A DNA stretch of 64,000 bases, from assembly GCA_016190665.1 (NCBI GenBank), contig JACPQD010000036.1, positions 2,976-66,975 of the forward strand, read 5' to 3'. Position 1 is the stretch's first letter; every line of letters starts with the position of its first letter. The notes below the pieces were generated by a model. That model searched no databases. It had not been told where the DNA came from and worked only from the letters and a program-made list of their open reading frames with translations. Made by a program: the position numbers and the translations under genes. The stretch comes from Chloroflexota bacterium (GTDB lineage: Bacteria; Chloroflexota; Dehalococcoidia; JACPQD01). This document shows positions 1-64,000 of this stretch, piece by piece.

Positions 1-1
1 A

Positions 2-649
2 CTGGCTCTGGATCGTCAGGCGCTAATCGAAATCATTATGGACGGACAAGCGGAGATAATCGGCGCCGTCTACGGCGTAGCCGAGTCCTGGCAACTGCCG
101 CAAGAGGAATTGAAGCGGCTCTACAAGCCCGACATACCTCGAGCCCAGAAACTTATGACGGAGGCAGGCTACCCTAATGGCTTTCCTCTCGAGGTCAAGG
201 TAAGCTCGGGGCGAAAGGACGCCATGGAAACGGTCACCGTGGTGGCGGGCCAGCTCAGGCAGATGGGAGTGGATATTAAGCAACAGATACTTGAGCACAC
301 TACTCTTATTGCGCAGCGCAATGCGGCAGATTACGTAACGCTGCTCCATGCTAACACGGCATCTATCGAGCCGGGTGAGGCAATAGAGCAACGATGGCGC
401 GCGGGGGGCATGTATAACCTCAAAGACGAGGAGTTGACGAGACTTATCGATGAGCAGCGAAGTGAGGTAGATGCTGCGAAGAGGCGGCAGATGCTGAACC
501 AATTCGAGAGAATAATGATAGACAAGGCCTACGTCTTATTCCTGTACGGCTACGGGGAGCATCTAGTCCGCCAATCCTACATCAAAGGACCTGGACAGCC
601 CTCGGTGCTGGGCCAGCATCTGGTGGCGTACAATTGGATCGAGAAATAG
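2..649 (+). CDS. ABC transporter substrate-binding protein, family 5 (5'-truncated by window edge)
   Basis: Open frame from base 2 (LALDRQALIEIIMDG...). C-terminal SBP_bac_5 pattern (AQKLMTEAGYPNGF, ...WIEK). Paralogous to 13166 and 62368. Confidence 0.85.
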   Translation: MALDRQALIEIIMDGQAEIIGAVYGVAESWQLPQEELKRLYKPDIPRAQKLMTEAGYPNGFPLEVKVSSGRKDAMETVTVVAGQLRQMGVDIKQQILEHTTLIAQRNAADYVTLLHANTASIEPGEAIEQRWRAGGMYNLKDEELTRLIDEQRSEVDAAKRRQMLNQFERIMIDKAYVLFLYGYGEHLVRQSYIKGPGQPSVLGQHLVAYNWIEK

Positions 650-775
650 CCGGACCTGCGAATGGGTGGGGGACGATTCTGTGCTGCTGCCCCGGGCGAG
701 GGAGAGCTATGATTGGTCGATATGACGTTCTGGTCTACATGCCTTTCGTGCCAAGTCACTTATGGCGATCATACG

Positions 776-1786
776 ATGAAACCAAGGAGGGCTCAGACAT
801 CAGTGAGTAAAGACGATTTAACGGCGGAGGCAAGCCGCGTCCACGGAGAGGCAATCGTCATCGACGGCATGACCAATAGCGGGATGACCAGCGCCTATTT
901 CGAGTGTATTCGCAAGGGCGGGATCACCGCGACAATGATTCCTGTTTCCGTCTCAGCACCTTTCCGCAAAACGATAGACCAGTTGAGCGCTTTGTTGAAG
1001 CTGGTGGACGAGAATCGAGAGAAGGTGTCCATCATAAGGAAATCTGAGGATATTCTGGAGGCAAAGCGCGAGGGGAAGCTGGGACTCATCTTTGTGCTAG
1101 AGGACAGCCGGCAATTGGAGGATGATCTGGACCTGCTGCGCGTCTTTTGGGCGCTGGGGATTCGCCGAATGCAACTCGTTTCCATCATGCAGAATTCTAT
1201 GGGGTCAGGCAAACGGGAGAGACACGACTCAGGCCTCACCACCCTCGGAATTCGGGCCATTGAGCGAATGGAGCAGTCAGGGATGCTCATCGATCTCTGC
1301 CATTGTGCCGACAGGACCTTCCGCGACGCAATGGAAGTAGTCAAGAAGCCCGTGGTTTTGAGTCACTCTAACCCGAAGGGGGCTTACGATCACGGGAACA
1401 ACGTTAGCGATGAGCAGCTGAGCATGGTCGCCAAGAACGGTGGGGTGATTGGCATCTCCGGGCTGCCGTACTTTGTCGCTGCCCAGAATCCTACCATCGA
1501 TCAGGTCATGGACCACATTGACTATGTAGCCAAGAGGATCGGTATTGATCACGTGGGCATCGGACTTGCCATCTTCGAGAATCACCCTTTGTCGTTCTAT
1601 GACCAGTTCAAACCTCGAGAGCATATTTATGGCCCTGCCCCGTGGAAGTGGCCGAAGGGGATTGAGACCATAGAGTCATTCCCCAACCTTACGGAGAAGC
1701 TTCTGGAGCGAGGCTATTCGGAGGCAAATGTCAGGAAGGTGCTGGGAGACAACTTCTTGCGCGTCTTCAAGGAGGTGTGGGGCTAG
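776..1786 (+). CDS. Membrane dipeptidase (peptidase M19)-like protein with atypical active site
   Basis: Motifs VLED, IDLCH, SHSN, DHIDYVAKRIGIDHVGIG, LGDNFLRVF. Start is ATG 776 or GTG 803 after AAGGAGG. Confidence 0.8.
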   Translation: MKPRRAQTSVSKDDLTAEASRVHGEAIVIDGMTNSGMTSAYFECIRKGGITATMIPVSVSAPFRKTIDQLSALLKLVDENREKVSIIRKSEDILEAKREGKLGLIFVLEDSRQLEDDLDLLRVFWALGIRRMQLVSIMQNSMGSGKRERHDSGLTTLGIRAIERMEQSGMLIDLCHCADRTFRDAMEVVKKPVVLSHSNPKGAYDHGNNVSDEQLSMVAKNGGVIGISGLPYFVAAQNPTIDQVMDHIDYVAKRIGIDHVGIGLAIFENHPLSFYDQFKPREHIYGPAPWKWPKGIETIESFPNLTEKLLERGYSEANVRKVLGDNFLRVFKEVWG

Positions 1787-1853
1787 CGAGAACGCGGAAG
1801 GCCAAATGCGCAGGGATAGCTGCGCACTGCCAAACATCATTGAGGAGGAATGT

Positions 1854-2432
1854 ATGAGCGCTCTTAAGCAACTTGGGGAAACCCGCTTCGTCGAGGTCCT
1901 GGAGCCGGTCTCCGAGTCCAAGACCGTCCGCCGCGAGATAACTTCGCGGCTGGACAGCCTGGACGGCAAGATCGTTGGCTTCCTGGACAACACCAAGCCC
2001 AACGCCGATACCCTGCTATCCGCCGTGGCGGATCTGCTGACCCGAAAGCACCACCTGGCCAATGCGATCCAGGTGCGCAAGGCGCTGGTCATCAAGACGG
2101 CGGGCCCGGAGATCTTCCAGATGCTCACCGAACGCGCGGACGCGGTGGTCACCGCCTCCGGTGACTGAGGGGCCTGTACAACGTGGAGTATCCACGATGC
2201 AGTCGAGATGGAGAAGCGGGGTATCCCCAGCGTCGTCATCTGTACCGACGAGTTCCTCAGCCTGGGCAAGTCCATAGCCGAGTTCCTGGGCATGCCGACG
2301 CTTAAGATCGTCAGCATACCCCACCCGCTGGGCGGCCTGGAGAAAGAGGACGTCCTGAAACGGGCCGAGGTGGCCCACGAGGAGATAGCGGCGGCGCTGA
2401 CAGCCGCGAAATCGGCGGCGAAAGCCAGGTAG
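1854..2432 (+). CDS. UGSC-family selenoprotein, small subunit (Sec at TGA 2166-2168, motif D-U-G-A-C)
   Basis: ORF-track pieces 1728..2168 and 2208..2432 are in one frame, joined by GAC-TGA-GGG-GCC-TGT. RBS GAGGAGG precedes ATG 1854. Hairpin follows the TGA. Length and sequence match the uninterrupted paralogue at 11101. Confidence 0.88.
2182..2196 (+). promoter_or_regulatory. Putative bacterial SECIS hairpin
   Basis: CGUGGA-GUA-UCCACG, a perfect 6-bp stem with a GU-containing loop, 13 nt after the UGA. Confidence 0.75.
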
Positions 2433-2452
2433 GGGCACGGCGTGCCGTGCCC
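2429..2452 (+). repeat. GTAG REP-like palindrome overlapping a stop codon
   Basis: GTAG-GGGCACGGC-GT-GCCGTGCCC. Related copies at 14842, 42424 and 42536. Confidence 0.7.
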
Positions 2453-2579
2453 TAAGGCCAGGGGTTAGGAGTCAGGGGACGGGGGTCGGGGGTCAGCGGC
2501 CGGGAACGAGGGCGCTCGGACTCGTCGGACGCATCCGACCTGTCCGACAGGTCTGACCGATTAACAATCAGGAGAACGT

Positions 2580-3623
2580 ATGGCCACGCAGACGCTGACA
2601 TCGAAAAGACTCAGGATCGAGGACTCATTAGAGGCCATCAATCAGCTTTTCCATGAGAAGGGATGGACGGACGGTCTCCCCATCATCCCTCCCACCGAGG
2701 ACCGCGTGCGGCGCATGCTCACCGGCACGAAGCGCAAGCCGGAGGAGTCGCTCGGTGGCATGCCCCCCAAGTTTGGCGAGGCGACCATCGAGAAGGTCGC
2801 CGTGAACGCGGTCATGGCCGGCTGCCTGCCGGAATATATGCCCATTCTGATTACCGCTGTCGAGGGGATGCTCGACGAGCGCTATCCGCTCTACGGCATG
2901 CAGGCCACCACGCACCCAGCCGCTCCGCTGGCCATCGTCAACGGCCCCATTGTCAAGAAGGTGGGGCTTAACGCCGGCTACGGCCTCTTCGGGCCGGGGT
3001 GGCAGGCAAACGCCACCATCGGGCGCGCCATCAGGCTAATGCTCCTGAATATGGGCGGCGCCACGCCCGGCAAGGTGGACCGCTCCACCATGGGCCAGCC
3101 CTGCAAGTACACTTACTGTGTCGCCGAGAATGAGGATGCCAGCCCCTGGGAGCCCTTGCACGTGGAGCACGGCTTCGCCAAGAACACCTCCACCGTCACC
3201 ATGAGCAGCGGCGAGAACCCTCATAACATCAACGACCATGTGGGCACGAACGCCGAGCACATCCTGGCCATCGCCGCGGGCACGGTGGCCACCATGGGGG
3301 TGAACTTCCCGCTGGTCCCCCTGATGGTCATCTGCCCGGAGCATGCCGCTACCATCGCCAAGGACGGGTTCTCCAAGAACGACGTGAAGCATTTCCTTTT
3401 CGAGCATGCCCGGCTCCCTCTGGGAAAGGCCAGGGCGAGCGGCATGTACGGCCAGGGCATGTGGCCGAAATGGTGGGACAGCAGCGACCCTGAGACCAGC
3501 ATCCCGGTCACCGAAAACTGGGAAGACATAATCATCGTCGTGGCCGGCGGGGCCGGCAAGCACTCCGCCTTCATCGCCACCTTCGGGCACTTCTTCGGCG
3601 CGCTGACGAAGGAGATCAGGTAG
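2580..3623 (+). CDS. UGSC-associated large subunit, uncharacterised
   Basis: Motifs GWTDGLPIIPPT, AVNAVMAGC.PEY.P, ATTH, ANATIGRAIRL. Homologous to 11635 and to the C-terminal part of 60468. Confidence 0.85.
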   Translation: MATQTLTSKRLRIEDSLEAINQLFHEKGWTDGLPIIPPTEDRVRRMLTGTKRKPEESLGGMPPKFGEATIEKVAVNAVMAGCLPEYMPILITAVEGMLDERYPLYGMQATTHPAAPLAIVNGPIVKKVGLNAGYGLFGPGWQANATIGRAIRLMLLNMGGATPGKVDRSTMGQPCKYTYCVAENEDASPWEPLHVEHGFAKNTSTVTMSSGENPHNINDHVGTNAEHILAIAAGTVATMGVNFPLVPLMVICPEHAATIAKDGFSKNDVKHFLFEHARLPLGKARASGMYGQGMWPKWWDSSDPETSIPVTENWEDIIIVVAGGAGKHSAFIATFGHFFGALTKEIR

Positions 3624-3648
3624 GAAGCGAGAAGCGGGAAGCGGGGAT

Positions 3649-4116
3649 ACTACCTATCCAACGCGCAAGCGAATACGACTGGATGCCCATTGTTGCGCGC
3701 AAGTGGGAACCATCTGCTCTGTCACGGCGGCTGTTCGGGAACGGGCGCCTGTTTTCGCCGATCCGGCTGTGGCTTCCGGCGCGGTCCAGGTACTGCGTTC
3801 ACACGCCGAAAGAACGGGGGTCCGCATCTACGGCTTCTGAGTGATGCCTGACCACGTTCATATCGTCCTGGGACCATCGGAGACGTGCGACATCATCACC
3901 TTTGTTGGCCAGTTCAAGAATCTGGCGCAACGCGCGGCCTGGAGCCAGGGTGTCAGAGGCGCCTTCTGGCAGAAGAGGTTCTGGGACCATTTCCTACGGG
4001 TGGAGGAGGACCTCCAACCCGAGGTGGAGTACGTTTTGAACAATCCGGTGAGACGCAAGATGGTGGAGAATTGGAAGGAATACCCATTTTGCGGGTCGTT
4101 GGAGTTCGATTTGTGA
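3649..4116 (+). pseudogene. REP-associated tyrosine (Y1/HUH) transposase, disrupted
   Basis: Frame reads RKRIRLD...RIYGF-TGA(3838)-VMPDHVH...FWQKRFWDH...YVLNNPVR. No start codon is visible upstream. A REP-like hairpin lies at 4145-4174. Confidence 0.75.
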
Positions 4117-4144
4117 GTGATGTTGTGATGCGTCCCCACCCCCC

Positions 4145-4174
4145 GGGCGGCAGGGGACAAGCCCGCTGCCCTAC
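4145..4174 (-). repeat. GTAG REP-like hairpin downstream of RAYT
   Basis: Minus strand reads GTAG-GGCAGCGGG-CTTGT-CCCCTGCC-GCCC. Confidence 0.55.
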
Positions 4175-4207
4175 GGCTGTCGAAACCTGTGAATATGGAG
4201 AACTGAT

Positions 4208-5422
4208 TTGGCACGAGGTCTGTTAGATGGTCTGAAAGTAGTCGAATATGGCAACATGATCTCGGCGCCCTATGCCGGCAAGCTGATGGCCGACATGGGC
4301 GCGGAGGTCATCAAGGTGGAGGACCCCGGCGGGGGCGACGCGTCGCGGCAGCATGGCCCCTTCCCGCAGGACATCCCACACCACGAGAAGAGCGGGCTGT
4401 TCCTCAACCTGAACACCAGCAAACTCGGCATCACTCTGAACGTGAGGGTAAGAACGGGCCGGGAGATCCTGGAGCGTCTTCTCAAAGATGCCGACATCTT
4501 CCTCCACAACCATCCAGCCAGACAGATGAAGGCCCTGGGGCTGGACTACGCTTCCCTCAAAGAACTGAACCCCCGCCTGGTCGTCGCCGGCGTCTCGGCC
4601 TTCGGCGCCACTGGCCCCTATAAGGACTACAAGGGCCAGGCGATCAACTGCTGCGCCTTCAGCGGCGTCTCCGACGAGATGGGCGATCCTGACCGCGAGC
4701 CGCTCAATCTGCCCCTGTCCATCTCCGATTACCAGGCGGCCATGGCCGCCACCTCCGGCATACTGCTGGCCGTCTTCTATCGGGACAGGAGCGGGGAGGG
4801 GCAATTCGTCGACATAGCGGAGGCGGATGTCATGGCGACCATCCAGAGGGAGGGCGTTTGGCCCGCCTATTTCTCGCTTGGCAAGGTGCACAAGCGGGAC
4901 GGACATCGCCGCTCCGGCCACCTTTATCCGCACACCATATTGCCCTGCAAGGATGGCCACATGTGCCTCATCGCCGTCGAGGGACGGCAGTACAAGCGCT
5001 TCATCGAGATCATGGGCAACCCGGAGTGGTCCAACAACCCGAAGTACCGCGACCGCTGGAAGATCTCGGAGGAGTACGCCGACGAGGTGGATGCCTTGCT
5101 CGCCCCCTGGCTCATGGCCCACACCAAACAAGAGATCTTCCAGATCTGTCTGGAAAACCGCATCCCCTTCGCGCCGGTGCGCACTATCGACGAAGTGGTC
5201 AACGATCCGCACCTGAAGGCGCGCCACTTCTTCGCAGAGATAGACCACCCCGAGGCGGGCATGCTGAAATACCCGGGCATGCCTTACCAGTTCTCCAGCA
5301 CCCCTATGCAGGTCAGCCGTCCGGCGCCGATGCTTGGCGAGCACAATGAGTTGGTCTTCTGCGACCGCCTGGGGTACTCAAAGCAAGACCTGGCCGTTAT
5401 GAGACAGGAAGGGGTCATCTGA
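4208..5422 (+). CDS. Family III (CaiB/BaiF) CoA-transferase
   Basis: LDGLKVVEY, ADMGAEVIKVE, catalytic-type Asp in SISDYQAA, GEGQFVDIA, APMLGEHN. Confidence 0.93.
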   Translation: MARGLLDGLKVVEYGNMISAPYAGKLMADMGAEVIKVEDPGGGDASRQHGPFPQDIPHHEKSGLFLNLNTSKLGITLNVRVRTGREILERLLKDADIFLHNHPARQMKALGLDYASLKELNPRLVVAGVSAFGATGPYKDYKGQAINCCAFSGVSDEMGDPDREPLNLPLSISDYQAAMAATSGILLAVFYRDRSGEGQFVDIAEADVMATIQREGVWPAYFSLGKVHKRDGHRRSGHLYPHTILPCKDGHMCLIAVEGRQYKRFIEIMGNPEWSNNPKYRDRWKISEEYADEVDALLAPWLMAHTKQEIFQICLENRIPFAPVRTIDEVVNDPHLKARHFFAEIDHPEAGMLKYPGMPYQFSSTPMQVSRPAPMLGEHNELVFCDRLGYSKQDLAVMRQEGVI

Positions 5423-5471
5423 TTTTCGATTTTTGATTGCTGATTTCTGATTCTTGATTGAGGAGCGCTTG

Positions 5472-6704
5472 ATGAAAGAGCTGCCGCTGACAGGAATACG
5501 AGTAATGGACTTCGGCTGGGTGATGGCGGGTCCCATCCTGGGCCATATGCTGGCCGACATGGGCGCCGAGGTTATCAAGATCGAGTCGCGAGGTCGCGTC
5601 GATGCCTGCCGCCGTGGGCGCCCCATGAAGCGGGAAGACCTGCCCGAAGGGGTCGAGGAGTTCGAGTTGGTGCCCCTCTTCCACCCCTTGAACCGCAACA
5701 AGCTCAGTGCCACGATCAACCTGAGCAACCCGGACTCCGCCTGGCTTCTCCGTGAGCTGGCGAGGAAGACCGACATCATCGTGGAGAACTTCACGCCGGG
5801 CGTCCTGGACAAGGCCGGCCTCAGCTACGAAGAGCTGAAGAAGATCAAGCCGAATATCATTGTCGTTGCCCTCTCCGCCGCCGGGCAATACGGCCCACTG
5901 CGGGATGTGCGCACCTACGCCCCTTCGATCACCAGTTTGGCGGGCATGGACAGCCTCATCGGGTATCCCGGCAAGGGGCCGGTGGGCACCGTCGGCATCA
6001 GCTACGCCGACCCCAACGCGTCCGCCACGGGCATGGTGGCGGTGCTGGCGGCCCTGTACCACCGCAATCGCACCGGCGAGGGCCAATACATCGACCTTCC
6101 CCAGATGGAGGCGGCCACTGCCCTGCTGGGCGAAGCGGTGCTCGACTATACGATGAACGGTCGCGTGACGCGCACCATGGGCAACCTGCACCCGACCATG
6201 GCGCCCCACAACAACTTCCGTTGCCAGGGAGACGACAAGTGGGTCTCCATCGCCGTCAAGACCGAGGAGGAGTGGCGCGGACTGGTGAAAGCCATGGGCA
6301 ATCCGGCCTGGGCCCAAGAGGAGCGCTTCGCCGACGCCTTTCAGCGACGCCGCAACCTGGCCGAGCTGGAGAAGCTCATCGGTGAATGGACGCAGAACTT
6401 CACCAATATCGAGGTCACCGAGAAGCTGCAGAAGGCAGGCGTGGCAGCGGCGCCGGTGATGGACATCGAGGCCGAACTGGCCAACCCCCATATGAAGGCC
6501 CGGGAGGTCTATATCCCCATGGAGCACCCCTACGTGGGGACGGAGCAGATCACCGGCTTCCCCTGGAAGCTGAGCAAGACGCCCGCCCGGCTCCAGCGGC
6601 GCTCGCCACTCATGGGGGAACACAATGACTACGTCTTCAAGACGCTTCTGGACCTTTCGGACGAGAAGATAGCGGAGCTGAAGGCGGCGCAGGTTATCTA
6701 TTAG
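5472..6704 (+). CDS. Family III (CaiB/BaiF) CoA-transferase
   Basis: PLTGIRVMDF, ADMGAEVIKIE, NRNKLS, ENFTPG, SYADPNAS, PLMGEHN. Confidence 0.93.
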   Translation: MKELPLTGIRVMDFGWVMAGPILGHMLADMGAEVIKIESRGRVDACRRGRPMKREDLPEGVEEFELVPLFHPLNRNKLSATINLSNPDSAWLLRELARKTDIIVENFTPGVLDKAGLSYEELKKIKPNIIVVALSAAGQYGPLRDVRTYAPSITSLAGMDSLIGYPGKGPVGTVGISYADPNASATGMVAVLAALYHRNRTGEGQYIDLPQMEAATALLGEAVLDYTMNGRVTRTMGNLHPTMAPHNNFRCQGDDKWVSIAVKTEEEWRGLVKAMGNPAWAQEERFADAFQRRRNLAELEKLIGEWTQNFTNIEVTEKLQKAGVAAAPVMDIEAELANPHMKAREVYIPMEHPYVGTEQITGFPWKLSKTPARLQRRSPLMGEHNDYVFKTLLDLSDEKIAELKAAQVIY

Positions 6705-6740
6705 GCGTGTTTGCGTCAGCAGACGGAGGATAGCGAGCCA

Positions 6741-7343
6741 TTGTCCGTAGAGCATAACGCAGTTGACTGCTCGAAATTCAATCAGGCGGCCGAGTTGCCA
6801 TACGAGTTGCGGTTGCAGGATTTCGAGATGGCCATGCAGGACGTCTATGACTTCTTCTTCGACGTGAACTCGTTTCTGGGAAGAAAAGGCCTGCAAAGAC
6901 TCGACGAGATGCTGCGGCCAGCCATCATGTCCGGCGTTCTGTCGGATATGCTGACGGCGAGTCTAGCAAGACACTCCCGAGTTCTAAGGGAAAACCAATA
7001 TTTCAACGGCCATCCAGACTTGATCGTCCAGGGGATCTACCCGGGCAATGCAGTCAAGGCAGGAACTGAAGGTATCGAGATAAAGACGACCCGGAAATCA
7101 GGAGGCGCGGTGGATACCCACGGCGCCCGGGACCAGTGGATGTGCGTCTTTGTCCATGACTTGGACTCGGAAACTGAACCGGCTTCCGATAGAAAGCCGA
7201 TGAGTTTTACGGAAATCTACCTGGGGAAGGTGACGGTGGACGACTTCAGACGCAATCCTCGCGGCGAGTTGGGGACGCGAACGGCCACGTTGCACCGGGA
7301 CGGCATAAAGAAGCTGCGTGAGAACTGGATATATAGGGTTTAG
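6741..7343 (+). CDS. Putative type II restriction endonuclease (PD-(D/E)xK)
   Basis: HPDL...GIEIKTT motif. Convergent with, and overlapping by 4 nt, a DNA methyltransferase. TTG 6741 follows GGAGGA (ORF track starts at 6711). Confidence 0.65.
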   Translation: MSVEHNAVDCSKFNQAAELPYELRLQDFEMAMQDVYDFFFDVNSFLGRKGLQRLDEMLRPAIMSGVLSDMLTASLARHSRVLRENQYFNGHPDLIVQGIYPGNAVKAGTEGIEIKTTRKSGGAVDTHGARDQWMCVFVHDLDSETEPASDRKPMSFTEIYLGKVTVDDFRRNPRGELGTRTATLHRDGIKKLRENWIYRV

Positions 7344-8488
7344 GTCGAATCCAGCGGTTGAAAGGCGATGAGTTTCGAGATGGCCTCACGAGCCATCTGG
7401 AAGTAATAACTGTCTTTTTCGATGCCGATGCTCCGATACCCGACCGCCTCGGCGGCGGCCAAAGTCGAGCCGGCTCCCGCAAACGGGTCAAGCACCGTCC
7501 CCTCTCCCAGCGGCAGTACGGCGCGCACGAGTCGGCGGAGAAACGCTTGAGGCTTAAGACTTGGGTGGGGTGCAATGGCGCGTTCCTTCTTCTGGGTCGG
7601 GGAAGAGGCAATAACGTCGCCGAAGGGTCTGCTCGGAGAGTCACGGCGGAAGCCGCCCGTCTTCCATTTTCGCAGGTTGTCTTGAACTCGCCCCTCAATG
7701 GGTTTCCGGAAAAGGACCCAGGGCTCCCACATCGACCTGGGCATGACACTCACATTCTCGAATTCCCTATGGGCGGCTTTCGGGCGGTCTCCCCCCCGCA
7801 TTGTCATGACAAGCCGCATGATCTCGCCGCGCCGTTCCAGTCCCGCGTCGGCAAGGGCGCCTGAAACGATATATGACAGCAGAGGATTCGATGCTAAGAC
7901 CACGTTCGCCCCGGGCACAAGCTTTGGAAGCAGAAGCCGCGCCCAGACAAAGAAGAAGACGCGCAACTGCTCTCTTTGCTCGTCCGTCAACACCGTGAAT
8001 CTGGGCAGCGGCGATCTGACGTGCCCATCAAAGGCGGGAGGTATGCGCCACACCCCTCCTTTTCCGTTGCGAAGCTTGAGTTGTTGGTCAGGTGTGTATT
8101 CATGAAGACCATAGGGAGGGTCTGTCACTACAGCATGGATGCTGTTGTCCTCTTGCTTCTCCAGCCAATCGAAGCAATCGGCGTGGAATAGCGTAGCTTT
8201 GCCCATCGTGAAGGGTTCTGACCAGTCTGAAGATAGCGGCAATTCCCGTGGTACGCCGCCCGAGTACACGGTACTGACGCTGTAAATGCCACGGTTTTCT
8301 CGAACAAATAGGCCGGGAGTGTTGAGTACCAAGTATGATCGGATGGACGAAGCGGGAGTCGGCCCCATAACCGCGCGCACCCTGTTTTCGATCTGCTTGA
8401 CAGAAAGCGGCTGGGAAGTTAATCTGAGGACTTGAAGGATGGCATCCCTGACCCGGCCGGGCGGATATCTAGGTTCTTTTTGACTCAT
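7340..8488 (-). CDS. Beta-class N4-C/N6-A DNA methyltransferase with N-terminal winged-helix-like domain
   Basis: Motif IV DPPY precedes motif I DPFAGAGST; HPSLKP is present. About 75 extra N-terminal residues look HTH-like. Confidence 0.9.
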   Translation of the reverse strand: MSQKEPRYPPGRVRDAILQVLRLTSQPLSVKQIENRVRAVMGPTPASSIRSYLVLNTPGLFVRENRGIYSVSTVYSGGVPRELPLSSDWSEPFTMGKATLFHADCFDWLEKQEDNSIHAVVTDPPYGLHEYTPDQQLKLRNGKGGVWRIPPAFDGHVRSPLPRFTVLTDEQREQLRVFFFVWARLLLPKLVPGANVVLASNPLLSYIVSGALADAGLERRGEIMRLVMTMRGGDRPKAAHREFENVSVMPRSMWEPWVLFRKPIEGRVQDNLRKWKTGGFRRDSPSRPFGDVIASSPTQKKERAIAPHPSLKPQAFLRRLVRAVLPLGEGTVLDPFAGAGSTLAAAEAVGYRSIGIEKDSYYFQMAREAISKLIAFQPLDST

Positions 8489-8494
8489 ACGGGC

Positions 8495-8523
8495 AGTATA
8501 GACGTCCAGACGTCAAATGTCAA
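8495..8523 (-). promoter_or_regulatory. Sigma70-type promoter for a leaderless MTase mRNA, with two GACGTC sites in the spacer
   Basis: Minus strand TTGACA-tttGACGTCtgGACGTC(17 nt)-TATACT-gcccgt-ATG. Confidence 0.75.
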
Positions 8524-8565
8524 CTGTCGTGGTCTGTGCACTCTCGAAAATCGGTTGTTTAGATA

Positions 8566-8637
8566 CCGCGCACTCAAGTACGCGGTATAGGCTGCTTCAA
8601 GAGCGTGTCCAGCATGCCCCGTACTTTAGTGCGGGGT
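8566..8637. repeat. Paired inverted palindrome element (REPIN-like), copy 1
   Basis: CCGCGCACTCAAGTACGCGG ... CCCCGTACTTTAGTGCGGGG. Similar element at 12739-12811. Confidence 0.65.
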
Positions 8638-8677
8638 CAGAGAAGCGAAGCATTTGGCATTCAAGGAGGCTTCAGAA

Positions 8678-9832
8678 TTGGCGCTAGTAGAGACAAGATA
8701 TCCAGCACTAACGGACCAGAGCCTCGCCGAGGCGCGCAAGCTCATCGGCGTGAGGCTGCGGCGCGGCCGGCCCTGGAACCGAGCGGCCACCAAGGACAAC
8801 GTCAAGGCCTTCGTGAAGGCAGTGGGCTCGCGCAATCCCCTTTATCTCTCTCCCACGTATGCGGAAACCTCGGGGCCTTACGGCTGCCTTGTGGCTCCGG
8901 GCACCTTCCTGTATTCTATGGATGACACCCTCATCGGCCCCGGTCTTCCCGGCATCCACATGATCTTCGCTGCGGGCGACTGGGAGTTCTACGATGTTAT
9001 CCGCGTCAACGATGAGATCGAGGCGACGGCGACCCTGGTGGACGCCTGGGAGAAGAACGGTCGCTTCTGCGGCCGCATGATCTTTCAGAAGGGCGAGGTC
9101 ATTTACCGCACCCAGTACGGCAAGATCGTGGCCCGCTGCTTCTCCACCGTAGCCCGGACGCCTCGGGATGCGGCGCGGCAGGAAGGCAAGTACGCTTCCG
9201 TCACGAAGTACAGCTACACGGATACGGAGCTGAAGATCATCGGCGACGGGCTGGACGGCGAGGAGATCCGCGGCAGCCGCGTGCGCTACTGGGAGGACGT
9301 GAAGGAGGGCGATAAGCTGACGCCCGTCGTCAAGAACGGCCTCACCTCCGAGGACATGATCTGCTTCGTCGATTCGGTGAAAGGGGTGAAGACCTTCGCT
9401 GTCGCCCGGGAGCACCGGCGGAAGCATCCGGCGGACCTCTGGATCGATCCCAATACCGGCATGCCTGATTCCTGGGAGGGCTCCTGGCTCAAGGACAATA
9501 CCGCCCAGGAGTTCGGCTGGCCCGCCGCCCATGATACCGGCTATCAACGCATCTGCTATCTGGACAACCTGCTGACCAACTGGGCCGGCGACTACGGCTT
9601 CGTCACCAGGCTAGGCGCCAAAGTGCTCCTGCCCGCCATCTACGGCGATACCCAGTGGTGCAAGGGCAGGGTGACCGGAAAGCACATCGATGAGCGGAAG
9701 CGACACCTGGTGGATATGGACGTCTGGTGCGAGAACCAGCGCAGCGAGATCACGGCCCAAGGTTACGCCACCGTGGCGCTGGCCACCAGAGACCTCGATA
9801 CGGGCATCTCAGTTTACGGCGAGGAGGCATAG
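8678..9832 (+). CDS. Double hotdog-fold (MaoC/FAS1-like) acyl-CoA dehydratase
   Basis: GSRNPLY, LVAPGTFL, RYWEDVKEGD, GDTQWCKGRVTGK, VWCENQR. TTG start after AAGGAGG. Confidence 0.85.
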   Translation: MALVETRYPALTDQSLAEARKLIGVRLRRGRPWNRAATKDNVKAFVKAVGSRNPLYLSPTYAETSGPYGCLVAPGTFLYSMDDTLIGPGLPGIHMIFAAGDWEFYDVIRVNDEIEATATLVDAWEKNGRFCGRMIFQKGEVIYRTQYGKIVARCFSTVARTPRDAARQEGKYASVTKYSYTDTELKIIGDGLDGEEIRGSRVRYWEDVKEGDKLTPVVKNGLTSEDMICFVDSVKGVKTFAVAREHRRKHPADLWIDPNTGMPDSWEGSWLKDNTAQEFGWPAAHDTGYQRICYLDNLLTNWAGDYGFVTRLGAKVLLPAIYGDTQWCKGRVTGKHIDERKRHLVDMDVWCENQRSEITAQGYATVALATRDLDTGISVYGEEA

Positions 9833-9833
9833 G

Positions 9834-10958
9834 ATGGTGCTGGGCAAGATTACCGATGAAGGCGTAGCCGATCTGAGGAGCCGCATCGGCTCCTACTATA
9901 GAGTGGACAGGCCCATTGAGGTGGCCACCAGAGACGCCATCTACCATTTTGTGAATAGCCTCGGCGATCGAAATCCCCTTTACGTGGACGACAACTACGC
10001 TCGAACGACCCGCTACGGCTGCATCGTCGCGCCGCCCTGTTTCATGACCATGGTGCAGCACGTCAGCGGACTGAAAGTGGGGGGTCTGCCCGGTGTGCAC
10101 ACCTTCCATTCCGGCAGCGACTGGACATGGTACCGCGCCGCCCGCGTCAACGATGTCATCGCCTGCACCTTCCGGCCCGTGGAGGTGAGGGACCGGCCGA
10201 GCGAGTTCGCTAACCGGCTGGTTATCTCCTACGCCGAGTCCATCTACCGCAACCAGAGGGGCGAGAAGATCGCGCGTAACCGGGGCTGGAGCATCCGCAC
10301 CGAGCGCCAGACAGCCAAAGAGAAGGGCAAGTACAAGGACGTAGTGAAGCCCAAGTACACGCCGGAGCAGCTTCAGGCCATCTGGGACGCCTACGACAAG
10401 GAGGAGATTCGGGGCGCCGTGCCGCGCTACTGGGAGGATGTGAAGGAGGGCGAGGAGATAACGCCGGTGGTCAAAGGACCCTGGCGCATGATCGATATCG
10501 CCCTGGGGAGCATCAGCCTCACCGGCAACGAGGGCGGGCACATCTATTCCATCCTGCAGCGCCGCCGCCACCCCGCCGACTCCTACGTCGATCCCAGCAC
10601 CGGCCTGGATGACCAGCCGCACCGGGGCCACTGGGAGGACTTCATGGCCCACCAGATCGGCGTGCCGGGGGCCTACGACCTGGGCTACCATCGCATCGCC
10701 TGCCTGTCCACTCCGATGATGAACTGGGTGGGCGACGACGGCCACGTGAAGAAGCTCTACGGCGAGGTCCGGCGCTTCAACGTCGAGGGCGACACGCAGT
10801 GGTTCAAGGCCAAAGTGACCAGAAAGTACGTCGAGGGCAGGGAGCATCTGGTGGACTGCGAGGTCTGGGCCGTCAACCAGAACGACATCATTACCACCCC
10901 CGGCCGCGCCACGGTGGTGCTGCCCTCGCGGAGCGAGGAGTACGTGGTGCCGTGCTAA
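9834..10958 (+). CDS. Double hotdog-fold (MaoC/FAS1-like) acyl-CoA dehydratase
   Basis: GDRNPLYVD..YAR, IVAPPCF, RYWEDVKEGE, GDTQWFKAKV. ATG lies 1 nt after the upstream stop, with RBS GAGGAGG. Confidence 0.85.
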   Translation: MVLGKITDEGVADLRSRIGSYYRVDRPIEVATRDAIYHFVNSLGDRNPLYVDDNYARTTRYGCIVAPPCFMTMVQHVSGLKVGGLPGVHTFHSGSDWTWYRAARVNDVIACTFRPVEVRDRPSEFANRLVISYAESIYRNQRGEKIARNRGWSIRTERQTAKEKGKYKDVVKPKYTPEQLQAIWDAYDKEEIRGAVPRYWEDVKEGEEITPVVKGPWRMIDIALGSISLTGNEGGHIYSILQRRRHPADSYVDPSTGLDDQPHRGHWEDFMAHQIGVPGAYDLGYHRIACLSTPMMNWVGDDGHVKKLYGEVRRFNVEGDTQWFKAKVTRKYVEGREHLVDCEVWAVNQNDIITTPGRATVVLPSRSEEYVVPC

Positions 10959-11100
10959 GAAGCTAACCTCTCCCTAAATCCCTCCCCGTGCCGGGAGGGA
11001 CTTCTCCCCCTTCCCGAAGCGGGAAGGGGGTCAGGGGGTTAGGTTGAACCGCCCCAAGTGCAAATGAGCGTATCTGGCGCTCCACTCACAGGAGGTAATC

Positions 11101-11631
11101 ATGTCTATCATCAACGTCCTGGACCCTCGGGGCGAGCTTCTGGAGAAGCCCAAGAAGCTCGCGCCCCGAGTCAGCAGCCTCAAGGGCAAGGTGGTCGGTC
11201 TCATATCCAGCGGCTCGGGGAACAGCACCGAGTTCATGACGCGGCTGGGCGAGCTCCTGGTGGAGAAGGAGGGCGTGGCCGAAGCCATCATGCGCATAAA
11301 GGTGTCGCTGGCTTTGCCACTCCCGGAGGCGCAGACGACGGAGTTGCACCGACGGTGCCAGGCTATCATCGTCGGCGTGGGTGTGGGCGGCTCCAATGCC
11401 CTATCGCTCGTTGTCGATGCGGTCAATGCGGAGATGGCGGGCATGCCCGGCGTCGTCATTGTGGGCCACGAGTTCGAGAAGCTCACCAAGGCCAAGATCC
11501 GCAATATGGCCTTCCCCACCCTCGACTACGTGGTGGTGCCCAGTCCCATGGGCACGGCCGAGCAGGCCCACGACAAAGCCGCCACGGCGCTGCCCGACGT
11601 CGTCGCTATCATCACGAAGGGTCGGAGGTAA
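11101..11631 (+). CDS. UGSC-family small subunit lacking the U/C-x-x-C motif
   Basis: Aligns to 1854 (SSLKGKVVGL, E..G.P.V, P.L..V.VPSPMG) but reads GVGV-GGSN where the paralogues have UGAC/UGSC. Confidence 0.8.
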   Translation: MSIINVLDPRGELLEKPKKLAPRVSSLKGKVVGLISSGSGNSTEFMTRLGELLVEKEGVAEAIMRIKVSLALPLPEAQTTELHRRCQAIIVGVGVGGSNALSLVVDAVNAEMAGMPGVVIVGHEFEKLTKAKIRNMAFPTLDYVVVPSPMGTAEQAHDKAATALPDVVAIITKGRR

Positions 11632-11634
11632 GAG

Positions 11635-12717
11635 ATGGCCAGGTCGAGATCGAAGAAGGTCCGCGTTTCCACCGACTCCTTCCAGGCCGCCCTGGATACG
11701 ATCGAACTGTACTTCAAGAAGGGCTGGACGGACGGCCTTCCCATCGTGCCGCCCACGGAAGCCAATGTTCAGGCCATGCTGAAAGGCACGAAGCGCCAGC
11801 CCAACGAGGTCATCGGGGTCGTCCCGCCCCGGATGGGCATCGCCACCGTCGAGGCGATCGCCGTTAATGCCGTCATGGCGGGCTGCCTGCCCGCGTATCT
11901 GCCCGTTATCATCGCTTCCGTTCAAGCCATGCTGGATGATAAGTTCAACCTGAACGGCGTGCAGGGCACCACCCACGCGGCCACGCCGCTGGCAATCGTT
12001 AGCGGCCCCGTGTGCAAGAAGCTGGGCATCAATGGCCGCGTTAACGTCTTCGGCTCCGGCTTCCGCGCCAACGCCACCATCGGGCGGGCCATCCGGCTTA
12101 TCCTGTATAATATCGGTGGCGGCGTCCCCGACGAGGGCGACCAGTCTTCGCTGGGCAACCCGGGCAAGTACAGCTTCTGCATCGCGGAGAACACCGCCGA
12201 GAGCCCCTGGGAGCCGCTCCACGTGGAGCGCGGCCTGCGGGCTCGCGATAGCGGTGTCACTATGTTCGCCTGCGAGGCGCCGCACCACATCGGCGGCGGC
12301 CTGCCCGCCTGCGCCGAGCATCTGGCTGCGCCCGGGAGCAGTAGCACGGCTGGAACTCAAGGTGAGGTACTCGTGGTGGTGGGAACGCTGGTGGCGGAGA
12401 GGCTCGCCCGGTACGGGTGGTCAAAGAGGGACGTCAAGGAGTATATCTATAATACGGCCCGGGGGCGCCCCATCGGAGCATCGAAGCTTGGAAGAGACGT
12501 GGCCGAGCCGCTTCAGATCGTGGACGTGGTGCAGGGAGTACCTGACGCGGGGCCGAAATGGATCGACACCGTCGACCCCACCTTCCTGGCCCCCATCGTC
12601 AAAGACGTGGACAGCATCCATGTCATCGTGGCGGGAACGCGGGCCTGGCCCTGGTGCGCCGTCCTCCCCGGCTGGAGCGATTACTCCTTCGCCGTAACGA
12701 AGAAGATTGAGGGGTAG
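11635..12717 (+). CDS. UGSC-associated large subunit, uncharacterised
   Basis: GWTDGLPIVPPT, AVNAVMAGC, GTTH, RANATIGRAIRL, GNPGKYSFCIAEN. Confidence 0.85.
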   Translation: MARSRSKKVRVSTDSFQAALDTIELYFKKGWTDGLPIVPPTEANVQAMLKGTKRQPNEVIGVVPPRMGIATVEAIAVNAVMAGCLPAYLPVIIASVQAMLDDKFNLNGVQGTTHAATPLAIVSGPVCKKLGINGRVNVFGSGFRANATIGRAIRLILYNIGGGVPDEGDQSSLGNPGKYSFCIAENTAESPWEPLHVERGLRARDSGVTMFACEAPHHIGGGLPACAEHLAAPGSSSTAGTQGEVLVVVGTLVAERLARYGWSKRDVKEYIYNTARGRPIGASKLGRDVAEPLQIVDVVQGVPDAGPKWIDTVDPTFLAPIVKDVDSIHVIVAGTRAWPWCAVLPGWSDYSFAVTKKIEG

Positions 12718-12738
12718 CTTGAAGCGGGCGCGAAGACA

Positions 12739-12811
12739 CCGCGCACTGAAGTACGCGGGATAGGCGCGTTCAGTAGCCCTTGCCCACCATACCGCGTACT
12801 TTAGTGCGCGG
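12739..12811. repeat. Paired inverted palindrome element (REPIN-like), copy 2
   Basis: CCGCGCACTGAAGTACGCGG ... CCGCGTACTTTAGTGCGCGG. Confidence 0.65.
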
Positions 12812-13165
12812 TAGGAGAAGCCATCAGCTTTCGGCGAAGGGGACGGGATTCTAGCCACGAAATACACAAGAGACACGAAAATAATTTGGATGTTTTAGTG
12901 TATTTCGTGGTCGATCAGGGAATTCGGGGAAGGGGAGGTTTCATCATTCATCATTGGTATGAAAATAGCAATTCGCACACACACCTTTCAGCGGTTCCCT
13001 GCTGAAGGGCTGGGTCTGACAAGTCTGACAGGTCCGACTCGTCCGACGGCGAGCAAGAAGAAGAGGTAGCACGCAAGCAAGAGGTTTGTTGTTGGTCACA
13101 GGTCCTGGTTACCAGGCTGATAGCTGATCGCTGAAAGCTAACGGCTATTCAAAAGGAGGTCACCC

Positions 13166-14845
13166 ATGTTCAAGTCCTGGACGATTCTCAGTGTAGTGGT
13201 GATGGCCGGTCTGCTCCTGGCTTCATGCGGCCCGGCAGCGGCGCCCGCGCCAAAGGCGGCGGCCACCCAGCCCACGGCGGCCCCGGCGAAAGGCGCTCCG
13301 GCCGCGCCCGCCGCGACGCCCAAGCCGGCGGCGGCCCAGCCGAAGCGCGGCGGCGTGCTGAACCTCATCCACGTCCGCACCATCGAACACCACGACATCA
13401 TCCAGCTCTCAGCCAACTTCCACGCCTACCCGCCCTACGAGCGGCTCTTCCGCCGGTCGCCGGACATGAAGGACCTGATATACGAGCTGGCCACGGCCTG
13501 GGAGGTCGGCAAGGATGGGCTCGGGGTCACCTTCAAGCTCCGCAAGGACGTCAAGTGGCACGACGGCAAGCCCTTCACTTCAGCAGACGTGAAGACCACG
13601 ATGAAATGGCTAATTGACCCGCCGGCCGGCTTCATGAGCCGGCAACAGAACCTTTTTGCCGGTGTCAAGGGCTACGATGCTCCCGACGACTACACCTTTA
13701 CCCTCGCCCTGAACTACCCCTCGGGCGTGCTGGATACCGCCTTCGCACTGTCGAACACGGTGATCTACCCCAAGCACGTTCTGGAAGCCAAAGGGCATAT
13801 GAAGGACGACGTGGTGGGCACGGGCCCCTTCAAGTTCAAGAAGTATGCGCCTGGCGTCTCCATGGACTATGAGAAGAACAAGGAATACTGGGACAAGAAC
13901 CTGCCCTACCTGGATGGCCTCAAATACTACGTCATCGTGGACCAGGCCGCCAGGTTCGCCGCCTTCCGCGCCCATCAGGTGCATCGCCACGAGGACCTGA
14001 GCACCACGGAGGCGGAGGTGGTCCGGAAAGAGACGAAGGACGCCCAGGTCGTCACCTATTTCGGGACCCGCGCCGTGGAGACCCTCATGAGGGTCAACCG
14101 CAAGCCCTTCGACGATGTGCGCGTACGCAAGGCCATCTCCCTGGCGTTGGACCGGCAGGCGTTGAACCAGTTCGTGACACAAGGAGAGGGGAAGGTCGGC
14201 CTCACCATGATCCCAGGGGGACGCTGGGCCCTCCCCGATGCTGAGATCGCCACGCTGCCCGGCTACCGCCAGCCCAAGGACCAGGATATCGCCGAGGCCA
14301 AGAAGCTGCTCGCCCAGGCTGGCTTCCCTCAGGGGCTCAAGACGGTGCACCATGCGCAAAACGTGCCGCCGGTGGCCAAGGCCGCCCAGATAATGAAGGA
14401 GCAGTTGGCCAAGGCGGGGATCGACGCCGAGATATCGCTTATGGACACCGTGGAATGGCACCGCCGCCTCTTCAGCGAGGATTTCGGGCTCTTCAGCAAC
14501 CACATCACCACCATGGGCGATGACCCCGAGGTGGCTACCGGCAACGTCTTCAAGATGGAGCGCAGCTCCTTCTTCCAGAAGTCCATGAAGCGGCCCGATG
14601 GGGCCACGGAAGAGGGCGTTGGAGACGCCAAAGCGAACGACCTGCTGAACAAGATAAGGCGCAGCCTTGATTACCAACAGCGCAAGGCGCTAGTGGCGGA
14701 GTTGGAGCTGCATCTTCTTGACCAGGCGCCCGTCCTGATCGACGTCTGGCTGCCGGGCTTCGCCGGCGTGTGGAAAGAGGTCCAGGACTACACCTTTAAC
14801 CCGTGGCACCTGGAATTGTACAACAACGTCTGGCTGAACAAGTAG
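13166..14845 (+). CDS. ABC transporter substrate-binding lipoprotein, family 5
   Basis: Lipobox LASC, Ala/Pro linker, LRKDVKWHDGKPFTSADV, VGTGPFK, PFDDVRVRKAI. Confidence 0.93.
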   Translation: MFKSWTILSVVVMAGLLLASCGPAAAPAPKAAATQPTAAPAKGAPAAPAATPKPAAAQPKRGGVLNLIHVRTIEHHDIIQLSANFHAYPPYERLFRRSPDMKDLIYELATAWEVGKDGLGVTFKLRKDVKWHDGKPFTSADVKTTMKWLIDPPAGFMSRQQNLFAGVKGYDAPDDYTFTLALNYPSGVLDTAFALSNTVIYPKHVLEAKGHMKDDVVGTGPFKFKKYAPGVSMDYEKNKEYWDKNLPYLDGLKYYVIVDQAARFAAFRAHQVHRHEDLSTTEAEVVRKETKDAQVVTYFGTRAVETLMRVNRKPFDDVRVRKAISLALDRQALNQFVTQGEGKVGLTMIPGGRWALPDAEIATLPGYRQPKDQDIAEAKKLLAQAGFPQGLKTVHHAQNVPPVAKAAQIMKEQLAKAGIDAEISLMDTVEWHRRLFSEDFGLFSNHITTMGDDPEVATGNVFKMERSSFFQKSMKRPDGATEEGVGDAKANDLLNKIRRSLDYQQRKALVAELELHLLDQAPVLIDVWLPGFAGVWKEVQDYTFNPWHLELYNNVWLNK

Positions 14846-14865
14846 GGGCACGGCGCACCGTGCCC
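14842..14865 (+). repeat. GTAG REP-like palindrome overlapping a stop codon
   Basis: GTAG-GGGCACGG-CGCA-CCGTGCCC. Confidence 0.7.
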
Positions 14866-15071
14866 CGGGGTTGGGGGTTAGGGGCCGGGGGATGGCGGTC
14901 AGTGACAGCCGACATTTCGCGGCGGCGGGCGCATGCGCCCGCCGCCGCGGCCCCTGTGTCAACCGCTTTCCATCCATCGCTTGCCTCCCGCACCCTGGGT
15001 GTCATGCTTCCGGCTTCTCGCTTCTCCCTCTTCCCTCCTCCCTATGCCCTATCACCTACAACCTATAACCT

Positions 15072-15641
15072 CTACTTCCCCATCCGCCCCACCATCCTCA
15101 CCACGCCGGCGCCGATAGCTCGCGCTTCCTCCAGCGCCGTGCTGCCCGGCGCGCCGCCTACGCCTTCCCTGACCTCGCCCTTGTCCCGTCCGAAGCCAAC
15201 GCCTCCGCCAACGATGATCATCCTCTGCGCCACGAAGTAGGAGTAAAGCAGGCTGAGCACCTGGCCCGCGCCCAGGCGCCTCACCGCCACGATAGCCGCG
15301 GCCGCCTTGCCCCGGAGCTGACGCGTTTGCCGGAAAGCATAGGTGCGATCGATCACCGTTTTCGCCTGCGCGCTGACGTTGTTGTAGTAGACCGGCGTCC
15401 CGAAGATGATGCCGTCAGCGCTCAGCATCTCCTGGTACAGGGGCTGCATATCGTCCTTGATCTTGCAGACGCCGCTCTTCAGGCAGGCGCCGCAGCCATC
15501 GCAGAAGGCGATAGCCTTGTCCGCTACCGTGAACAGGCTGGTCACCGCGCCAGCCTCTCGCGCCGCCGCCAGAGCCTCCGTGACCAGGATCTCCGTATTG
15601 CCCTCTTTTCGCGGGCTGCAAACGATGCCCAAGACCTTCAT
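15072..15641 (-). CDS. Iron-sulfur flavoprotein / multimeric flavodoxin (WrbA/ISF family)
   Basis: CSPRKEGNT, CX2CX2CX5C (CDGCGACLKSGVC), GTPVY. ATG after AGGAGG. Confidence 0.9.
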   Translation of the reverse strand: MKVLGIVCSPRKEGNTEILVTEALAAAREAGAVTSLFTVADKAIAFCDGCGACLKSGVCKIKDDMQPLYQEMLSADGIIFGTPVYYNNVSAQAKTVIDRTYAFRQTRQLRGKAAAAIVAVRRLGAGQVLSLLYSYFVAQRMIIVGGGVGFGRDKGEVREGVGGAPGSTALEEARAIGAGVVRMVGRMGK

Positions 15642-15932
15642 CAATCGACCTCCTGCTACACATTGGAAGCGCGAAGCGAGGAGCGCGAAGCAGGAATCCC
15701 CCCTCCCCGCTTTCCGCCTACGCATAATAGAACATCGCGGGACGTTTATCTACGACGGACGCATCCTTAGTTAACATGGATGGGCAGGATGCACAGGATA
15801 GTGGGCGGATAGAAAATCCTGAATATCCTGTCTATCCATGTTTGAAAAAAGTTTCCTGTTGGACGCCCCGCTTCCCCTCCCCTGTCCCCAATGCTACAAT
15901 GGGGCTAGATACACCCTACCGGAGGCTACCCC

Positions 15933-16526
15933 ATGCAGGACGATATGATCGTGAGCCCCGACACTCTGAGAAAGGACCGCGTTCCCCCTGGCCAGCGACT
16001 CACCGACAGGTGGCCGGTGTTGCACTACGGCCCGGTGCCCGCCATCGACCCCGCCAACTGGACGCTGACCATAAAAGGGCTTGTGGACAAGGGACGTAAG
16101 ATCAGCTATGAGGAGTTCATGGCGCTGCCCCAGGTGAAGGTGCTATCCGATATCCACTGCGTCACCACGTGGTCAGCGCTGGACTACCTGTGGGAAGGAG
16201 TAAGCACGAGCGTTGTCAAGGACCTGGTGCAGATACGCCCTGAGGCGAAATACGTCATGGCCTACGCCCCGGGCGGCTTCAGCGCCAATCTGCCCCTGGA
16301 CGATTTCTTCCAGCCGGATGTGCTCTTTGCCGTGAAGTGCAACGGCCACCCATTGGCGCCAGAGCACGGCTACCCTGTGAGGCTCATCGTCCCCCGGCTC
16401 TATCTGTGGAAGAGCGCCAAATGGATTGATGGCATCGAGTTCATGGAGAAGGACAGGCCCGGGTTCTGGGAGTCCCACGGCTATCACAACCACGGCGACC
16501 CCTGGAAGGAGGAAAGGTACAGCTAG
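15933..16526 (+). CDS. Sulfite oxidase-like molybdopterin oxidoreductase (YuiH-like)
   Basis: PPGQ, DIHCVTTWS, PEHGYPVRLIVPRLYLWKSAKW, GFWE..GYH. Confidence 0.9.
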   Translation: MQDDMIVSPDTLRKDRVPPGQRLTDRWPVLHYGPVPAIDPANWTLTIKGLVDKGRKISYEEFMALPQVKVLSDIHCVTTWSALDYLWEGVSTSVVKDLVQIRPEAKYVMAYAPGGFSANLPLDDFFQPDVLFAVKCNGHPLAPEHGYPVRLIVPRLYLWKSAKWIDGIEFMEKDRPGFWESHGYHNHGDPWKEERYS

Positions 16527-16783
16527 CTCTTGCCGAAGGCCTTGTCCATGGTGGACTTGGCGTCAGCCATGGCGCTGTCCATTCCGGGCCTCTGCCACCA
16601 CTGTCGCTTCTGCTTGTCCGCGCTGTAGAATCCTTCTCCCTTCAAGACGAAGGACAGCGAAGAGTACAACTGCTTGGCGCCGGAGCGGCACTTGGGGCAA
16701 TGGACAGGTGACGAATCGCTGAAGCTCCTCTTCACCTCGAAGGCATGCTTGCAGGCGCGACACTGGAAATCGTAAGTGGGCAT
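16523..16783 (-). CDS. FmdB-family zinc-ribbon protein
   Basis: MPTYDFQCRACKHAFE...CPKC...KGEGFY. Confidence 0.88.
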   Translation of the reverse strand: MPTYDFQCRACKHAFEVKRSFSDSSPVHCPKCRSGAKQLYSSLSFVLKGEGFYSADKQKRQWWQRPGMDSAMADAKSTMDKAFGKS

Positions 16784-16794
16784 GGGATCGAACG

Positions 16795-17238
16795 TTACCT
16801 GGCAGCTACCGCCGGTGAGATCTTATAAGACACCAGGACGCCCTTCTCTACCGGAGCGAAGGCATTGTCAAAGATGAGTTTGTGGTTGCCTTCGGCCCTG
16901 GCGCGGAAGCTGAAGTCGTACCGGCCGCTGTAGCGGTTCTTGGCCACCACCTGACTTCCATCGGGCCCCTGAACCGAGAAATCGATTTCCGCTTTCTCCC
17001 CCCGGACCTCAAACCAGCCGAAGATGGTCTCCCCAGCGCTGGCCGCTACCTCGACAGTCTCCGTCGACCCTCCAGCGACGGCAAGCACGCGGGACCTGAA
17101 GGGTATGGTGGTGGGCGTCTCGGTCGGCCTCGCTGGCGCGAAGGGACCGGCGCAGGCCAGCAGCGAAACCGATAGCACACCGAGAGCGACGAGGCGCCCG
17201 GCTAGAGTTATGTGAATGTTCCTAGTACAACGTAACAT
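16795..17238 (-). CDS. Lipoprotein with GOLD (emp24/p24)-like beta-sandwich
   Basis: Lipobox LLAC; IDFSVQGPDG...FSFRA...GNHKLIFDN pattern. The current ATG lies inside a MITE end. Confidence 0.6.
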   Translation of the reverse strand: MLRCTRNIHITLAGRLVALGVLSVSLLACAGPFAPARPTETPTTIPFRSRVLAVAGGSTETVEVAASAGETIFGWFEVRGEKAEIDFSVQGPDGSQVVAKNRYSGRYDFSFRARAEGNHKLIFDNAFAPVEKGVLVSYKISPAVAAR

Positions 17239-17390
17239 CGATTCATGCGTAGGGTGGGTGGAGCCAAGCGTGACCCATCAGAAAGAAACGCGGCTCGTGA
17301 TAGTGGGTTGTCCCGCGATTTTTTCAGGGATCCACCCCCCCTACGGCTGAAATACCCTTGCCCGAACTTATTAGTGCTACACGCCACTGG
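17222..17390 (+). mobile_element. About 165-bp MITE-like element, copy 1
   Basis: Closely similar, inverted copy at 40937-41103. Bounded by CTAG/CTGG, with imperfect terminal inverted repeats and internal GTAG hairpins. Confidence 0.8.
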
Positions 17391-17473
17391 GTTGAGAAAA
17401 ACCCCACTTCATCGCATGAAAAAGTGAGCTTCAAATCCGCTTCGAGATATGATAGCCGCTTTTTCGCCGGGTG

Positions 17474-18526
17474 TCAAATAGCTTGTGAGGCGTCCTGAGA
17501 ACTCTGGCGGGTCACCTCATGCAGCAAAGCGGCCTCGATGAGCGCGTCGACGTTTTCCGATCTCGTGCCAGCGCTTAGCCAGCCCCCCGCTGACAGGACG
17601 AAGGGGCCCTGCGCTACGGCGCTCAATATGAGGGCTTCCGTCCGGTTTTTCACCACGTCAGCCGCGCCCCGAACAAAAAGGAGGGGATCCAAGTTCCCCA
17701 CCAGGCATACTTTCTCGCCGAGAGCCTGGCGAAGCAGCGGGATGTCCAGCCTCGACGAGAAGAGCAGGAAGACATCCATGCCGAGCTTTTTCAAACAGCC
17801 CGCGGTGCGAAGGGAGAAGTCGCCGTCGCTGTGGAAGACCCTCATGCGACCGGGGAAGGCATCGTAGAAGGCGCGCGTGTAGGGCAGGACGAACTCCTCG
17901 AACTGCTCGGGACCGAGGAAGGCGCCGTAATCGGAGGAGCTGATGACGGCCTCGGCCCGGCCGAATCGTGCTTCCAGGGTTTCCACCCACTTGATGCAGG
18001 TCTGCGTCGCCGTGTCCAGGAGACGGTGCAGGAGCCGGGGATGCTCACGGATGTCGGTGAAGGCTTTCTCGCTGCCCCGCAAGAGACAAGCGAGATCGAA
18101 GGGCCCCATCCCATCTTGAAGATCGACGATGATGTCGTCTTGGCCCCTGACGTGTTGGAGGAACCGCTCGGCGAAAGACAGCGCCGTGGGCATCAGTCCA
18201 TCACGGAAAGGATCGGGAAGGCGCAGCCGGCGAGTGTCTTCCAGATCCCGGACGATAGGTTTCACCTGAATCCCACCCGCCGCGTCTTTTGGCCAGGAGA
18301 CGTCGCATCCCAGGGCTGAAGCCTGCAATCCGGGGAAGAAGGAGGGCGACAGGTGGGGCAGGCCGTAGAATCGCCCTCGCACCTTCAGTTGGGCGTCCAA
18401 CATGGTCTCCGGATCGGAGAAGTACTGGCGCGCGTTGAGCCCGCAATACTCTTGAAAGAAGGCGCAGTCGAAGGCGATGAAGACAGGAATGCCGTGGCGC
18501 GGTTCGCCCTTCAGGGCCGCGGCCAC
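17474..18526 (-). CDS. Uroporphyrinogen decarboxylase-family (MtaA/CmuA-like) methyltransferase
   Basis: GPFDLACLLRG, FEEFVLPY, FHSDG, CLVGNLDP, FVLSAGG, ENVDAL. The true start may be further upstream. Confidence 0.85.
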   Translation of the reverse strand: MAAALKGEPRHGIPVFIAFDCAFFQEYCGLNARQYFSDPETMLDAQLKVRGRFYGLPHLSPSFFPGLQASALGCDVSWPKDAAGGIQVKPIVRDLEDTRRLRLPDPFRDGLMPTALSFAERFLQHVRGQDDIIVDLQDGMGPFDLACLLRGSEKAFTDIREHPRLLHRLLDTATQTCIKWVETLEARFGRAEAVISSSDYGAFLGPEQFEEFVLPYTRAFYDAFPGRMRVFHSDGDFSLRTAGCLKKLGMDVFLLFSSRLDIPLLRQALGEKVCLVGNLDPLLFVRGAADVVKNRTEALILSAVAQGPFVLSAGGWLSAGTRSENVDALIEAALLHEVTRQSSQDASQAI

Positions 18527-18576
18527 TCGTCTGGCGTTTGTCCTGGCGAAATCAGGCGTGACGATGGAAGCTCCAC

Positions 18577-19647
18577 CTAGAGGCGGATGGGGTAGGTCCC
18601 GTACTTGAATACCGTCTCCCGCATAGCGTTGTAGTTCTCCAGCCTCACGAAATCGGGGACGGAGTTGGAAGAGCCGACACAGTAGCCCCCGCCCGGAGCC
18701 ACTTCCCTTAGATTCTTCTTCACGAGCTCAACCACCTGTTCGGGAGTGCCGCGCGCCAGCACATCCATGTCGATATTGCCCAGGAGGCAGAGCTTGTGCC
18801 CTACCCTCGCCTTTGTCTGTCTTATATCCATGGCGTTGGGCTGGATGGGGTGCAGCCCGTGGAAGCCCACAGCGGCGATATCATCGACGACGTCGTCCAC
18901 CTTGCCATCGGAGTGATAAATGATGAGGACGTCCCGCTCACGGCACAGGGCGCACATGCGCTCCAACCAGGGGAAAAGGTGTTGCCGCAGGTGCTTTGGA
19001 GAGACAATCAGGCCGGAGGTATAGGCGATGTCATCAGAGACCTGGATGGCGCCTACGCTCTTGATCCGGGTCACCCGATCGAGCACTTCAAGTTGGATGC
19101 CGCCCACCTTCTCGAACATTCGCGCCACGAGACCCGGATTCTGGATGAGCGCCATAGCGAAGGTCTCGAAGCCCATAAGGGTCCAAACGGTCGTGAAAAC
19201 GTGTCCCACGTTGGCGACGGTCTTCAGACCGGGCGGCGTCTGCTCCTCGATTTCCCTGAACCGGGAGAAATCCATATCCTGAGCGCTGGGCCAGGGAAAG
19301 GTCTCGAACTCCTTCTCCGAAGTGATGATACCTTTTCCCTCCGTCGCCCAGTGGCGCTCCGTGGGCTTGCCCGCGTAGAGGCTATACTCTCCGCTTCTGG
19401 TTTGCCCGGCAGGCGCCCCCTTTCTCCCTCCGGTCAGGACGGTCCACAAGTCCACTCCGGTGCGGACGAAATCATAACCAGCCCTCGAGTAGAACTCCAC
19501 GGCACTCTTCACGTCTGGCTCAGACCTGCCCAGCCAGACGCTCCTGATACCCTGGTCGACGGTATCATAAAGGGGCACTCTATCCGGCTCGCCCTCCAGG
19601 AGGACGGTGCGTCGGAATCTGGCGAAATCACCCAGAATCTCTGTCAT
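18577..19647 (-). CDS. Uroporphyrinogen decarboxylase-family (MtaA/CmuA-like) methyltransferase
   Basis: GEPDRVP, SDDIA, YHSDG, LHPIQP, LLGNID, GGGYCVGSSNS. Confidence 0.9.
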   Translation of the reverse strand: MTEILGDFARFRRTVLLEGEPDRVPLYDTVDQGIRSVWLGRSEPDVKSAVEFYSRAGYDFVRTGVDLWTVLTGGRKGAPAGQTRSGEYSLYAGKPTERHWATEGKGIITSEKEFETFPWPSAQDMDFSRFREIEEQTPPGLKTVANVGHVFTTVWTLMGFETFAMALIQNPGLVARMFEKVGGIQLEVLDRVTRIKSVGAIQVSDDIAYTSGLIVSPKHLRQHLFPWLERMCALCRERDVLIIYHSDGKVDDVVDDIAAVGFHGLHPIQPNAMDIRQTKARVGHKLCLLGNIDMDVLARGTPEQVVELVKKNLREVAPGGGYCVGSSNSVPDFVRLENYNAMRETVFKYGTYPIRL

Positions 19648-19652
19648 AGCCG

Positions 19653-20309
19653 CTAAACCTCCAGGAGTCTCTTGGCCAGCTCTGCCGCGCTGGCCGCCTC
19701 GATGGCGTAACCGTCCGCCCCGATGTCATCGGCGAAAGCCTGGCTGACCACGGCCCCACCCACGATTACCTTCACCGAATCCCGGCACCCCGCGCTCTCC
19801 AGGGCGGCGACCACGTCCCTCATCTTGACCATCGTGATGCTCAAGAGGGCGGAGAGGGCCAGGATGTCCGGCCGGACCTCCTTCACCGCGGCGACGAAGC
19901 GCTCGGCGGGCACGTCCACCCCCAGATCCATCACCTGGAAGCCCGCCCCTTGCAGCATCACCCGCACCAGGTTCTTGCCGATATCGTGGAGATCGCCCTC
20001 GACCGTACCCAGCACCACCTTGCCTTTGTAGCGCTCATCCTTGGTCCTGGCGAGCGCGGGTTTGATGACCTCGGCGGCCGCCTCCATGGCCTTGGCGGAA
20101 AGCAGGACCTCCGGAATGAAATACTCGCCGGACTGCATCCTGGCGCCCACCACTCCCATCGCCGGGATCAGGGCGTTCAGGTAGAGATCGAAGGGCGGCA
20201 TGCCTTCCTCCAGCGCCCGCTGCGTGAAGCGGCTAGTCACGTCGGCGCGACCCTCGATCACGCCCTGTCTTATGCTCTCGACGAGCTCCGGCAAAGCTGC
20301 TTTCTGCAC
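19653..20309 (-). CDS. Corrinoid (B12-binding) protein
   Basis: GTVEGDLHDIGKNLV (DxHxxG), DLGVDVP, SALL, VIVGGA, GADGY. Confidence 0.95.
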   Translation of the reverse strand: MQKAALPELVESIRQGVIEGRADVTSRFTQRALEEGMPPFDLYLNALIPAMGVVGARMQSGEYFIPEVLLSAKAMEAAAEVIKPALARTKDERYKGKVVLGTVEGDLHDIGKNLVRVMLQGAGFQVMDLGVDVPAERFVAAVKEVRPDILALSALLSITMVKMRDVVAALESAGCRDSVKVIVGGAVVSQAFADDIGADGYAIEAASAAELAKRLLEV

Positions 20310-20431
20310 AATGACCTCCTGGCCAGGGTTCGGTTCCTGGAATTATGAAGCTGCGCTGCCTGGGGTCGGTTGTCGGGGCCGGGGGGTCGGGGATGGACCC
20401 CAGCCCCCAACCCCTAACCCCTGTCCCCCAT

Positions 20432-20704
20432 CTAGACCAGGCTGCTCACCTCGACAACGTCTTTAGCGGACAACGTCACGCCATGGGAGGCGTGGGCCTT
20501 GACCACGGCGTCGGCGCTGGCCGCCTCGGAAAGGCACCAGGCCTCGCCGTTGGCGCCCATGAAGACGTTGACGGGGACAACCCCGTTGGGGTCGGCGCGG
20601 TGAGCCTTAATGTCGGCCTTCATCTGCTCCATCATTTGCATTTGCTGTTGCATCATCTGAGGCGAGACCTGGGGCATGGGATGGTGATCGAGAAACCTTG
20701 GCAT
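20432..20704 (-). CDS. DUF4242/SCO4226-like small metal-binding protein
   Basis: MPRFLDHH...CLSEAASADAVVKAH. ATG after AGGAGG. Confidence 0.65.
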   Translation of the reverse strand: MPRFLDHHPMPQVSPQMMQQQMQMMEQMKADIKAHRADPNGVVPVNVFMGANGEAWCLSEAASADAVVKAHASHGVTLSAKDVVEVSSLV

Positions 20705-20748
20705 CTTCTCCTCCTGGTTTTGTCGGTCAGAGCCTTCCGTCCGAGCAG

Positions 20749-21072
20749 CTATTTCGCTTCTTTGGCAATAACCTCTTCGACCCACTTCATGGCCGCAATC
20801 ATCGTCGGGAATCCGGCGGTGGTGAAAGCTAACAGGACAGCGTGGCGTAGCTCATCGGGCGTGATGCCCTCGGCCAAGGCGCGGCGGGCATGGGACCTCA
20901 CTCCTCCATCGGAGCTCAAGCCAATAGTTATGCCCAGCTTAATCAGGCGACGCGTCTTGGCGTCAAGCGGCCCAGCATTATGGCATTTCAGGGCAAGGTC
21001 ATCGTAGGCTTTGCATATCTCGGGGTGCTGGTGACGAAAATCCTTGAAGATCTCAGGCAGATAGGCGGGCAT
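20749..21072 (-). CDS. Carboxymuconolactone decarboxylase-family protein
   Basis: GPLDAKTRRLIKLGI, HARRALAEGITPDEL, GFP. Confidence 0.88.
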   Translation of the reverse strand: MPAYLPEIFKDFRHQHPEICKAYDDLALKCHNAGPLDAKTRRLIKLGITIGLSSDGGVRSHARRALAEGITPDELRHAVLLAFTTAGFPTMIAAMKWVEEVIAKEAK

Positions 21073-21104
21073 GGTGTACCTCCTGTAGCTCTGGTCTGGC
21101 TATC

Positions 21105-22631
21105 CTACATGCGGCTCCTGGGCCGATACTGAAGGGCCTCCGCCAGATGGCTAGGGCAAATAATCGTCGGGGCGGCTGCCAGATCGGCGATGGTGCGGGC
21201 TACCTTGAGAATGCGGTGGAAACCACGGGCGGAGAGCTGAAGCTGGTTCATGGCGGCGCGCAGCAAGCTTCGGGCGGCTTCGTCCACCTGGCAAAACTGG
21301 CGCACTTCAATAGCCGTCATTTCCGCGTTACAGGTGAGCCTGGTGCCAGCGAAGCGGGCGAGCTGGATATCCCGTGCCGCCTCCACCCTCTCACGTATCT
21401 TCGCCGAAGGCTCGCCCAGCCGGTCGTCGGAGAGCTTCTCATACTCAACACGCGGCACCTCGACAAAGATGTCCATCCGGTCCATCAGGGGGCCAGAAAT
21501 GCGCTTCTGATAACGGGAGACCATCATGGAAGAGCAACTGCAGGGCTTCACCGGGTCGCCGAAAAACCCGCAGGGACATGGGTTCATCGCTCCCACCAGC
21601 ATGAAGTTGGCGGGGAAGGTGACGGAGCCCTGGGCGCGGCTTATCGTCACCATCTTGTCTTCCATCGGCTGCCGCAGCACCTCCAGTCCCGCCTGTCCGA
21701 ACTCGGGGAACTCGTCGAGAAAAAGGACGCCACGATGGCTCAAGCTTATTTCCCCGGGCCGCGGCATCTTACCGCCGCCCACCAGACCGGCGCTGGAGAT
21801 GGTGTAGTGCGGCGACCGGAAGGGGCGGGTGGTTATGAGCGGGGTGTCCGATGGAAGCAGGCCGCTGACGCTGTAAATCTTGGTCACTTCCAGGGCCTCT
21901 TCCGAGGTCATGGAGGGCAGTATGGTAGGCAGGGAGCGCGCCAGCATCGTCTTGCCGCTCCCCGGCGGCCCGCTCATGAGGAGGTTATGGCCGCCCGCGG
22001 CCGTCACCTCCATGGCCCGTTTCACGTGCTCCTGACCCTTGATGTGCGCCATGTCGATTCCGAAGCTTTCGCTGCGCTCCCAGAGATCGGCGCGCCTCTG
22101 AGATACATGGGGAGGTATGCAGATGTCGCCGCGCAGATGGCCCACCAGCTCAGACAGGGAGGAAACCGGGATGACCTTAACATCGTCGACCAGAGACGCC
22201 TCCTCAGCATCTACGGCGGGAACGAAGACGGTGGAGATGCCCTTGTCCCGGGCCACCGCCACCATGGGCAGGATGCCGTTGGTGTGGCGCAGGCTGCCGT
22301 CCATAGACAGCTCCCCCAGGAACAGCATGCCGGAGGTGTCAGCGGTGAGCTGCTCGGAGCTGAGGATGATAGCCAGGGCTATCGGCAAGTCATAGGCCGG
22401 GCCCGCCTTCCTCAAGTCGCCCGGCGCGAGGTTGGCGGCTACCCGTCTCATGGGGAAGTAGCAGCCCGAATGGCGAATGGCGGCGCGGACGCGCTCCCGC
22501 GCCTCCTGGACCGCCGCATCGGGGAGGCCCACGACGTGGAAGTTAGGCAGCCCCGGGGATATGTCCGCTTCTACCTCAACTATCGCCCCCTCGAGCCCCA
22601 CCACAGCGCACGTCAAGGCTTTAGCTAGCAT
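21105..22631 (-). CDS. comM: YifB/ComM-family Mg-chelatase-like AAA+ ATPase
   Basis: VGLPDAAVQE, NLAPGDLRK, GPPGSGKT, PFRSPH, GVLFLDE, NPCPCG, SGPLMDR. Confidence 0.92.
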   Translation of the reverse strand: MLAKALTCAVVGLEGAIVEVEADISPGLPNFHVVGLPDAAVQEARERVRAAIRHSGCYFPMRRVAANLAPGDLRKAGPAYDLPIALAIILSSEQLTADTSGMLFLGELSMDGSLRHTNGILPMVAVARDKGISTVFVPAVDAEEASLVDDVKVIPVSSLSELVGHLRGDICIPPHVSQRRADLWERSESFGIDMAHIKGQEHVKRAMEVTAAGGHNLLMSGPPGSGKTMLARSLPTILPSMTSEEALEVTKIYSVSGLLPSDTPLITTRPFRSPHYTISSAGLVGGGKMPRPGEISLSHRGVLFLDEFPEFGQAGLEVLRQPMEDKMVTISRAQGSVTFPANFMLVGAMNPCPCGFFGDPVKPCSCSSMMVSRYQKRISGPLMDRMDIFVEVPRVEYEKLSDDRLGEPSAKIRERVEAARDIQLARFAGTRLTCNAEMTAIEVRQFCQVDEAARSLLRAAMNQLQLSARGFHRILKVARTIADLAAAPTIICPSHLAEALQYRPRSRM

Positions 22632-22773
22632 CCCTATGTCCTCCGCGGCGAAATAGAGGAACCGCACTCAGTTGAACTGAGTTTAGCATAGATACCGCTT
22701 ACTTGTAAACGCGGGGAGATCATCAGGGGGCATGCACTATGCACGTGTAGGGTAACCTTGCCCCGCAACTCTA

Positions 22774-22802
22774 TTGACAGCTTCTGATTACTGGAGTATT
22801 CT
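22774..22802 (+). promoter_or_regulatory. Sigma70-type promoter
   Basis: TTGACA-17 nt-TATTCT upstream of the amidohydrolase gene. Confidence 0.55.
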
Positions 22803-22902
22803 CATCCCAGGGCTGGAAAGGGACGTTGCTGAATGGAAGCCCGCGCCATGAGGCGTCCGAATCGTGGACGCAAAGGGAATTTTGGAATTAGGGGGTAGTG
22901 CT

Positions 22903-23709
22903 ATGTTCATCGTCGACACGCACGTGCATGCGTCAAGCATCTGGTTCGAACCCGTAGAGACCCTGCTCTACGAGATGAACGCCAACGGCGTAGGGAAGGC
23001 TCTGCTGGTGCAGTTCCGCGGCAATTATCACAACGATTATCTCTTCGAGTGCATCCAGCGCTATCCAGGCCGGTTCGCCGCATGCGTTGCAATCGATACG
23101 GCGGCGGATGACGCTCCCTCCAAACTTGATGACTGGGCAAGAAAGGGCGCCGCCGCTGTGCGAATGTGGATCGCTCCAGGCTCAACCAAGTCGTCTCTGC
23201 CAGTGTGGCGCAAAGCCGGAGAACTCGGCCTCGCGGTTTCTGTGCTGGGAACTGAAGAGGAGTTGGCATCTGATGAATTCAGACACGTTGTGGAGATGTT
23301 CCCCCACACCAGAATTGTGATTGAACATTACGGCCACCACGGGCAGTCTGGCGCAGGAGAGCAGCCACCCTACGATCTTTATCGCCGGGTTCTGTCCTTA
23401 GCAGACTACCCCAGCACCTATATGAAACTGGGCGGCCTGGGAGAACTATGCGATCGGCCAAAGACATTTCCCCAACATGACCCATTTTCGGATATTCCTC
23501 CCTTTGCGAAAATGGCAGTAGACGCGTTCGGGCCACGGCGTCTGATGTTCGGGAGCGATTTCCCCCCGGTTGCCCATCGCGAAGGGTACCGAAATGCGCT
23601 CATGGGTCTGATGGACCACCTGTCGTACCTCAAACAAGAGGATCTCCAATGGATCTTCGGCCAGACCGCTTTGCAGGTCTGGCGCTTCCCCAAGGAGCAG
23701 GCGCCGTGA
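22903..23709 (+). CDS. Amidohydrolase family 2 protein
   Basis: IVDTHVH, IVIEH, FGPRRLMFGSDFP. Confidence 0.9.
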   Translation: MFIVDTHVHASSIWFEPVETLLYEMNANGVGKALLVQFRGNYHNDYLFECIQRYPGRFAACVAIDTAADDAPSKLDDWARKGAAAVRMWIAPGSTKSSLPVWRKAGELGLAVSVLGTEEELASDEFRHVVEMFPHTRIVIEHYGHHGQSGAGEQPPYDLYRRVLSLADYPSTYMKLGGLGELCDRPKTFPQHDPFSDIPPFAKMAVDAFGPRRLMFGSDFPPVAHREGYRNALMGLMDHLSYLKQEDLQWIFGQTALQVWRFPKEQAP

Positions 23710-23850
23710 CGGGGGCCGGACAATTCCACCATGAGGGCGGCGGTCGATGAGGAACGGACTGGGGAGGTCCTCTTCAGCGAAGCGCTCACCTTGGATTTGG
23801 GAAACCTCAGCGTGGCATAGCAACTCAGAAGAAAAGGAGGATAAGTCGCC

Positions 23851-24594
23851 ATGTATGAAGGGATGATTGCCGAGTCTATCCATCTTCGAGGGCACAACGA
23901 ACAGGAAATTGGTGGCTACCTTGCCCGACCTCTGGGACCGGGGCCTTACGGCGGCGTCGTTGTCATCCACCACGCGCCGGGCTTTGACGAAGCAACTAAG
24001 GAAATCACCCGCAAGCTCGCGGCCCGAGGCTACTTAGCGCTCTGCCCCAATCTGCATTACCGCGAAAACCCGGACGATCCCGAGGCCGCCGCTAATGCTG
24101 TGCGCGCCGCGGGAGGGGTCCCCGATGAACGCTGTGTTGGTGATGTTGAGGGAGCCATATGGTACTTGCGCTCTTTGCTTTCGTGCAACGGCAAGATCGG
24201 CGTCATTGGCTACTGTTCGGGTGGAAGGCAGGTATACCTGGCTGCCTGCTCCGTACCCGGCCTTAGCGCCGCGGTTGACTGCTATGGCGGAGGAGTGGTA
24301 GTGCCGCCTGAGCGTTTGAGTCCACGCCAGCCGGTTCAGCCCCTTGATATGACTCGCAACCTGGCCTGCCCACTCTTGGGGCTGTTTGGCGCCGAGGACC
24401 GCAATCCGTCGCCCGAGGATGTTGCGCGTACGGAAGAAGAACTGAAACGTTTCGGCAAGACATACTACTTCCATACCTACCAGAACGCGGGACACGGCTT
24501 TTTCGCCGTCGATCGACCCTCCTACCGGCAGGAGGCTGCCGTTGAAGGGTGGGTGCTCGTGTTTGAGTGGTTCGACAAGTATTTGCAGACATAA
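23851..24594 (+). CDS. Dienelactone hydrolase-family protein
   Basis: GYCSGG nucleophile motif, FGAED, AGHGF. Confidence 0.92.
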   Translation: MYEGMIAESIHLRGHNEQEIGGYLARPLGPGPYGGVVVIHHAPGFDEATKEITRKLAARGYLALCPNLHYRENPDDPEAAANAVRAAGGVPDERCVGDVEGAIWYLRSLLSCNGKIGVIGYCSGGRQVYLAACSVPGLSAAVDCYGGGVVVPPERLSPRQPVQPLDMTRNLACPLLGLFGAEDRNPSPEDVARTEEELKRFGKTYYFHTYQNAGHGFFAVDRPSYRQEAAVEGWVLVFEWFDKYLQT

Positions 24595-24611
24595 CCACGG
24601 ATTGGGCCGAC

Positions 24612-24929
24612 ATGAAGATAAGGGTTCTTGACTGCACAACATTGAATACACTGAACAATAGCAGTATCCGGGTTGGTCGGAGTCAGAATCTGCGTCCAGA
24701 CCGGCTGGCGGGCAAACCGCAGGACCGCTATTGGATAAATCACTGCGAGACCCGAGAGTGGAATGGGGAGCAAGAAGTGCGCATGTGTGTCGTCTTGAGG
24801 CGGTACACAGGTCAGACGGCCTGGCTGGATGTGTCCTTCGATGAGTTCGCGGCCATCCCGGAGATCGACGTGTCTGAGGACGAGTGGGAAGTGGCTATGT
24901 GTGCGGGAACACCTCCTCACGCGCCGTAG
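24612..24929 (+). CDS. Hypothetical protein
   Basis: Co-oriented ORF 18 nt after the hydrolase stop; no family recognised. Confidence 0.55.
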   Translation: MKIRVLDCTTLNTLNNSSIRVGRSQNLRPDRLAGKPQDRYWINHCETREWNGEQEVRMCVVLRRYTGQTAWLDVSFDEFAAIPEIDVSEDEWEVAMCAGTPPHAP

Positions 24930-25101
24930 GGTCGCCAGCAGGCAGCGGGAGGCTGCCGGATACATGAAAGGACATGGCCTGCGCCCTTGAGAGTAGTCAC
25001 CGCAGAGACACAGAGTGCGCAGAGGCTGAGAAGTGAGTGAAGAGAAATGAGAAGAGAGAACGGGACGGTGATCATAGAGAGGGAGAGACTTCTCTTACTT
25101 C

Positions 25102-25532
25102 TCAGTGCTCACCCCTCTTCCCTCTTTCCTCCGAACCCTCTGCGCCTCTGCGGTGAATGTCCTTCAAATTGGTAGGGATATCTTGCTCTGGATCGTCGGC
25201 AAGCCGCTGACGGAAGTAGCCGGCAGGATCTTCCAGTTTCCTGGCTATGGTCAACTCTATCTCGCCCGTGGAATTTCTCAGGGCAGTCATATCAAACATG
25301 ACGCCCTGCCAGCCGGGAATCCGCGGGCTTGTCATCAGAGTCAGCCCCGTGCCTGACGAAAGCAGTGCCACGTCCACTGTGGAGATATCGAGGGCAAGCA
25401 GACCATCGCCTCGCTCGCCAGCCGACTCTCCAGAAAGGTCAAGAGCGTGCGAGCCGAAAGCCGAGGCAGCGATTGCCGCCCCACCCCCAATGTGAGCTTA
25501 ATAGCTTCGCGCCGTGAGATGAGCCTTTTCAT
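25102..25532 (-). pseudogene. Tat-signal-like secreted protein with an apparent frameshift in a G-run
   Basis: MKRLISRREAIKLTLGVG follows a GGAGGAG RBS. A shift in the G-run near 25480 continues AAIAASAFGSHA... into ORF 25102..25377. Confidence 0.45.
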
Positions 25533-25923
25533 GTCATCTCCTCCCTGTGGCTGGAATCTGTACACACCCAACACGCCTTTGATGGGACTCCGTCCATTCT
25601 CCCCTTCTTCATCTTATACTATTTGCACTATCCGTCAAGGCTGTGGGGCGCCAACATTCCATCCGTGCCTGGGACGTTGACATACCGAGCCGGCCTGGCC
25701 ACAATTGAAGGGACCTTTCCTCATAGAGGTCGTCCCTTGCTCACCTGCTTTTTCGTGGTCCGGTGGATAGCGTGGGTTGGCAATTTTGCCGCAAGTGCCA
25801 AGTGGCACGGATGGGACGAACGCCGATATGACACTATGGGTGAATAGTGTGCCGCGCGATTTCGATCCTTCTCCCGGCGTACCAACTCCCCCTTCTTTAA
25901 CCTGGACTCTGGACTTCCTCGAC

Positions 25924-25951
25924 TTGACGTTTCCTAAAACAGGAGTAAAAT
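25924..25951 (+). promoter_or_regulatory. Putative sigma70 promoter of the defence operon
   Basis: TTGACG-16 nt-TAAAAT. Confidence 0.45.
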
Positions 25952-25972
25952 AGTTCTGGCTTATGCGCCCAG

Positions 25973-28900
25973 TTGTGTCGCCGCTCTAAGGAGGAAAAGA
26001 GGATCACATCAATCCTTCAGCATCTCCGCTCCCTCGATAGCTACGACAGCTTACTGGCTCTCTTCGACGCCCTCGGATTCACCTATAGCGGGGAGCCCCG
26101 TTCTACTGCCGATTGGCCATCCGCCATCCGGGACGCGGTATCCGAGTTCCGCCTCGCGGGGCGCCACGGAACGTTCGGTATTCTCTATCTGGAGATACCG
26201 GAGCAGCGGATGCTCGGGTGGGAACGCCAGATCGTCTCCCGGGCCCTGAACACTGAGCCGCACAGCCTTTTCGTATTCACCAACAGCCAGCACCGACTTT
26301 GGCATTTCGTCCATGTGCGCTACGACGAGCGGACGGAGCAGCGCAGACAACTCAGGCGCTTCGTCGTCGATTTGCGCGAGCCGGGGGCCGCCAAACGCCT
26401 GAGGACAACCGCCGAGCGGCTTTCCCGACTTGCCATCGCGCCCGGAGAGCGCCTCTCGGCTTTGGAGCTGCAGAAGCGCTGCGACGACGCTTTCCGGGTC
26501 AGTGAAGTTACGAAGGACTTCCTCCGTTCTTTTGTGCACATAGTAGACGATCTCACCAAGTCACTCCGCAAGAACAATCCGTCTTTGCTGGCTACAGACG
26601 CCGATGCGCTCCGTCAGGCCCAATTACTCACCGACAGGTTGGTTTTCCTCTACTTCGTACAGAAGAAGGGCTGGCTGAACGACGAAAGGGATTATCTTTA
26701 CAAACGCTTCTGCGCATGTTATCAGAGCAAGGCCACCGAGGATACCTATTACCGGGAACGCTTGCTGCCGCTGTTCCGATCCCTCTCGCACCAAAGCGCG
26801 CTGCGCCCGAGATCAGAGAATGGCACAGAAGAGGCTCTGCCCTTCCTCAACGGCGGGCTTTTCGATCTGCCTTTGTCCTACGGCACGGCCAACCCCACGA
26901 CCGATGAGCGTGTCCGCGTGCCTAATGAGTCCCTCTATCCCGTCTTCGAGGACTTCCTGGAGCGGTACAACTTTACGACCACGGAAGATACCCCTCTTGA
27001 TGTCGAGGTCGCCATCAATCCGGAGGTTATCGGCACCATCTTCGAGACCTTCGTCTTGACTTCGGAGAAGGAGCCGGAGACGAATGCTTCTGACCGCCGC
27101 AAGGCCACTGGCAGTTACTACACCCCTCGGTGCGTCGTGCACTTCATCTGCCGCGCCGCTTTTCGGCGCTACCTGGCCGAGCGGACGAGCGCGGATGAGG
27201 AAGTGTTAAGGCAACTGATCGAATACGTGCCCGCCGAGCAAATGACCGGCCAGCAAGAAGTCCATCTGCGGGAGCTGCTATCTCCCGCGCAAGCCGAGGA
27301 AATCCGCAGCGCCGTTCTGCAAATGCGCGCCTGCGACCCTGCGGTCGGGTCGGGCGCGTTCCCTGTCGGCCTGCTTCAAGAGATGGTGAAACTCGTGACC
27401 CTCCTCGATCTGCGGATTCATGGGCGGTCTGCCATCGAGGGGAGGAACTATGCTTACGACCTGAAGAAGCGGATTATCGAGGAGTGTCTCTACGGGGTGG
27501 ACATCCAGGAGCAGGCCATCCAGATCTGCGAGCTGCGCCTCTGGCTCTCCCTGGTGGTGGATTATCAGACGGAGGAAAGTCTCCCCCTGCACGAACGCAT
27601 TGCCCAGATTGAACCTCTGCCCAACCTGACTTTCCGCGTCCGCGTGGGCGATTCACTGCTTGACCAGGTTTTTGGCCGGGACTGGGATGTTCAGACTTCA
27701 CGGCACCATGACCTCATCGGCCAAATTACTGAGGCCAAACGTCTCTACTACGCGTCGCGCTCGCCGGAGGGCAAACGGGATCTTGAGATGCAAATCCTCA
27801 GTCTTCAACTCCAACTGCTGGAGCGCCTATTGGAAGAGGAGCGACTGGTTACCGGCCACGACCTTCCCTTGCTTCAGGACTCGATTTCGAGCAAGCTGCG
27901 AAAGAAGCTGGAGGCCGTTAAGGAACGACTGGAGGAGATAGACCAGCTTCTGCAGCGGTGCCGTGACGCCCGAAAACTGGCAGCGCAGCCGGTTCAGGAC
28001 ACCTGGGAGCACGCCAGGCGGTTCGATGCGATCAGGAAGAATATTGGCGTGTCCTTCGTTTGGGCGCTCGACTTCGCCGAAGTATTCGATCCGGCGCGGC
28101 GCAATGGAGAGACGCGGCCGCCAGGTTTCGATGTTATCCTCGGCAATCCGCCCTTTGTCACTGCACGGAAGCCAGACGAGCGGGAGCGCTATCGACTGCG
28201 CTGGCCGACCAGTTGCTACAAGAAATATCACATGCTGGCGCCCTTCATTGAGCTGGCGCTCTTGAAACTCCTCCGGCCTCAAGGTCAACTAGGCTACATC
28301 GTCTCTAACGCCTTCGCTACCCGGGACTTCGGTAAACCGCTTGTGGAAGAGGTTCTTACCCGTGTGGAGCTGCTCAATGTGGTGGACTGCTCTGGGTTGA
28401 TGTTCCCCGGCCATGGCACGCCAACCTGTATACTGCTCGGCCGCGCCATCCCCGGGCACTCCTCCAAAGCCACTGCAGGGCGGCACTTCCTGCCAGGCGC
28501 GCCACGGACAGCCACCAAGCTGTGTGGCACAAAGCCAGGCATGGGCCAGCTGCGCGAGGAGGCCGAGGAGACGGAGCTATGGGCGGAGACTGAGGCTGGC
28601 TGGGAGACGCCGACATTCTCTGGCCAGCGGGTGGAGGTGACTGAATGGCCGGTTTCGGTCACGCGGTCTCATCCCTGGTGCTTGAATGCCAGCGGGACCG
28701 ATTTGAAGGAGTGGATCGAGAAGGGGAGCAGCGTAACACTGGTTGAATTCTCGGGCTTCTCCATCAGCTATTCCACGGTGTCTGGGATGGACCCTATCTT
28801 TGTGCTCACCGAAGATTGCTGTCGGAGGATGCATCTCTCAGACGTGAGCATGCTCTTCGTGCGCGGCGAAGATGTGCGCGATTGGAGCATAATCCCATCT

Positions 28901-30340
28901 GGAGCTGCAGTTTTCCCATACTCCTCTGACGGCCGCGTCCTCGCAGAGGCGCAACTGAGCAGCAAAGCGCTTGAATATTTAGTTCACATGCGCCCCTGTC
29001 TGATTGACCGCCAAGGCATGTTGTTCCAGACAGGGCTTGCTGCAGGCGATCCTTGGTATCGCTACGAATATTACGATCATTCGAGAGGGGCGTGCCGAAG
29101 CCGCGTTGTCTGGGCGTTCATTGGCACGCACGTCTCAGCAAGTCACGCTCCGTCGGACATTCAGACGAATCGAACCGTTAACAACTTCATTCCCAGAGAA
29201 GGGCCTGCCGAGCAGGTGTGGCCGCTGGCCCTCCTGAATTCGTCGGCGTCGCTCTTCTGGCTCAGGCAGGTATGCTTCTGTAGGCGCGAGAGCAGCAATC
29301 CAGAAGCCGACAATTATTATGAATTCAGCGGTGGCAAGGTTGAACAATTGCCAGTCCCCAAGGTCTTGACGGCAAACTCGGCGGTGAAGGCTCGCGCCGG
29401 CGGTCTTGGAGGGCGCTGCTCACAACTTGGGTCCCTCGTACCGGGTCTGCATCCGCGCAAGCTGTTTGAGACGCCGGGAGAAGCATACACCGACTGGTAT
29501 CGAGGCATTCGCGGGTACCAGGAGCCCCACAGTGGCCTGTACCTGGCATGGGAGACCGCCAATGACCTGAGAACGGCGTGGCAACTGGCCGTAGAGGAGA
29601 TGCGGCGGTTGCGCTGCCAGATGGTTGCGCTGCAAGAGGAGATGGACTGGCTCATGTACGGAGCGTACGGGCTTCTGCCTCTGGACCATCCTGCTGTCAA
29701 CCTCACCGGCTCCGAAGAGCCGCTGCCTTTTGACCGCTCGCTTCGGCCCTACCGTCTGGCCCAGAACGGCCAGTCGATACCCGAGACTTGGCCGGAAAAC
29801 CAGAAGGCCCTCTGGGAGGCCCGGTTACAGGCAATCTCGGAGAACGAACACGTGGCCCAGGTAGAGCAACCGGCTTACAAGCGGCGTTGGGAGGAACCCT
29901 TCGGCGACAAGGACTTCCTCGCCGCCTATGAATGGTGGCTGCGCGACAAGGCGGAATGGCTGCTGGAACACCGCTACGATGGCGGGCCAGTGAATCTGGA
30001 AATGTGGGCCAAGGAGCTCTCCAGCGACGCGCGCGTCGCGGCAGCCTACAGGGTAGCTATGGAGATAGGGGGCTCCCTGCCTGACGCCATCTACAAACGT
30101 GAACTGCGCTGCGACTTCGCGACGCATTTGAGGAGAGTCATTGAGGCAGAGACGGTGCCAGACCATCGCGGCACTTTCAAGAGCAAGCACGAGAAGCTTC
30201 GGGGAATCCACCCGGATAAGCACCTGCCCAACGGCGTGCCCAGAGAACGCTTCCGCTCTGTCACGGATAAGCCAGGCTGGTATGTCTGGGCGGGCAAAGA
30301 CCTGTGGGGCGGTGTGGAAGGAGATGTGTGGGATGCCTGA
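25973..30340 (+). CDS. Large gamma-class N6-adenine DNA methyltransferase (type IIG/Eco57I-like with PglX-like C-terminus)
   Basis: FLNGGLF, GSYYTP, motif I DPAVGSGAF, YGVDI, motif IV GNPPF, TRD-like segment, C-terminal VEQPAYKRRW. Confidence 0.88.
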   Translation: MCRRSKEEKRITSILQHLRSLDSYDSLLALFDALGFTYSGEPRSTADWPSAIRDAVSEFRLAGRHGTFGILYLEIPEQRMLGWERQIVSRALNTEPHSLFVFTNSQHRLWHFVHVRYDERTEQRRQLRRFVVDLREPGAAKRLRTTAERLSRLAIAPGERLSALELQKRCDDAFRVSEVTKDFLRSFVHIVDDLTKSLRKNNPSLLATDADALRQAQLLTDRLVFLYFVQKKGWLNDERDYLYKRFCACYQSKATEDTYYRERLLPLFRSLSHQSALRPRSENGTEEALPFLNGGLFDLPLSYGTANPTTDERVRVPNESLYPVFEDFLERYNFTTTEDTPLDVEVAINPEVIGTIFETFVLTSEKEPETNASDRRKATGSYYTPRCVVHFICRAAFRRYLAERTSADEEVLRQLIEYVPAEQMTGQQEVHLRELLSPAQAEEIRSAVLQMRACDPAVGSGAFPVGLLQEMVKLVTLLDLRIHGRSAIEGRNYAYDLKKRIIEECLYGVDIQEQAIQICELRLWLSLVVDYQTEESLPLHERIAQIEPLPNLTFRVRVGDSLLDQVFGRDWDVQTSRHHDLIGQITEAKRLYYASRSPEGKRDLEMQILSLQLQLLERLLEEERLVTGHDLPLLQDSISSKLRKKLEAVKERLEEIDQLLQRCRDARKLAAQPVQDTWEHARRFDAIRKNIGVSFVWALDFAEVFDPARRNGETRPPGFDVILGNPPFVTARKPDERERYRLRWPTSCYKKYHMLAPFIELALLKLLRPQGQLGYIVSNAFATRDFGKPLVEEVLTRVELLNVVDCSGLMFPGHGTPTCILLGRAIPGHSSKATAGRHFLPGAPRTATKLCGTKPGMGQLREEAEETELWAETEAGWETPTFSGQRVEVTEWPVSVTRSHPWCLNASGTDLKEWIEKGSSVTLVEFSGFSISYSTVSGMDPIFVLTEDCCRRMHLSDVSMLFVRGEDVRDWSIIPSGAAVFPYSSDGRVLAEAQLSSKALEYLVHMRPCLIDRQGMLFQTGLAAGDPWYRYEYYDHSRGACRSRVVWAFIGTHVSASHAPSDIQTNRTVNNFIPREGPAEQVWPLALLNSSASLFWLRQVCFCRRESSNPEADNYYEFSGGKVEQLPVPKVLTANSAVKARAGGLGGRCSQLGSLVPGLHPRKLFETPGEAYTDWYRGIRGYQEPHSGLYLAWETANDLRTAWQLAVEEMRRLRCQMVALQEEMDWLMYGAYGLLPLDHPAVNLTGSEEPLPFDRSLRPYRLAQNGQSIPETWPENQKALWEARLQAISENEHVAQVEQPAYKRRWEEPFGDKDFLAAYEWWLRDKAEWLLEHRYDGGPVNLEMWAKELSSDARVAAAYRVAMEIGGSLPDAIYKRELRCDFATHLRRVIEAETVPDHRGTFKSKHEKLRGIHPDKHLPNGVPRERFRSVTDKPGWYVWAGKDLWGGVEGDVWDA

Positions 30341-33300
30341 TCAGCTGGTAGATAACCAGACGCTGAGGCTATCGGATGCGATAAACGCTCTCATTCCCCA
30401 CGCTTCCATCGGTCGCTTTGCCGTGGGTTACTTCTTCCTCTCCGGCTTCAACGCGATTGCTGACGGGCTTGCCGGCTTAGATAAGCTGCACCTGCTCATT
30501 GGAACTACCACGAATCGAGAGACTGTTGAGCAGTTGGCGTTGGGTTGTCGGCGGAGGGAACTGGTGGAGGAGAAGATGCGCGAGCAGCGCTTCGCATCGG
30601 TGGAGCGCGCTTTCGGCGAAACGACTGCGTCCATTCGCCTGCACATCAGCGAGCTCCAGCCAGGCGAGCGCGAGGAACGGACCATAGCCACTCTGGCCGA
30701 TTTGATCGCCTCGGGCAAGATAGAAGTGCGGGTCTACACCAGGGGCGTGTTACACGCCAAAGCTTATATTCTTGACTATCGTGTGCCCCAGCCGAACTCC
30801 CGCGGAATCGGAATCGTTGGCTCCAGCAACCTGACGGAGGCCGGACTGAGCAGCAATACGGAGCTGAATGTCCAGGTAGACGACAACGCCAACATCATCA
30901 CAGGCGAGGGCTTGCACCGCGACCTATGCCAGTGGTTCGACCGTCTGTGGGCGGAAGCTAAGCCCTTTTCTCAGGAGCTCATGCGTGAGCTGCGCGAAAG
31001 CTGGGCTATGGCGCTGGCGTCGCCCTATGACGTCTATTTGAAGATGCTCTTTGAGCTGGTGCGCAGCCGCCTCGAAGGGGACGCTTCAAGGCTTGTGCTG
31101 CCAGGGGAGATCCCTCTGGCGGCGTACCAGAAGGTGGCTGTCCAGCAGGCCATTCGCATGGTGGACCAGTTCGGCGGCGCCTTTGTCGCTGACGTTGTGG
31201 GCGTAGGCAAGAGCTTCGTGGGCGCAGCAACGGCGAGATACTACTATGAGGCCGAGCGGCGTCGCCCGGCGATTATCTGCCCGCACGCGCTTGTCGATGA
31301 CTGGAAGAAATACAACAGCCGATGGCATCTCAATGCGGAGGTGCTGCCGACCAGTCTTCTCCGGGAAAGCTCCTCCGGCGGCGAAACGGGCTCGTGTGTT
31401 CTGGATGAGGACCGCCTTCAGGACTGCCGTTTCGTGCTCGTGGATGAGAGCCACAACTTCCGCCACGCAGACAGCCAGCGCTACAGGGTGTTGACTGACT
31501 TTCTCGGAGAGGCTCGTGATCGTAAAGTCCTGCTCCTGACGGCGACCCCCTATAACAAGTCGCCCTGGGATGTCTACAATCAGATAAAGCTCTTTCACCA
31601 AGAAGAAACCACCACCGTTCCCATCGAGCCTCGTAATCTGCGCCAGTACTTCCGGCGCGTGGATGACGGCGAAAGACGGCTTTCTGACCTGCTGGTCCAT
31701 ATGCTTGTCCGACGGACGCGCTGGCAGCTACTCCGCTGGTACGGCTACGACGAGGAGACAGACAAACCGGTTGACCCATACAACTTCGAGCCCTACATCG
31801 CTTTGGGGCGGCGGGCGTACTTGCGATTCATTGACCAATACGGAACCGTGGAAAAGAAGTTCTTCCCCCTTCGCGAGTTGGAGACGATAGACTACTGCAT
31901 CGACGAAGTGTATGGAGAACTGTACGGAGAGTCCCTCTATGACCACATCGTCCGGTTACTGCGCAGGCGGAAAGGGAGCGTTGGACTGGAGGGCGGCGCC
32001 GGAGAAGAAGAGGAATCCGTTGAGCGGGCAGACCCGGCGGCATTGACATACGCGCGGTACGGCCTCTGGAACTACGTAAAGCCAGAGTGGCGCTCCGACC
32101 CGCGCTACAAGAAACTGGTGCGCGCGGGCAAGAACTTGAGAGGCCTTATCCGCACCAGCCTTTTCAAGCGCCTTGAGAGCTCGCTGGGCGCCTTTCGCGT
32201 GAGCATAAAACGGCAGGCGACAGTTCACAGGAACTTCCTGGCGGCGCTGGACAACGGCAGGATCGCTGCCGGGGAGAAGGCATCGGAACTCCTGGAAATC
32301 GATCGAAGCGACGCTGATGAGGCGCTTCAAGGCTTCTTGCAGTCCTTGGAAGAGGCAGACGTGGAGCGCGGCTTTGGATACGACATCGCGGCCTTCAATG
32401 TTAACCAACTGAGGGCTGACGTAGAGCACGATCAGAGGACCTTCGGGATCATAGAGGGCCTGGTGAGCAAGGAGAAGCTCCCGCCCTCCCGCGACGCCAA
32501 GCTGCAACGATTCTTGGAATGGCTGCCGAGGCTGAGGGGTGCAGGCAAGCTCCTGGTCTTTACCGAATATGAGGACACTGCCAAGTACATTACCGAAAAC
32601 TTGCCCTCGGAGATGAAGAGGCGCAGCGCGCTGGTAACCGGTGATACTGATAACCCGAGCGGGTATGCACGGCGCTTTGCCCCGGTGGCCAATGAGTGCA
32701 GGGACAGCGTGAAGCCGGCAGACGAGTTGGATTTCCTGATCTGCACCGACATCTTCTCCGAAGGATTGAATCTGCAGGACTGCAATCAGGTAGTCAACTA
32801 TGATCTCCACTGGAATCCGGTGAGGTTGATTCAGCGTTTTGGGCGGGTTGACCGGATCGGATCGCAGCACGACAAGGTATTCGCCTTCAACTTCCTGCCG
32901 GAGAAAGCCGCCGAGCGCGAACTGGAGCTGAAGCAAAAACTGGAAGCACGCATTCGTGAGTTCAACGAGATTCTGGGGCTCGACTCGCAGGTAATGGACG
33001 AAAAAGAGAAAGTCAACCGCGAGGCGGTCTACGCCATTTACGAAGAGCGGAGCGGGAAACATCTTGGGCGCTTTGAGGCTTCAGAGGCCGACGTGCTTGG
33101 CGTGTCGCTGGCGGAAGCCGAAGAGTTCTTCCGGGAGCTTCGCGATAGAGACCCCGATGAATACGAGCGCATCTGCAGCTTGCGGGACGGGCTGCGGACG
33201 GCTCGCGCCACCGGCGACGGGAAGGTGCTTGTCTTGTGCCGCGCGGGCGATTTCTTGCGCCTCTACGTTCGCGATCTCTCGGGCAAAGCCGTGGACATAG

Positions 33301-33752
33301 ACACCATGGACGCGCTCAATCTCCTCAAGTGTGATCCTGAGGAGCGGCCTGTTGAACTGCCCAAAGGACTCAACTCCGTGCTTACGACCGTCAAGCTGAA
33401 TCTCGTGAACGAGGTCGACGAACTGTGGAAGCAGCGGAAGACCAAGACTCCCTTGAGCCCCGGCCAACGCTACGTCATCGGCGAGTTGGATCGGTTGCGG
33501 CAGACACGACTGGACATCGACGCGGAGGGAGGCCTGGCCAGACTCGTGGAAGCCGCCACCCAAACCAGGCAGCGCCGCTTCCAGCGGGCGTGCGATCGCT
33601 TGCGTCGGGACAAGGTTAGCGGAGAAGCGCTCCTCAGGCGCATGCGCCAGCTCTACTACGATTGCGCCCTGCATGTCGAGGCCGCCGCAACACGCGAGGA
33701 AGAGACCGAAAACAGAATACCGAGAATAGTTGCTGTCGCAGTTCTGACGTAG
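30333..33752 (+). CDS. PLD-nuclease / SNF2-family helicase fusion
   Basis: HAKAYILD (HKD) and GSSNLT; ADVVGVGKS, DESH, LLTATP, SEGLNLQ, QRFGRVDRIGS. Overlaps the MTase stop by 8 nt. Confidence 0.92.
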   Translation: MPDQLVDNQTLRLSDAINALIPHASIGRFAVGYFFLSGFNAIADGLAGLDKLHLLIGTTTNRETVEQLALGCRRRELVEEKMREQRFASVERAFGETTASIRLHISELQPGEREERTIATLADLIASGKIEVRVYTRGVLHAKAYILDYRVPQPNSRGIGIVGSSNLTEAGLSSNTELNVQVDDNANIITGEGLHRDLCQWFDRLWAEAKPFSQELMRELRESWAMALASPYDVYLKMLFELVRSRLEGDASRLVLPGEIPLAAYQKVAVQQAIRMVDQFGGAFVADVVGVGKSFVGAATARYYYEAERRRPAIICPHALVDDWKKYNSRWHLNAEVLPTSLLRESSSGGETGSCVLDEDRLQDCRFVLVDESHNFRHADSQRYRVLTDFLGEARDRKVLLLTATPYNKSPWDVYNQIKLFHQEETTTVPIEPRNLRQYFRRVDDGERRLSDLLVHMLVRRTRWQLLRWYGYDEETDKPVDPYNFEPYIALGRRAYLRFIDQYGTVEKKFFPLRELETIDYCIDEVYGELYGESLYDHIVRLLRRRKGSVGLEGGAGEEEESVERADPAALTYARYGLWNYVKPEWRSDPRYKKLVRAGKNLRGLIRTSLFKRLESSLGAFRVSIKRQATVHRNFLAALDNGRIAAGEKASELLEIDRSDADEALQGFLQSLEEADVERGFGYDIAAFNVNQLRADVEHDQRTFGIIEGLVSKEKLPPSRDAKLQRFLEWLPRLRGAGKLLVFTEYEDTAKYITENLPSEMKRRSALVTGDTDNPSGYARRFAPVANECRDSVKPADELDFLICTDIFSEGLNLQDCNQVVNYDLHWNPVRLIQRFGRVDRIGSQHDKVFAFNFLPEKAAERELELKQKLEARIREFNEILGLDSQVMDEKEKVNREAVYAIYEERSGKHLGRFEASEADVLGVSLAEAEEFFRELRDRDPDEYERICSLRDGLRTARATGDGKVLVLCRAGDFLRLYVRDLSGKAVDIDTMDALNLLKCDPEERPVELPKGLNSVLTTVKLNLVNEVDELWKQRKTKTPLSPGQRYVIGELDRLRQTRLDIDAEGGLARLVEAATQTRQRRFQRACDRLRRDKVSGEALLRRMRQLYYDCALHVEAAATREEETENRIPRIVAVAVLT

Positions 33753-33834
33753 TGGCCAATGGCCGCCGCTCCTAAATGGATTGCGGACTTAGCATCTTAT
33801 GGGGTTCCGCTCGCTACACTACCAGGTCTTAGTG

Positions 33835-34320
33835 TTACACACAGAGCCTGAGCAGTCCAGCGGAGAAGAGCTGACCAAGAATCGCTAGAAGGAATCCCAG
33901 AGGCAGGAACCCGCAACCTGCAACCCAACAGAACGGCAAGCGCCACCATTGGTCGTCACCTGAGCCAACAGCCTGCCGACAGATGCCCCAGTGTTTCCAG
34001 ACCGCAAGCATCAGCCACAACTGCTGACATGCATAAACGGGAGTAGTCCACCAAAGTAGTAGGACAATCGTCAAGACGAAAGGTGCGCAACCGCTGGCAG
34101 GAACTAATCGTGGAATAGCCAAGAGCGCGCTGGCGAAGAAGAAGCTTGGGGCAAGGATGATGATGGCGACCGACCAAGTGAATCTCCACCAGCCAAATCT
34201 CTTGAGTTGGCTGAAAGCATGGAACTGGGCTTGCGACGTCGTCAGTATCAAGCCAAACATGACCGCGAACACAGTCACAAAGACGATTACGTAGACTTCG
34301 ACGATCTGCTGCTGAGTCAT
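33835..34320 (-). CDS. Hypothetical multi-pass membrane protein
   Basis: About 4 hydrophobic segments; RBS-like GGTAGGAG upstream. Confidence 0.55.
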   Translation of the reverse strand: MTQQQIVEVYVIVFVTVFAVMFGLILTTSQAQFHAFSQLKRFGWWRFTWSVAIIILAPSFFFASALLAIPRLVPASGCAPFVLTIVLLLWWTTPVYACQQLWLMLAVWKHWGICRQAVGSGDDQWWRLPFCWVAGCGFLPLGFLLAILGQLFSAGLLRLCV

Positions 34321-34478
34321 CTCCTACCTGCTCGTGCCCAGGATCAAACCCTGGTCAATTATAAGGACAGCCGCGACCCCAAATCAACACTGCGTCTTTC
34401 TGAAGGTTGCGCCAGGCTTGACTTCCTCGCCCACAAGAGCGTCAGTGTACGCCTACGCTCAGAAACTTGGATTCAAGC

Positions 34479-34750
34479 ATGACAAATATCATAGCCTCCA
34501 GGACGGGGCCAACAGTTGGGAGCAGGTCCCTCTACGCCTTCCTTGCCGAGAAGGAGAGGCGCACCGGGTCCCGCCGCACCGTCGATGCCTACGCCCATGG
34601 CGTCGGCCTCTCGGGCAGGCATCCCTCCGCGGTTACCATCGGCGCCCGCCTGGCCTGCGTCAGCTCCTTCTACCGCTTCCTGGCCCGCATGGAGATGGTT
34701 ACGTCGAACCCGTGCGACCAGCTTCAGCGGCCCAAAGCGCCACCTGGTGT
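34479..34750 (+). pseudogene. Tyrosine recombinase N-terminal (SAM-like) remnant
   Basis: LYAFLAEKERRTGSRRTVDAY...TIGARLACVSSFYRFL...NPCDQLQRPK. The catalytic domain is absent and an internal deletion is apparent. Confidence 0.7.
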
Positions 34751-35110
34751 ACTGTTGAAGCAACGTCCTGACACTGCTCAAGAACGTATTTTCGTTGTAA
34801 ATCCGTCATTGGAACAATGCACTAGTTCACGCGAAGCCGCGAAGACGCAAACAGTTTCTTCGCGGATTTCGCGCCTTCGCGTGACTCGTTCATAGGTTGC
34901 TTCATGGCTGGGGTTGACGGTGAGGAGGCGCGGCAGCCATCGGCACGACAGGCCCTGGACCAGACGAAGGCCAAACTGTGTCAGTTGGCGGAGAGCATGA
35001 AGTTCTTCGGTGGGCCGCTGGAGCTTTCCGAACCCGAGAAAGGCGCGCTGGAAGTGACGCGGCGACTGCTCCACACAATCCGTGTGGCAGATGCAAGCAG
35101 CAGGCTTGAC

Positions 35111-35215
35111 CTATTCCTTTTCCTGCTTCCTCTTCTTCGCTTCCTTCTTGGCGTCTTTTGCGATATTTGTCTGTTTCACGCCCTTTTCTTTGTCCCTTTT
35201 GCCCTTGTCTCCCAT
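35111..35215 (-). CDS. Small Lys-rich basic protein (34 aa)
   Basis: MGDKGKRDKEKGVKQTNIAKDAKKEAKKRKQEKE*, with GAAGGAG upstream. Below the ORF-track size cut-off. Confidence 0.55.
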   Translation of the reverse strand: MGDKGKRDKEKGVKQTNIAKDAKKEAKKRKQEKE

Positions 35216-35629
35216 GCCGGATCTGAACTCCTTCCCGAAATGAATTGGCCACCGACAATCTGTTTCTGGTGCGCTAAGAAGATGCTATCGCTCAGCCCAC
35301 AACGATGCCGTCCACCCATTCTAGGGTACGTTGCTGCCAGACCCCTGATATTTGGTACTTATGGCTCACCTTGACCCTGGTTGACACAGGAAACCCCCAC
35401 CCGGTCTTTGCTGAGCATTATAGCCCAACTGCTAAGCATTTTCCAGTTAGGGCGGTTGCCTTCGTGCTCACTGCTCTTGACCCAGGTATGTGTAATAAAA
35501 TATGCTTTGTGTACAAGAGCAGGCAAGAAGATCAGAGAAGAACGCTCGTGATCGCCGTTGAAGCGTCGTAATTCTTCTTGTCAAGACCTGCGTGGTCGAC
35601 CGCGCAGGTCTAAGCTCGGTTCACGAAGA

Positions 35630-36034
35630 CTATATGGGGCGCGCTCCGAGGATGATCTTCTGCTTGGGCCGCACCACGGGCTCCTTCAACTCCATGGGGT
35701 ACCCGATGGCGACCAGGGCGTTGAAGCCACCCTCCAGCGGCCGAGCATCCTTGATGCCCTTATGCATCAGCAGCAGCGCCACACGGGTGCTGCTCTCCTC
35801 ATGGGGTCAGGTTCAGACGGTTATTATGAGCTTATCCCTGGGCAGCTTCTCTATCTCGCCGTCGGGTTCACCGGGAGAGATGCGCACTGATCCCTTAGGC
35901 TTTATGGTGCCTCGGTCATACACGTGAGCATCCCGAGCATCGACAAGGACATAATCCTCATCGCCTCGCTGAAGTTTCCTCAGCAGGTCCAACTCTGATA
36001 TGAGTCTGAGCGTAGCGTGGCGGTGCTGGTCCAC
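35630..36034 (-). CDS. Rhodanese-like selenoprotein with two in-frame UGA codons (V-U-T-U-P-H-E)
   Basis: N-half has LVDAR...LPRDKLIITV. The frame continues TGA-ACC-TGA-CCC-CAT-GAG into SSTRVALLLMHKGIKDARPLEGGFNALVAIGYP, which completes the rhodanese fold, ending at TAG 35630. RBS AAGGAG precedes the GTG. Confidence 0.82.
35772..35794 (-). promoter_or_regulatory. Putative bacterial SECIS hairpin
   Basis: AGCAGC-ACC-CGUGU-GGC-GCUGCU, starting 12 nt after the second UGA. Confidence 0.65.
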
Positions 36035-36195
36035 TAGCCCCTCCTTTCATCCTGAACTTGATTCAGGACGTGTCCTGAACTTGATTCAGGATTCATACTC
36101 CACCAACCCAACAGCAAGAATAGACCTGCCGCGATATAGAAGTCATAAGATAATGGTCAAGAAACATAGAATATTTGTAACGTTTCGTGCCAACG

Positions 36196-36224
36196 TTGAC
36201 AGCCCAGTTGCTCTAAGGTACAAT
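36196..36224 (+). promoter_or_regulatory. Sigma70-type promoter
   Basis: TTGACA-17 nt-TACAAT. Confidence 0.65.
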
Positions 36225-36252
36225 GGCGTTACTTCCGAGGAGGCATAGCAAC

Positions 36253-36441
36253 ATGCGTAAGAGCCTGATGGACATTCTGGCTTGCCCGGTGTGCAAGGGC
36301 CCTCTGGTGCTCAACGTCGAGGAGGAGAATGAGACAGAGGTGATCACGGGCACGCTCTTCTGCGCCAAGTGCAACGAGCACTACCCCATCAAGGAGTCCA
36401 TCCCTAACTTGTTGCCTCCCAGCATGAGGAGCAAAGAATAG
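36253..36441 (+). CDS. Trm112-like zinc-finger protein
   Basis: LMDILACPVCKGPL...LFCAKC...YPIKESIPNLLP. ATG after AGGAGG. Confidence 0.88.
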   Translation: MRKSLMDILACPVCKGPLVLNVEEENETEVITGTLFCAKCNEHYPIKESIPNLLPPSMRSKE

Positions 36442-36482
36442 GCGTTTCGCCACAGTTTAGCATCAGGAGGTGGTACCGGATT

Positions 36483-36725
36483 ATGGACAGATCACGCCTG
36501 GGCGGTATTATCGTATGTGTTATCACCGTGGTCGCAGCAATATTGTTCATCTGGGGTATCATTGTCGACAACCGATGGGCCGTCGCCATCCCTGTGGCTA
36601 TTGGATTCCTGGGAGTCCTTTCGCTGGGCTTCTGGATCGGCTGGACCATGATCATCACTGAGGTGGACGACGGGGCCGCGAAGCCGCAGGCGTCTCCCAG
36701 CACTGAGCCGACGGAGAAGGGGTAG
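36483..36725 (+). CDS. Small two-TM membrane protein
   Basis: RBS AGGAGG; two hydrophobic helices. Confidence 0.7.
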   Translation: MDRSRLGGIIVCVITVVAAILFIWGIIVDNRWAVAIPVAIGFLGVLSLGFWIGWTMIITEVDDGAAKPQASPSTEPTEKG

Positions 36726-36786
36726 GGCGCTAGCAACTGTCCCTGGCCCCCGGCCCCCAGCCCCTGGAGAAGGGGCGTAGCTTCGG

Positions 36787-37173
36787 CTACTCCACATCAT
36801 CACCATCAGGCGCGTAGGTCACCCAGGCATCGGGGGACTCCCAGACCTGAACGCTTCTCAGCTTGACCGGCGCGCCACGTAGCCTGGCTTCCATCTCGCC
36901 CCATATCTTTGCCGCGATGTTCTCCGAGGACGGATTCACCTTGTCGAAGGGCGGAGTATCGTTCAACGAGACGTGGTCCAGGCGGTCCAGCGTCTCTTTC
37001 AGGCACCCCTTCAGCCTGGTGAAGTCGTAGACCAACCCGATATCGTCCAAGGCGCTGGCCGCTACCGTCACCACTACCTCAAAACGATGCCCGTGGATAC
37101 TCTCACACCTGCCTTCGTAGCCCCGGAGGTAATGGGCGGCGTCGAAGTGGTCTCTCACTGATACCTGGTACAA
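36787..37173 (-). CDS. queD: 6-carboxy-5,6,7,8-tetrahydropterin synthase
   Basis: FDAAHYL, CESIHGH, LDH..LN, NPSSENIA, VWES. TTG after AGGAGG; the ORF-track 5' extension is spurious. Confidence 0.9.
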   Translation of the reverse strand: MYQVSVRDHFDAAHYLRGYEGRCESIHGHRFEVVVTVAASALDDIGLVYDFTRLKGCLKETLDRLDHVSLNDTPPFDKVNPSSENIAAKIWGEMEARLRGAPVKLRSVQVWESPDAWVTYAPDGDDVE

Positions 37174-37332
37174 GCAGCACCTCCTGACTACAATGCTGAT
37201 TGCTGACTGCCTACCGGCCCCCAGCCCCTGACCCCGCTTCGCGCTCCCCGCTTCGCGCTTCTTCTCATTATTATAACGCAGCTTGAACTTTCCAGACTCC
37301 TCTGCTAATATCAATGGGTTAAGGACGAACCC

Positions 37333-38079
37333 ATGCCGGAAGACAAATCGATAGCCCTGGGACATCCCAGCTACGTCTGGCGCTTTGGCCAGGACAAGCG
37401 CCTGAACCTGATCCGAAGGCATGCCGCCCTGGACGCGAAGCGGATCATCGACATCGGGTGCGGCATCGGCGCCTACGTGCGGCAGTTTCGCCGTTTCAGC
37501 GACGACGTTTATGGCGTGGATGTGGATTTTGAGAAGGTGAAGGAGGCCAGCAAATCGCTGCCCGACCTGGCAACGGCCCGTGGTGAGGACCTGCCCTTCC
37601 GCGAGAACACCTTCGACGTTGTCCTCCTCCATGAGGTGCTCGAACACGTACAGGATGACCGAAAGGCGGTGCAGGAGGCCTGCCGGGTGGCCCGGAATGG
37701 GGGAATGATCGTGATTTACGCTCCCAACCGCCTCTATCCTTTCGAGACCCACGGCTTTTATCTGGGCAAGCGGTACGTCTTCCGCCTCCTGCCCGTGGTC
37801 AACTGGCTCCCGGGTCCTCTCCGCCGCATCTTCGTGCCCCATGTTCGCGCCTACCTGGCAAGAGATCTCAAACACCTCTTCGAGGGCCTCCCTCTAGCCC
37901 TCAAAGTGCACTCCTACGTGTACCCGGGTTTCGACAACATCGCCGCCAGAAACGCTGTCCTGGCCAGCTTGTTGCGCCGTATTCTCTATTTCTTCGAGAA
38001 CACGCCCTTTCGCGTTTTCGGCCTATCTCATTTCATGGTGGTGGAGAAAAAGGGCCTGAAAAGGAGCGAGTCAGCATGA
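37333..38079 (+). CDS. Class I SAM-dependent methyltransferase
   Basis: IDIGCGIG, GVDVD, LPFRENTFDVV, EVLEHV. Confidence 0.9.
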   Translation: MPEDKSIALGHPSYVWRFGQDKRLNLIRRHAALDAKRIIDIGCGIGAYVRQFRRFSDDVYGVDVDFEKVKEASKSLPDLATARGEDLPFRENTFDVVLLHEVLEHVQDDRKAVQEACRVARNGGMIVIYAPNRLYPFETHGFYLGKRYVFRLLPVVNWLPGPLRRIFVPHVRAYLARDLKHLFEGLPLALKVHSYVYPGFDNIAARNAVLASLLRRILYFFENTPFRVFGLSHFMVVEKKGLKRSESA

Positions 38080-40940
38080 AAACGCATCATATCGTTCACA
38101 GCCGCAACCGCAAGCTTCGCGATCAGAGGGGCGGTCGAAGGGCCACGTACGTCAAAGCCGGCGGCCTGGCTACGCTGGTCTTTGTCCCCTTGGTTCTCGC
38201 CCTCGTCATGCTGATATTCGTCTCCACCCTCGTCGGCGGAGGTTTGACGGCCTACGCCTACTTTTCCAAGGACCTGGCCCCTCCGGAGACCATGACCACA
38301 CGCCAGGTATCCCGCAGCACCCTGATCTTCGATCGCAACGGCACCCTCCTTTACGAAGTCTTCGACCCCAAGGGGGGCAAGCGAACCACGGTCCCGCTTT
38401 CGGAGATATCACCCTGGCTCATCAAGGCGACCATAGCCACCGAAGACGCCGATTTCTACCTCAACCCAGGCATCAACATTCGGGGAATCGTCCGAGCCGC
38501 GCTTAACTTGATCAAGGCGGACGCTCCGCTGCAGGGCGGCAGCTCCATCACCCAGCAACTGGCGAAGAACGTGCTCATCGCCGAAGAGGAGCGGACGCAG
38601 CGCAGCATGGCCCGCAAGATAAAAGAGGTGATCTACGCTTACGAGATGACGCGCCGCTATTCCAAGGACCAGATCCTGGAATGGTATCTGAACGAGAACA
38701 ACTATGGTAACCTGAGCTACGGCATCGAGGCAGCGGCGGAGAGCTATTTCGAGAAGCCCGCCAAGGACCTTACACTGGCAGAGTCCGCCTTGCTGGCCGG
38801 TCTGCCGCAAGCGCCCGCGTACTATTCGCCCTCGGAGCACCCGGAACGGGCCAGGGCTCGTCAAGCCACTGTTCTCGACCTCATGGTCCGCCAGGGATAC
38901 ATCACCGAGAGGGAGGCGGACGAGGCAAAAAGGGAGGAGCTGCGCTTTGCCGCCCGAACCTTCGACATCGAGGCGCCCCACTTCGTCATGTACGTACGGG
39001 AGTTGCTGGAGAGGAAATACGGCGTCGACGCCGTCTATCGGGGCGGGCTCCGGGTGACCACTTCCCTGGATTTGGGCCTGCAGGAGGTCGCGCAGGACAT
39101 CGTCAGCGAGCAAGTGAAGAAATTGGAGAAGAATAACGCCCACAACGCCGCACTGGTGGCCATAGTTCCCACGACCGGCGAGATAAAGGCTATGGTGGGC
39201 AGCGCCAACTATTGGAACGAGAAGATCAGCGGTCAGATAAACATGGCGAACTCGCCACGGCAACCGGGCTCCTCCTTCAAGCCCTTCAGCTACGTGACCG
39301 CTTTCGCCAAGGGGTATACCCCGGCGACCATGCTCCTGGACGTGCGCACGTCCTTCCCCGACGGCATCAACCCACCTTACGTGCCGGAGAACGTGGACAG
39401 GAGGTTCGAGGGTCCTGTGTCCATACGACACGCCTTGTCCACATCCAGAAACATCCCGGCGGTCAAGACCCTGGCCTTCGCTGGTCTACAAGAGGTTATC
39501 AATACCGCCCATCGCATGGGAATAACTACCCTGACCCAGCTCAACCGGTATGGCCTCTCTTTGACCCTGGGCGGCGGCGAAGTGAAGCTGCTCGATATGG
39601 TATACGCCTACGGCGTCTTCGCCAACGGAGGCAACATGGCTGGCGTGCCTGTGCCCGAGAAAGAGCAGAAGCCGAATATGCGCAAGCTCGACCCTGTGGC
39701 TATTCTCAAAATCGAAGATAGCCAGGGGCAGGTCCTGGAGGAATTCAAGGCTCCAATGGTGCAACCAGTGGTCTCATCTCAACTGTCCTATCTCATAACC
39801 GATATCCTCTCCGACAATGAAGCGCGGGCCGCTTTCTTTGGCGCTAACAATCCCCTCAGGCTGAAGGGCCGCCCGGCTGCCGCCAAGACCGGTACGACCA
39901 ACGACTGGCGCGACAACTGGACGATTGGCTATACGCCTCAGTTGGTGACGGGGGTGTGGGTGGGCAATGCCGATTTCTCCCAGATGTACGAGAGCTACGG
40001 CTCCACCGCCGCGGCGCCCATTTGGAGTCAGTTCATGGAGAAAGCGCTGGAAGGCCAGCCTGCTGAACCTTTCAAGGTTTCCTCGGGTATAGTCAAGGCC
40101 ACCGTCTGCGCCATCTCGGGCCAGAAGCCCACGCCCCTGTGCGATAAGACCAAGACCGAGGTCTTCCTTGAGGGCACCGTGCCTCAGAAGCCCTGCGACG
40201 TCCACCAGGCCTTCAGGATCGACAGGACCACGGGAAAGCTCGCCACCAGCGCCACACCGCCGCAGAACGTCGAGGAGCAGGTGTTTCTGGTGTTGCCGCC
40301 GGAGGCTAGCGATTGGATGGAAGCCAATGGTATCCCGCGTCCCCCCACGGAGTACAGCCCGGTCACGACAGCCGCAGTGGCCATTACCTCTCCGCAGCCC
40401 GGCGCCATTGTTAGGGGGAATCTGACTATAACCGGCTCGGCGCGGGTAGACAATTTCGCGCGTTTCACGCTGGAATACGGAGCAGGGCTGACCCCCAAGC
40501 AGTGGCTTTCCATCGGCGCCCCGAAGGAATCGGCTGTGGTCAATGGTACCTTGGGCAATCTCGATGCGAGCAGACTCAACGGCCTCTACGCCCTGCGGCT
40601 GACGGTAGTGGACAAAGGCCAGCAGAGCAAGCAGACCATGGTAGCCTTCACCGTCGATAACGTGCCGCCGTTGGTGAAGGTAAGCTATCCGCCAGCTAAC
40701 GGCACGCTCACCATAAAGCCCAACGCTGGCCACATCGGCATCCAGGCAGAGGTCACCGACGAGTTCGGCGTGAGCCGGGTCGAATTCCTCATGGACGGCA
40801 CATCCATCGGCTCTACCTCGGTTTCCCCTTACAACCGGCAGTGGCAGATGACTCGCGGCAGGCACACAATTCAGGCCATCTCCTGGGACAAGGCGGGCAA
40901 CGAGGCCCGGAGCGAGCCCATAACCATCACCGTGAACTAG
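38076..40940 (+). CDS. Class A penicillin-binding protein (transglycosylase/transpeptidase) with C-terminal Ig-like domains
   Basis: ATED..F, GGSSITQQLAKN, RKIKE, SSFK, SRN, KTGT; C-terminal VDNVPP...VEFLMDG Ig-like repeats. Confidence 0.93.
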   Translation: MKTHHIVHSRNRKLRDQRGGRRATYVKAGGLATLVFVPLVLALVMLIFVSTLVGGGLTAYAYFSKDLAPPETMTTRQVSRSTLIFDRNGTLLYEVFDPKGGKRTTVPLSEISPWLIKATIATEDADFYLNPGINIRGIVRAALNLIKADAPLQGGSSITQQLAKNVLIAEEERTQRSMARKIKEVIYAYEMTRRYSKDQILEWYLNENNYGNLSYGIEAAAESYFEKPAKDLTLAESALLAGLPQAPAYYSPSEHPERARARQATVLDLMVRQGYITEREADEAKREELRFAARTFDIEAPHFVMYVRELLERKYGVDAVYRGGLRVTTSLDLGLQEVAQDIVSEQVKKLEKNNAHNAALVAIVPTTGEIKAMVGSANYWNEKISGQINMANSPRQPGSSFKPFSYVTAFAKGYTPATMLLDVRTSFPDGINPPYVPENVDRRFEGPVSIRHALSTSRNIPAVKTLAFAGLQEVINTAHRMGITTLTQLNRYGLSLTLGGGEVKLLDMVYAYGVFANGGNMAGVPVPEKEQKPNMRKLDPVAILKIEDSQGQVLEEFKAPMVQPVVSSQLSYLITDILSDNEARAAFFGANNPLRLKGRPAAAKTGTTNDWRDNWTIGYTPQLVTGVWVGNADFSQMYESYGSTAAAPIWSQFMEKALEGQPAEPFKVSSGIVKATVCAISGQKPTPLCDKTKTEVFLEGTVPQKPCDVHQAFRIDRTTGKLATSATPPQNVEEQVFLVLPPEASDWMEANGIPRPPTEYSPVTTAAVAITSPQPGAIVRGNLTITGSARVDNFARFTLEYGAGLTPKQWLSIGAPKESAVVNGTLGNLDASRLNGLYALRLTVVDKGQQSKQTMVAFTVDNVPPLVKVSYPPANGTLTIKPNAGHIGIQAEVTDEFGVSRVEFLMDGTSIGSTSVSPYNRQWQMTRGRHTIQAISWDKAGNEARSEPITITVN

Positions 40941-41103
40941 TAGCGTGTAACACCAATAAGTTCGGACAAGGGTATCTCAGCCGTAGGGTGGGTGGAGCCT
41001 GACGAAATCGCGGGACAATCCACTATCACGTGCCGGGTTCTTTGTGATGGGTCACGCTGGGCTCCACCCACCGTACGCACAAATCGATGTTACGTTGTAC
41101 TAG
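40937..41103 (-). mobile_element. About 165-bp MITE-like element, copy 2
   Basis: Inverted homologue of 17222-17390, flanked on both sides by CTAG. The left CTAG contains the PBP stop codon. Confidence 0.8.
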
Positions 41104-41269
41104 TATCGCAAGCAGCCGAAGGTGCGGATTCCGTAGTCGGGGTCGTCCCTGGCCCCAACACCCCAGGCTGTCTGGGCAGGGGAACGAGCCGCTGCGCCAC
41201 CGAAACCACGAGTGCTACATGGTACCAGGCCGTCCTTAGACTTCCGACCAGAATAGGTGAGAAAGAAAA

Positions 41270-42427
41270 ATGACCACAACGACCAACAAATACCCTGTCC
41301 TCACGGACGAAGCCATAGCCGAGGCGCGCCAGATCATCGGCGTGCCGCTGCGGCGGCGTCACTGGAATACCGTGGCCACCCTCGATGCCATACGATACTT
41401 CACCGTGGCCATCGGGAGCCGGAATCCCCTCTATTTCTCGGAGACTTACGGCCGGGGCACCTTCTACGGCTGCCTCATCGCCCATCCAACCTTTCTCTAT
41501 TCCGTGGACGACACGGTCATCGCGCCGAGGCTGGCAGGCATACACTCCATCTATGCGGGCACGGAGTGGGAGTGGTTCCGCGCCGTGAAGATCGATGACA
41601 CGATAGACTCCGTGGTCAAGGTGACCGACATCATCGAGAAGAACGGCCAGTTTTGCGGGCGGATGGTCCTGCAGCTCGGTGAGGTGGCCTACCGCAACCA
41701 GTGGGACCAGCCCATCGCCGTGGCCAAGTCCGCGGTGATGCGGACGCCGCGAGACGCCGCCCGGGCCAGAGGCAAGTACGCCAATATCGCCAAGTACCGC
41801 TACTCTGCCGAGGAACTGAAGAGGATCGGCGATTCCTACGACGCCGAGGTCGTCCGTGGCAGCCAGGTCCGTTACTGGGAGGACACCGGCGTGGGCGAGG
41901 AGATCACGCCGGTGGTCAAGGGAGCGCTGGAATCGGACGATATGCTCCAGTTCATCACCGGCGTCCTGGGGGTGAGGACCTTCGGGAACGCCATGCGCTA
42001 TCAGCGCCGCCATCCCGCCGATATCTACCACGACCCCATACACGGCATGTGGGACACCTGGGAGGCCTCGCTGCTCAAGGACGGCGTGGCCCAGGAGTTC
42101 GGCTGGCCCGCCGCCCACGACACCGGCTACCAGCGGGTGGCTTGGGTCGAGCACGCCGTCACCAACTGGATGGGCGACCACGCGTTCCTGCACAACCTGA
42201 ACGTGCGCGTCACCTGGCCCACCATTTATGGAGACACCAACTGGGGCAAGGGCAAAGTCGTAAAGAAGTGGCAGACGGAGCGCCAGAGCTTCGTCGAGCT
42301 GGAGGTCTGGTGCGAGAACCAGCGCGGCGAGACCACGGCCAAGGGGACGGCGGTCGTCTCCCTGATGGACAGGCGGTTGAGTGGGCTGCCGCATATGTTC
42401 CTGGTGGACGAGACGTATAGGGGGTAG
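41270..42427 (+). CDS. Double hotdog-fold (MaoC/FAS1-like) acyl-CoA dehydratase
   Basis: Close paralogue of 8678 (shared AQEFGWPAAHDTGYQR, WCENQR). Confidence 0.85.
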   Translation: MTTTTNKYPVLTDEAIAEARQIIGVPLRRRHWNTVATLDAIRYFTVAIGSRNPLYFSETYGRGTFYGCLIAHPTFLYSVDDTVIAPRLAGIHSIYAGTEWEWFRAVKIDDTIDSVVKVTDIIEKNGQFCGRMVLQLGEVAYRNQWDQPIAVAKSAVMRTPRDAARARGKYANIAKYRYSAEELKRIGDSYDAEVVRGSQVRYWEDTGVGEEITPVVKGALESDDMLQFITGVLGVRTFGNAMRYQRRHPADIYHDPIHGMWDTWEASLLKDGVAQEFGWPAAHDTGYQRVAWVEHAVTNWMGDHAFLHNLNVRVTWPTIYGDTNWGKGKVVKKWQTERQSFVELEVWCENQRGETTAKGTAVVSLMDRRLSGLPHMFLVDETYRG

Positions 42428-42562
42428 GGGCATAGCTTGCTATGCCCAGGGGCCGGGGGTCAGGGGCTGGGATGCGCCCGCAACGGGGCAGCCCGGTTCG
42501 TCGAAATGAGGAGCGGCAAACGCGGTTTCAGGCGCGTAGGGGCATAGCTCGCTATGCCATAC
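42424..42562 (+). repeat. Two GTAG REP-like palindromes
   Basis: GTAG-GGGCATAGC-TT-GCTATGCCC (42424) and GTAG-GGGCATAGC-TC-GCTATGCC (42536). Confidence 0.65.
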
Positions 42563-42576
42563 GATGGAGGCCAATT

Positions 42577-43254
42577 ATGGCTGTGCGCGATCGAATTATC
42601 GCCTATCTGCGGCAGCATCCCGAAGGCATCGATGATGACGCTTTGGCGCTGGCGCTGGGCCTCAGCGCGCGCCAACGTTCAAACCAAGAGTGCCGCCGCA
42701 TGGAACAACAAGGTCTTGTTCTCCGACGACGGGTCGATGGCAAGATCAGGAACTTCCTGTCAGGAACCCAGCCGCAAACCAGGGCCGACGCGCCGTCTCA
42801 TCGGACGACGGCTCACGCCAACGCACAGGCGGGTGCAGCCGGCCGTCCTTGGCACTGGGAGGGAAACGTACAGGCAACCGTAGTCAGCTACCTTGCAGCA
42901 AGAGGTTGTCGGATTACTCGAGTAGCCGATACGGCGTCCAGAGAGCGCGGAAAGGATATTGTCGCGAGCGTGCCGTCTGGGCAAGAGCTGTGGGTGAGCG
43001 TCAAAGGATACCCCACCGGTACGGAAAAGACCAACGCGCATACCATGGCCCGGCATCTCTTCGCAGGCGCGCTCTACGACCTGATAGCGTGGAGAGCGGA
43101 CGCACCCACTGTGGCGCTGGCCATCGCCTTGCCCGACTTCAGCACGTATAGGAATCTGGCGCAGCGAATCGCTTGGCTTCTGCCGACGGTCAATGCCGCA
43201 CTGATATGGGTCGCTGAGGACGGAAGCGTTCAAGAGGAGGGATCGAGCCAGTAG
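42577..43254 (+). CDS. wHTH plus PD-(D/E)xK-like nuclease-fold protein
   Basis: N-terminal wHTH-like segment (DRIIAYLRQHPEGIDDDAL); WEGNVQ, GKDIVA...WVSVKGYP. Confidence 0.6.
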   Translation: MAVRDRIIAYLRQHPEGIDDDALALALGLSARQRSNQECRRMEQQGLVLRRRVDGKIRNFLSGTQPQTRADAPSHRTTAHANAQAGAAGRPWHWEGNVQATVVSYLAARGCRITRVADTASRERGKDIVASVPSGQELWVSVKGYPTGTEKTNAHTMARHLFAGALYDLIAWRADAPTVALAIALPDFSTYRNLAQRIAWLLPTVNAALIWVAEDGSVQEEGSSQ

Positions 43255-43380
43255 CGCTCCAGTTCATGTCGTTCGAGTCATCTGAGGGGCGGCCGCTGTG
43301 GCCGTCCTTCCTTCTTGTAGGAACGCGTGGAGGCCTGCTTCTCAATCTGAAGGAGGCCCCACGCCTCTCGCGGGTCCAGT

Positions 43381-43440
43381 TTTGAGTGCGCAGGCTTGCC
43401 TGCGCTTTGGAGAGCGGCGGCTTGCCGCCGCACTCCAAAC
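43381..43440. repeat. Double-hairpin REP-like element (second copy at 62282-62341)
   Basis: GCGCAGGC-TT-GCCTGCGC plus GCGGCGGC-TT-GCCGCCGC, bounded by GAGTGC/GCACTCC. Confidence 0.65.
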
Positions 43441-44027
43441 CCGTTGCTCCCTTCTCTAAGCCGTGCTGACCGCTTTCAACGACATCGAAGCTCTCGTGTC
43501 CTGCCATGTAGATGGCAGCACCGGCTGCCTACCGAAGCTTTGAAGGACATCGAGGCTAGAAACATGGAAGAACAGAGGCCCCTTTTCCTGTCTTTCCGAG
43601 CTGGAGATCGACGAGGCTGGAATTCAGCAACAGCGCCTGCGGCGAGGAATCTATCCTTCTGGCCGAACGTGAGATTCTTCGCTGCGAACGCGTTTCCCAG
43701 ACTCATCGTGATCGGTGGCCAGCTCAGAATGACACTTCAGAGGCCTTTTCAATGGTGGCAGTTTGATGTCCTTTCATGTATCCGGCAGCGCCTCGCGGCC
43801 TAAGGGAGCTTTGAAAGACATCCGTGTCTCGCAGGAGCCACCGTCGGACCTGTCAAACTGGTCGGACCCGTCAGACGCGTCAGACCGTTCCCCCCTTGCC
43901 CCATCGCGCCCCAACCCGTAACAAATCTGCCACGTTCTTCTCCCTCCGCTTAACGACTTCTTCACCTTCCGTGCGCTAGTATGTCACCAAAGCCCGAAAG
44001 AGACGAACGAAGGTCAAGGAGGGCGCA

Positions 44028-44486
44028 ATGGCATTATCCATATCCAGCACTGCTTTTCAACACAACAGCGCCATCCCGGTCAAATACACATGCGATGGAG
44101 AGGACATATCGCCGCCGCTGGAGATCGGCGAGCCGCCGGAGGGCGCCGGGTCCCTGGCGCTCATCGTTGATGACCCTGATGCCCCTGGGGGAGTCTTCAC
44201 CCACTGGGTCATCTTCAACATCCTACCCGGCACGCGCAAGCTAGAGGAGGCGATAACGACTCAACCTCGGCTTGCCAATAGCGCCCTGCAGGGCACAAAC
44301 GATTTCGGCAATACCGGCTACGGTGGGCCCTGCCCGCCCTCCGGCCGCCACCGCTACCGGTTCACCCTCTATGCCCTGAGCCAGACAGTCGACCTGAAGG
44401 CGGGCGCCTCGAAGGAGCGGCTCCTGGCCGCCATGCAGGGGCGCATCCTGGCTCAGGCTCAGCTTATGGGGACGTACCGGCGGTAG
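44028..44486 (+). CDS. YbhB/YbcL (PEBP/Raf kinase inhibitor-like) protein
   Basis: YTCDGEDISPPL, DDPDAP, HWV, GPCPP, HRYRF. Confidence 0.93.
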   Translation: MALSISSTAFQHNSAIPVKYTCDGEDISPPLEIGEPPEGAGSLALIVDDPDAPGGVFTHWVIFNILPGTRKLEEAITTQPRLANSALQGTNDFGNTGYGGPCPPSGRHRYRFTLYALSQTVDLKAGASKERLLAAMQGRILAQAQLMGTYRR

Positions 44487-44574
44487 CGAGGAGCACAAGG
44501 CGCAAGACCTCCGAGGTCTTCGAGACCTCGGAGGTCTTCATCATACCCCACTTGAGTGGTGATCGCTCAGAGCG

Positions 44575-45180
44575 CTAGCGCCTGGCCGCGAGATAGGCCT
44601 GCACGTTCGCGACGCCGCTCTTGCCGTAGGACTGGGAACACTTTGGCAGGGACATCCGCTCTGCGTAATAGGGCGTCCCTGCCCGGCTCGGTTCGGAAGG
44701 GCTCACCCTCAAATCAACGAAAATCGGGCCCTGTTCGTTCTTGATCTGAAGTATGGCCGCGTCCAATTCCTGGGTGGATCGGACGTCGTGGACGTGTTCC
44801 CAGCCCGTATCCTTTGCCAGTCCCAGGAAGTCCACTCTCTCCGCGGCCGGCAGGGACAGATGCCCGATGAGCCCCCACTCCCGATTGTCCATGAGGAAGT
44901 AGACCAGATTGTGGGGCAGAACCTCGGTTATGTCAACGAGAGAGCTCAAATACATAAGGGTAGAGCCATCGCCGTTGATGGCCCAGACGCGCACATCGGG
45001 GCGGGCCAGGGCGATGCCCAGGGCCACCCCGGGGACGCCGCCCATGGGCGCTGTGAAGATCAGGTCGGCGTCGCTCTTCGAATAGACGGGCCACACCAGA
45101 TTGCCGGTCATGGTGGTGACGACTACCTCGTCAGTGCGGTGCTCAGCGAGACGGCGCAGCGCTTCCTCCAACTCCATCAT
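44575..45180 (-). CDS. TPP-dependent decarboxylase beta subunit (ComE/sulfopyruvate decarboxylase-like)
   Basis: MG, GIALA, NGDGS...DN TPP motif. Confidence 0.85.
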   Translation of the reverse strand: MMELEEALRRLAEHRTDEVVVTTMTGNLVWPVYSKSDADLIFTAPMGGVPGVALGIALARPDVRVWAINGDGSTLMYLSSLVDITEVLPHNLVYFLMDNREWGLIGHLSLPAAERVDFLGLAKDTGWEHVHDVRSTQELDAAILQIKNEQGPIFVDLRVSPSEPSRAGTPYYAERMSLPKCSQSYGKSGVANVQAYLAARR

Positions 45181-45181
45181 C

Positions 45182-45724
45182 TTATCCCTCCATCCTGTCC
45201 ACGAGGATGGCCACCGCCTGCTTTGTATCCGCCGCCTTCTTGAAGGCCCAGGAGACCAGCTTGGCGCCCTCGGGGCCTTGCAGCGTGGCATGGGGGATGC
45301 GCAGGGTATCCAGGAGCGGCTCGGTCATGACGCCCTGCCAGGCGACGTGGGTCCCGGCGCTGCCGCGAAGCGACACCGAATGGGCGAGAGCGTCGTCGGC
45401 GCTCTGATTGGGCTTGACCCGGCCCACCCAGCCCAGGAGCAGCACCATGGGGATCTCCATATCAATGGGCAGCGCTCTGATGGCCTCGATGGCCTGGAAG
45501 AAGCCGGAGTTCTCCATGGCCACGACGCTCTTCGCGCCTCCGATGGAAAGGCCGGCGGCAACCGCCACGGCCTCGGCCTCGTGGCAGACCTTGATCATCC
45601 GGATATCAGGGTCCTTGTCGACGAGCTGCCACAAGGGCCGCAGCAGGGAGTCCGGCACCGTGACGTAGAACTTCACGCCATTCTTCTTGAGCTCATCCAT
45701 GATGAGCTGGGCCGTAGTGCTCAT
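45182..45724 (-). CDS. TPP-dependent decarboxylase alpha subunit (ComD-like)
   Basis: VPDS, HEAEAVAVAAG, MENSG. Confidence 0.85.
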   Translation of the reverse strand: MSTTAQLIMDELKKNGVKFYVTVPDSLLRPLWQLVDKDPDIRMIKVCHEAEAVAVAAGLSIGGAKSVVAMENSGFFQAIEAIRALPIDMEIPMVLLLGWVGRVKPNQSADDALAHSVSLRGSAGTHVAWQGVMTEPLLDTLRIPHATLQGPEGAKLVSWAFKKAADTKQAVAILVDRMEG

Positions 45725-45761
45725 GATAATGCCTCCTTGGTTCGCCAGCCAAACATCGTGG

Positions 45762-45974
45762 CTAGGCTAGCATTAGACGCTGGCCCTTTGGTTCCGGCAC
45801 CGGATCCCCAAACTCCAGAGCCGTGTCAATCCACAGTTGCATGGCGTCTTTGACGTTTTGCAGGGCTGCTTCCTGGGTCTGTCCGTGCGCCATACATCCG
45901 GGGAGTTCGGGAACGTCGGCGACAAAGGCCTGATCTTCGTTGCTCCAGTAAATGATCACCTCATACTTCTGCAT
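45762..45974 (-). CDS. hicB: HicB-family antitoxin
   Basis: YEVIIYWSNEDQAFVADVPELPGCMAHG...VPEP. Confidence 0.9.
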   Translation of the reverse strand: MQKYEVIIYWSNEDQAFVADVPELPGCMAHGQTQEAALQNVKDAMQLWIDTALEFGDPVPEPKGQRLMLA

Positions 45975-46227
45975 TATGCATCCTCGCCCAGGTGGTACTT
46001 CACAATGACGGCACGCACCTGTCGCACCTGGTAGGCTTTGGGATGACCATCATCCCGCTGTAAGTTGATCTTCTCGGCAATTCCCCGTTTCCTGAAGGGT
46101 GATGGCTTCCGCGGGTACGTTCTTCAAATCCCAGTTGCCGAAGCACTTGGCAGAGTTCATCGAACCGCAAATCTGCATCCGATCTGGCTCGCAGGATTCG
46201 CGCCAGAATTTGATCATATCGACTCAT
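45974..46227 (-). pseudogene. hicA: HicA-family toxin, frameshifted
   Basis: GFEERTRGSHH, then a 1-nt deficit. The alternate frame gives FRKRGIAEKINLQRDDGHPKAYQVRQV...TAA overlapping the hicB ATG. Confidence 0.8.
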
Positions 46228-46335
46228 AGCTTTACCGCCACATCATGCGCGGCTGCCCAACTTGGTGGAGAGCAGTCTGCCCGTCTCGGCAAGGACGCTT
46301 AATCCCCTTCGGTCTTTGCGAAAGGGGAAGCCTCC

Positions 46336-47229
46336 TCAGCTCAGCGGCAAATCGATCTGGTATTGCTTCAGAACGTCGCGGATCTGGGCCGCCGACTTCT
46401 CGTCGGGATCGGTGAGGGGCAGGCGCAGTTTGCCGACCTTGAAGCCGACGTGGTTCAGCGCGTATTTAACGGGGATGGGATTGGAGACGATGAAGAGGGT
46501 CTTGAAGAGCGGCGTCAGTTTGCGATGTATGGTTGCCGCCTCGGCCAAATCGCCGCCTACGTACTTGTCTATCATGTTGCGCATCTGCCGGCCAACGAGG
46601 TGGGAGGCGACGCTGATAACCCCATAGCCGCCGGCCGCCAGAATGGGCAAGGTGTCCATGTCATTGCCACTCCACACCAAGAAGCCATCCCTGGCGCCAT
46701 GAATGATAGCGGAGACCTGGTCCATGCTCCCGCTGGCTTCCTTGATGCCGACAATGTTGTCTATCTCACTCAGGCGAATGACCGTCTCCGGAGCTAGATT
46801 GACGACGGTGCGCGCCGGGACGTTGTAAAGTATGCAGGGAAGACGAGTGCTGGCCGCGATGGCCTTGAAATGCTGGTACATGCCCTCCTGAGTGGGTTTG
46901 TTGTAGTAGGGCACCACCAAGAGAACGCCGTCCATGCCGGCGCGCTCCGCCGCGCTGGTCAGGTGGAGGCTTTCGGCGGTGTTGTTGCTGCCCGCTCCCG
47001 CCACGACATCGCCCTGCTTGCCCACCGCCTGCCGGACTTCGGCGAAAAGGCGGGTCTGCTCCTCCATGGTGACAGTGGGACTCTCTCCGGTCGTCCCGCA
47101 TACGACGACGCCGTCGCTGCCGGACTTGATGAGCGCCCGAGCCAGCTTCTTCGCTTGTTCGTAGTCCACTTCCCCCTTTTCATTAAAAGGGGTCACCATG
47201 GCGGTGAGCAACCGTCTTAGGGGCGGCAT
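46336..47229 (-). CDS. dapA: 4-hydroxy-tetrahydrodipicolinate synthase
   Basis: TAMVTPF, GTTGES, PYYNKP, LYNVPART, GIKEASG, NPIPVK. Confidence 0.97.
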   Translation of the reverse strand: MPPLRRLLTAMVTPFNEKGEVDYEQAKKLARALIKSGSDGVVVCGTTGESPTVTMEEQTRLFAEVRQAVGKQGDVVAGAGSNNTAESLHLTSAAERAGMDGVLLVVPYYNKPTQEGMYQHFKAIAASTRLPCILYNVPARTVVNLAPETVIRLSEIDNIVGIKEASGSMDQVSAIIHGARDGFLVWSGNDMDTLPILAAGGYGVISVASHLVGRQMRNMIDKYVGGDLAEAATIHRKLTPLFKTLFIVSNPIPVKYALNHVGFKVGKLRLPLTDPDEKSAAQIRDVLKQYQIDLPLS

Positions 47230-47329
47230 TCCTCAACCTCCTTACGCCAACCTGGACGATGCACCTTTTGACCTCGGACTGACCGGGCACCGGCGTCTAA
47301 CTGCCAGGGTGAAGCCTCCTCGCGCCGGC

Positions 47330-48343
47330 CTAAACGAGACCTCTTTCGACCAGCACCTCGGCGATCTGAACGGCGTTCAGCGCGGCGCCCTTGCGTATGT
47401 TGTCCGCAACGACCCACATGGCCAGGCCCAGGGGATGTGAGTTGTCTGCCCTGATGCGGCCCACAAAGACATCGTCCGAGCCAGCGGCAGCCCAGGGATG
47501 CGGATAGAGGCTCACCGTCGGGTCATCCAGCACCTTCACGCCTGGCGCGTCGGCGAGAATCCGGCGGGCTTCATCAGGCGCAATCGGATGGGTGAACTCC
47601 ACGCTAATCGCCTCGCTATGGCCGATGTATACCGGCACTCGAACGCAGGTCGCCGAGATCGCGATCTCCTCGGCGTGCATGATCTTCTGGGTTTCCTTGA
47701 CCATCTTCCATTCTTCTTTCGTGTAGCCATTATCCAGGAAGACGTCTATTTCCGGCAGGAGGTTGAAGGCGATCTGATGCGGCAACACATGTGGCGCCGT
47801 GTTCTTGCCCTCCAAGACCTGCTTGCTCTGCGTGCTGAGCTCCTCGATCGCCACCGACCCAATGCCTGACACCGATTGGTAAGTGTCAACAACTATCCGC
47901 TTGATGGGATTTACCTGATGGAGCGGGTTGAGGGCCACCACCATCTGAATAGTAGAACAATTGGGATTGGCGACGATTCCTTTGTGCCACGCCACATCAT
48001 CGGGGTTCACCTCCGGCACCACCAAAGGGACCTCGGCATCCATCCTCCACGCTGAACTGTTGTCGACGACTACTGCCCCGGCCTTAGCGGCGACCAGAGC
48101 GAAGTGTTTACTTATGTCAGCCCCAGCAGAGAAGAGGGCAATATCGATATGCTCAAAGGAGCGAGAAGAGGTCTCCTGCACTTCGACCTCCGTGTGGTTC
48201 ACAAATATCCTCTTGCCCGCCGAGCGATCGGAGGCGCAGAGACGCACGGAGGACATAGGGAACCTTCGCTGCTCAAGAACCTTGATGAACTCCTGCCCCA
48301 CCAGGCCAGTGGCCCCGACTATGGCCACAGCATATTTCTTCAC
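47330..48343 (-). CDS. asd: Aspartate-semialdehyde dehydrogenase
   Basis: GATGLVG, DNSSAWR, ANPNCST, CVRVPV, DNIRKGAA. Confidence 0.97.
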   Translation of the reverse strand: MKKYAVAIVGATGLVGQEFIKVLEQRRFPMSSVRLCASDRSAGKRIFVNHTEVEVQETSSRSFEHIDIALFSAGADISKHFALVAAKAGAVVVDNSSAWRMDAEVPLVVPEVNPDDVAWHKGIVANPNCSTIQMVVALNPLHQVNPIKRIVVDTYQSVSGIGSVAIEELSTQSKQVLEGKNTAPHVLPHQIAFNLLPEIDVFLDNGYTKEEWKMVKETQKIMHAEEIAISATCVRVPVYIGHSEAISVEFTHPIAPDEARRILADAPGVKVLDDPTVSLYPHPWAAAGSDDVFVGRIRADNSHPLGLAMWVVADNIRKGAALNAVQIAEVLVERGLV

Positions 48344-49149
48344 GCGTCCTCCTTCATTCCCAGCAGTCTGTCCAACCCAAACACCAGGCCTTTCATCCCC
48401 CTTACCTTCTTGATTGCGAAGATGACGCCGGGCATAAAGGACTCGCGGCTGGTGGAGTCGTGCCGTATGGTCAGCGTTTGGCCCAGAGTGCCCATTATGA
48501 TCTCCTGATGCGCCACCAGCCCCGGAAGGCGCACGCTGTGTACCGATATGCCCTCAAGGTTCCCCCCCCTCGTCCCCTCCAGAGTGTGCTTTGAGGTGGT
48601 GGGGAGAAGGAAGGATTTGCCCCTCGACTTTGCCATCTCGCGCGCCGTGGCCATGGCGGTGCCGGAAGGGGCGTCCATCTTCTGCTCATGATGCATCTCG
48701 ATAATCTCGGCATGGTCAAAGTACTTCGCCGCGATCTTCGCCAGATGGATCATCACCACAGCGCCTATTGCGAAATTGGGGGCGACCACGGCGCCAACGC
48801 CGTTGGCTTTGGCAAGCTCGTCTATTTCGTGAAGCTCCTTTTCGCTGATGCCCGTAGTCCCGATAACCAGGTTCACCTTCTGGCTGGTCGCCGTCCTCAC
48901 CGCCGGCGTAACCGCCTCCGCGCTGGTGAAATCCACCAACACGTGAGGACGGCTCCTCTGCAGCAGAGACGCAAGGTCGGAAGAGAAAGGAATGAGCCCC
49001 GAGCCATCAGGCAATGAGAGGTATTCCTCCGTCACCTTGAGCTCAGCCGCTCCGACGGGCTCAAGCTCCTTGTCCCGGCATAGCGCGTTGAGGACCTCTC
49101 GGCCCATCTTGCCGGAGACGCCCCTGACGACTACCTTAATCGGCTCCAT
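48340..49149 (-). CDS. dapB: 4-hydroxy-tetrahydrodipicolinate reductase
   Basis: GKMG, DFT, GTTG, APNFAIG, EMHHEQKMDAPSGTA. Confidence 0.97.
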   Translation of the reverse strand: MEPIKVVVRGVSGKMGREVLNALCRDKELEPVGAAELKVTEEYLSLPDGSGLIPFSSDLASLLQRSRPHVLVDFTSAEAVTPAVRTATSQKVNLVIGTTGISEKELHEIDELAKANGVGAVVAPNFAIGAVVMIHLAKIAAKYFDHAEIIEMHHEQKMDAPSGTAMATAREMAKSRGKSFLLPTTSKHTLEGTRGGNLEGISVHSVRLPGLVAHQEIIMGTLGQTLTIRHDSTSRESFMPGVIFAIKKVRGMKGLVFGLDRLLGMKEDA

Positions 49150-49437
49150 AACTCAGCCTTCATCTGTCAGCTTTCAGCATTCAGCACGCTAGTTGGGTCC
49201 TCTAAGCAGGGTTTCCCAGCGGTCCCCTGCACGCCCGGACGTTAGCACTGAAGCTTGGTATCGGCTCCATCCGGCCCCAGTCGGACCGCTGCACTATGGC
49301 TATTCTCATCCAGCACTCATCATTCAGCATTCAGCTGATAGCTGACCGCTGAAAGCTGACAGCTACCCTCGACACAAGCGTGGCTGGAGTCCCCGGGTCT
49401 TTCCTCAGGGCCCTCACAGCCACCCAGTCAGCCGAAG

Positions 49438-51699
49438 TCACATCCTGTTGGGATTGTTGCGGTGCCCCGGTGGTGCGCCCGAATGACCTCTACGCTCGCC
49501 GTCTTGAGGGCGGCGCAGGCCGGTCCGTGGGCCGTGGCCGCCGAAGGCTGGCTGGCCGGCCGGCCGCCGCGGAGAAGCGCTCTCCGGCGCGGCCCCCACA
49601 GGAGTGCGCTCCCCACCCTCTGGCGGACACTCTTGGAAGACGGCTCGCCGGGACAGGTTTATTCGGCCCTGGCGGTCGATCTCGATGACCTTCACCATGA
49701 TCTCGTCCCCGACCTTGACCACCTCCTCCACACTGGGCACGCGGTAGTCGGCCAGCTCACTGATATGGACGAGGCCCTCCTTGCCCGGCAATATTTCCAC
49801 GAAAGCCCCGAAGTTCATGAGTCTCGTAACCTTGCCAGTATAGGTTACACCCACCTCCACCTCTCGCGTCAGATCCTCGATCATGCTTATCGCCTTCCGG
49901 GTGGCTTCCTCGCTGGTGGACCCAATGATCACGGTGCCGTCGTCTTCGATGTCAATGGTGGTCTTGGTCTCATCGGTTATGGAGCGAATGGTCTTGCCGC
50001 CTGGGCCGATGACGATGCGGACTTTGTCCGGGTGGACCTTAATCTTGGTCATCCGAGGAGCGTAGCGGCTCAGCTCGGGCCGGCTGGACTCGATGGTCTC
50101 GCTCATCTTGTCCAGGATGAACAATCGAGCCTCCTTCGCCTGGCTCAGGGCCTTTTCGAGAACGTCGTAGGTAATCCCTTTGATCTTGATGTCCATTTGA
50201 AGAGCGGTTATGCCTTCACTGGTTCCTGCAACCTTGAAATCCATGTCGCCCAGCGCGTCCTCTATTCCGGCAATATCGGTAAGAACGGCGTATGCCCCGT
50301 CTCCCATGATCAGTCCCATGGCGGCGCCAGCCACCGGGGACTTGATGGGCACGCCGGCATCCATCAGCGAAAGCGAGCTCCCGCACACGCTGGCCATGGA
50401 CGTGCTGCCATTGGAGCTCATCACTTCCGAGACGAGCCGAATGGTATAAGGGAACTCCGTCTCCGAAGGAATGACCGGCAGCAGGGCCTTCTCCGCCAGC
50501 GCGCCATGGCCGATCTCGCGACGGCGGGGACTGCCGAGACGGCCGACCTCGCCGGTGCTGAAGGGAGGAAAGTTGTAATGGTGCATGAAACGCTTGCTTT
50601 CCTCCGGGCTGATCGTATCGAGCCGTTGCTCCTCCCTTGCCGACCCCAGCGTGGCGATGGTGAGCACCTGGGTCTCGCCGCGCGTGAAAAGGCCGGAGCC
50701 GTGGGTGCGAGGCAGGATACCCACCTCGCAGGTTATCGGCCTGATGGTCCTGGTGTCGCGGCCATCCGTGCGTATCCCTCGCGTGAGGATGCTCCGCCGT
50801 ACCAGGGCCTTGAGCTTCTCCTCAAAGAGGGCCAGTAGTTCCTTGGCGGAAAAGGTCTCGCCGAGCTGCTCCACCAGCTCTTTCTTCAGCCGGTCGAGGT
50901 TGGCCTGACACTCCTCTTTGCTGGCAGTGAAGACCGCCGACTCAAGTCTGCCATCGAGGAACCGCGAGACGGGCTCCTCCAGGTCTGGGTCGGCCTGCTG
51001 CAGGGCCACCGCCATTTTGCCTTTGCCGCAATGGGCGATTAGCTTATCCTGAAGCTCGATTACCTTCCGGTTGATCTCCTCGGCCTTCCGCAATGCATCG
51101 ATAGTGACGCCTTCCGGGATCTCCCGCGCACCTGCCTCCACCATGACAATGGCGTCCCGGCTGTGGGCCGCCACCAGGTCCAGACTGCTGGACCCCAGCT
51201 GGCTGAAGGTCGGATTGACCACGAGCTCGCCGTCGACATAACCCATGCGCGTGGCGGCAATGGGCCCGCCAAAGGGGATATCCGATATCCCCAGCGCCGC
51301 GGAGGCGCCTATCACCGAAAGGATATCTGGGTCGTTCTCCTGGTCGGTGGAGAGCACCGTCACCACAATCTGACATTCATTGCGGAAGCCCTTGGGGAAG
51401 AGGGGGCGCAGGCCGCGATCAGTGAGCCGCATGGCCAGAGTGGCCTCCTGGCTGGGCCGCCCTTCCCTCTTGATATAGCCGCCGGGGATTTTACCGGCGG
51501 CGTAAAGCCGCTCCTCATAGTCCACCGTGAGAGGGAGGAAGTCCACACCCTCCCGTGGCTCCGTGGCGGCGCAGGCAGTGACCAAGACCACCGTATCGCC
51601 GTACCGGACGGTCACCGAGCCGTTGGCTAGATTCGCCAACCTGCCGGTCTCGATAGTCAGCGTCCTGCCCGCGATTTCTTCCTGTACAGAATGGTTCAT
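49438..51699 (-). CDS. pnp: Polyribonucleotide nucleotidyltransferase
   Basis: DFLPLTVDY, RTHGSGLFTRGETQ, RREIGHG, SNGSTSMAS, GDMDFKVAG; KH and S1 domains. Confidence 0.98.
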   Translation of the reverse strand: MNHSVQEEIAGRTLTIETGRLANLANGSVTVRYGDTVVLVTACAATEPREGVDFLPLTVDYEERLYAAGKIPGGYIKREGRPSQEATLAMRLTDRGLRPLFPKGFRNECQIVVTVLSTDQENDPDILSVIGASAALGISDIPFGGPIAATRMGYVDGELVVNPTFSQLGSSSLDLVAAHSRDAIVMVEAGAREIPEGVTIDALRKAEEINRKVIELQDKLIAHCGKGKMAVALQQADPDLEEPVSRFLDGRLESAVFTASKEECQANLDRLKKELVEQLGETFSAKELLALFEEKLKALVRRSILTRGIRTDGRDTRTIRPITCEVGILPRTHGSGLFTRGETQVLTIATLGSAREEQRLDTISPEESKRFMHHYNFPPFSTGEVGRLGSPRRREIGHGALAEKALLPVIPSETEFPYTIRLVSEVMSSNGSTSMASVCGSSLSLMDAGVPIKSPVAGAAMGLIMGDGAYAVLTDIAGIEDALGDMDFKVAGTSEGITALQMDIKIKGITYDVLEKALSQAKEARLFILDKMSETIESSRPELSRYAPRMTKIKVHPDKVRIVIGPGGKTIRSITDETKTTIDIEDDGTVIIGSTSEEATRKAISMIEDLTREVEVGVTYTGKVTRLMNFGAFVEILPGKEGLVHISELADYRVPSVEEVVKVGDEIMVKVIEIDRQGRINLSRRAVFQECPPEGGERTPVGAAPESASPRRPAGQPAFGGHGPRTGLRRPQDGERRGHSGAPPGHRNNPNRM

Positions 51700-51760
51700 G
51701 CTATGTCAAACCCCTTTACCAGACCGACTCGGTCTCCAAGACCGAGGCGATCTTCACTTT

Positions 51761-52024
51761 CTATCTACGCAGCCCCAGCTTAGCTATGACCGCCTGATAG
51801 CGCCCGACATCTTTCTTGTTCAAATAGGCCAACTGCCGACGGCGCTGACCCACGAGCTGCAGCAACCCTCGGCGCGAGGCATTATCCTGCTTATGAGCTT
51901 TCAAGTGCTCCGTCAACTGGTTTATGCGATCGGTGAGCAAAGCCACCTGAACTTCAGGCGAGCCAGTATCCTTCTCATGCGCCTTGAACTGCTGGATGAT
52001 CTCAACCTTCTTCTCTTTGTCCAT
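51761..52024 (-). CDS. rpsO: 30S ribosomal protein S15
   Basis: [31 protein letters not shown]; upstream of pnp. Confidence 0.98.
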
Positions 52025-52111
52025 GATTCATGCGTTTCCTTCCCCATACCCAGTCCACAACCGCACTGTCCCGCCTGTCACGGTTATGTCTGATAGACGC
52101 CTCAAAGCCGA

Positions 52112-52140
52112 ATTATAGCATAAGGAGGTGGGGGCTGCAA
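52112..52140 (-). promoter_or_regulatory. rpsO promoter
   Basis: TTGCAG-17 nt-TATAAT with extended TG. Confidence 0.6.
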
Positions 52141-52252
52141 ACTCACGCAGCCCTCCGTAGGCCGGCTGCCAATTGCCCAGTCCGACCTGTCCGACGGGTC
52201 AGACGTCGCACGGCCCCGCCCAGATGCGCTTCAGGAGCGGTGGTGGGCCGGC

Positions 52253-53761
52253 TCAAGGAACTAACATCCCTGGAGCAGACAGATACAGCAAGTAGGCTCT
52301 GCCCAGATCAAGCGTGGCGAACCCGCGATCAGGCGTGGAGCTCTCATAGCCAACACCCGGGGTGTACCGATAGAGATGCACCCACTTCCCCCTCAAGCTC
52401 GCCAGATAGGTGCCCACTCCGCAGCTAGGCTCCAGTGCGGCGCTCGTGTACCCTATCATATTCCAGCCCGCGGCCAGCGAACGGAAGGGGGCGGGCGCCA
52501 CCGAGTCCCGGGGGGCAAGTTTGAGGACGATGGTTCCATCTCCAGTCGCGTTGACCCAGTACCCCCTCCCCTCTTCGATCTTCGTCAGGGCGCCTGTCCA
52601 CACTCCATCGGCGCCCGTGGCGCAGTCCCAGGCGGCGCTGGCGCTTTCGTAATAGCAGGCCTTGTCCGCGATGCCGTCCAGGACAGCGCTCACTGAGGGG
52701 TTAACGAGATTCCTGGGGGTAGCTATCAAGTTCCACCCCTTGGTCAGCTTGATGCTGACCGCCGGCGTTGGCGTCGCCGTGGCTGTCGCCTTCGGGGTTG
52801 GCGTAGCAGTAGGCGTCGGAGATGGTGTAGGCGTGCGCGTGGGCGTACGCGTCGGGGTGGGGACCGAGCCTCCTCCCCCACCGCCACCTCCAGGCGGTGA
52901 GCTAGCCGGCACACCCCCGATGGCGAAAAGGCTCAGGCGAGCAGTATAGCCGCAGACAACGTTCGCCGTGGCATCCACCGTGATGTTGTTGAGGTTCTCA
53001 TAAGCTGAACTACTCGGGCTCCACCGCGCGACCTTCATGTCCGCTTCGTTGACTCCGGTCGGAATGTCCGACTGCTGATAGCTGACGCAGATGCGCACCG
53101 GGTTGTTGAAAGAGAAGTCATCGATGGCCGCGCCCGTGCCGGAGTCGATGGCCTCAATGGCGAAGCGCTTGGCGACCGTGAATACGGGAGCGACGCCTCC
53201 CGGCGGCGGTCCGGCGCAAGAGGAAGGCGAAAGGTCGAGGGCGCAAGGCAAATACACAGGATCATACCGGGTGATCCTGAAGCTCGTCGCCGAACTGATG
53301 TCCGCACCACCAACGTAGAAGTTGGTTGTCCCGTCGTCGGAGCTCACGGTCCCCCCCGCGGCAGCGTTGACCGCGACCAGCGGCCCGGGATGGGCAGTCC
53401 CCAGGATCGAGGGGGTCGGCACCGCGGTCGGCGTTCGGGTAGGGGTGGAGGCCGGGGTAGAAGTGGGAGTCGGCGTGGCCTCTGGCGTGCCTGTGGCCGT
53501 CGGCGTTGCCGTGAACGTGGCAATTGGTGTGGAAGTAGGCGTTGGTGTTGGCATGGACGTGGAGGTATGCGTCGCCGTCGGCGTGGCAGTCGCCGTGGGC
53601 GTAGCCGTAGGCATCGACGTGCTGGTGGCATCATCCGCCGAGATGACGCGAAGGTTGGAGATTTGGGCCGCTCCATACGCCCGAGGCGCCACGTAGAGGC
53701 CCGGGGCTGTGAAGCCGAGGACTCCCAAAGCGACCATGACCGGGATGAGTGCTTTTCTCAC
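52253..53761 (-). CDS. Secreted/surface protein with Pro-Thr-rich linkers
   Basis: Signal peptide after AAGGAGG, two PT-repeat tracts, a poly-Gly run, and C-terminal L.KGWNLI / L.AGWNMIG repeats. Confidence 0.8.
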
Positions 53762-54159
53762 ACTGCCTCCTTTCCGGGCGGCCCCAGAAAAAGTTGTGCC
53801 GACCCCTCGCATAAGAGCGGGTCGGCATACAAACTATCCCTGGCGCTGCCTTTCTGAGCCTTCCCAGGAGGCTCAGGATCGCAGAGCGTGTGGACGGCGG
53901 CTAGAGACGACCCCGGTCCTCACGTTGCCCAAATCTTGCCAGAAGCCACTTTCGATGTCTTAATCGACGCCAACTGTCTTCATCATAACAGTTTTCGCGA
54001 TTGAGTCAAGGGTATTACAAGATTGATGGGCGCGCCCGCGTGACCGGGGGTCCAGTGCACCTTTCCAATGTGTCGGAAGATCAGTGCTTCAAATAATGCC
54101 AGGCATCCAACGGCGCCGATCAAACGCGCCCGCATGAGGGGTCGAAGGCACGGAGCAAC

Positions 54160-55434
54160 TCACGTCGGCAATAGCCCAGGGGAGAATGCGGAGGCCAGCT
54201 GCACGACCAGGAGCACAGCTGTGAAGCTGATGAGCGCCACGATAGTAATCCATGAAATCACGTTGAAGGCCAGCGAGTTGACATACCGTCCCATGAGCCG
54301 CCGGTCGTTTACCAGGCGTATTATGAAGAGGAGGATGAAGGGCAGCAGAATGCCGTTGGCCACCTGGGAGAAGTACATTATCTCCAATAAGGGCGCCTCC
54401 GGCAGCATGATAACCAGCGCCGAGGCGACGATGAGGAAGGAATAGAGACCGAAGAAGACGGGCGCCTGCTTCAGGGTCTTGTTGACTCCGGCTTCGAAGC
54501 CCAGGGCTTCGCAGACGCTGTAGGCCGTGCTCAGCGGCAGAATCGATGCCGCGAAGAGGGAGGCATTGATCAGACCGAGGGCGAAAAGGACGGAGGCATA
54601 CTGCCCGGCCAGAGGCCTGAGAGCCAGGGCCGCGTCCGCGGCCGACTCGATGGGGATATTGTTGACATAGATCGTGGCGGCGCAGGCAATGATGATGAAG
54701 GCGGATACGAGGCAGGTGACCACGCTGCCAAAGGAGGTGTCCACCATGGTGTAACCATAGTCGTCCTCGCTTAACCCTTTCTCAACGGTGGCCGCCTGCT
54801 GGTAGAACTGCATCCAGGGGGCGATGGTGGTCCCCACCAGGCCGATGATCATCATCAGGTAGTCAACCTCCAGGCGAATGGAAGGGCGTGACACCGCCTG
54901 AAGCACCTCGCCCCAGGGGGGAGAGGCCATGAAACCCGAGACGACGTAGGTGGCGTACATGAGGCTGGCCGCCAGGAAAACCTTCTCTACAAAACGGTAT
55001 GAACCCTTCACGACCAGCCACCAGACCGCGACAGCACCTATCGGGACAGTAATGAGCCTGGGCACGGCAAAAATCTCGCCGCCTGCGGCCAGCCCGGCGA
55101 AGTTCGCCATGGTGTTGCCGAAGTCCACCACCAGCAGGAAGGCCATCATGATAAAGGTGACGCGGACGCCGTAGTTCTCCCGAATAAGGTCGGCGAGTCC
55201 TTTGCCCGTGATGGCGCCCATGCGGGCGCACGTCTCCTGGACGACGAAGAGCACAATGGGAACGACGAAGAGTATCCAGAGAAGGGAATAGCCGAAACGG
55301 GCGCCCGCCAGAGAATAGGTGGTAATACCGCCAGCGTCCTGGTCGACGCTGGCGGTGATTATGCCCGGCCCCATGACGGAGAGGAAGACCATTATCCTGG
55401 TGAAGATGGTGAACTTCGGCAGGCGCCGCAGCAT
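54160..55434 (-). CDS. Nramp-related divalent metal (probably Mg2+) transporter
   Basis: GPGIITASVDQDAGGITTYS (not canonical DPGN), GTTIAPWM, SQVANG. Confidence 0.88.
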   Translation of the reverse strand: MLRRLPKFTIFTRIMVFLSVMGPGIITASVDQDAGGITTYSLAGARFGYSLLWILFVVPIVLFVVQETCARMGAITGKGLADLIRENYGVRVTFIMMAFLLVVDFGNTMANFAGLAAGGEIFAVPRLITVPIGAVAVWWLVVKGSYRFVEKVFLAASLMYATYVVSGFMASPPWGEVLQAVSRPSIRLEVDYLMMIIGLVGTTIAPWMQFYQQAATVEKGLSEDDYGYTMVDTSFGSVVTCLVSAFIIIACAATIYVNNIPIESAADAALALRPLAGQYASVLFALGLINASLFAASILPLSTAYSVCEALGFEAGVNKTLKQAPVFFGLYSFLIVASALVIMLPEAPLLEIMYFSQVANGILLPFILLFIIRLVNDRRLMGRYVNSLAFNVISWITIVALISFTAVLLVVQLASAFSPGLLPT

Positions 55435-55540
55435 CTCCCTCGCCTTGTTCCTATCTCGGAGAAATTCCAATAACCAAGATGCAAGAACCAAACACGTCCA
55501 GTAACCAGGAGACAACTACCAGACAGCCCCACCTCTCGGG

Positions 55541-55646
55541 TATTGGCGTTTGGTAATTGTTTCTTATTCCTTGGTTATTCTCGTTTGGCTATTGTCTCTT
55601 GTACCCTGTCTCTTGGTTATTGTCTCTTGTCTCTTGGTTATTCTCC
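55541..55646. repeat. Degenerate heptamer tandem repeat
   Basis: Units such as TTGGTTA, TTGTCTC and TTGGCTA between the MgtE-like and Nramp genes. Confidence 0.7.
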
Positions 55647-56891
55647 TTACGTCAGCGCCGACAGGCGTTTGCGCCGCCACGCTCGCGGCGTCACCACCTC
55701 CATCACGTCATCGACCGTGACCACCCCCAGCATGCGGTCCTGGTCATCGACTACCGGAATGGCCAGCAAGTTATACTTCACCAGCGCGGTGGTCACCTCC
55801 CGACGATCGGCGGAGGCGAGGATGCTGACAGCGTCAGGATGCATGAACTCGCTGACCTTCCTTCCCGGAGCGGCGACCACCAGGTCTCGCAACGAGACGA
55901 CCCCGGAGAGGTGCTTCTCGGCGTCTGTCACGTAGAGATAGTAGACGGTGTCGGCTTCGGGCGCGACCTTCCTGAGATGATCGATAGCCTCTTGAGCAGT
56001 CTGGTCCGGAGACAAGGCCACATATTCCGTGGTCATCAGGCCGCCAGCGGAATCCTCCGGGTACGCCATCAACTCTCGGGCATCCTGCGCCGCCTCCGGC
56101 TCCATGAGATCGAGGAGCTCCTTAGCTTTCTCCTCGGAAACATCTCCCAGCACGTCGGCGGCGTCATCGGGGGCCATCTCTTCGAGGATGTCAGCGCCCT
56201 TTTCGCTATCGATCATCTCGATGATGGCGGCCTGCCTCTCAGGCTCCACCTCGGCGAGAGCGGTGGCCGCTGTCTCATCATCCAGGGATTGGACGGCATC
56301 GGTACCCTCTGTGGCGCTGAGCTGGTTCAGGATCTCGGCGATGTCCGCCGGGTGTAGCTTCCGCAGACGTCCCAGGGGTACCTTGAGCTTGACGGCCGGC
56401 ACATTGCTGGGCAGAAGATCAACATCGTCCCAGCTTATGAGGCTTTCTTCCCATCGCTTGCCAAGGACATCGGCCACTGGCCCAAACCCGAGGCGCCGCA
56501 ACAGACCCTGGGTGCTGTTGTCCACCGCCACCAGCCGATATTGGCCGTTACTCCGGTTGAGTTGCAGGTCGTTGACGCGCACGATCTTCACGCCTTCGGT
56601 ATCCACTATCTGCTTGTCCAGGACGTCGCGAGCGAGCGCCAGAATGTTCTCCGCAAGCTGATACGCCTCGATCTCATTGGCGATTACCTTCAGCTTCAGT
56701 CTTTTCGGCTCCAGGCTCTCTATTTGCCGCCAGGGCACGATCTTGGCTTGCCCTCCAGACAGGGAAATCTCTATGGCGCTAACGGAGGGATAGGCGGTAT
56801 CGCAGGGAACGATAACATCTTTCAGTTTCCCCACCCGCTTGCCTTCTCGGTCCCGGACCTCCTTGCCGAGAATCTGGCTTAAGAAGGGCAT
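55647..56891 (-). CDS. Soluble MgtE-like protein (PRC barrels + MgtE_N + CBS pair, no TM domain)
   Basis: LHPADIAEIL, MAPDDAADVL, YPEDSAGGLMTTE, YLYVTD, GVVTVDD; the protein ends after the CBS pair. Confidence 0.88.
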   Translation of the reverse strand: MPFLSQILGKEVRDREGKRVGKLKDVIVPCDTAYPSVSAIEISLSGGQAKIVPWRQIESLEPKRLKLKVIANEIEAYQLAENILALARDVLDKQIVDTEGVKIVRVNDLQLNRSNGQYRLVAVDNSTQGLLRRLGFGPVADVLGKRWEESLISWDDVDLLPSNVPAVKLKVPLGRLRKLHPADIAEILNQLSATEGTDAVQSLDDETAATALAEVEPERQAAIIEMIDSEKGADILEEMAPDDAADVLGDVSEEKAKELLDLMEPEAAQDARELMAYPEDSAGGLMTTEYVALSPDQTAQEAIDHLRKVAPEADTVYYLYVTDAEKHLSGVVSLRDLVVAAPGRKVSEFMHPDAVSILASADRREVTTALVKYNLLAIPVVDDQDRMLGVVTVDDVMEVVTPRAWRRKRLSALT

Positions 56892-57139
56892 GAAAAAACC
56901 ACCTCCTTCCGCTTCGTGAGGTGGTCCTCGCACCAACGACGGGGTGCATCGTCGCGCCCGTGTCGACGCTACACGGCGATACCTCCCCGATCCTTGAGGA
57001 ACCCCACCGTCACAATATTCTCTTGAGTGATGCTACGGTCTCCGCTCGGGTCCGCGTCCATAGAAACAGCTTACGCCTGAGAGAGCCCTGATTTCACTGG
57101 GCGTCTCTACCACTCCCATTGTCCACCACTGGACAATTC

Positions 57140-57168
57140 ATCATAGCGCAGCAACCTGGGCGTGTCAA
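57140..57168 (-). promoter_or_regulatory. Sigma70-type promoter giving a ~240-nt leader for the mgtE-like operon
   Basis: TTGACA-17 nt-TATGAT. Confidence 0.6.
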
Positions 57169-57330
57169 TGGGTACAGATTTCGAGTGAGTTACCTGTTGC
57201 CTGCATGTGTTCATAAATGTGTTATAATTGTGTGCCATGTGGATCAAGTAACTCCACTGTACAGCCTGCTGAACGAAATGGCCGCCGCGGTCAAAACCGC
57301 GCCAATTCCGGCGGCACTGGCGGGAGGGAA

Positions 57331-60300
57331 ATGAGACAGCTCTTTGACACCCTGCGCGTCCAACTAGTCCTTCTTGTCATTCTGGCGCTCATGCCCGCCC
57401 TCTTCCTGGCCGTGTATACCGCCGCCGCAACGCGCAACCACGAGGTCTTTGAGGCGCGACGTGACGCAGTGCGTCACGCCCGCCAGATAGCTCAGAACCA
57501 CGCTGACTCCGTAGCCGACACCCGCGACCTCCTTCTCACCTTGCCGCTGCTCCGGCCCGTGCGCGAGGCGGATAGCGGCGCCTGCAACAATCTCTTCCCC
57601 AATCTTCTCAAGCAGCTTACCCGTTATGTCAATCTGGGAGTCGCCACGGCGAACGGCCAGCTCTTTTGCAGCAGCGTCCCCGTCACAGCACCCGTCAACC
57701 TGAGCGACGCCACCTACTTCCGGCGCGCCCTGGACAGCCGCACCTTCGCCGCCAGCGACTACCACATCGATCGAGTTACCGGCAAACCGGCGATGGTCCT
57801 CGCCTACCCCTTCCCGGACGAGGGCGCACCGGCAGGCGTGGTATTCGCCGCGCTGGATCTGGAGTACCTGAGCCAAATGCCGCCCGACGCCGAGTTGCCC
57901 AGGGGTGCGGAGGTAACGATAGTCCATCGCAATGGATCCGTTGTCGCCCATTGGCCAGATCCCCAGCTCTGGATAGGCCAGAGAATGGGGGACACGCCCG
58001 TCATCAAAACGATCCTCGCACAGAAGGAAGGCATAGCCGAAGCTGCTGGGCTGGATGGCGTTCCGCGCCTGTTTGCCTTCGCCCCGCTGGGCGATGCTTC
58101 TGAGCTCTACGTAAGCGTAGGCATTCCGACGGAAGCCCTTTTCGCCGAGGCTGACCGCGGCCTGGTTAATAGCCTCGGAATCCTGGCGTTCGTCGGCGTG
58201 GTCGTGTTGGGGCTGGCCCTGACGGGGAGCGACCTCCTCGTGCTGCGCCGGGTGAAGAAACTGGTGAGGGCGGCGACGCGGCTCGGAGCGGGCAATCTCG
58301 ATGCCCGCACCGGCCTCTCCTACCAGGCGGGAGAGCTGGGGCAACTGGCCCACACCTTCGACGAAATGGCCACGCAGCTTCAGCGACGGGAGGCGGAGCG
58401 TCAGGCCGCAGAGGAGACGCTCCGCGCCAGCCAGGAGCGCTACCGCACCTTGATCGAGGCTTCTCCTGATGCCATAGTTGTCGCTGACCTCACGGGGTCT
58501 CCCATTCTGGCCAACCAGAAGGCCGCGACTATGGTGGGAAATAGCAACGCCGCGGAAGTCATAGGCAGGCCCATGACAGATTTCTTCGCCCCGGACGACC
58601 GCGACCGGGCCCAGGAGGTTCTGCGGCAGACGATAGATTTGGGGGAAGTGAGAGATTTCAATATCGATCTCCAGAGAGAAGGCGACGGGGCGACGCCGGT
58701 CGAGATCAATACCGCCCTGATGCGGGATGCTGGGGGGAACCCGCGAGGCTTGCTGGCCATAATTCGGGATGTGACGGAGCGCAGAGAGGCAGAAGAGCGG
58801 GTCCGCGTTGAGGCCGAGCGCACCGCGGCCCTGGTTCGGAGCGCAGCGCGTTTGAACGCCCGCCTGGACATGGACGCCGTGTTGAGCGCTATCTGCGAAG
58901 AAGCGGCGCTAGCCCTGAAAGTCCCGGTGACCTCAGTCTCCCTCTACGACCCCGCAGACGGCGCCCTCCATCTGGTCGAGGCCCACGGCGCGCCACTTGA
59001 TATCTTGAGGCAACTGTCGCCCATACCACGGAGCACCTTCGAAAGAGACGCCAACGAAAGAGGCAAAGTCTTCGTCATCCCGGACTTGGAAGCCCTGCCC
59101 GACCGGTTGGACAGCGCGTTCCCCGCGGAACTACAGGCGCGAACCCTTGCCCTGGCCACCATCGCGAGGGACGACCATCTCATCGGCGCCCTGACCGCCG
59201 TATGCCTGAAGCAGCCCCGCGTCTTCAGCAACAACGAACTGGCGCTGTTGCAGGGCCTGGCTGATCAAGCGGCCCAGGCCATTGCCAATGCCCGTATGGC
59301 TGAGCGGACCAGCCGCCACCTCAAACGGCTGCAGGCTCTTCACACTATCGACATGGCCATAACAAGCAGCCTGGACTTGCGCGTTACCTTGAACGTCTTG
59401 CTGGACCAGGCTACAACACAATTAGGGGCCGACGCCGCCAACGTTCTAATGCTGGAACCGCACACGAATACCCTGGAATATGCCGCCGGACGCGGCTTCC
59501 GCAGCGCGGCTCTAGAACACACACGTTTGCGCCTTGGCCGCGGGCCGTCCGGACGCGCGGCCTTCGAGCGCCGCATTATCAGCGTCCCCAGCCTGGATGC
59601 AGACCCGGAGGCCGCCTCCCTGGCTTCACTGGTGGCGAGCGAGGGGTTTGTCACCTGTTACTCCTCTCCCCTGATTGCCAAGGGCAATGTTAAGGGCGTG
59701 CTGGAACTATTCAAGCGGGTCCCCTTTGAACCCGACGACGAGTGGACGCAATTTCTCGAGGCGCTCTCTACTCAAGCTGCTATCGCGATTGACAACGCCG
59801 GCCTCTTCGATGGTTTGCAGCGCTCTAACGTCGAACTCACCCTTGCCTATGACAACACTCTCGAAGGTTGGTCGCGGGCCCTGGACCTGCGGGACGAGGA
59901 GACCGAAGGCCATTCGCGACGGGTCACGGATATGACTGTCCGGTTGGCGGAGGCCATGGGAATCAGTTGGGAGCAGATGGTTCACGTGCGCCGGGGCGCG
60001 CTTCTGCATGATATAGGTAAGATGGGTATCCCCGACACGATCCTGCTGAAGCCAGGACCGCTGACAAACGAAGAGTGGACGGTTATGCGCCGTCACCCGG
60101 TCCTCGCTCACGAACTCCTGTCGCCCATACCTTTCTTGCGACCCGCTCTGCCCATCCCCTACTGCCATCATGAGAAGTGGGACGGCACAGGCTATCCACG
60201 CGGCCTGAAGGGCGAGCAAATCCCCCTGGAGGCCCGCGTCTTTGCTCTCGTAGACGTGTGCGATGCGCTGGCCTCCGAGCGACCTTACCGGGCCGCCTGG

Positions 60301-60399
60301 CCCTCCGAACTTATCCATGATTACCTTCGCTCCCAGTCCAGGTTGCACTTTGACCCCGCTGTTGTCGATAAGTTCTTCGTTCTCAATTCGCCCTCTTGA
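57331..60399 (+). CDS. HD-GYP phosphodiesterase with dCache, HAMP, PAS and two GAF domains
   Basis: Two TM helices around a Cache domain, ELGQLA..FDEM, PAS ..RDVTER, GAFs, HSRRV, LLHDIGK, HHEKWDGTGYP. Confidence 0.93.
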   Translation: MRQLFDTLRVQLVLLVILALMPALFLAVYTAAATRNHEVFEARRDAVRHARQIAQNHADSVADTRDLLLTLPLLRPVREADSGACNNLFPNLLKQLTRYVNLGVATANGQLFCSSVPVTAPVNLSDATYFRRALDSRTFAASDYHIDRVTGKPAMVLAYPFPDEGAPAGVVFAALDLEYLSQMPPDAELPRGAEVTIVHRNGSVVAHWPDPQLWIGQRMGDTPVIKTILAQKEGIAEAAGLDGVPRLFAFAPLGDASELYVSVGIPTEALFAEADRGLVNSLGILAFVGVVVLGLALTGSDLLVLRRVKKLVRAATRLGAGNLDARTGLSYQAGELGQLAHTFDEMATQLQRREAERQAAEETLRASQERYRTLIEASPDAIVVADLTGSPILANQKAATMVGNSNAAEVIGRPMTDFFAPDDRDRAQEVLRQTIDLGEVRDFNIDLQREGDGATPVEINTALMRDAGGNPRGLLAIIRDVTERREAEERVRVEAERTAALVRSAARLNARLDMDAVLSAICEEAALALKVPVTSVSLYDPADGALHLVEAHGAPLDILRQLSPIPRSTFERDANERGKVFVIPDLEALPDRLDSAFPAELQARTLALATIARDDHLIGALTAVCLKQPRVFSNNELALLQGLADQAAQAIANARMAERTSRHLKRLQALHTIDMAITSSLDLRVTLNVLLDQATTQLGADAANVLMLEPHTNTLEYAAGRGFRSAALEHTRLRLGRGPSGRAAFERRIISVPSLDADPEAASLASLVASEGFVTCYSSPLIAKGNVKGVLELFKRVPFEPDDEWTQFLEALSTQAAIAIDNAGLFDGLQRSNVELTLAYDNTLEGWSRALDLRDEETEGHSRRVTDMTVRLAEAMGISWEQMVHVRRGALLHDIGKMGIPDTILLKPGPLTNEEWTVMRRHPVLAHELLSPIPFLRPALPIPYCHHEKWDGTGYPRGLKGEQIPLEARVFALVDVCDALASERPYRAAWPSELIHDYLRSQSRLHFDPAVVDKFFVLNSPS

Positions 60400-60467
60400 C
60401 ACCCTCCCCTCAAGAATGATAGCATTCTGCCATTCCAGTAGAAGACCAACATTGAAGGGATTACCGA

Positions 60468-62183
60468 ATGTCAGAACCGGTTTATGAGGTTGTGTGGCCC
60501 CTGGGCAAATCGGTCTATGAGACCCTACCCCTCGCGCCTCGCAGCGACGACCTGAGCGGCAAGACCGTCTGCGAGCTCTGGGACTGGCTCTTCCGCGGGG
60601 AGGAGATCTTCCCCATCTTGCGAGAGGCCCTGGCCAGGCGGTACTCCGGCATCAAGTTCGCCGACTATAACATCTTCGGCAACACTCATAGCGCCCGGGA
60701 GAAGGCCATCATCAGCGAACTTCCCAGGCTGCTGCGCGAACGTCAATGCGATGCTGTCATCTCCGCTGTGGGCGCCTGAGGGAGCTGCACGCCCGCCGTG
60801 GTGCGGGCCAGCGCCGTGGCTGAACGGGCCGGCGTCCGGAGCGTCTCTATCGCCGCCTCCGGATTCGTGCAGCAAGGGCGCGCTGTGGCCAAAGCCCTGG
60901 GCGCGGAGAATATAGCTATCGCTGAATATCCCGGCGTCATCATGCTCGACAGCAAAGAGGAACTGCGCCGCAAGGTCGAAGAGGTCCTCGTCGATAGGGT
61001 TGTCAACGGCCTGACCACGTCGGTGGCCGACGCGGCGAGGCCCGTGGAGCCGGGCCCACGCGACATTGTCTTCAAGGGCGCGTTGCCGGAAGTCCTCGAG
61101 CTTTTCTACAAGAATATGTGGACCGAGGGCCTCCCCATCGTCCCGCCGACGCTGGACCTGATCGAGAAGTTCCTCAGGTTCACCGACAGGTCCCCTGACG
61201 AGGTCCTGGGCGTCTTGTTGCCGGAGAACCGTCAGGCCACCATCTGGAATGTGGCTGTTAATGGCGTCATGGCCGGTTGCCGCCCAGAGTACATGCCCGT
61301 CCTCATCGCCGTTGTCGAGGCCATCGCCGACCCGGAATTCCGCATCGAGGACGCAGGCAGCACCCCCGGCTGGGAGCCGCTCATCATCCTCAGCGGGCCG
61401 ATTATCAAGCAGTTGGACTTCAACAGCGGGTCGGGCGTCATGCGGGTGGGGCGTCAGGCCAACACCAGCGTTGGACGTTTTCTCCGCCTATATATGCGGA
61501 ATATCCCCGGACTGCGGATTGCGCCGGGGGCCACGGACAAGGGTAGCATCGCCTATACTTTCAACGTCGTCCTGGCAGAGAACGAGGATGCCGTGGCCGA
61601 GATGGGCTGGCTGCCCTTCAGCGTCGACCGCGGCTTCAAGGCTGGGGATAACGTGGTTACCGTGCAAAGCTGCATCAACATCAGTCCCCCCTGCTACAGC
61701 GGCGGCAGCACCGCCGAGGAACATCTGAAGACCATCGCGGAGATAATCGGGCAGCGCTCCATGGCCTTCTGGACGGCCTTCGCCGCCCATTACACCAAAC
61801 ATTCGCCGCTGTTCGTCCTGGGGCCCAGCGTGGCCCACGTGATCGCCCGGGATGGCTGGACGAAGGACGCCATCCGGCGGTATCTTTATGACAACGTAAA
61901 GGCCCAGGCGGGCTGGCTGGAGGACCTGGCCCACCAGGCGGGCCCCTCCATCTTCAGCTTCTGCAAATGCGTGGAGGAAGGGACCATCTCGCCGGATTTC
62001 TGCCGTTCGACCGATCTGAACCGGCTGGTGCCCGTGTTCCTTAAGCCGGAGTGGATCAACATCGTCGTCAGCGGCGACCCGGGCCGGAACCAGAGCAAAG
62101 GATATGTGCAGAACCAGAAGCAGGGCTGGCCGGTGAGCAAGAAGATTGCGCTGCCCAGGAACTGGGAGCGGATGATAGCCTAG
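60468..62183 (+). CDS. UGSC-family selenoprotein fused to its large partner domain (Sec at TGA 60777-60779)
   Basis: ORFs 60468..60779 and 60798..62183 are in frame: GCC-TGA-GGG-AGC-TGC = A-U-G-S-C. Later WTEGLPIVPPT and AVNGVMAGCRPEY. Confidence 0.9.
60784..60812 (+). promoter_or_regulatory. Putative bacterial SECIS hairpin
   Basis: GCUG-cac-GCCCGC-CGUGGU-GCGGGC-CAGC; the upper stem starts 11 nt after the UGA. Confidence 0.75.
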
Positions 62184-62367
62184 CGAGGAAGAAATCCTCC
62201 TTAGGCCCCTTTACGAAAGGGGGAGAGATCCTCTCCCTTTACCAAAGGGAGATCGAGAGGGATTCGTTGCAGGGTACTTCCTTTTGGACTGCGGCGGCTT
62301 GCCGCCGCTTTTGAAAGCGCAGGCTTGCCTGCGCAGTCCACATTACTGCATAACTAGGAGGTCTTCC

Positions 62368-64000
62368 ATGTACAGGAAAGCGTTTATCGCCCTAACCATC
62401 CTGGGTCTGCTGCTATCGAGCTGCGCCCCCGCGGCGGCGCCAACCCCCAAACCCGCACCGCCCACCAGCGCGCCGCCCAAGCCGGCAGCGACCGCGCCCG
62501 CTGCAAGCCCGGCAGCCCCCGCCCCGACACCCAAGCCCGCCGCTGATCAGTCCCGCTATGGCGGCATCCTCAACCGGGCCAACTATGAGGACCCGCCCAG
62601 CTTTGACTTGCAACAGGAACAGACCGCTCCCGCTTCGCTGGCGCTGTTCAACGTCTATCAGGGACTGGCGCGCCAGCACCCCGTCGATCACGACAAGACA
62701 GTGCCCGAGCTAGCGGAGAAATGGGAAGTCAGCCCGGATGGCACCTCCTACACCTTCAAGTTCCCCAGGGGCATCAAGTGGCATGACGGCACGCCCTTCA
62801 CCGTGGAGGATGTCAAGTACAGCCTGGACCGAATGCGGACCCCTAGGGAATTCAAGGCCAGGTCGCCGCGTGGAGAGGCCCTCCTGGCGGCTGTAGACAG
62901 GTCCGAGGTCCTGGGCGAAGACAGCATTAAGATGACGCTGAAGTACCCCAGCGCTTCCTTCCTGCTTAACATCTCCACTGGATGGGTCGTTGTCGAGCCG
63001 AAACACATCCTGGTCGCCAAAGGCGACATGAAGACGGACCTGGTGGGCACGGGTCCCTTCAAGCTTAAGCAGTATATGCCAAACGTCAGCCTGGAGCTGG
63101 TGAAGAACCCGGACCACCACATCAAAGGCTTGCCCTATCTGGATGGGATTAAGATGTTTACCATTAAGGATGATTCCAGCCGCTTCGCCGCCTTCCGCAC
63201 CGGCCAGGTGAAGATGACGGCTCAAGGCTCCAAAAGCATGACGCCGACCCAGGCTGAGATCGTGCGCAAGGACATGGCGGGTGTGGCGGAAGTTTATCTG
63301 CACTCCGCTCAGTCCCGCTTCACCATCATGATGAACCTGGAAGTTGAGCCATGGAACAACGTGAAAGTGAGGAAAGCGGTGGACCTGGCCCTCGATCGCC
63401 AGGCGGCCATCAAGGTCAACGGCAAGGGGGTCATCGGCGGGCACTTCGACCCTCTGGGGCCGTGGGGCATGAAGGAGGCCGAAGTTGTCAAGCTGCCCGG
63501 CTTCCGCCAGCCGAAAGACGCCGACATTGCAGAAGCCAGAAAGCTTATGGCCGAAGCCGGCCAGGCCAGCGGTTTCAAGACGAAGGTGGTCTCCCCAGTC
63601 GGCGGAGCTCAGGAGCGCATGGCGGTGGTAGTCAAAGACCAACTGGCGAAGATCGGCATTGCGGCTGAACTCCAACCTGTGGAGTCGGCGGTCCTCGTAG
63701 ATCGACTCCGGAAGAGGAACTTCGAGGTCGTCTCCTATAGCTACGCAGATTCCACTGGCGACCCCACCGAGGTCATGGACCTCTTCTACGTCACCGGGGC
63801 CGGCCAGAACTACAGCGGCTTCAGCGACAAAGAGGTGGACGGACTCGCCGCGAAGCAGGCCCGCGCCATCGATGAGAGAACACGTCGGGCAACGCTGGCC
63901 GAATTGGAAAAGAAACTGAACGATCTGGTCCCCTGGGTTATCAACCTGTGGGACCTGCGCCTGGCCGGCGCGTGGGCGGAAATCAAGAATTTCAAGCCAG
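62368..64000 (+). CDS. ABC transporter substrate-binding lipoprotein, family 5 (3'-truncated by window edge)
   Basis: AGGAGG RBS, MYRKAF...LSSC lipobox, Ala/Pro linker, KWHDGTPFT, VGTGPFK. Absent from the ORF track because it has no stop in the window. Confidence 0.9.
   Translation, partial: MYRKAFIALTILGLLLSSCAPAAAPTPKPAPPTSAPPKPAATAPAASPAAPAPTPKPAADQSRYGGILNRANYEDPPSFDLQQEQTAPASLALFNVYQGLARQHPVDHDKTVPELAEKWEVSPDGTSYTFKFPRGIKWHDGTPFTVEDVKYSLDRMRTPREFKARSPRGEALLAAVDRSEVLGEDSIKMTLKYPSASFLLNISTGWVVVEPKHILVAKGDMKTDLVGTGPFKLKQYMPNVSLELVKNPDHHIKGLPYLDGIKMFTIKDDSSRFAAFRTGQVKMTAQGSKSMTPTQAEIVRKDMAGVAEVYLHSAQSRFTIMMNLEVEPWNNVKVRKAVDLALDRQAAIKVNGKGVIGGHFDPLGPWGMKEAEVVKLPGFRQPKDADIAEARKLMAEAGQASGFKTKVVSPVGGAQERMAVVVKDQLAKIGIAAELQPVESAVLVDRLRKRNFEVVSYSYADSTGDPTEVMDLFYVTGAGQNYSGFSDKEVDGLAAKQARAIDERTRRATLAELEKKLNDLVPWVINLWDLRLAGAWAEIKNFKP

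Follow-up and report, generated by a model that had tools for sequence, protein, structure and literature searches.

Glycine, sarcosine, betaine and D-proline reductases, with their selenocysteine (Sec)-bearing components GrdB and PrdB (PF07355, TIGR01917, TIGR01918, TIGR04483), consist of two parts, with the substrate bound by a polypeptide other than the Sec-bearing one, and are re-reduced by thiols. The UGSC family (PF24696, NF041046; Zhang and Gladyshev 2007/2008) is known as scattered single genes in which the Sec form dominates; the available text of an ocean survey counts 255 Sec forms versus 21 Cys homologues. The accessible print and review literature assigns it no reaction, in agreement with the first-pass annotation of the DNA described here. 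The available part of the 2008 paper already names a fusion of UGSC with ‘Unknown_1’, which is presumably the partner domain described below, so that the fusion, put forward in that annotation as Rosetta-stone evidence, is not in itself a new point. Published maxima for bacterial selenoproteomes, as far as the accessible portions of the reports go, range from 57 to 63 genes drawn from many families, and the published top ten includes two Dehalococcoidia, one with 49 genes and one with 46 (Table 2, PMC13326102). The genome analysed here shares the dominance of Sec forms with the family as described, but it holds 190 UGSC domains and no Cys form, and it supplies the family with a defined partner, neighbours and a likely electron donor.

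Three modules in one stretch of DNA

The stretch of 64,000 nucleotides analysed (hereafter referred to as the window) contains three modules, two split and one fused, all on the + strand and each near an SBP_bac_5 gene. The first comprises a UGSC small subunit gene (1854–2432; 192 aa), in which TGA at 2166–2168 reads D-U-G-A-C upon translation, and the gene for its large partner P0003 (2580–3623; 347 aa), featuring the motifs WTDGLP, AVNAVMAGC, ANATIGRA and YCVAENE. In the second, the UGSC-family small subunit P0002 (11101–11631; 176 aa; no internal stop) has G-V-G-G-S-N, neither Sec nor Cys, at the Sec-motif position, and 4 nt after its stop begins the gene for P0004 (11635–12717; 360 aa), a partner that is 46% identical to P0003 and carries WTDGLP, AVNAVMAGC and ANATIGRA. 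The third, P0001 (60468–62183; 571 aa), joins both parts in one frame, whose only TGA (60777–60779) reads A-U-G-S-C. Thus, the U-G-A-C split, G-G-S-N split and U-G-S-C fused copies all lie where the first-pass annotation had placed them, with the UGxC motif present in the first and third and absent in the second. The G-G-S-N copy had been called ‘redox-dead’, which holds for the UxxC pair but not for the partner, as P0004 retains the MAGC cysteine and a second conserved cysteine.

All three small parts scored above the 25-bit cut-off of Pfam UGSC (PF24696), at 178.9 bits for the copy at 1854, 108.5 bits for that at 11101 and 99.4 bits for that at 60468, where the match covers residues 7–183 of P0001. 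The equivalog cut-off of NCBIfam NF041046 (125 bits) is stricter, and within the window only the copy at 1854 exceeded it (151.1 bits), with P0002 and P0001 at 77 and 60.4 bits. A scan of the partners P0003 and P0004 against Pfam and NCBIfam matched no family. The pattern in the window is far beyond chance: the genome contains this architecture about 190 times, and in 180 of them TGA falls in one alignment column. All three sets in the window are genuine copies of a predicted two-part selenium-containing enzyme.

Folding placed a SECIS-like hairpin at 2182–2196 (+ strand; 6-bp stem, GUA loop), which begins 14 nt past the first TGA, and another at 60791–60808 (+ strand; 6-bp GCCCGC/GCGGGC stem, CGUGGU loop), which begins 12 nt past the TGA of the fused gene. 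Taken alone, neither folded better than its shuffles (z −0.26 and −0.33). Our assignment relies instead on their recurrent position: stems of 6 bp or more starting 7–18 nt past TGA were found in 144 of 180 copies, as compared with 21 of 180 control windows. The mean folding energy was −17.1 kcal/mol downstream of TGA versus −11.6 kcal/mol upstream, and a hairpin of the 60791–60808 type recurs in the subfamily of the fused copy.

A single family with 180 selenocysteine codons

The 5.0-Mb metagenome-assembled genome (MAG) encodes 190 UGSC domains and 197 partner domains, and the modules occupy 5.9% of its length. The Sec column of the UGSC alignment holds U in 180 domains, encoded by TGA in every case, and Cys in none; the U-G-x-C/U motif is present in 180 of the 190 copies, and seven have lost both U and C. 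A first look listed 207 selenoprotein candidates in this genome and at most 50 in each of the others (113 others with a match were listed from a sample of 300 in the class). One family alone reaches 180 genes here, versus 63 genes from many families for the largest selenoproteome in the accessible part of the published record, and the predicted selenoprotein gene number is roughly three times that reported there for any bacterium. The ‘expanded family’ of the first-pass annotation is thus borne out on a scale far beyond what three copies in the window could show.

Two parts of one probable enzyme

Small and large domains occur in one frame in 132 instances and as adjacent genes in 51 instances in this genome, and the fused or split state changed at least 11 times on a tree of 186 large domains. 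AlphaFold2 (AF2) modelled the fused P0001 with a pLDDT of 91.3 and a pTM of 0.90 and P0003 with 89.9 and 0.91, respectively; the predicted fold of P0003 had no match in the PDB at E ≤ 1e-3. The gene arrangements and the fused model argue that the two parts belong together, as had been proposed, and that they probably form one enzyme. Structure prediction for P0004 with P0002, the kind of check suggested in the first-pass annotation, yielded a weakly predicted interface, with an ipSAE of 0.55 versus 0.00 for the best of three controls; contact agreement between the runs was at least 74% and the pLDDT of the partner at least 88. The prediction used custom alignments, and no similar complex has been solved. 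Of 80 solved complexes, 58 attained the ipSAE mark, as did 2 of 110 mismatched pairs; just 7 of those 80 complexes, but both passing mismatches, lay over the mark at values of 0.60 or less. The models tentatively suggest that P0004 and P0002 may form a complex.

The cysteine of MAGC had been singled out as a conserved residue whose proximity to U/C should be examined in models. It is present in 175 of 186 large domains but absent in some Sec-bearing copies, and therefore a relay from U to MAGC cannot be general; conserved partner cysteines are likewise dispensable in some Sec-bearing subfamilies. The AF2 models place the MAGC cysteine in a short loop just ahead of a helix. Two arginines of the partner, R337 and R340 in P0001, are near-invariant.

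Distant kinship with GrdB/PrdB and fusion to flavoproteins

The NCBIfam models for GrdB, GrdF, GrdH and PrdB matched the Sec region with E values of 1.4e-6 to 3e-3, none of them over its cut-off (at best 27.5 bits versus 602.2 for TIGR01917 and 23.1 versus 65.45 for TIGR01918). The genome itself has two GRDB-family genes, with the motif U-P-x-C in place of the U-G-x-C of the modules. By hhalign, the UGSC profile aligned with the selenoprotein of one of these at a probability of 80% (E 1.3e-5), with both U and C superposed (U-G-s-C over U-P-V-C), and with the second at a probability of just 14.5%. The partner profile showed no likeness to the two GRDB-family proteins (probability 0.2% and 0.7%), so the N-terminal part of GrdB appears unrelated to the partner. 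These comparisons of profiles indicate a distant homology with GrdB and PrdB confined to the Sec-bearing domain; the modules would resemble those systems further in being two-part, with the substrate on the other polypeptide, and in being re-reduced by thiols. In the PDB, the fused model matched flavodoxin-like folds best (quinone reductase 2, azoreductase and the flavodoxin domain of flavorubredoxin; E about 1e-3, target TM 0.35–0.40). A sequence match to a thioredoxin had an E value of 0.29.

Among the 120 longer relatives of the partner that were listed, UGSC is present in 68 and Pyr_redox_2/Pyr_redox in 33; in the latter, as judged from domain matches, the partner domain is joined to a flavoprotein of the low-molecular-weight thioredoxin reductase type. 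One of them, P0012, consists of a partner domain (residues 1–342) and a flavoprotein (residues 363–639) with a C-A-D-C motif, at the position of the redox-active C-x-x-C of thioredoxin reductase. Fusion is found elsewhere but not in the present genome, where a tblastn search revealed no close copy of the fused thioredoxin reductase part (best E 0.001); the electron donor in this organism is therefore assumed.

Adjacency to solute-binding protein genes

The genome has about 372 SBP_bac_5 genes, and a lipobox-like motif occurs in 221 of 372 products. The nearest non-module gene is SBP_bac_5 in 137 of 187 modules and a different gene in the remaining 50, and 178 of 181 such neighbours lie on the strand of the module. 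Within 5 kb of a module we found 209 of 352 SBP_bac_5 genes (odds 7.2, p 2e-62). In another genome of the class (G034), an SBP_bac_5 match occurs no farther than 3 kb from 17 of 45 UGSC genes, where a naive estimate would predict 14% at most. The link noticed from three loci thus extends to the whole genome. The three genes themselves were confirmed by Pfam (PF00496; all + strand): the 3′ part of one, cut by the window start, at 2–649 (E 1.8e-13, profile positions 224–352), one downstream of the second module at 13166–14845 (E 6e-77), and one downstream of the fused module that runs off the window end at 62284–63999 (E 1.1e-71), the start formerly given for the last, 62368, falling inside this frame.

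The similarity of modules did not follow that of the adjacent SBPs (Mantel r 0.05 and 0.09, within the permutation range), and best-hit concordance was 8/51 and 1/46. These results speak against simple matched pairs and leave ‘substrate-specific’, as the enzymes had been described, a conjecture. A neighbour-seeded cluster of BPD_transp_1 has 24 members versus 352–372 SBP genes, and among the ten ORFs scanned, a subset of those at 1–15,000 and 62,284–63,999 of the window, there was no permease. In this respect the modules scanned, although flanked by SBP genes, differ from a binding-protein-dependent ABC uptake operon, in which such genes accompany those for a permease and an ATPase.

A proposed reductive pathway and its alternatives

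We propose, at somewhat better than even chances, that the module is an NAD(P)H-driven selenoenzyme that reduces imported small organic compounds, with a thioredoxin-reductase-type flavoprotein as the intermediary. The module would be a single cytoplasmic enzyme of two parts: a UGSC part with a flavodoxin-like domain, distantly related to the Sec domain of glycine/proline-reductase protein B and bearing a catalytic Sec-x-x-Cys pair, and a part of about 350 aa, with a fold that lacks a solved relative, taken to hold the substrate. Sec would attack and reduce the small organic substrate, and the Se-S bond left behind would be re-reduced with NAD(P)H by the flavoprotein, either directly or via a thiol relay. 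The direction of electron flow, the nature of the substrates and any particular reaction are our reading of the homologies and gene neighbourhoods. The organism appears to have expanded this module into some 190 divergent copies, most of which adjoin a gene for a lipoprotein-type family-5 SBP in the same orientation; because of this arrangement, a likely role is the initial reduction of a wide variety of imported compounds. It is conceivable, though we think it improbable, that some 190 Sec reductases and 370 binding proteins feeding a few shared transporters constitute an undescribed selenium strategy for wide use of dissolved organics, possibly as electron acceptors in an enlarged Stickland-like reductive metabolism. 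If so, selenium would be a major growth requirement for this bacterium, and UGSC would be among the chief routes by which organic matter is turned over in places where the family abounds.

A more specific form of the proposed reductive enzyme, which we regard as rather unlikely, is a Stickland-type reductase, modelled on glycine, sarcosine, betaine and D-proline reductases, that cleaves a carbon-nitrogen (or other carbon-heteroatom) bond beside a carboxyl group in peptide-like or N-substituted amino acids delivered via family-5 SBPs. The superposition of the Sec and Cys residues on those of the GRDB-family selenoprotein, and the location of the GrdB, GrdF, GrdH and PrdB matches on the Sec region, are in its favour, as is the typical binding of peptides and related compounds by family-5 SBPs. 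A Peptidase_M19 gene (membrane dipeptidase family; 713–1786, + strand; PF01244, E 6.6e-82) separates the SBP gene from the first module, and R337 and R340 could bind a carboxylate. The scores are nevertheless far under the GrdB/PrdB cut-offs (27.5 versus 602 bits), the partner is unlike the N-terminal part of GrdB, and self-cleavage sites do not usually occur in a short loop before a helix, where the models put the MAGC cysteine. Alternatively, the modules could be general, non-catabolic thiol/selenol oxidoreductases akin to thioredoxin or peroxiredoxin, acting on protein disulfides, peroxides or sulfoxides. UxxC is a typical redox protein motif, thioredoxin-reductase-type flavoproteins occur fused to the partner, relatives bear automatic Atlas names such as ‘thioredoxin family protein’, and the fold was judged likely thioredoxin-like in the available text of the 2008 paper; but the small domain appears closer to flavodoxin-like than to thioredoxin folds, judging by its best matches, and a housekeeping role explains neither the multitude of diverged copies nor their same-strand adjacency to SBP genes, which makes this reading quite unlikely.

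A further possibility is that the count is an artefact. The TGA codons might be true stops in truncated genes or pseudogenes, or the bin might mix several organisms: its estimated contamination is 6.1%, the gene for tRNA-Sec was not found in the assembly (all five relatives examined have one, at 66–72 bits), and TGA also serves as an ordinary stop, ending 1408 of 3871 crude ORFs and 27 of 123 fused gene models. Against this stand the confinement of TGA to a single column in 180 of 190 copies, never replaced by a Cys codon, flanked by conserved protein sequence and followed by a hairpin at a fixed place, as well as the presence of selA, selB and a Sec-containing selD. Near-identical copies are absent (the highest pairwise identity among fused copies is 89.7%, none reaching 90%), and the modules are spread over 51 of 107 contigs, which together make up 69% of the bases, at uniform G+C. 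Relatives in the class have TGA-containing UGSC genes as well, up to 46 in one genome searched. We consider an artefact very improbable.

Other genes around the modules

Upstream of the second module is a pair of MaoC-like (FAS1_DH_region) dehydratase ORFs, 8654–9832 and 9690–10958 (+ strand; PF13452, E 4.2e-12 and 1.2e-15). MaoC had been suggested as part of a conserved neighbourhood, but genome-wide it is not enriched, with 7 of 30 genes within 5 kb of a module (odds 1.1). For CoA_transf_3, represented downstream of the first module by two genes at 4208–5422 and 5454–6704 (+ strand; PF02515, E 2.3e-105 and 5.1e-103), the same suggestion held in part: the genes are enriched near modules, albeit mildly, with 24 of 64 within 5 kb (odds 2.3).

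The UGSC module occurs in three forms in the window

Translation of the window placed the three UGSC modules, two split and one fused, where the first-pass annotation had positioned them. In the first split module, the small part (1854–2432, plus strand; 192 amino acids) has a TGA codon at 2166–2168, read within D-U-G-A-C, and is followed by a partner of 347 amino acids (2580–3623, plus strand). The small part of the second split module (11101–11631, plus strand; 176 amino acids) has G-V-G-G-S-N at the equivalent place, and its partner (11635–12717, plus strand; 360 amino acids) starts 4 nt past the small gene. The fused gene (60468–62183, plus strand) encodes 571 amino acids and has a single TGA, at 60777–60779, within A-U-G-S-C. 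A search for RNA records over 60300–62400, the stretch around the fused gene, listed none. The Pfam UGSC family (PF24696) matched the three small parts with scores of 178.9, 108.5 and 99.4 bits (cut-off 25), and the large part had no match in Pfam or NCBIfam.

The neighbouring genes had also been named correctly. Genes for SBP_bac_5, the family-5 solute-binding proteins (SBPs), lie at 2–649, 13166–14845 and 62284–63999, two CoA_transf_3 genes at 4208–5422 and 5454–6704, and two MaoC-like ORFs in 8654–10958; a Peptidase_M19 gene (713–1786) separates the first SBP gene from the first module. A gene for a sensor protein (57217–60399, plus strand; 1060 amino acids, dCache-HAMP-PAS-GAF-HD) ends 69 nt upstream of the fused module on the same strand. 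Elsewhere in the window, the gene for an Eco57I-type methylase with DUF7008 (1455 amino acids) overlaps that for a PLD and SNF2-helicase protein (1203 amino acids; 25973–33752, plus strand), and an N6_N4 DNA methylase gene is found at 7340–8488 (minus strand); these methylase and helicase genes are probably a restriction or defence island.

The proposal that the small and large parts belong together is sound and is supported by the fusions. The idea is not new: a UGSC/Unknown_1 fusion was already named in the accessible text of a 2008 ocean-survey paper. What is new is the size of the expansion, the total lack of Cys forms and the association with family-5 binding proteins across the genome, together with the Sec-on-Sec alignment to GrdB/PrdB and the thioredoxin-reductase fusions, all described below.

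One genome encodes 180 UGSC domains with predicted selenocysteine

The genome that contains the window (hereafter G000) is an assembly of 5.0 Mb in 107 contigs, with a completeness of 96.6% and a contamination of 6.1%. Among 208 UGSC candidates in it, at least 150 matches were listed, each of these scoring 82 bits or more and almost all having one in-frame TGA; at least 150 partner matches were listed among 203 candidates. To count domains, we searched a six-frame translation in which TGA was read through, using profiles made from the window's own three modules, and obtained 190 UGSC and 197 partner domains. The Sec column is occupied by U in 180 of the UGSC domains, always encoded by TGA, and by Cys in none of the 190. 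The motifs at this column are UGSC (70 copies), UGGC (37), UGAC (35), UGTC (29), UGNC (4) and UGLC (2), with UGVC, UGDC and UGTU represented by one copy each. Both redox residues are lost in seven copies (SGVY twice; SGVW, SGVT, AGVT, QGVT and GGSN once each), and three domains are fragments. The U-G-T-U copy, a fused module at G000:C101:30937–31443 (minus strand), has two TGA codons three residues apart and, read in this way, would have a Sec-x-x-Sec pair in place of Sec-x-x-Cys.

In 132 cases the small and the large domain are encoded in a single frame, with the small part first in 128 and exactly one U in the span in 118. A further 51 modules are pairs of adjacent genes (33 small-then-large and 18 in the reverse order), and 7 small and 18 large domains are solitary or fragments. 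Altogether, modules account for 5.9% of the bases of G000. A FastTree phylogeny built from 186 full-length partner domains shows at least 11 changes between the fused and the split state and at least four between Sec and non-Sec. The window's fused gene at 60468 has 32 paralogues of 66–75% identity on many different contigs, and this subfamily looks like a recent dispersed burst, not a tandem array.

Checks on the copy number and the selenocysteine reading

Strain duplication does not account for the high count, since no pair of fused genes reaches 90% identity: over 121 fused genes, the median identity to the best paralogue is 72.7% and the highest value is 89.7%. The modules are distributed over 51 of the 107 contigs, which comprise 69% of the bases, and the G+C content of these contigs is 60.5%, as compared with 61.0% for the rest.

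The reading of TGA as selenocysteine has evidence on both sides. TGA is also an ordinary stop codon in G000, terminating 1408 of the 3871 crude ORFs as well as 27 of 123 models of fused genes. The genome has selA and selB, both on contig 84, as well as selD. An uninterrupted stem of 6 bp or more, starting 7–18 nt after the TGA, was present in 144 of the 180 copies, as compared with 21 of 180 upstream control windows, and the mean folding energy was −17.1 kcal/mol downstream of the TGA and −11.6 kcal/mol upstream; the stem sequences vary by subfamily (GCCCGC/GCGGGC, CGTGGA/TCCACG and CCGCG/CGCGG). Two results count against selenocysteine. Taken singly, the two hairpins of the window folded no better than shuffled sequences (z of −0.26 and −0.33), a statistic that is uninformative for SECIS hairpins of single sequences in DNA as G+C-rich as this. 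In addition, tRNA-Sec was not found in the G000 assembly by ARAGORN at default and loosened thresholds, by RF01852, by an nhmmer profile made from the tRNA-Sec genes of five relatives, or in the regions around selA, selB and selD. The best RF01852 match (43.1 bits) is a tRNA-Ser GCU and so not tRNA-Sec, and two ARAGORN oddities (C64:35146 and C15:25097) were discarded as they had no Rfam match. All five relatives of the class that were examined have tRNA-Sec (66–72 bits), and the gene of G000 is taken to be absent from the assembly only.

The selD gene of G000 (G000:C56:50475–51407, plus strand) has one in-frame TGA itself and hence encodes a Sec-containing selenophosphate synthetase. In G034, another genome of the class, the tRNA-Sec gene (C114:18137–18230) and a UGSC gene (C114:16143–16634) are 1.5 kb apart.

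The expansion exceeds published selenoproteomes

UGSC has been among the commonest selenoprotein families of aquatic metagenomes since 2007–2008, with its function still unassigned, and the accessible text of a 2026 review lists it under families of unknown function (PMC13188914). The largest bacterial selenoproteomes given in that text comprise 57 genes (Olavius Delta 1 symbiont) and 63 genes (a Methylomirabilota MAG) (PMC13188914). In the accessible part of the BSepDB paper, which describes 57,630 selenoproteins from 16,621 species, the highest entry of Table 2 is likewise 63, and two Dehalococcoidia have 49 and 46 (PMC13326102). In contrast, a single family contributes 180 Sec codons to G000, about three times the largest published selenoproteome. 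No comparable expansion was found in the full-text literature on selenoproteins of Chloroflexota, SAR202 and Dehalococcoidia, a body from which most subscription journals are absent. UGSC was present in 113 of 300 sampled other genomes of the same class, including one match in an unpublished genome on which no other result depends. The first-look candidate count was 207 for G000 and at most 50 among the other class genomes listed; the runner-up, G034 (2.7 Mb), had 46 scored UGSC matches. G000 thereby changes the scale of the UGSC question.

The small domain resembles selenoprotein B, and the partner has no solved relative

AlphaFold2 yielded confident models of the fused protein (alignment of 49 paralogues; pLDDT 91.3, pTM 0.90) and of the partner by itself (41 sequences, some of them from other phyla; pLDDT 89.9, pTM 0.91). 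In the former, the Sec lies between strand 96–102 and helix 107–120. The first-pass annotation had allowed that the family might prove to be an already characterised enzyme, which was not borne out by searches of PDB sequences, profiles, structures or Pfam. With Foldseek, no PDB structure matched either model at E ≤ 1e-3, neither phmmer of the fused protein nor a profile search against PDB sequences retrieved a solved relative of the partner, Pfam had no match to 28 partner members, and the Atlas has relatives only in clusters without names or with automatic names. The small domain is weakly flavodoxin-like in Foldseek (E about 1e-3, target TM 0.35–0.40), and none of the partner's top fold matches (class I fumarate hydratase, Toblerone-fold amidohydrolases and RidA) reached a TM of 0.3.

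The NCBIfam models of GrdB, GrdF, GrdH and PrdB matched the residues around the Sec with E values from 1.4e-6 to 3e-3. By hhalign, the UGSC profile aligned with one of the two GRDB-family proteins of G000 at a probability of 80% (E 1.3e-5), U being matched to U and C to C, and with the other at only 14.5%. The small domain is thus distantly related to the Sec domain of selenoprotein B. The partner was rejected as a GRDB-family relative, no likeness having been found. G000 has two GRDB-family (PF07355) genes with an in-frame TGA, at G000:C9 about 215,280–215,657 (minus strand; T-T-U-P-V-C) and G000:C71 about 101,721–102,119 (minus strand; P-A-U-P-L-C), which are probable PrdB/GrdB-like selenoproteins separate from UGSC.

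Conserved residues, subunit contact and electron supply

Invariant or near-invariant residues, numbered as in the fused protein, include W218, D220, G221, N265, M268, G270, C271, N332, R337, R340, E371, E373 and K466. Of the 186 partner domains, 175 have the MAGC cysteine and 111 a second cysteine, within Y-C-[VI]-A-E-N-E (55 of 58 split copies versus only 46 of 118 fused ones). The MAGC cysteine is missing from some Sec-bearing copies, which rules it out as a universal relay partner of Sec, and copies without U and C retain both partner cysteines; a fixed Sec-to-MAGC relay is thus unlikely as a general rule.

The contact between subunits expected by the first-pass annotation received weak support from complex prediction, in which the non-Sec pair at 11101/11635 scored an ipSAE of 0.55, as compared with 0.00 for the best of three controls. 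Of 80 solved complexes, 58 attained the mark, as did 2 of 110 mismatched pairs, and scores up to 0.60 comprised only 7 of the 80 solved complexes along with both mismatches that passed. The runs, made with our own input alignments, agreed in at least 74% of contacts with a partner pLDDT of at least 88, and, with no solved relative, the score does not derive from a known structure. The prediction contributes little on top of the fusion evidence and the pTM of the fused model.

Among the 120 longer partner relatives listed of 321 at E ≤ 1e-20, 68 carry UGSC, 33 have Pyr_redox_2/Pyr_redox domains (several are named thioredoxin reductase by their source), 3 have other domains (AMP-binding, CoA_transf_3 and nitroreductase) and 16 have none. 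One such protein, P0012, has a partner domain (residues 1–342) that is 47% identical to the partner encoded at 2580–3623, followed by a flavoprotein (residues 363–639) with C-A-D-C. This fusion, a second Rosetta stone, points to an NAD(P)H-driven reductase. G000 has no close copy of the P0012 flavoprotein (best tblastn E 0.001), and the electron donor is therefore assumed to act in trans. The probable electron donor suggests an NADPH-linked assay.

Modules are associated with family-5 binding proteins

We clustered the proteins encoded within 5 kb of a module against all 3871 crude ORFs, chosen by length and codon-position G+C, and ran Pfam on the cluster representatives. Of the neighbours that the first-pass annotation had suggested scoring for conservation, SBP_bac_5 was strongly enriched (209 of 352 cluster members within 5 kb; odds ratio 7.2, p 2e-62) and CoA_transf_3 less so (24 of 64; 2.3, p 0.003), whereas MaoC-like proteins were not significantly enriched (7 of 30; 1.1, p 0.82). 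Enrichment was also seen for 2-hydroxyacid dehydrogenase (10 of 15; 7.6, p 2e-4), LysR (10 of 19; 4.2, p 0.002) and MmgE/PrpD (17 of 45; 2.3, p 0.009).

A profile search identified 372 SBP_bac_5 ORFs, amounting to 12.1% of G000, of which 221 have a lipobox-like motif. An SBP_bac_5 gene is the first non-module gene on at least one side of 137 of 187 full-length modules, and 178 of these 181 SBP neighbours share the strand of the module; SBPs make up 10% of the non-module genes. The ABC permease cluster seeded from the neighbours has only 24 members, so that many SBPs would have to share few transporters. In G034, an SBP_bac_5 match was located within 3 kb for 17 of the 45 UGSC genes, as compared with a naive expectation of at most 14%. 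Similarity among modules and similarity among their adjacent SBPs were uncorrelated (Mantel r of 0.05 upstream and 0.09 downstream, inside the permutation range), and best hits were concordant in only 8 of 51 and 1 of 46 cases. Co-duplication, or a simple matching of each module with its adjacent SBP, is thus unsupported. The ligands of the adjacent binding proteins can be screened, which would allow a guess at the substrates.

The partner family is widespread and includes a cultured isolate

Clustered at 50% identity, the partner family comprises 6,038 clusters at E ≤ 1e-3, a number that falls to 3,997 at E ≤ 1e-10. According to record titles, close relatives occur in Chloroflexota/Dehalococcoidia, SAR202, delta proteobacteria, Binatia, Myxococcota and Acidimicrobiia, as well as in Burkholderiales, Streptomycetaceae, Dormiibacterota and Entotheonella. 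The partner is found in one cultured isolate, Bacillus sp. 1P10SD, whose chromosome contains a fused G-D-U-G-S-C gene, selA (556.8 bits) and three UGSC genes within 27 kb (L137, L201 and L202; about 3.283–3.310 Mb) with one TGA each. This isolate offers a cultured handle for experiments on UGSC, as the partner domain does through its confident models. The fused gene of Bacillus sp. 1P10SD has an extra C-terminal stretch of ~80 amino acids with C-L-D-C.

Follow-up and report, generated by a model that had tools for sequence, protein, structure and literature searches.

Most accounts of bacterial SECIS elements hold that their function depends strongly on spacing and that each serves a single UGA codon. 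Selenoproteins of the rhodanese type are divided into five forms in the accessible portion of a 2026 review (PMC13188914), where the family NF041203 is given as 'form 3, CxU, 1 Sec', and the accessible portion of another article (PMC9312934) lists a 'COG0607 form 2 (CxU)'. The word 'UxU' does not occur in the accessible text of the review or in its table. According to the accessible portion of a 2007 article, however, a UxU rhodanese-related sulfurtransferase was found on metagenomic contigs of the deltaproteobacterial symbionts of Olavius algarvensis (Zhang & Gladyshev, NAR, PMC1976440), and a literature search for 'UxU' as a whole word together with 'selenoprotein' returned, beyond that paper, merely an unrelated review. 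Two further bacterial selenoproteins, a Prx-like thiol:disulfide oxidoreductase (UxxC/UxxU) and TsoB (UxxxxU), are likewise described, in the literature as far as it was accessible, with two Sec codons a few residues apart in one redox motif. The former has a different fold and the latter a different architecture, and both are spaced unlike U-x-U.

Here we describe a rhodanese-like gene with the U-x-U arrangement in a 64,000-nt stretch (the window) of a genome of the Chloroflexota that derives from groundwater. An earlier note, made from the sequence alone, had called bacterial selenoproteins with two Sec codons one residue apart unusual; the arrangement itself was borne out, and its novelty is tempered by the 2007 description, as far as that text is accessible (PMC1976440). 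The Olavius form has the same arrangement in a rhodanese family and is an observation from symbiont contigs, whereas U-x-U is found here in a groundwater-derived genome and 10 genomes of its phylum. The U-x-U arrangement is already in print, thinly, and the window gene is a new member of this kind, in a new lineage. New here, relative to the accessible parts of that literature, are a survey of 52 genes, an apparent order of forms, co-existing C-T-U and U-T-U paralogues, hairpin covariation, and analyses of selection and phylogeny. Our main reading, to which we give a probability of roughly 0.87, is that the locus is an intact single-domain rhodanese-fold selenoprotein gene in which the first loop Cys has also been replaced by Sec and one hairpin would, by the mechanism proposed, serve both UGAs. 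The features of the locus are as follows.

35630..36034, minus strand: gene for a rhodanese-like selenoprotein, running from GTG through 134 codons to a TAG stop, with codons 74 and 76 for Sec
36040..36045, minus strand: ribosome-binding site AGGAGG, 5 nt 5' of the GTG, read directly from the sequence
35813..35815, minus strand: UGA1, codon 74, aligned with the first Cys of the C-T-C loop
35807..35809, minus strand: UGA2, codon 76, aligned with the second Cys of the C-T-C loop
35772..35794, minus strand: bSECIS-like hairpin, stem AGCAGC-A-CC / GG-C-GCUGCU, apical loop C-G-U-G-U
35785-35781, minus strand: apical loop of the hairpin, with G-U at 35784-35783
35630..35806, minus strand: coding region 3' of the UGAs (codons 77-134 and the stop), conserved, with dN/dS indicating purifying selection

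Readthrough from the GTG at 36034 gives ...LIITV-TGA-ACC-TGA-PHEESSTRVA...LEGGFNALVAIGYP...TAG (35632-35630), a product of 134 residues whose frame is bounded by an in-frame TGA just 5' of the start. The 58 codons 3' of the UGAs are free of frameshifts and of any extra stop. Translation with table 11 splits the gene into ORFs of 73 and 50 aa, and both halves are present as separate predicted proteins in public collections (P0002 and P0004). The window sequence reproduced all that the earlier note gives for the gene: its peptide, C-terminal signature, TAG and 134-aa length, and a hairpin that begins 18 nt from UGA1 and 12 nt from UGA2. Two tandem 20-nt perfect palindromes (36049-36068 and 36072-36091) lie directly 5' of the ribosome-binding site. 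About 10 more copies of the palindrome occur on other contigs of the genome, near genes for a BlaI-like regulator, a HicA-like protein, a CoA-transferase-like protein and others, and on another contig the pair is present twice, 2162 nt apart. We considered the palindrome as a regulon mark or specific operator and rejected this, as the copies adjoin unrelated genes; it looks like a dispersed intergenic repeat.

In groundwater metagenome runs, contigs from three samples of one study span both TGA codons without a mismatch: X2 (depth 24), possibly the source sample, and two further samples, X3 and X4. Furthermore, 661 of the genome's 2015 long open frames end in TGA, and the in-frame TGAs of the rhodanese family coincide with the hairpin. 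A sequencing or assembly error is at odds with the identical contigs, and a genome-wide reassignment of TGA with its common use as a terminator, and nothing was found in favor of either explanation, both of which we regard as hardly credible. Short contigs in runs X1, X2 and X3 match just 35776-35818 (43-46 nt, comprising the UGAs and the hairpin), differing at 3 positions within it and diverging beyond it; related U-T-U genes are thus probably present in other organisms of these groundwater samples.

The genome encodes SelB (353 bits), SelA (568 bits) and SelD (386 bits), all above the curated cut-offs, and each of five other U-x-U genomes tested contains a tRNA-Sec above cut-off (70-78 bits). 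In the source genome itself, an incomplete assembly of 107 contigs (96.55% complete; its 42 called tRNAs include one for Met but lack any for Cys or Trp), tRNA-Sec was not found by Rfam, ARAGORN, BLAST or nhmmer. The best Rfam match, at 43 bits against a cut-off of 47, is a tRNA-Ser; ARAGORN at default settings called no tRNA-Sec; and BLAST and nhmmer searches with the tRNA-Sec of five relatives gave no match. A relaxed ARAGORN run produced a 'tRNA-SeC' on contig C15 and odd calls on C64 and C84, which were rejected as they lack Rfam support. Because essential tRNA genes, including tRNA-Cys and tRNA-Trp, are also missing from the assembly, the absence of tRNA-Sec is weak evidence. Of the machinery that the earlier note had asked after, selA, selB and selD are present, and tRNA-Sec was not found in this incomplete assembly. 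The SelD gene (C56:50475-51407) contains one in-frame TGA, and SelD is therefore probably itself a selenoprotein.

The predicted protein matches the Pfam Rhodanese profile PF00581 at 37.8 bits (cut-off 22.2), with residues 18-107 aligned to profile positions 5-99 of 102. Its best match in NCBIfam is NF041203 (rhodanese_LYCAU) at 64.3 bits, below the curated cut-off of 115 bits. The same family is the best for all 10 relatives tested, at 64-90 bits and in every case below 115 bits, although these queries were trimmed to 107 residues, which lowers the scores somewhat. The loop position and a Sec at the second position of the loop, contributed by UGA2, are shared with NF041203 form 3, but the curated motif is C-x-U with a single Sec, whereas position 1 of the window protein is also Sec. 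Against NF045694, the TsoB rhodanese/DsbD fusion, it scores 15.3 bits (cut-off 805), being a 134-aa single domain without the fusion architecture. By sequence it belongs to the same fold family as the single-domain rhodaneses GlpE and PspE, 6mxv and BH2092 (3o3w/3nhv).

A word-index homology search returned as its sole match the gene's own 73-aa fragment; an exhaustive HMMER search returned 924 relatives at E up to 0.001. The closest full-length relatives have the common loop Y-C-T-C-P-x-E-x-S-S, and both TGAs fall on its conserved Cys columns, so that readthrough of the window gene gives the loop U74-T-U76-P-H-E-E-S-S, in which U74 and U76 fall on the C-T-C columns that immediately follow the conserved Y/V. 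The alignment of relatives thus agrees with the proposal that the two UGAs lie where rhodaneses of this type have their active-site C-x-C or C-x-U loop. In a 46-row alignment, 40 of 45 Cys-form relatives have Cys at position 74 and 35 have it at position 76; five retain the first Cys only, none the second only, and five neither. Sec is always at the second loop position, although none of the 45 Cys forms keeps the second Cys alone. The family-conserved residues E79, S82, L89, G93, L100, G102, G103 and P113 are all present in the window protein. The loop of this family has a conserved Glu and no Arg, and is two residues longer than the classic C-x4-[RS]-[ST] loop of GlpE/PspE-type rhodaneses. 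Of the solved relatives, BH2092 has its catalytic Cys aligned to position 74 and 6mxv to position 76. The loop is also where three short predicted proteins terminate, two of them (P0019 and P0086) with '...VTVCT' and the third (P0151) with '...VTV'; because they end exactly there, they bear the signature of gene callers stopping at UGA. Other HMMER matches include P0003, a predicted protein of 2327 residues with 16 separate stretches matching the window rhodanese domain, and several proteins with 4-8 repeats.

Recurrence of the arrangement was examined by six-frame searches of the source genome, of 60 relatives and of two sets of 401 genomes, one from the class and one from the phylum, with one metagenome scan and three extra regions added. 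The phylum tally is 46 of 401 genomes including two unpublished genomes, whose loci were excluded, and 44 of 399 without them. In total, 52 Sec-form genes were verified at the DNA level (50 distinct 84-nt rows), consisting of 38 C-x-U, 14 U-x-U and no U-x-C genes. The second loop codon is TGA in all 52, and the first is TGA in the window gene and 13 others. The occurrence of TGA-NNN-TGA in 13 further homologous genes makes it more than chance: two in-frame UGAs sit on the conserved Cys columns, and do so in 14 genes. These are distributed over 11 genomes, the source genome and 10 others of the same phylum, and one metagenome contig.

U-x-U carriers: source genome G000, two genes (the window gene and C18:11491-11790); G007; G021; G023; G043; G174; G407; G452; G479, two genes; G660; G667; one metagenome contig

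The family appears to have passed in order from C-x-C through C-x-U to U-x-U, as suggested by the distribution of forms, with no U-x-C among the 52 genes. The source genome contains three Sec-containing rhodanese paralogues in addition to the window gene: C67:75155-75484 (C-T-U), C18:11491-11790 (U-T-U) and C33:35859-36125 (C-G-U, with a longer loop), catalogued as loci L023, L024 and L026. The genome total is four genes of the rhodanese family, two of which are di-Sec. In some genomes a C-x-U rhodanese domain forms the C-terminal end of a frame of 530-820 residues (among them L041 on G003:C28 and L047 on G072:C8), and in L047 the part 5' of the rhodanese domain resembles a multi-pass membrane transporter.

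In the phylogeny, the window gene falls in a sub-clade (100/97 support) characterized by '...VTV-x-T-U' and comprising three U-T-U members, namely the window gene, L085 and L115, the latter two at 58-60% identity to the window gene, and five C-T-U members. Given the well-supported branches of the 53-row tree, the U-T-U label must have changed at least twice; the interior of the sub-clade is a polytomy, which affects the order of its members and the monophyly of U-T-U. Both the source genome and G660 carry one U-T-U and one C-T-U copy within this sub-clade, the C-T-U copy of the source genome being L023. The earlier note had offered as its alternative that the first TGA is a nonsense mutation in a C-x-U gene, which here would mean a recent TGY-to-TGA change in a C-T-U gene, leaving a young pseudogene that yields the 73-residue fragment only. 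Such an origin would suit the preponderance of C-T-U in the window gene's own sub-clade (five of eight members, including the paralogue in the same genome), the long terminal branch of the window gene (0.52), and the splitting of the gene by gene callers into pieces of 73 and 50 aa (P0002 and P0004). However, close homologues do not always have TGY at the first position: there are 13 other genes with TGA at this position, two of which (L085 and L115) belong to the same sub-clade, and P0151 is also truncated at the position of codon 74. Moreover, the 58 downstream codons are open, the hairpin and the family-conserved residues are intact, and the region after the UGAs is the more conserved part of the gene, as detailed below. 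We consider a nonsense mutation very unlikely.

If the sequence 3' of the UGAs were no longer translated, relaxed selection would be anticipated there. Instead, for pairs including the window gene, post-UGA dN/dS is 0.16-0.23 where dS is not saturated, and post-UGA dN (0.23-0.33) is lower than pre-UGA dN (0.42-0.50). Closer relatives show post-UGA dN/dS of 0.025-0.074, including pairs of U-T-U with C-T-U genes, and dN/dS is below 0.26 wherever computable. The post-UGA region is under purifying selection, and no relaxation of the 3' half is seen. Together with the 13 other genes, this tells against the nonsense mutation that the earlier note had raised.

The window hairpin (35794-35772) has 9 pairs including one A.C mismatch and the loop CGUGU. 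Each of the 52 Sec forms has, in identical alignment columns with respect to the second UGA, a stem G-Y-G-C-C / G-G-C-R-C with the loop C-G-U-G-Y; all five core pairs form in 46 genes and four in the other 6, and the loop G-U is present in 44. Pair 36-48, whose two bases are the third positions of a Ser (AGY) and an Ala (GCR) codon, is CG in 42 genes, UA in 6, UG in 2, GC in 1 and CC (broken) in 1; this pair covaries, with compensatory changes at synonymous sites. In the U-T-U gene L108 (G452:C412), pair 38-46 is U-A as opposed to C-G elsewhere, by way of an Ala-to-Val and an Ala-to-Thr change; RNA pairing in L108 is kept at the cost of protein change (S-V-R-A-T in place of the usual S-A-R-A-A). 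For the first 23 rows, RNAalifold predicts exactly the conserved helix, and the covariation score of these rows is 0.184, a value that none of 500 shuffles reaches (shuffled mean 0.099). The covariation score is much the same when the partners are shifted by -3 columns, but 55% of cells are then paired as opposed to 80%. On its own, the window hairpin is not unusually stable (z -1.0, with 30 of 200 shuffles folding equally well), and therefore the support for the hairpin is comparative.

Comparison was also made with 20 Cys-form controls, mostly from Acidobacteriota. On average 3.15 of the five core pairs are formed in these as opposed to 4.78 in the 23 Sec forms (Mann-Whitney p 1.2e-5, a value that overstates the difference, given the different phyla of the two groups and the kinship among rows). 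Fold energies are -6.4 and -9.8 kcal/mol, respectively, and the p-values of this comparison are to be read with the same caution. The controls have CGC or AGG at the position of the Sec-form CGU in an otherwise much alike peptide. Because the hairpin overlaps the conserved S-A-R-A-A peptide, its conservation is partly due to coding. A gathering scan of the window with Rfam gave no matches, and ARAGORN called no tRNAs in it.

The hairpin resembles the E. coli fdhF-type SECIS in lying within the gene just 3' of the UGA, in the G-U of its apical loop and in its spacing, which is 12 nt from UGA2 as compared with 11 nt from UGA to SECIS in the accessible description of E. coli (PMC8659212). It differs in that the core stem of the family is short, at 5 bp (9 in the window gene), and in that it would also serve a UGA 6 nt further upstream, for which the spacer of 18 nt is 7 nt longer than the E. 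coli value. The position of the hairpin is identical in C-x-U and U-x-U genes, anchored to UGA2 in 52 of 52. Most simply, the SECIS of an ancestral C-x-U gene would also serve the upstream UGA, and the earlier note's suggestion that one SECIS may serve two nearby UGAs fits these comparative data, in which C-x-U and U-x-U genes alike have one conserved hairpin anchored to UGA2. We also considered whether U-x-U genes have a longer stem and set this aside, given that pair 34-50 is formed in 6 of 14 U-x-U and 12 of 38 C-x-U genes (Fisher p 0.52).

The same observations could be taken to mean that both UGAs are recoded but UGA1 only poorly, as a selenium-dependent attenuator, or that UGA1 is read by a near-cognate Cys or Trp tRNA. 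This would accord with the 18-nt spacer of UGA1, beside 12 nt for UGA2 and the 11 nt described for E. coli, with the anchoring of the hairpin to UGA2 without any shift in U-x-U genes, and with stems in U-x-U genes that are not longer. Nevertheless, 14 genes have kept U-x-U together with a conserved sequence downstream of it, and the source genome and G660 each contain C-T-U beside U-T-U paralogues, both of which argue for a selected difference at the protein level, and the bacterial selenoproteins with UxxU and UxxxxU motifs, as far as their descriptions were accessible, show that close UGAs are tolerated. We judge inefficient or near-cognate decoding of UGA1 to be unlikely, if somewhat less so than a nonsense mutation.

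We return to a single hairpin acting on both codons. What we infer is that Sec is inserted at each of the two codons, that one hairpin is used twice, and the chemistry outlined below. With the ribosome at UGA1 the hairpin would lie 18 nt ahead, and SelB.GTP.Sec-tRNA(Sec) bound to the G-U loop could deliver Sec. Two codons on, UGA2 would occupy the A site with the same hairpin, still unmelted, 12 nt downstream, and a second SelB complex could deliver the second Sec. The product would carry two selenols one residue apart in the rhodanese loop, which could cycle between diselenol and diselenide or carry a chalcogen adduct, forming a low-potential redox or sulfur/selenium-transfer center. The loop may be a redox-active or chalcogen-carrying dithiol/diselenol center rather than that of a classic thiosulfate sulfurtransferase, and a diselenide-forming role of the U-T-U rhodanese in sulfur or selenium transfer is conceivable. 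For the fuller account, in which one hairpin is used twice within three codons (at 18 and 12 nt) to yield a diselenide-capable U-x-U center, reached by the ordered path C-x-C, C-x-U, U-x-U and with the paralogues retained, the balance is slightly in favor.

Genomic context offers no functional clue. The window gene stands alone, with a Trm112-like gene on one side and, on the other, a stretch without recognizable genes beside an SNF2/PLD helicase; PTPS/QueD-like and methyltransferase genes are also among its neighbors. Among 26 Sec-form loci there is no widely shared neighbor: a ferritin-like ORF is common to three and an MBL-fold/rhodanese protein to two, and an apparent cluster of neighbors at 21 loci was discarded on finding that it consists of the N-terminal halves of the rhodanese genes themselves. 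The SNF2/PLD-domain helicase (1203 residues, 30141-33752) is followed by about 1.8 kb (33800-35600) without Pfam-recognizable ORFs that adjoins the rhodanese gene, and the helicase and ORF-poor stretch together (30141-35600) may be a remnant of a defense or mobile element.

Gene callers split U-x-U genes, as with P0002 and P0004. The di-Sec forms are under-annotated, as the table of the 2026 review, in its accessible form, gives the family as 'CxU, 1 Sec' (PMC13188914). The 14 genes with two UGAs and 38 with one, all with the same hairpin, provide a natural comparison for the spacing tolerance of SelB, and for asking if a single element can be reloaded in the course of two translocations. The contribution of a diselenide to the rhodanese loop could be measured on the matched Cys/Cys, Cys/Sec and Sec/Sec versions of the active site. 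If the double use of the hairpin is true, C-T-U and U-T-U paralogues side by side in at least two genomes would imply distinct selenenylsulfide and diselenide redox roles.
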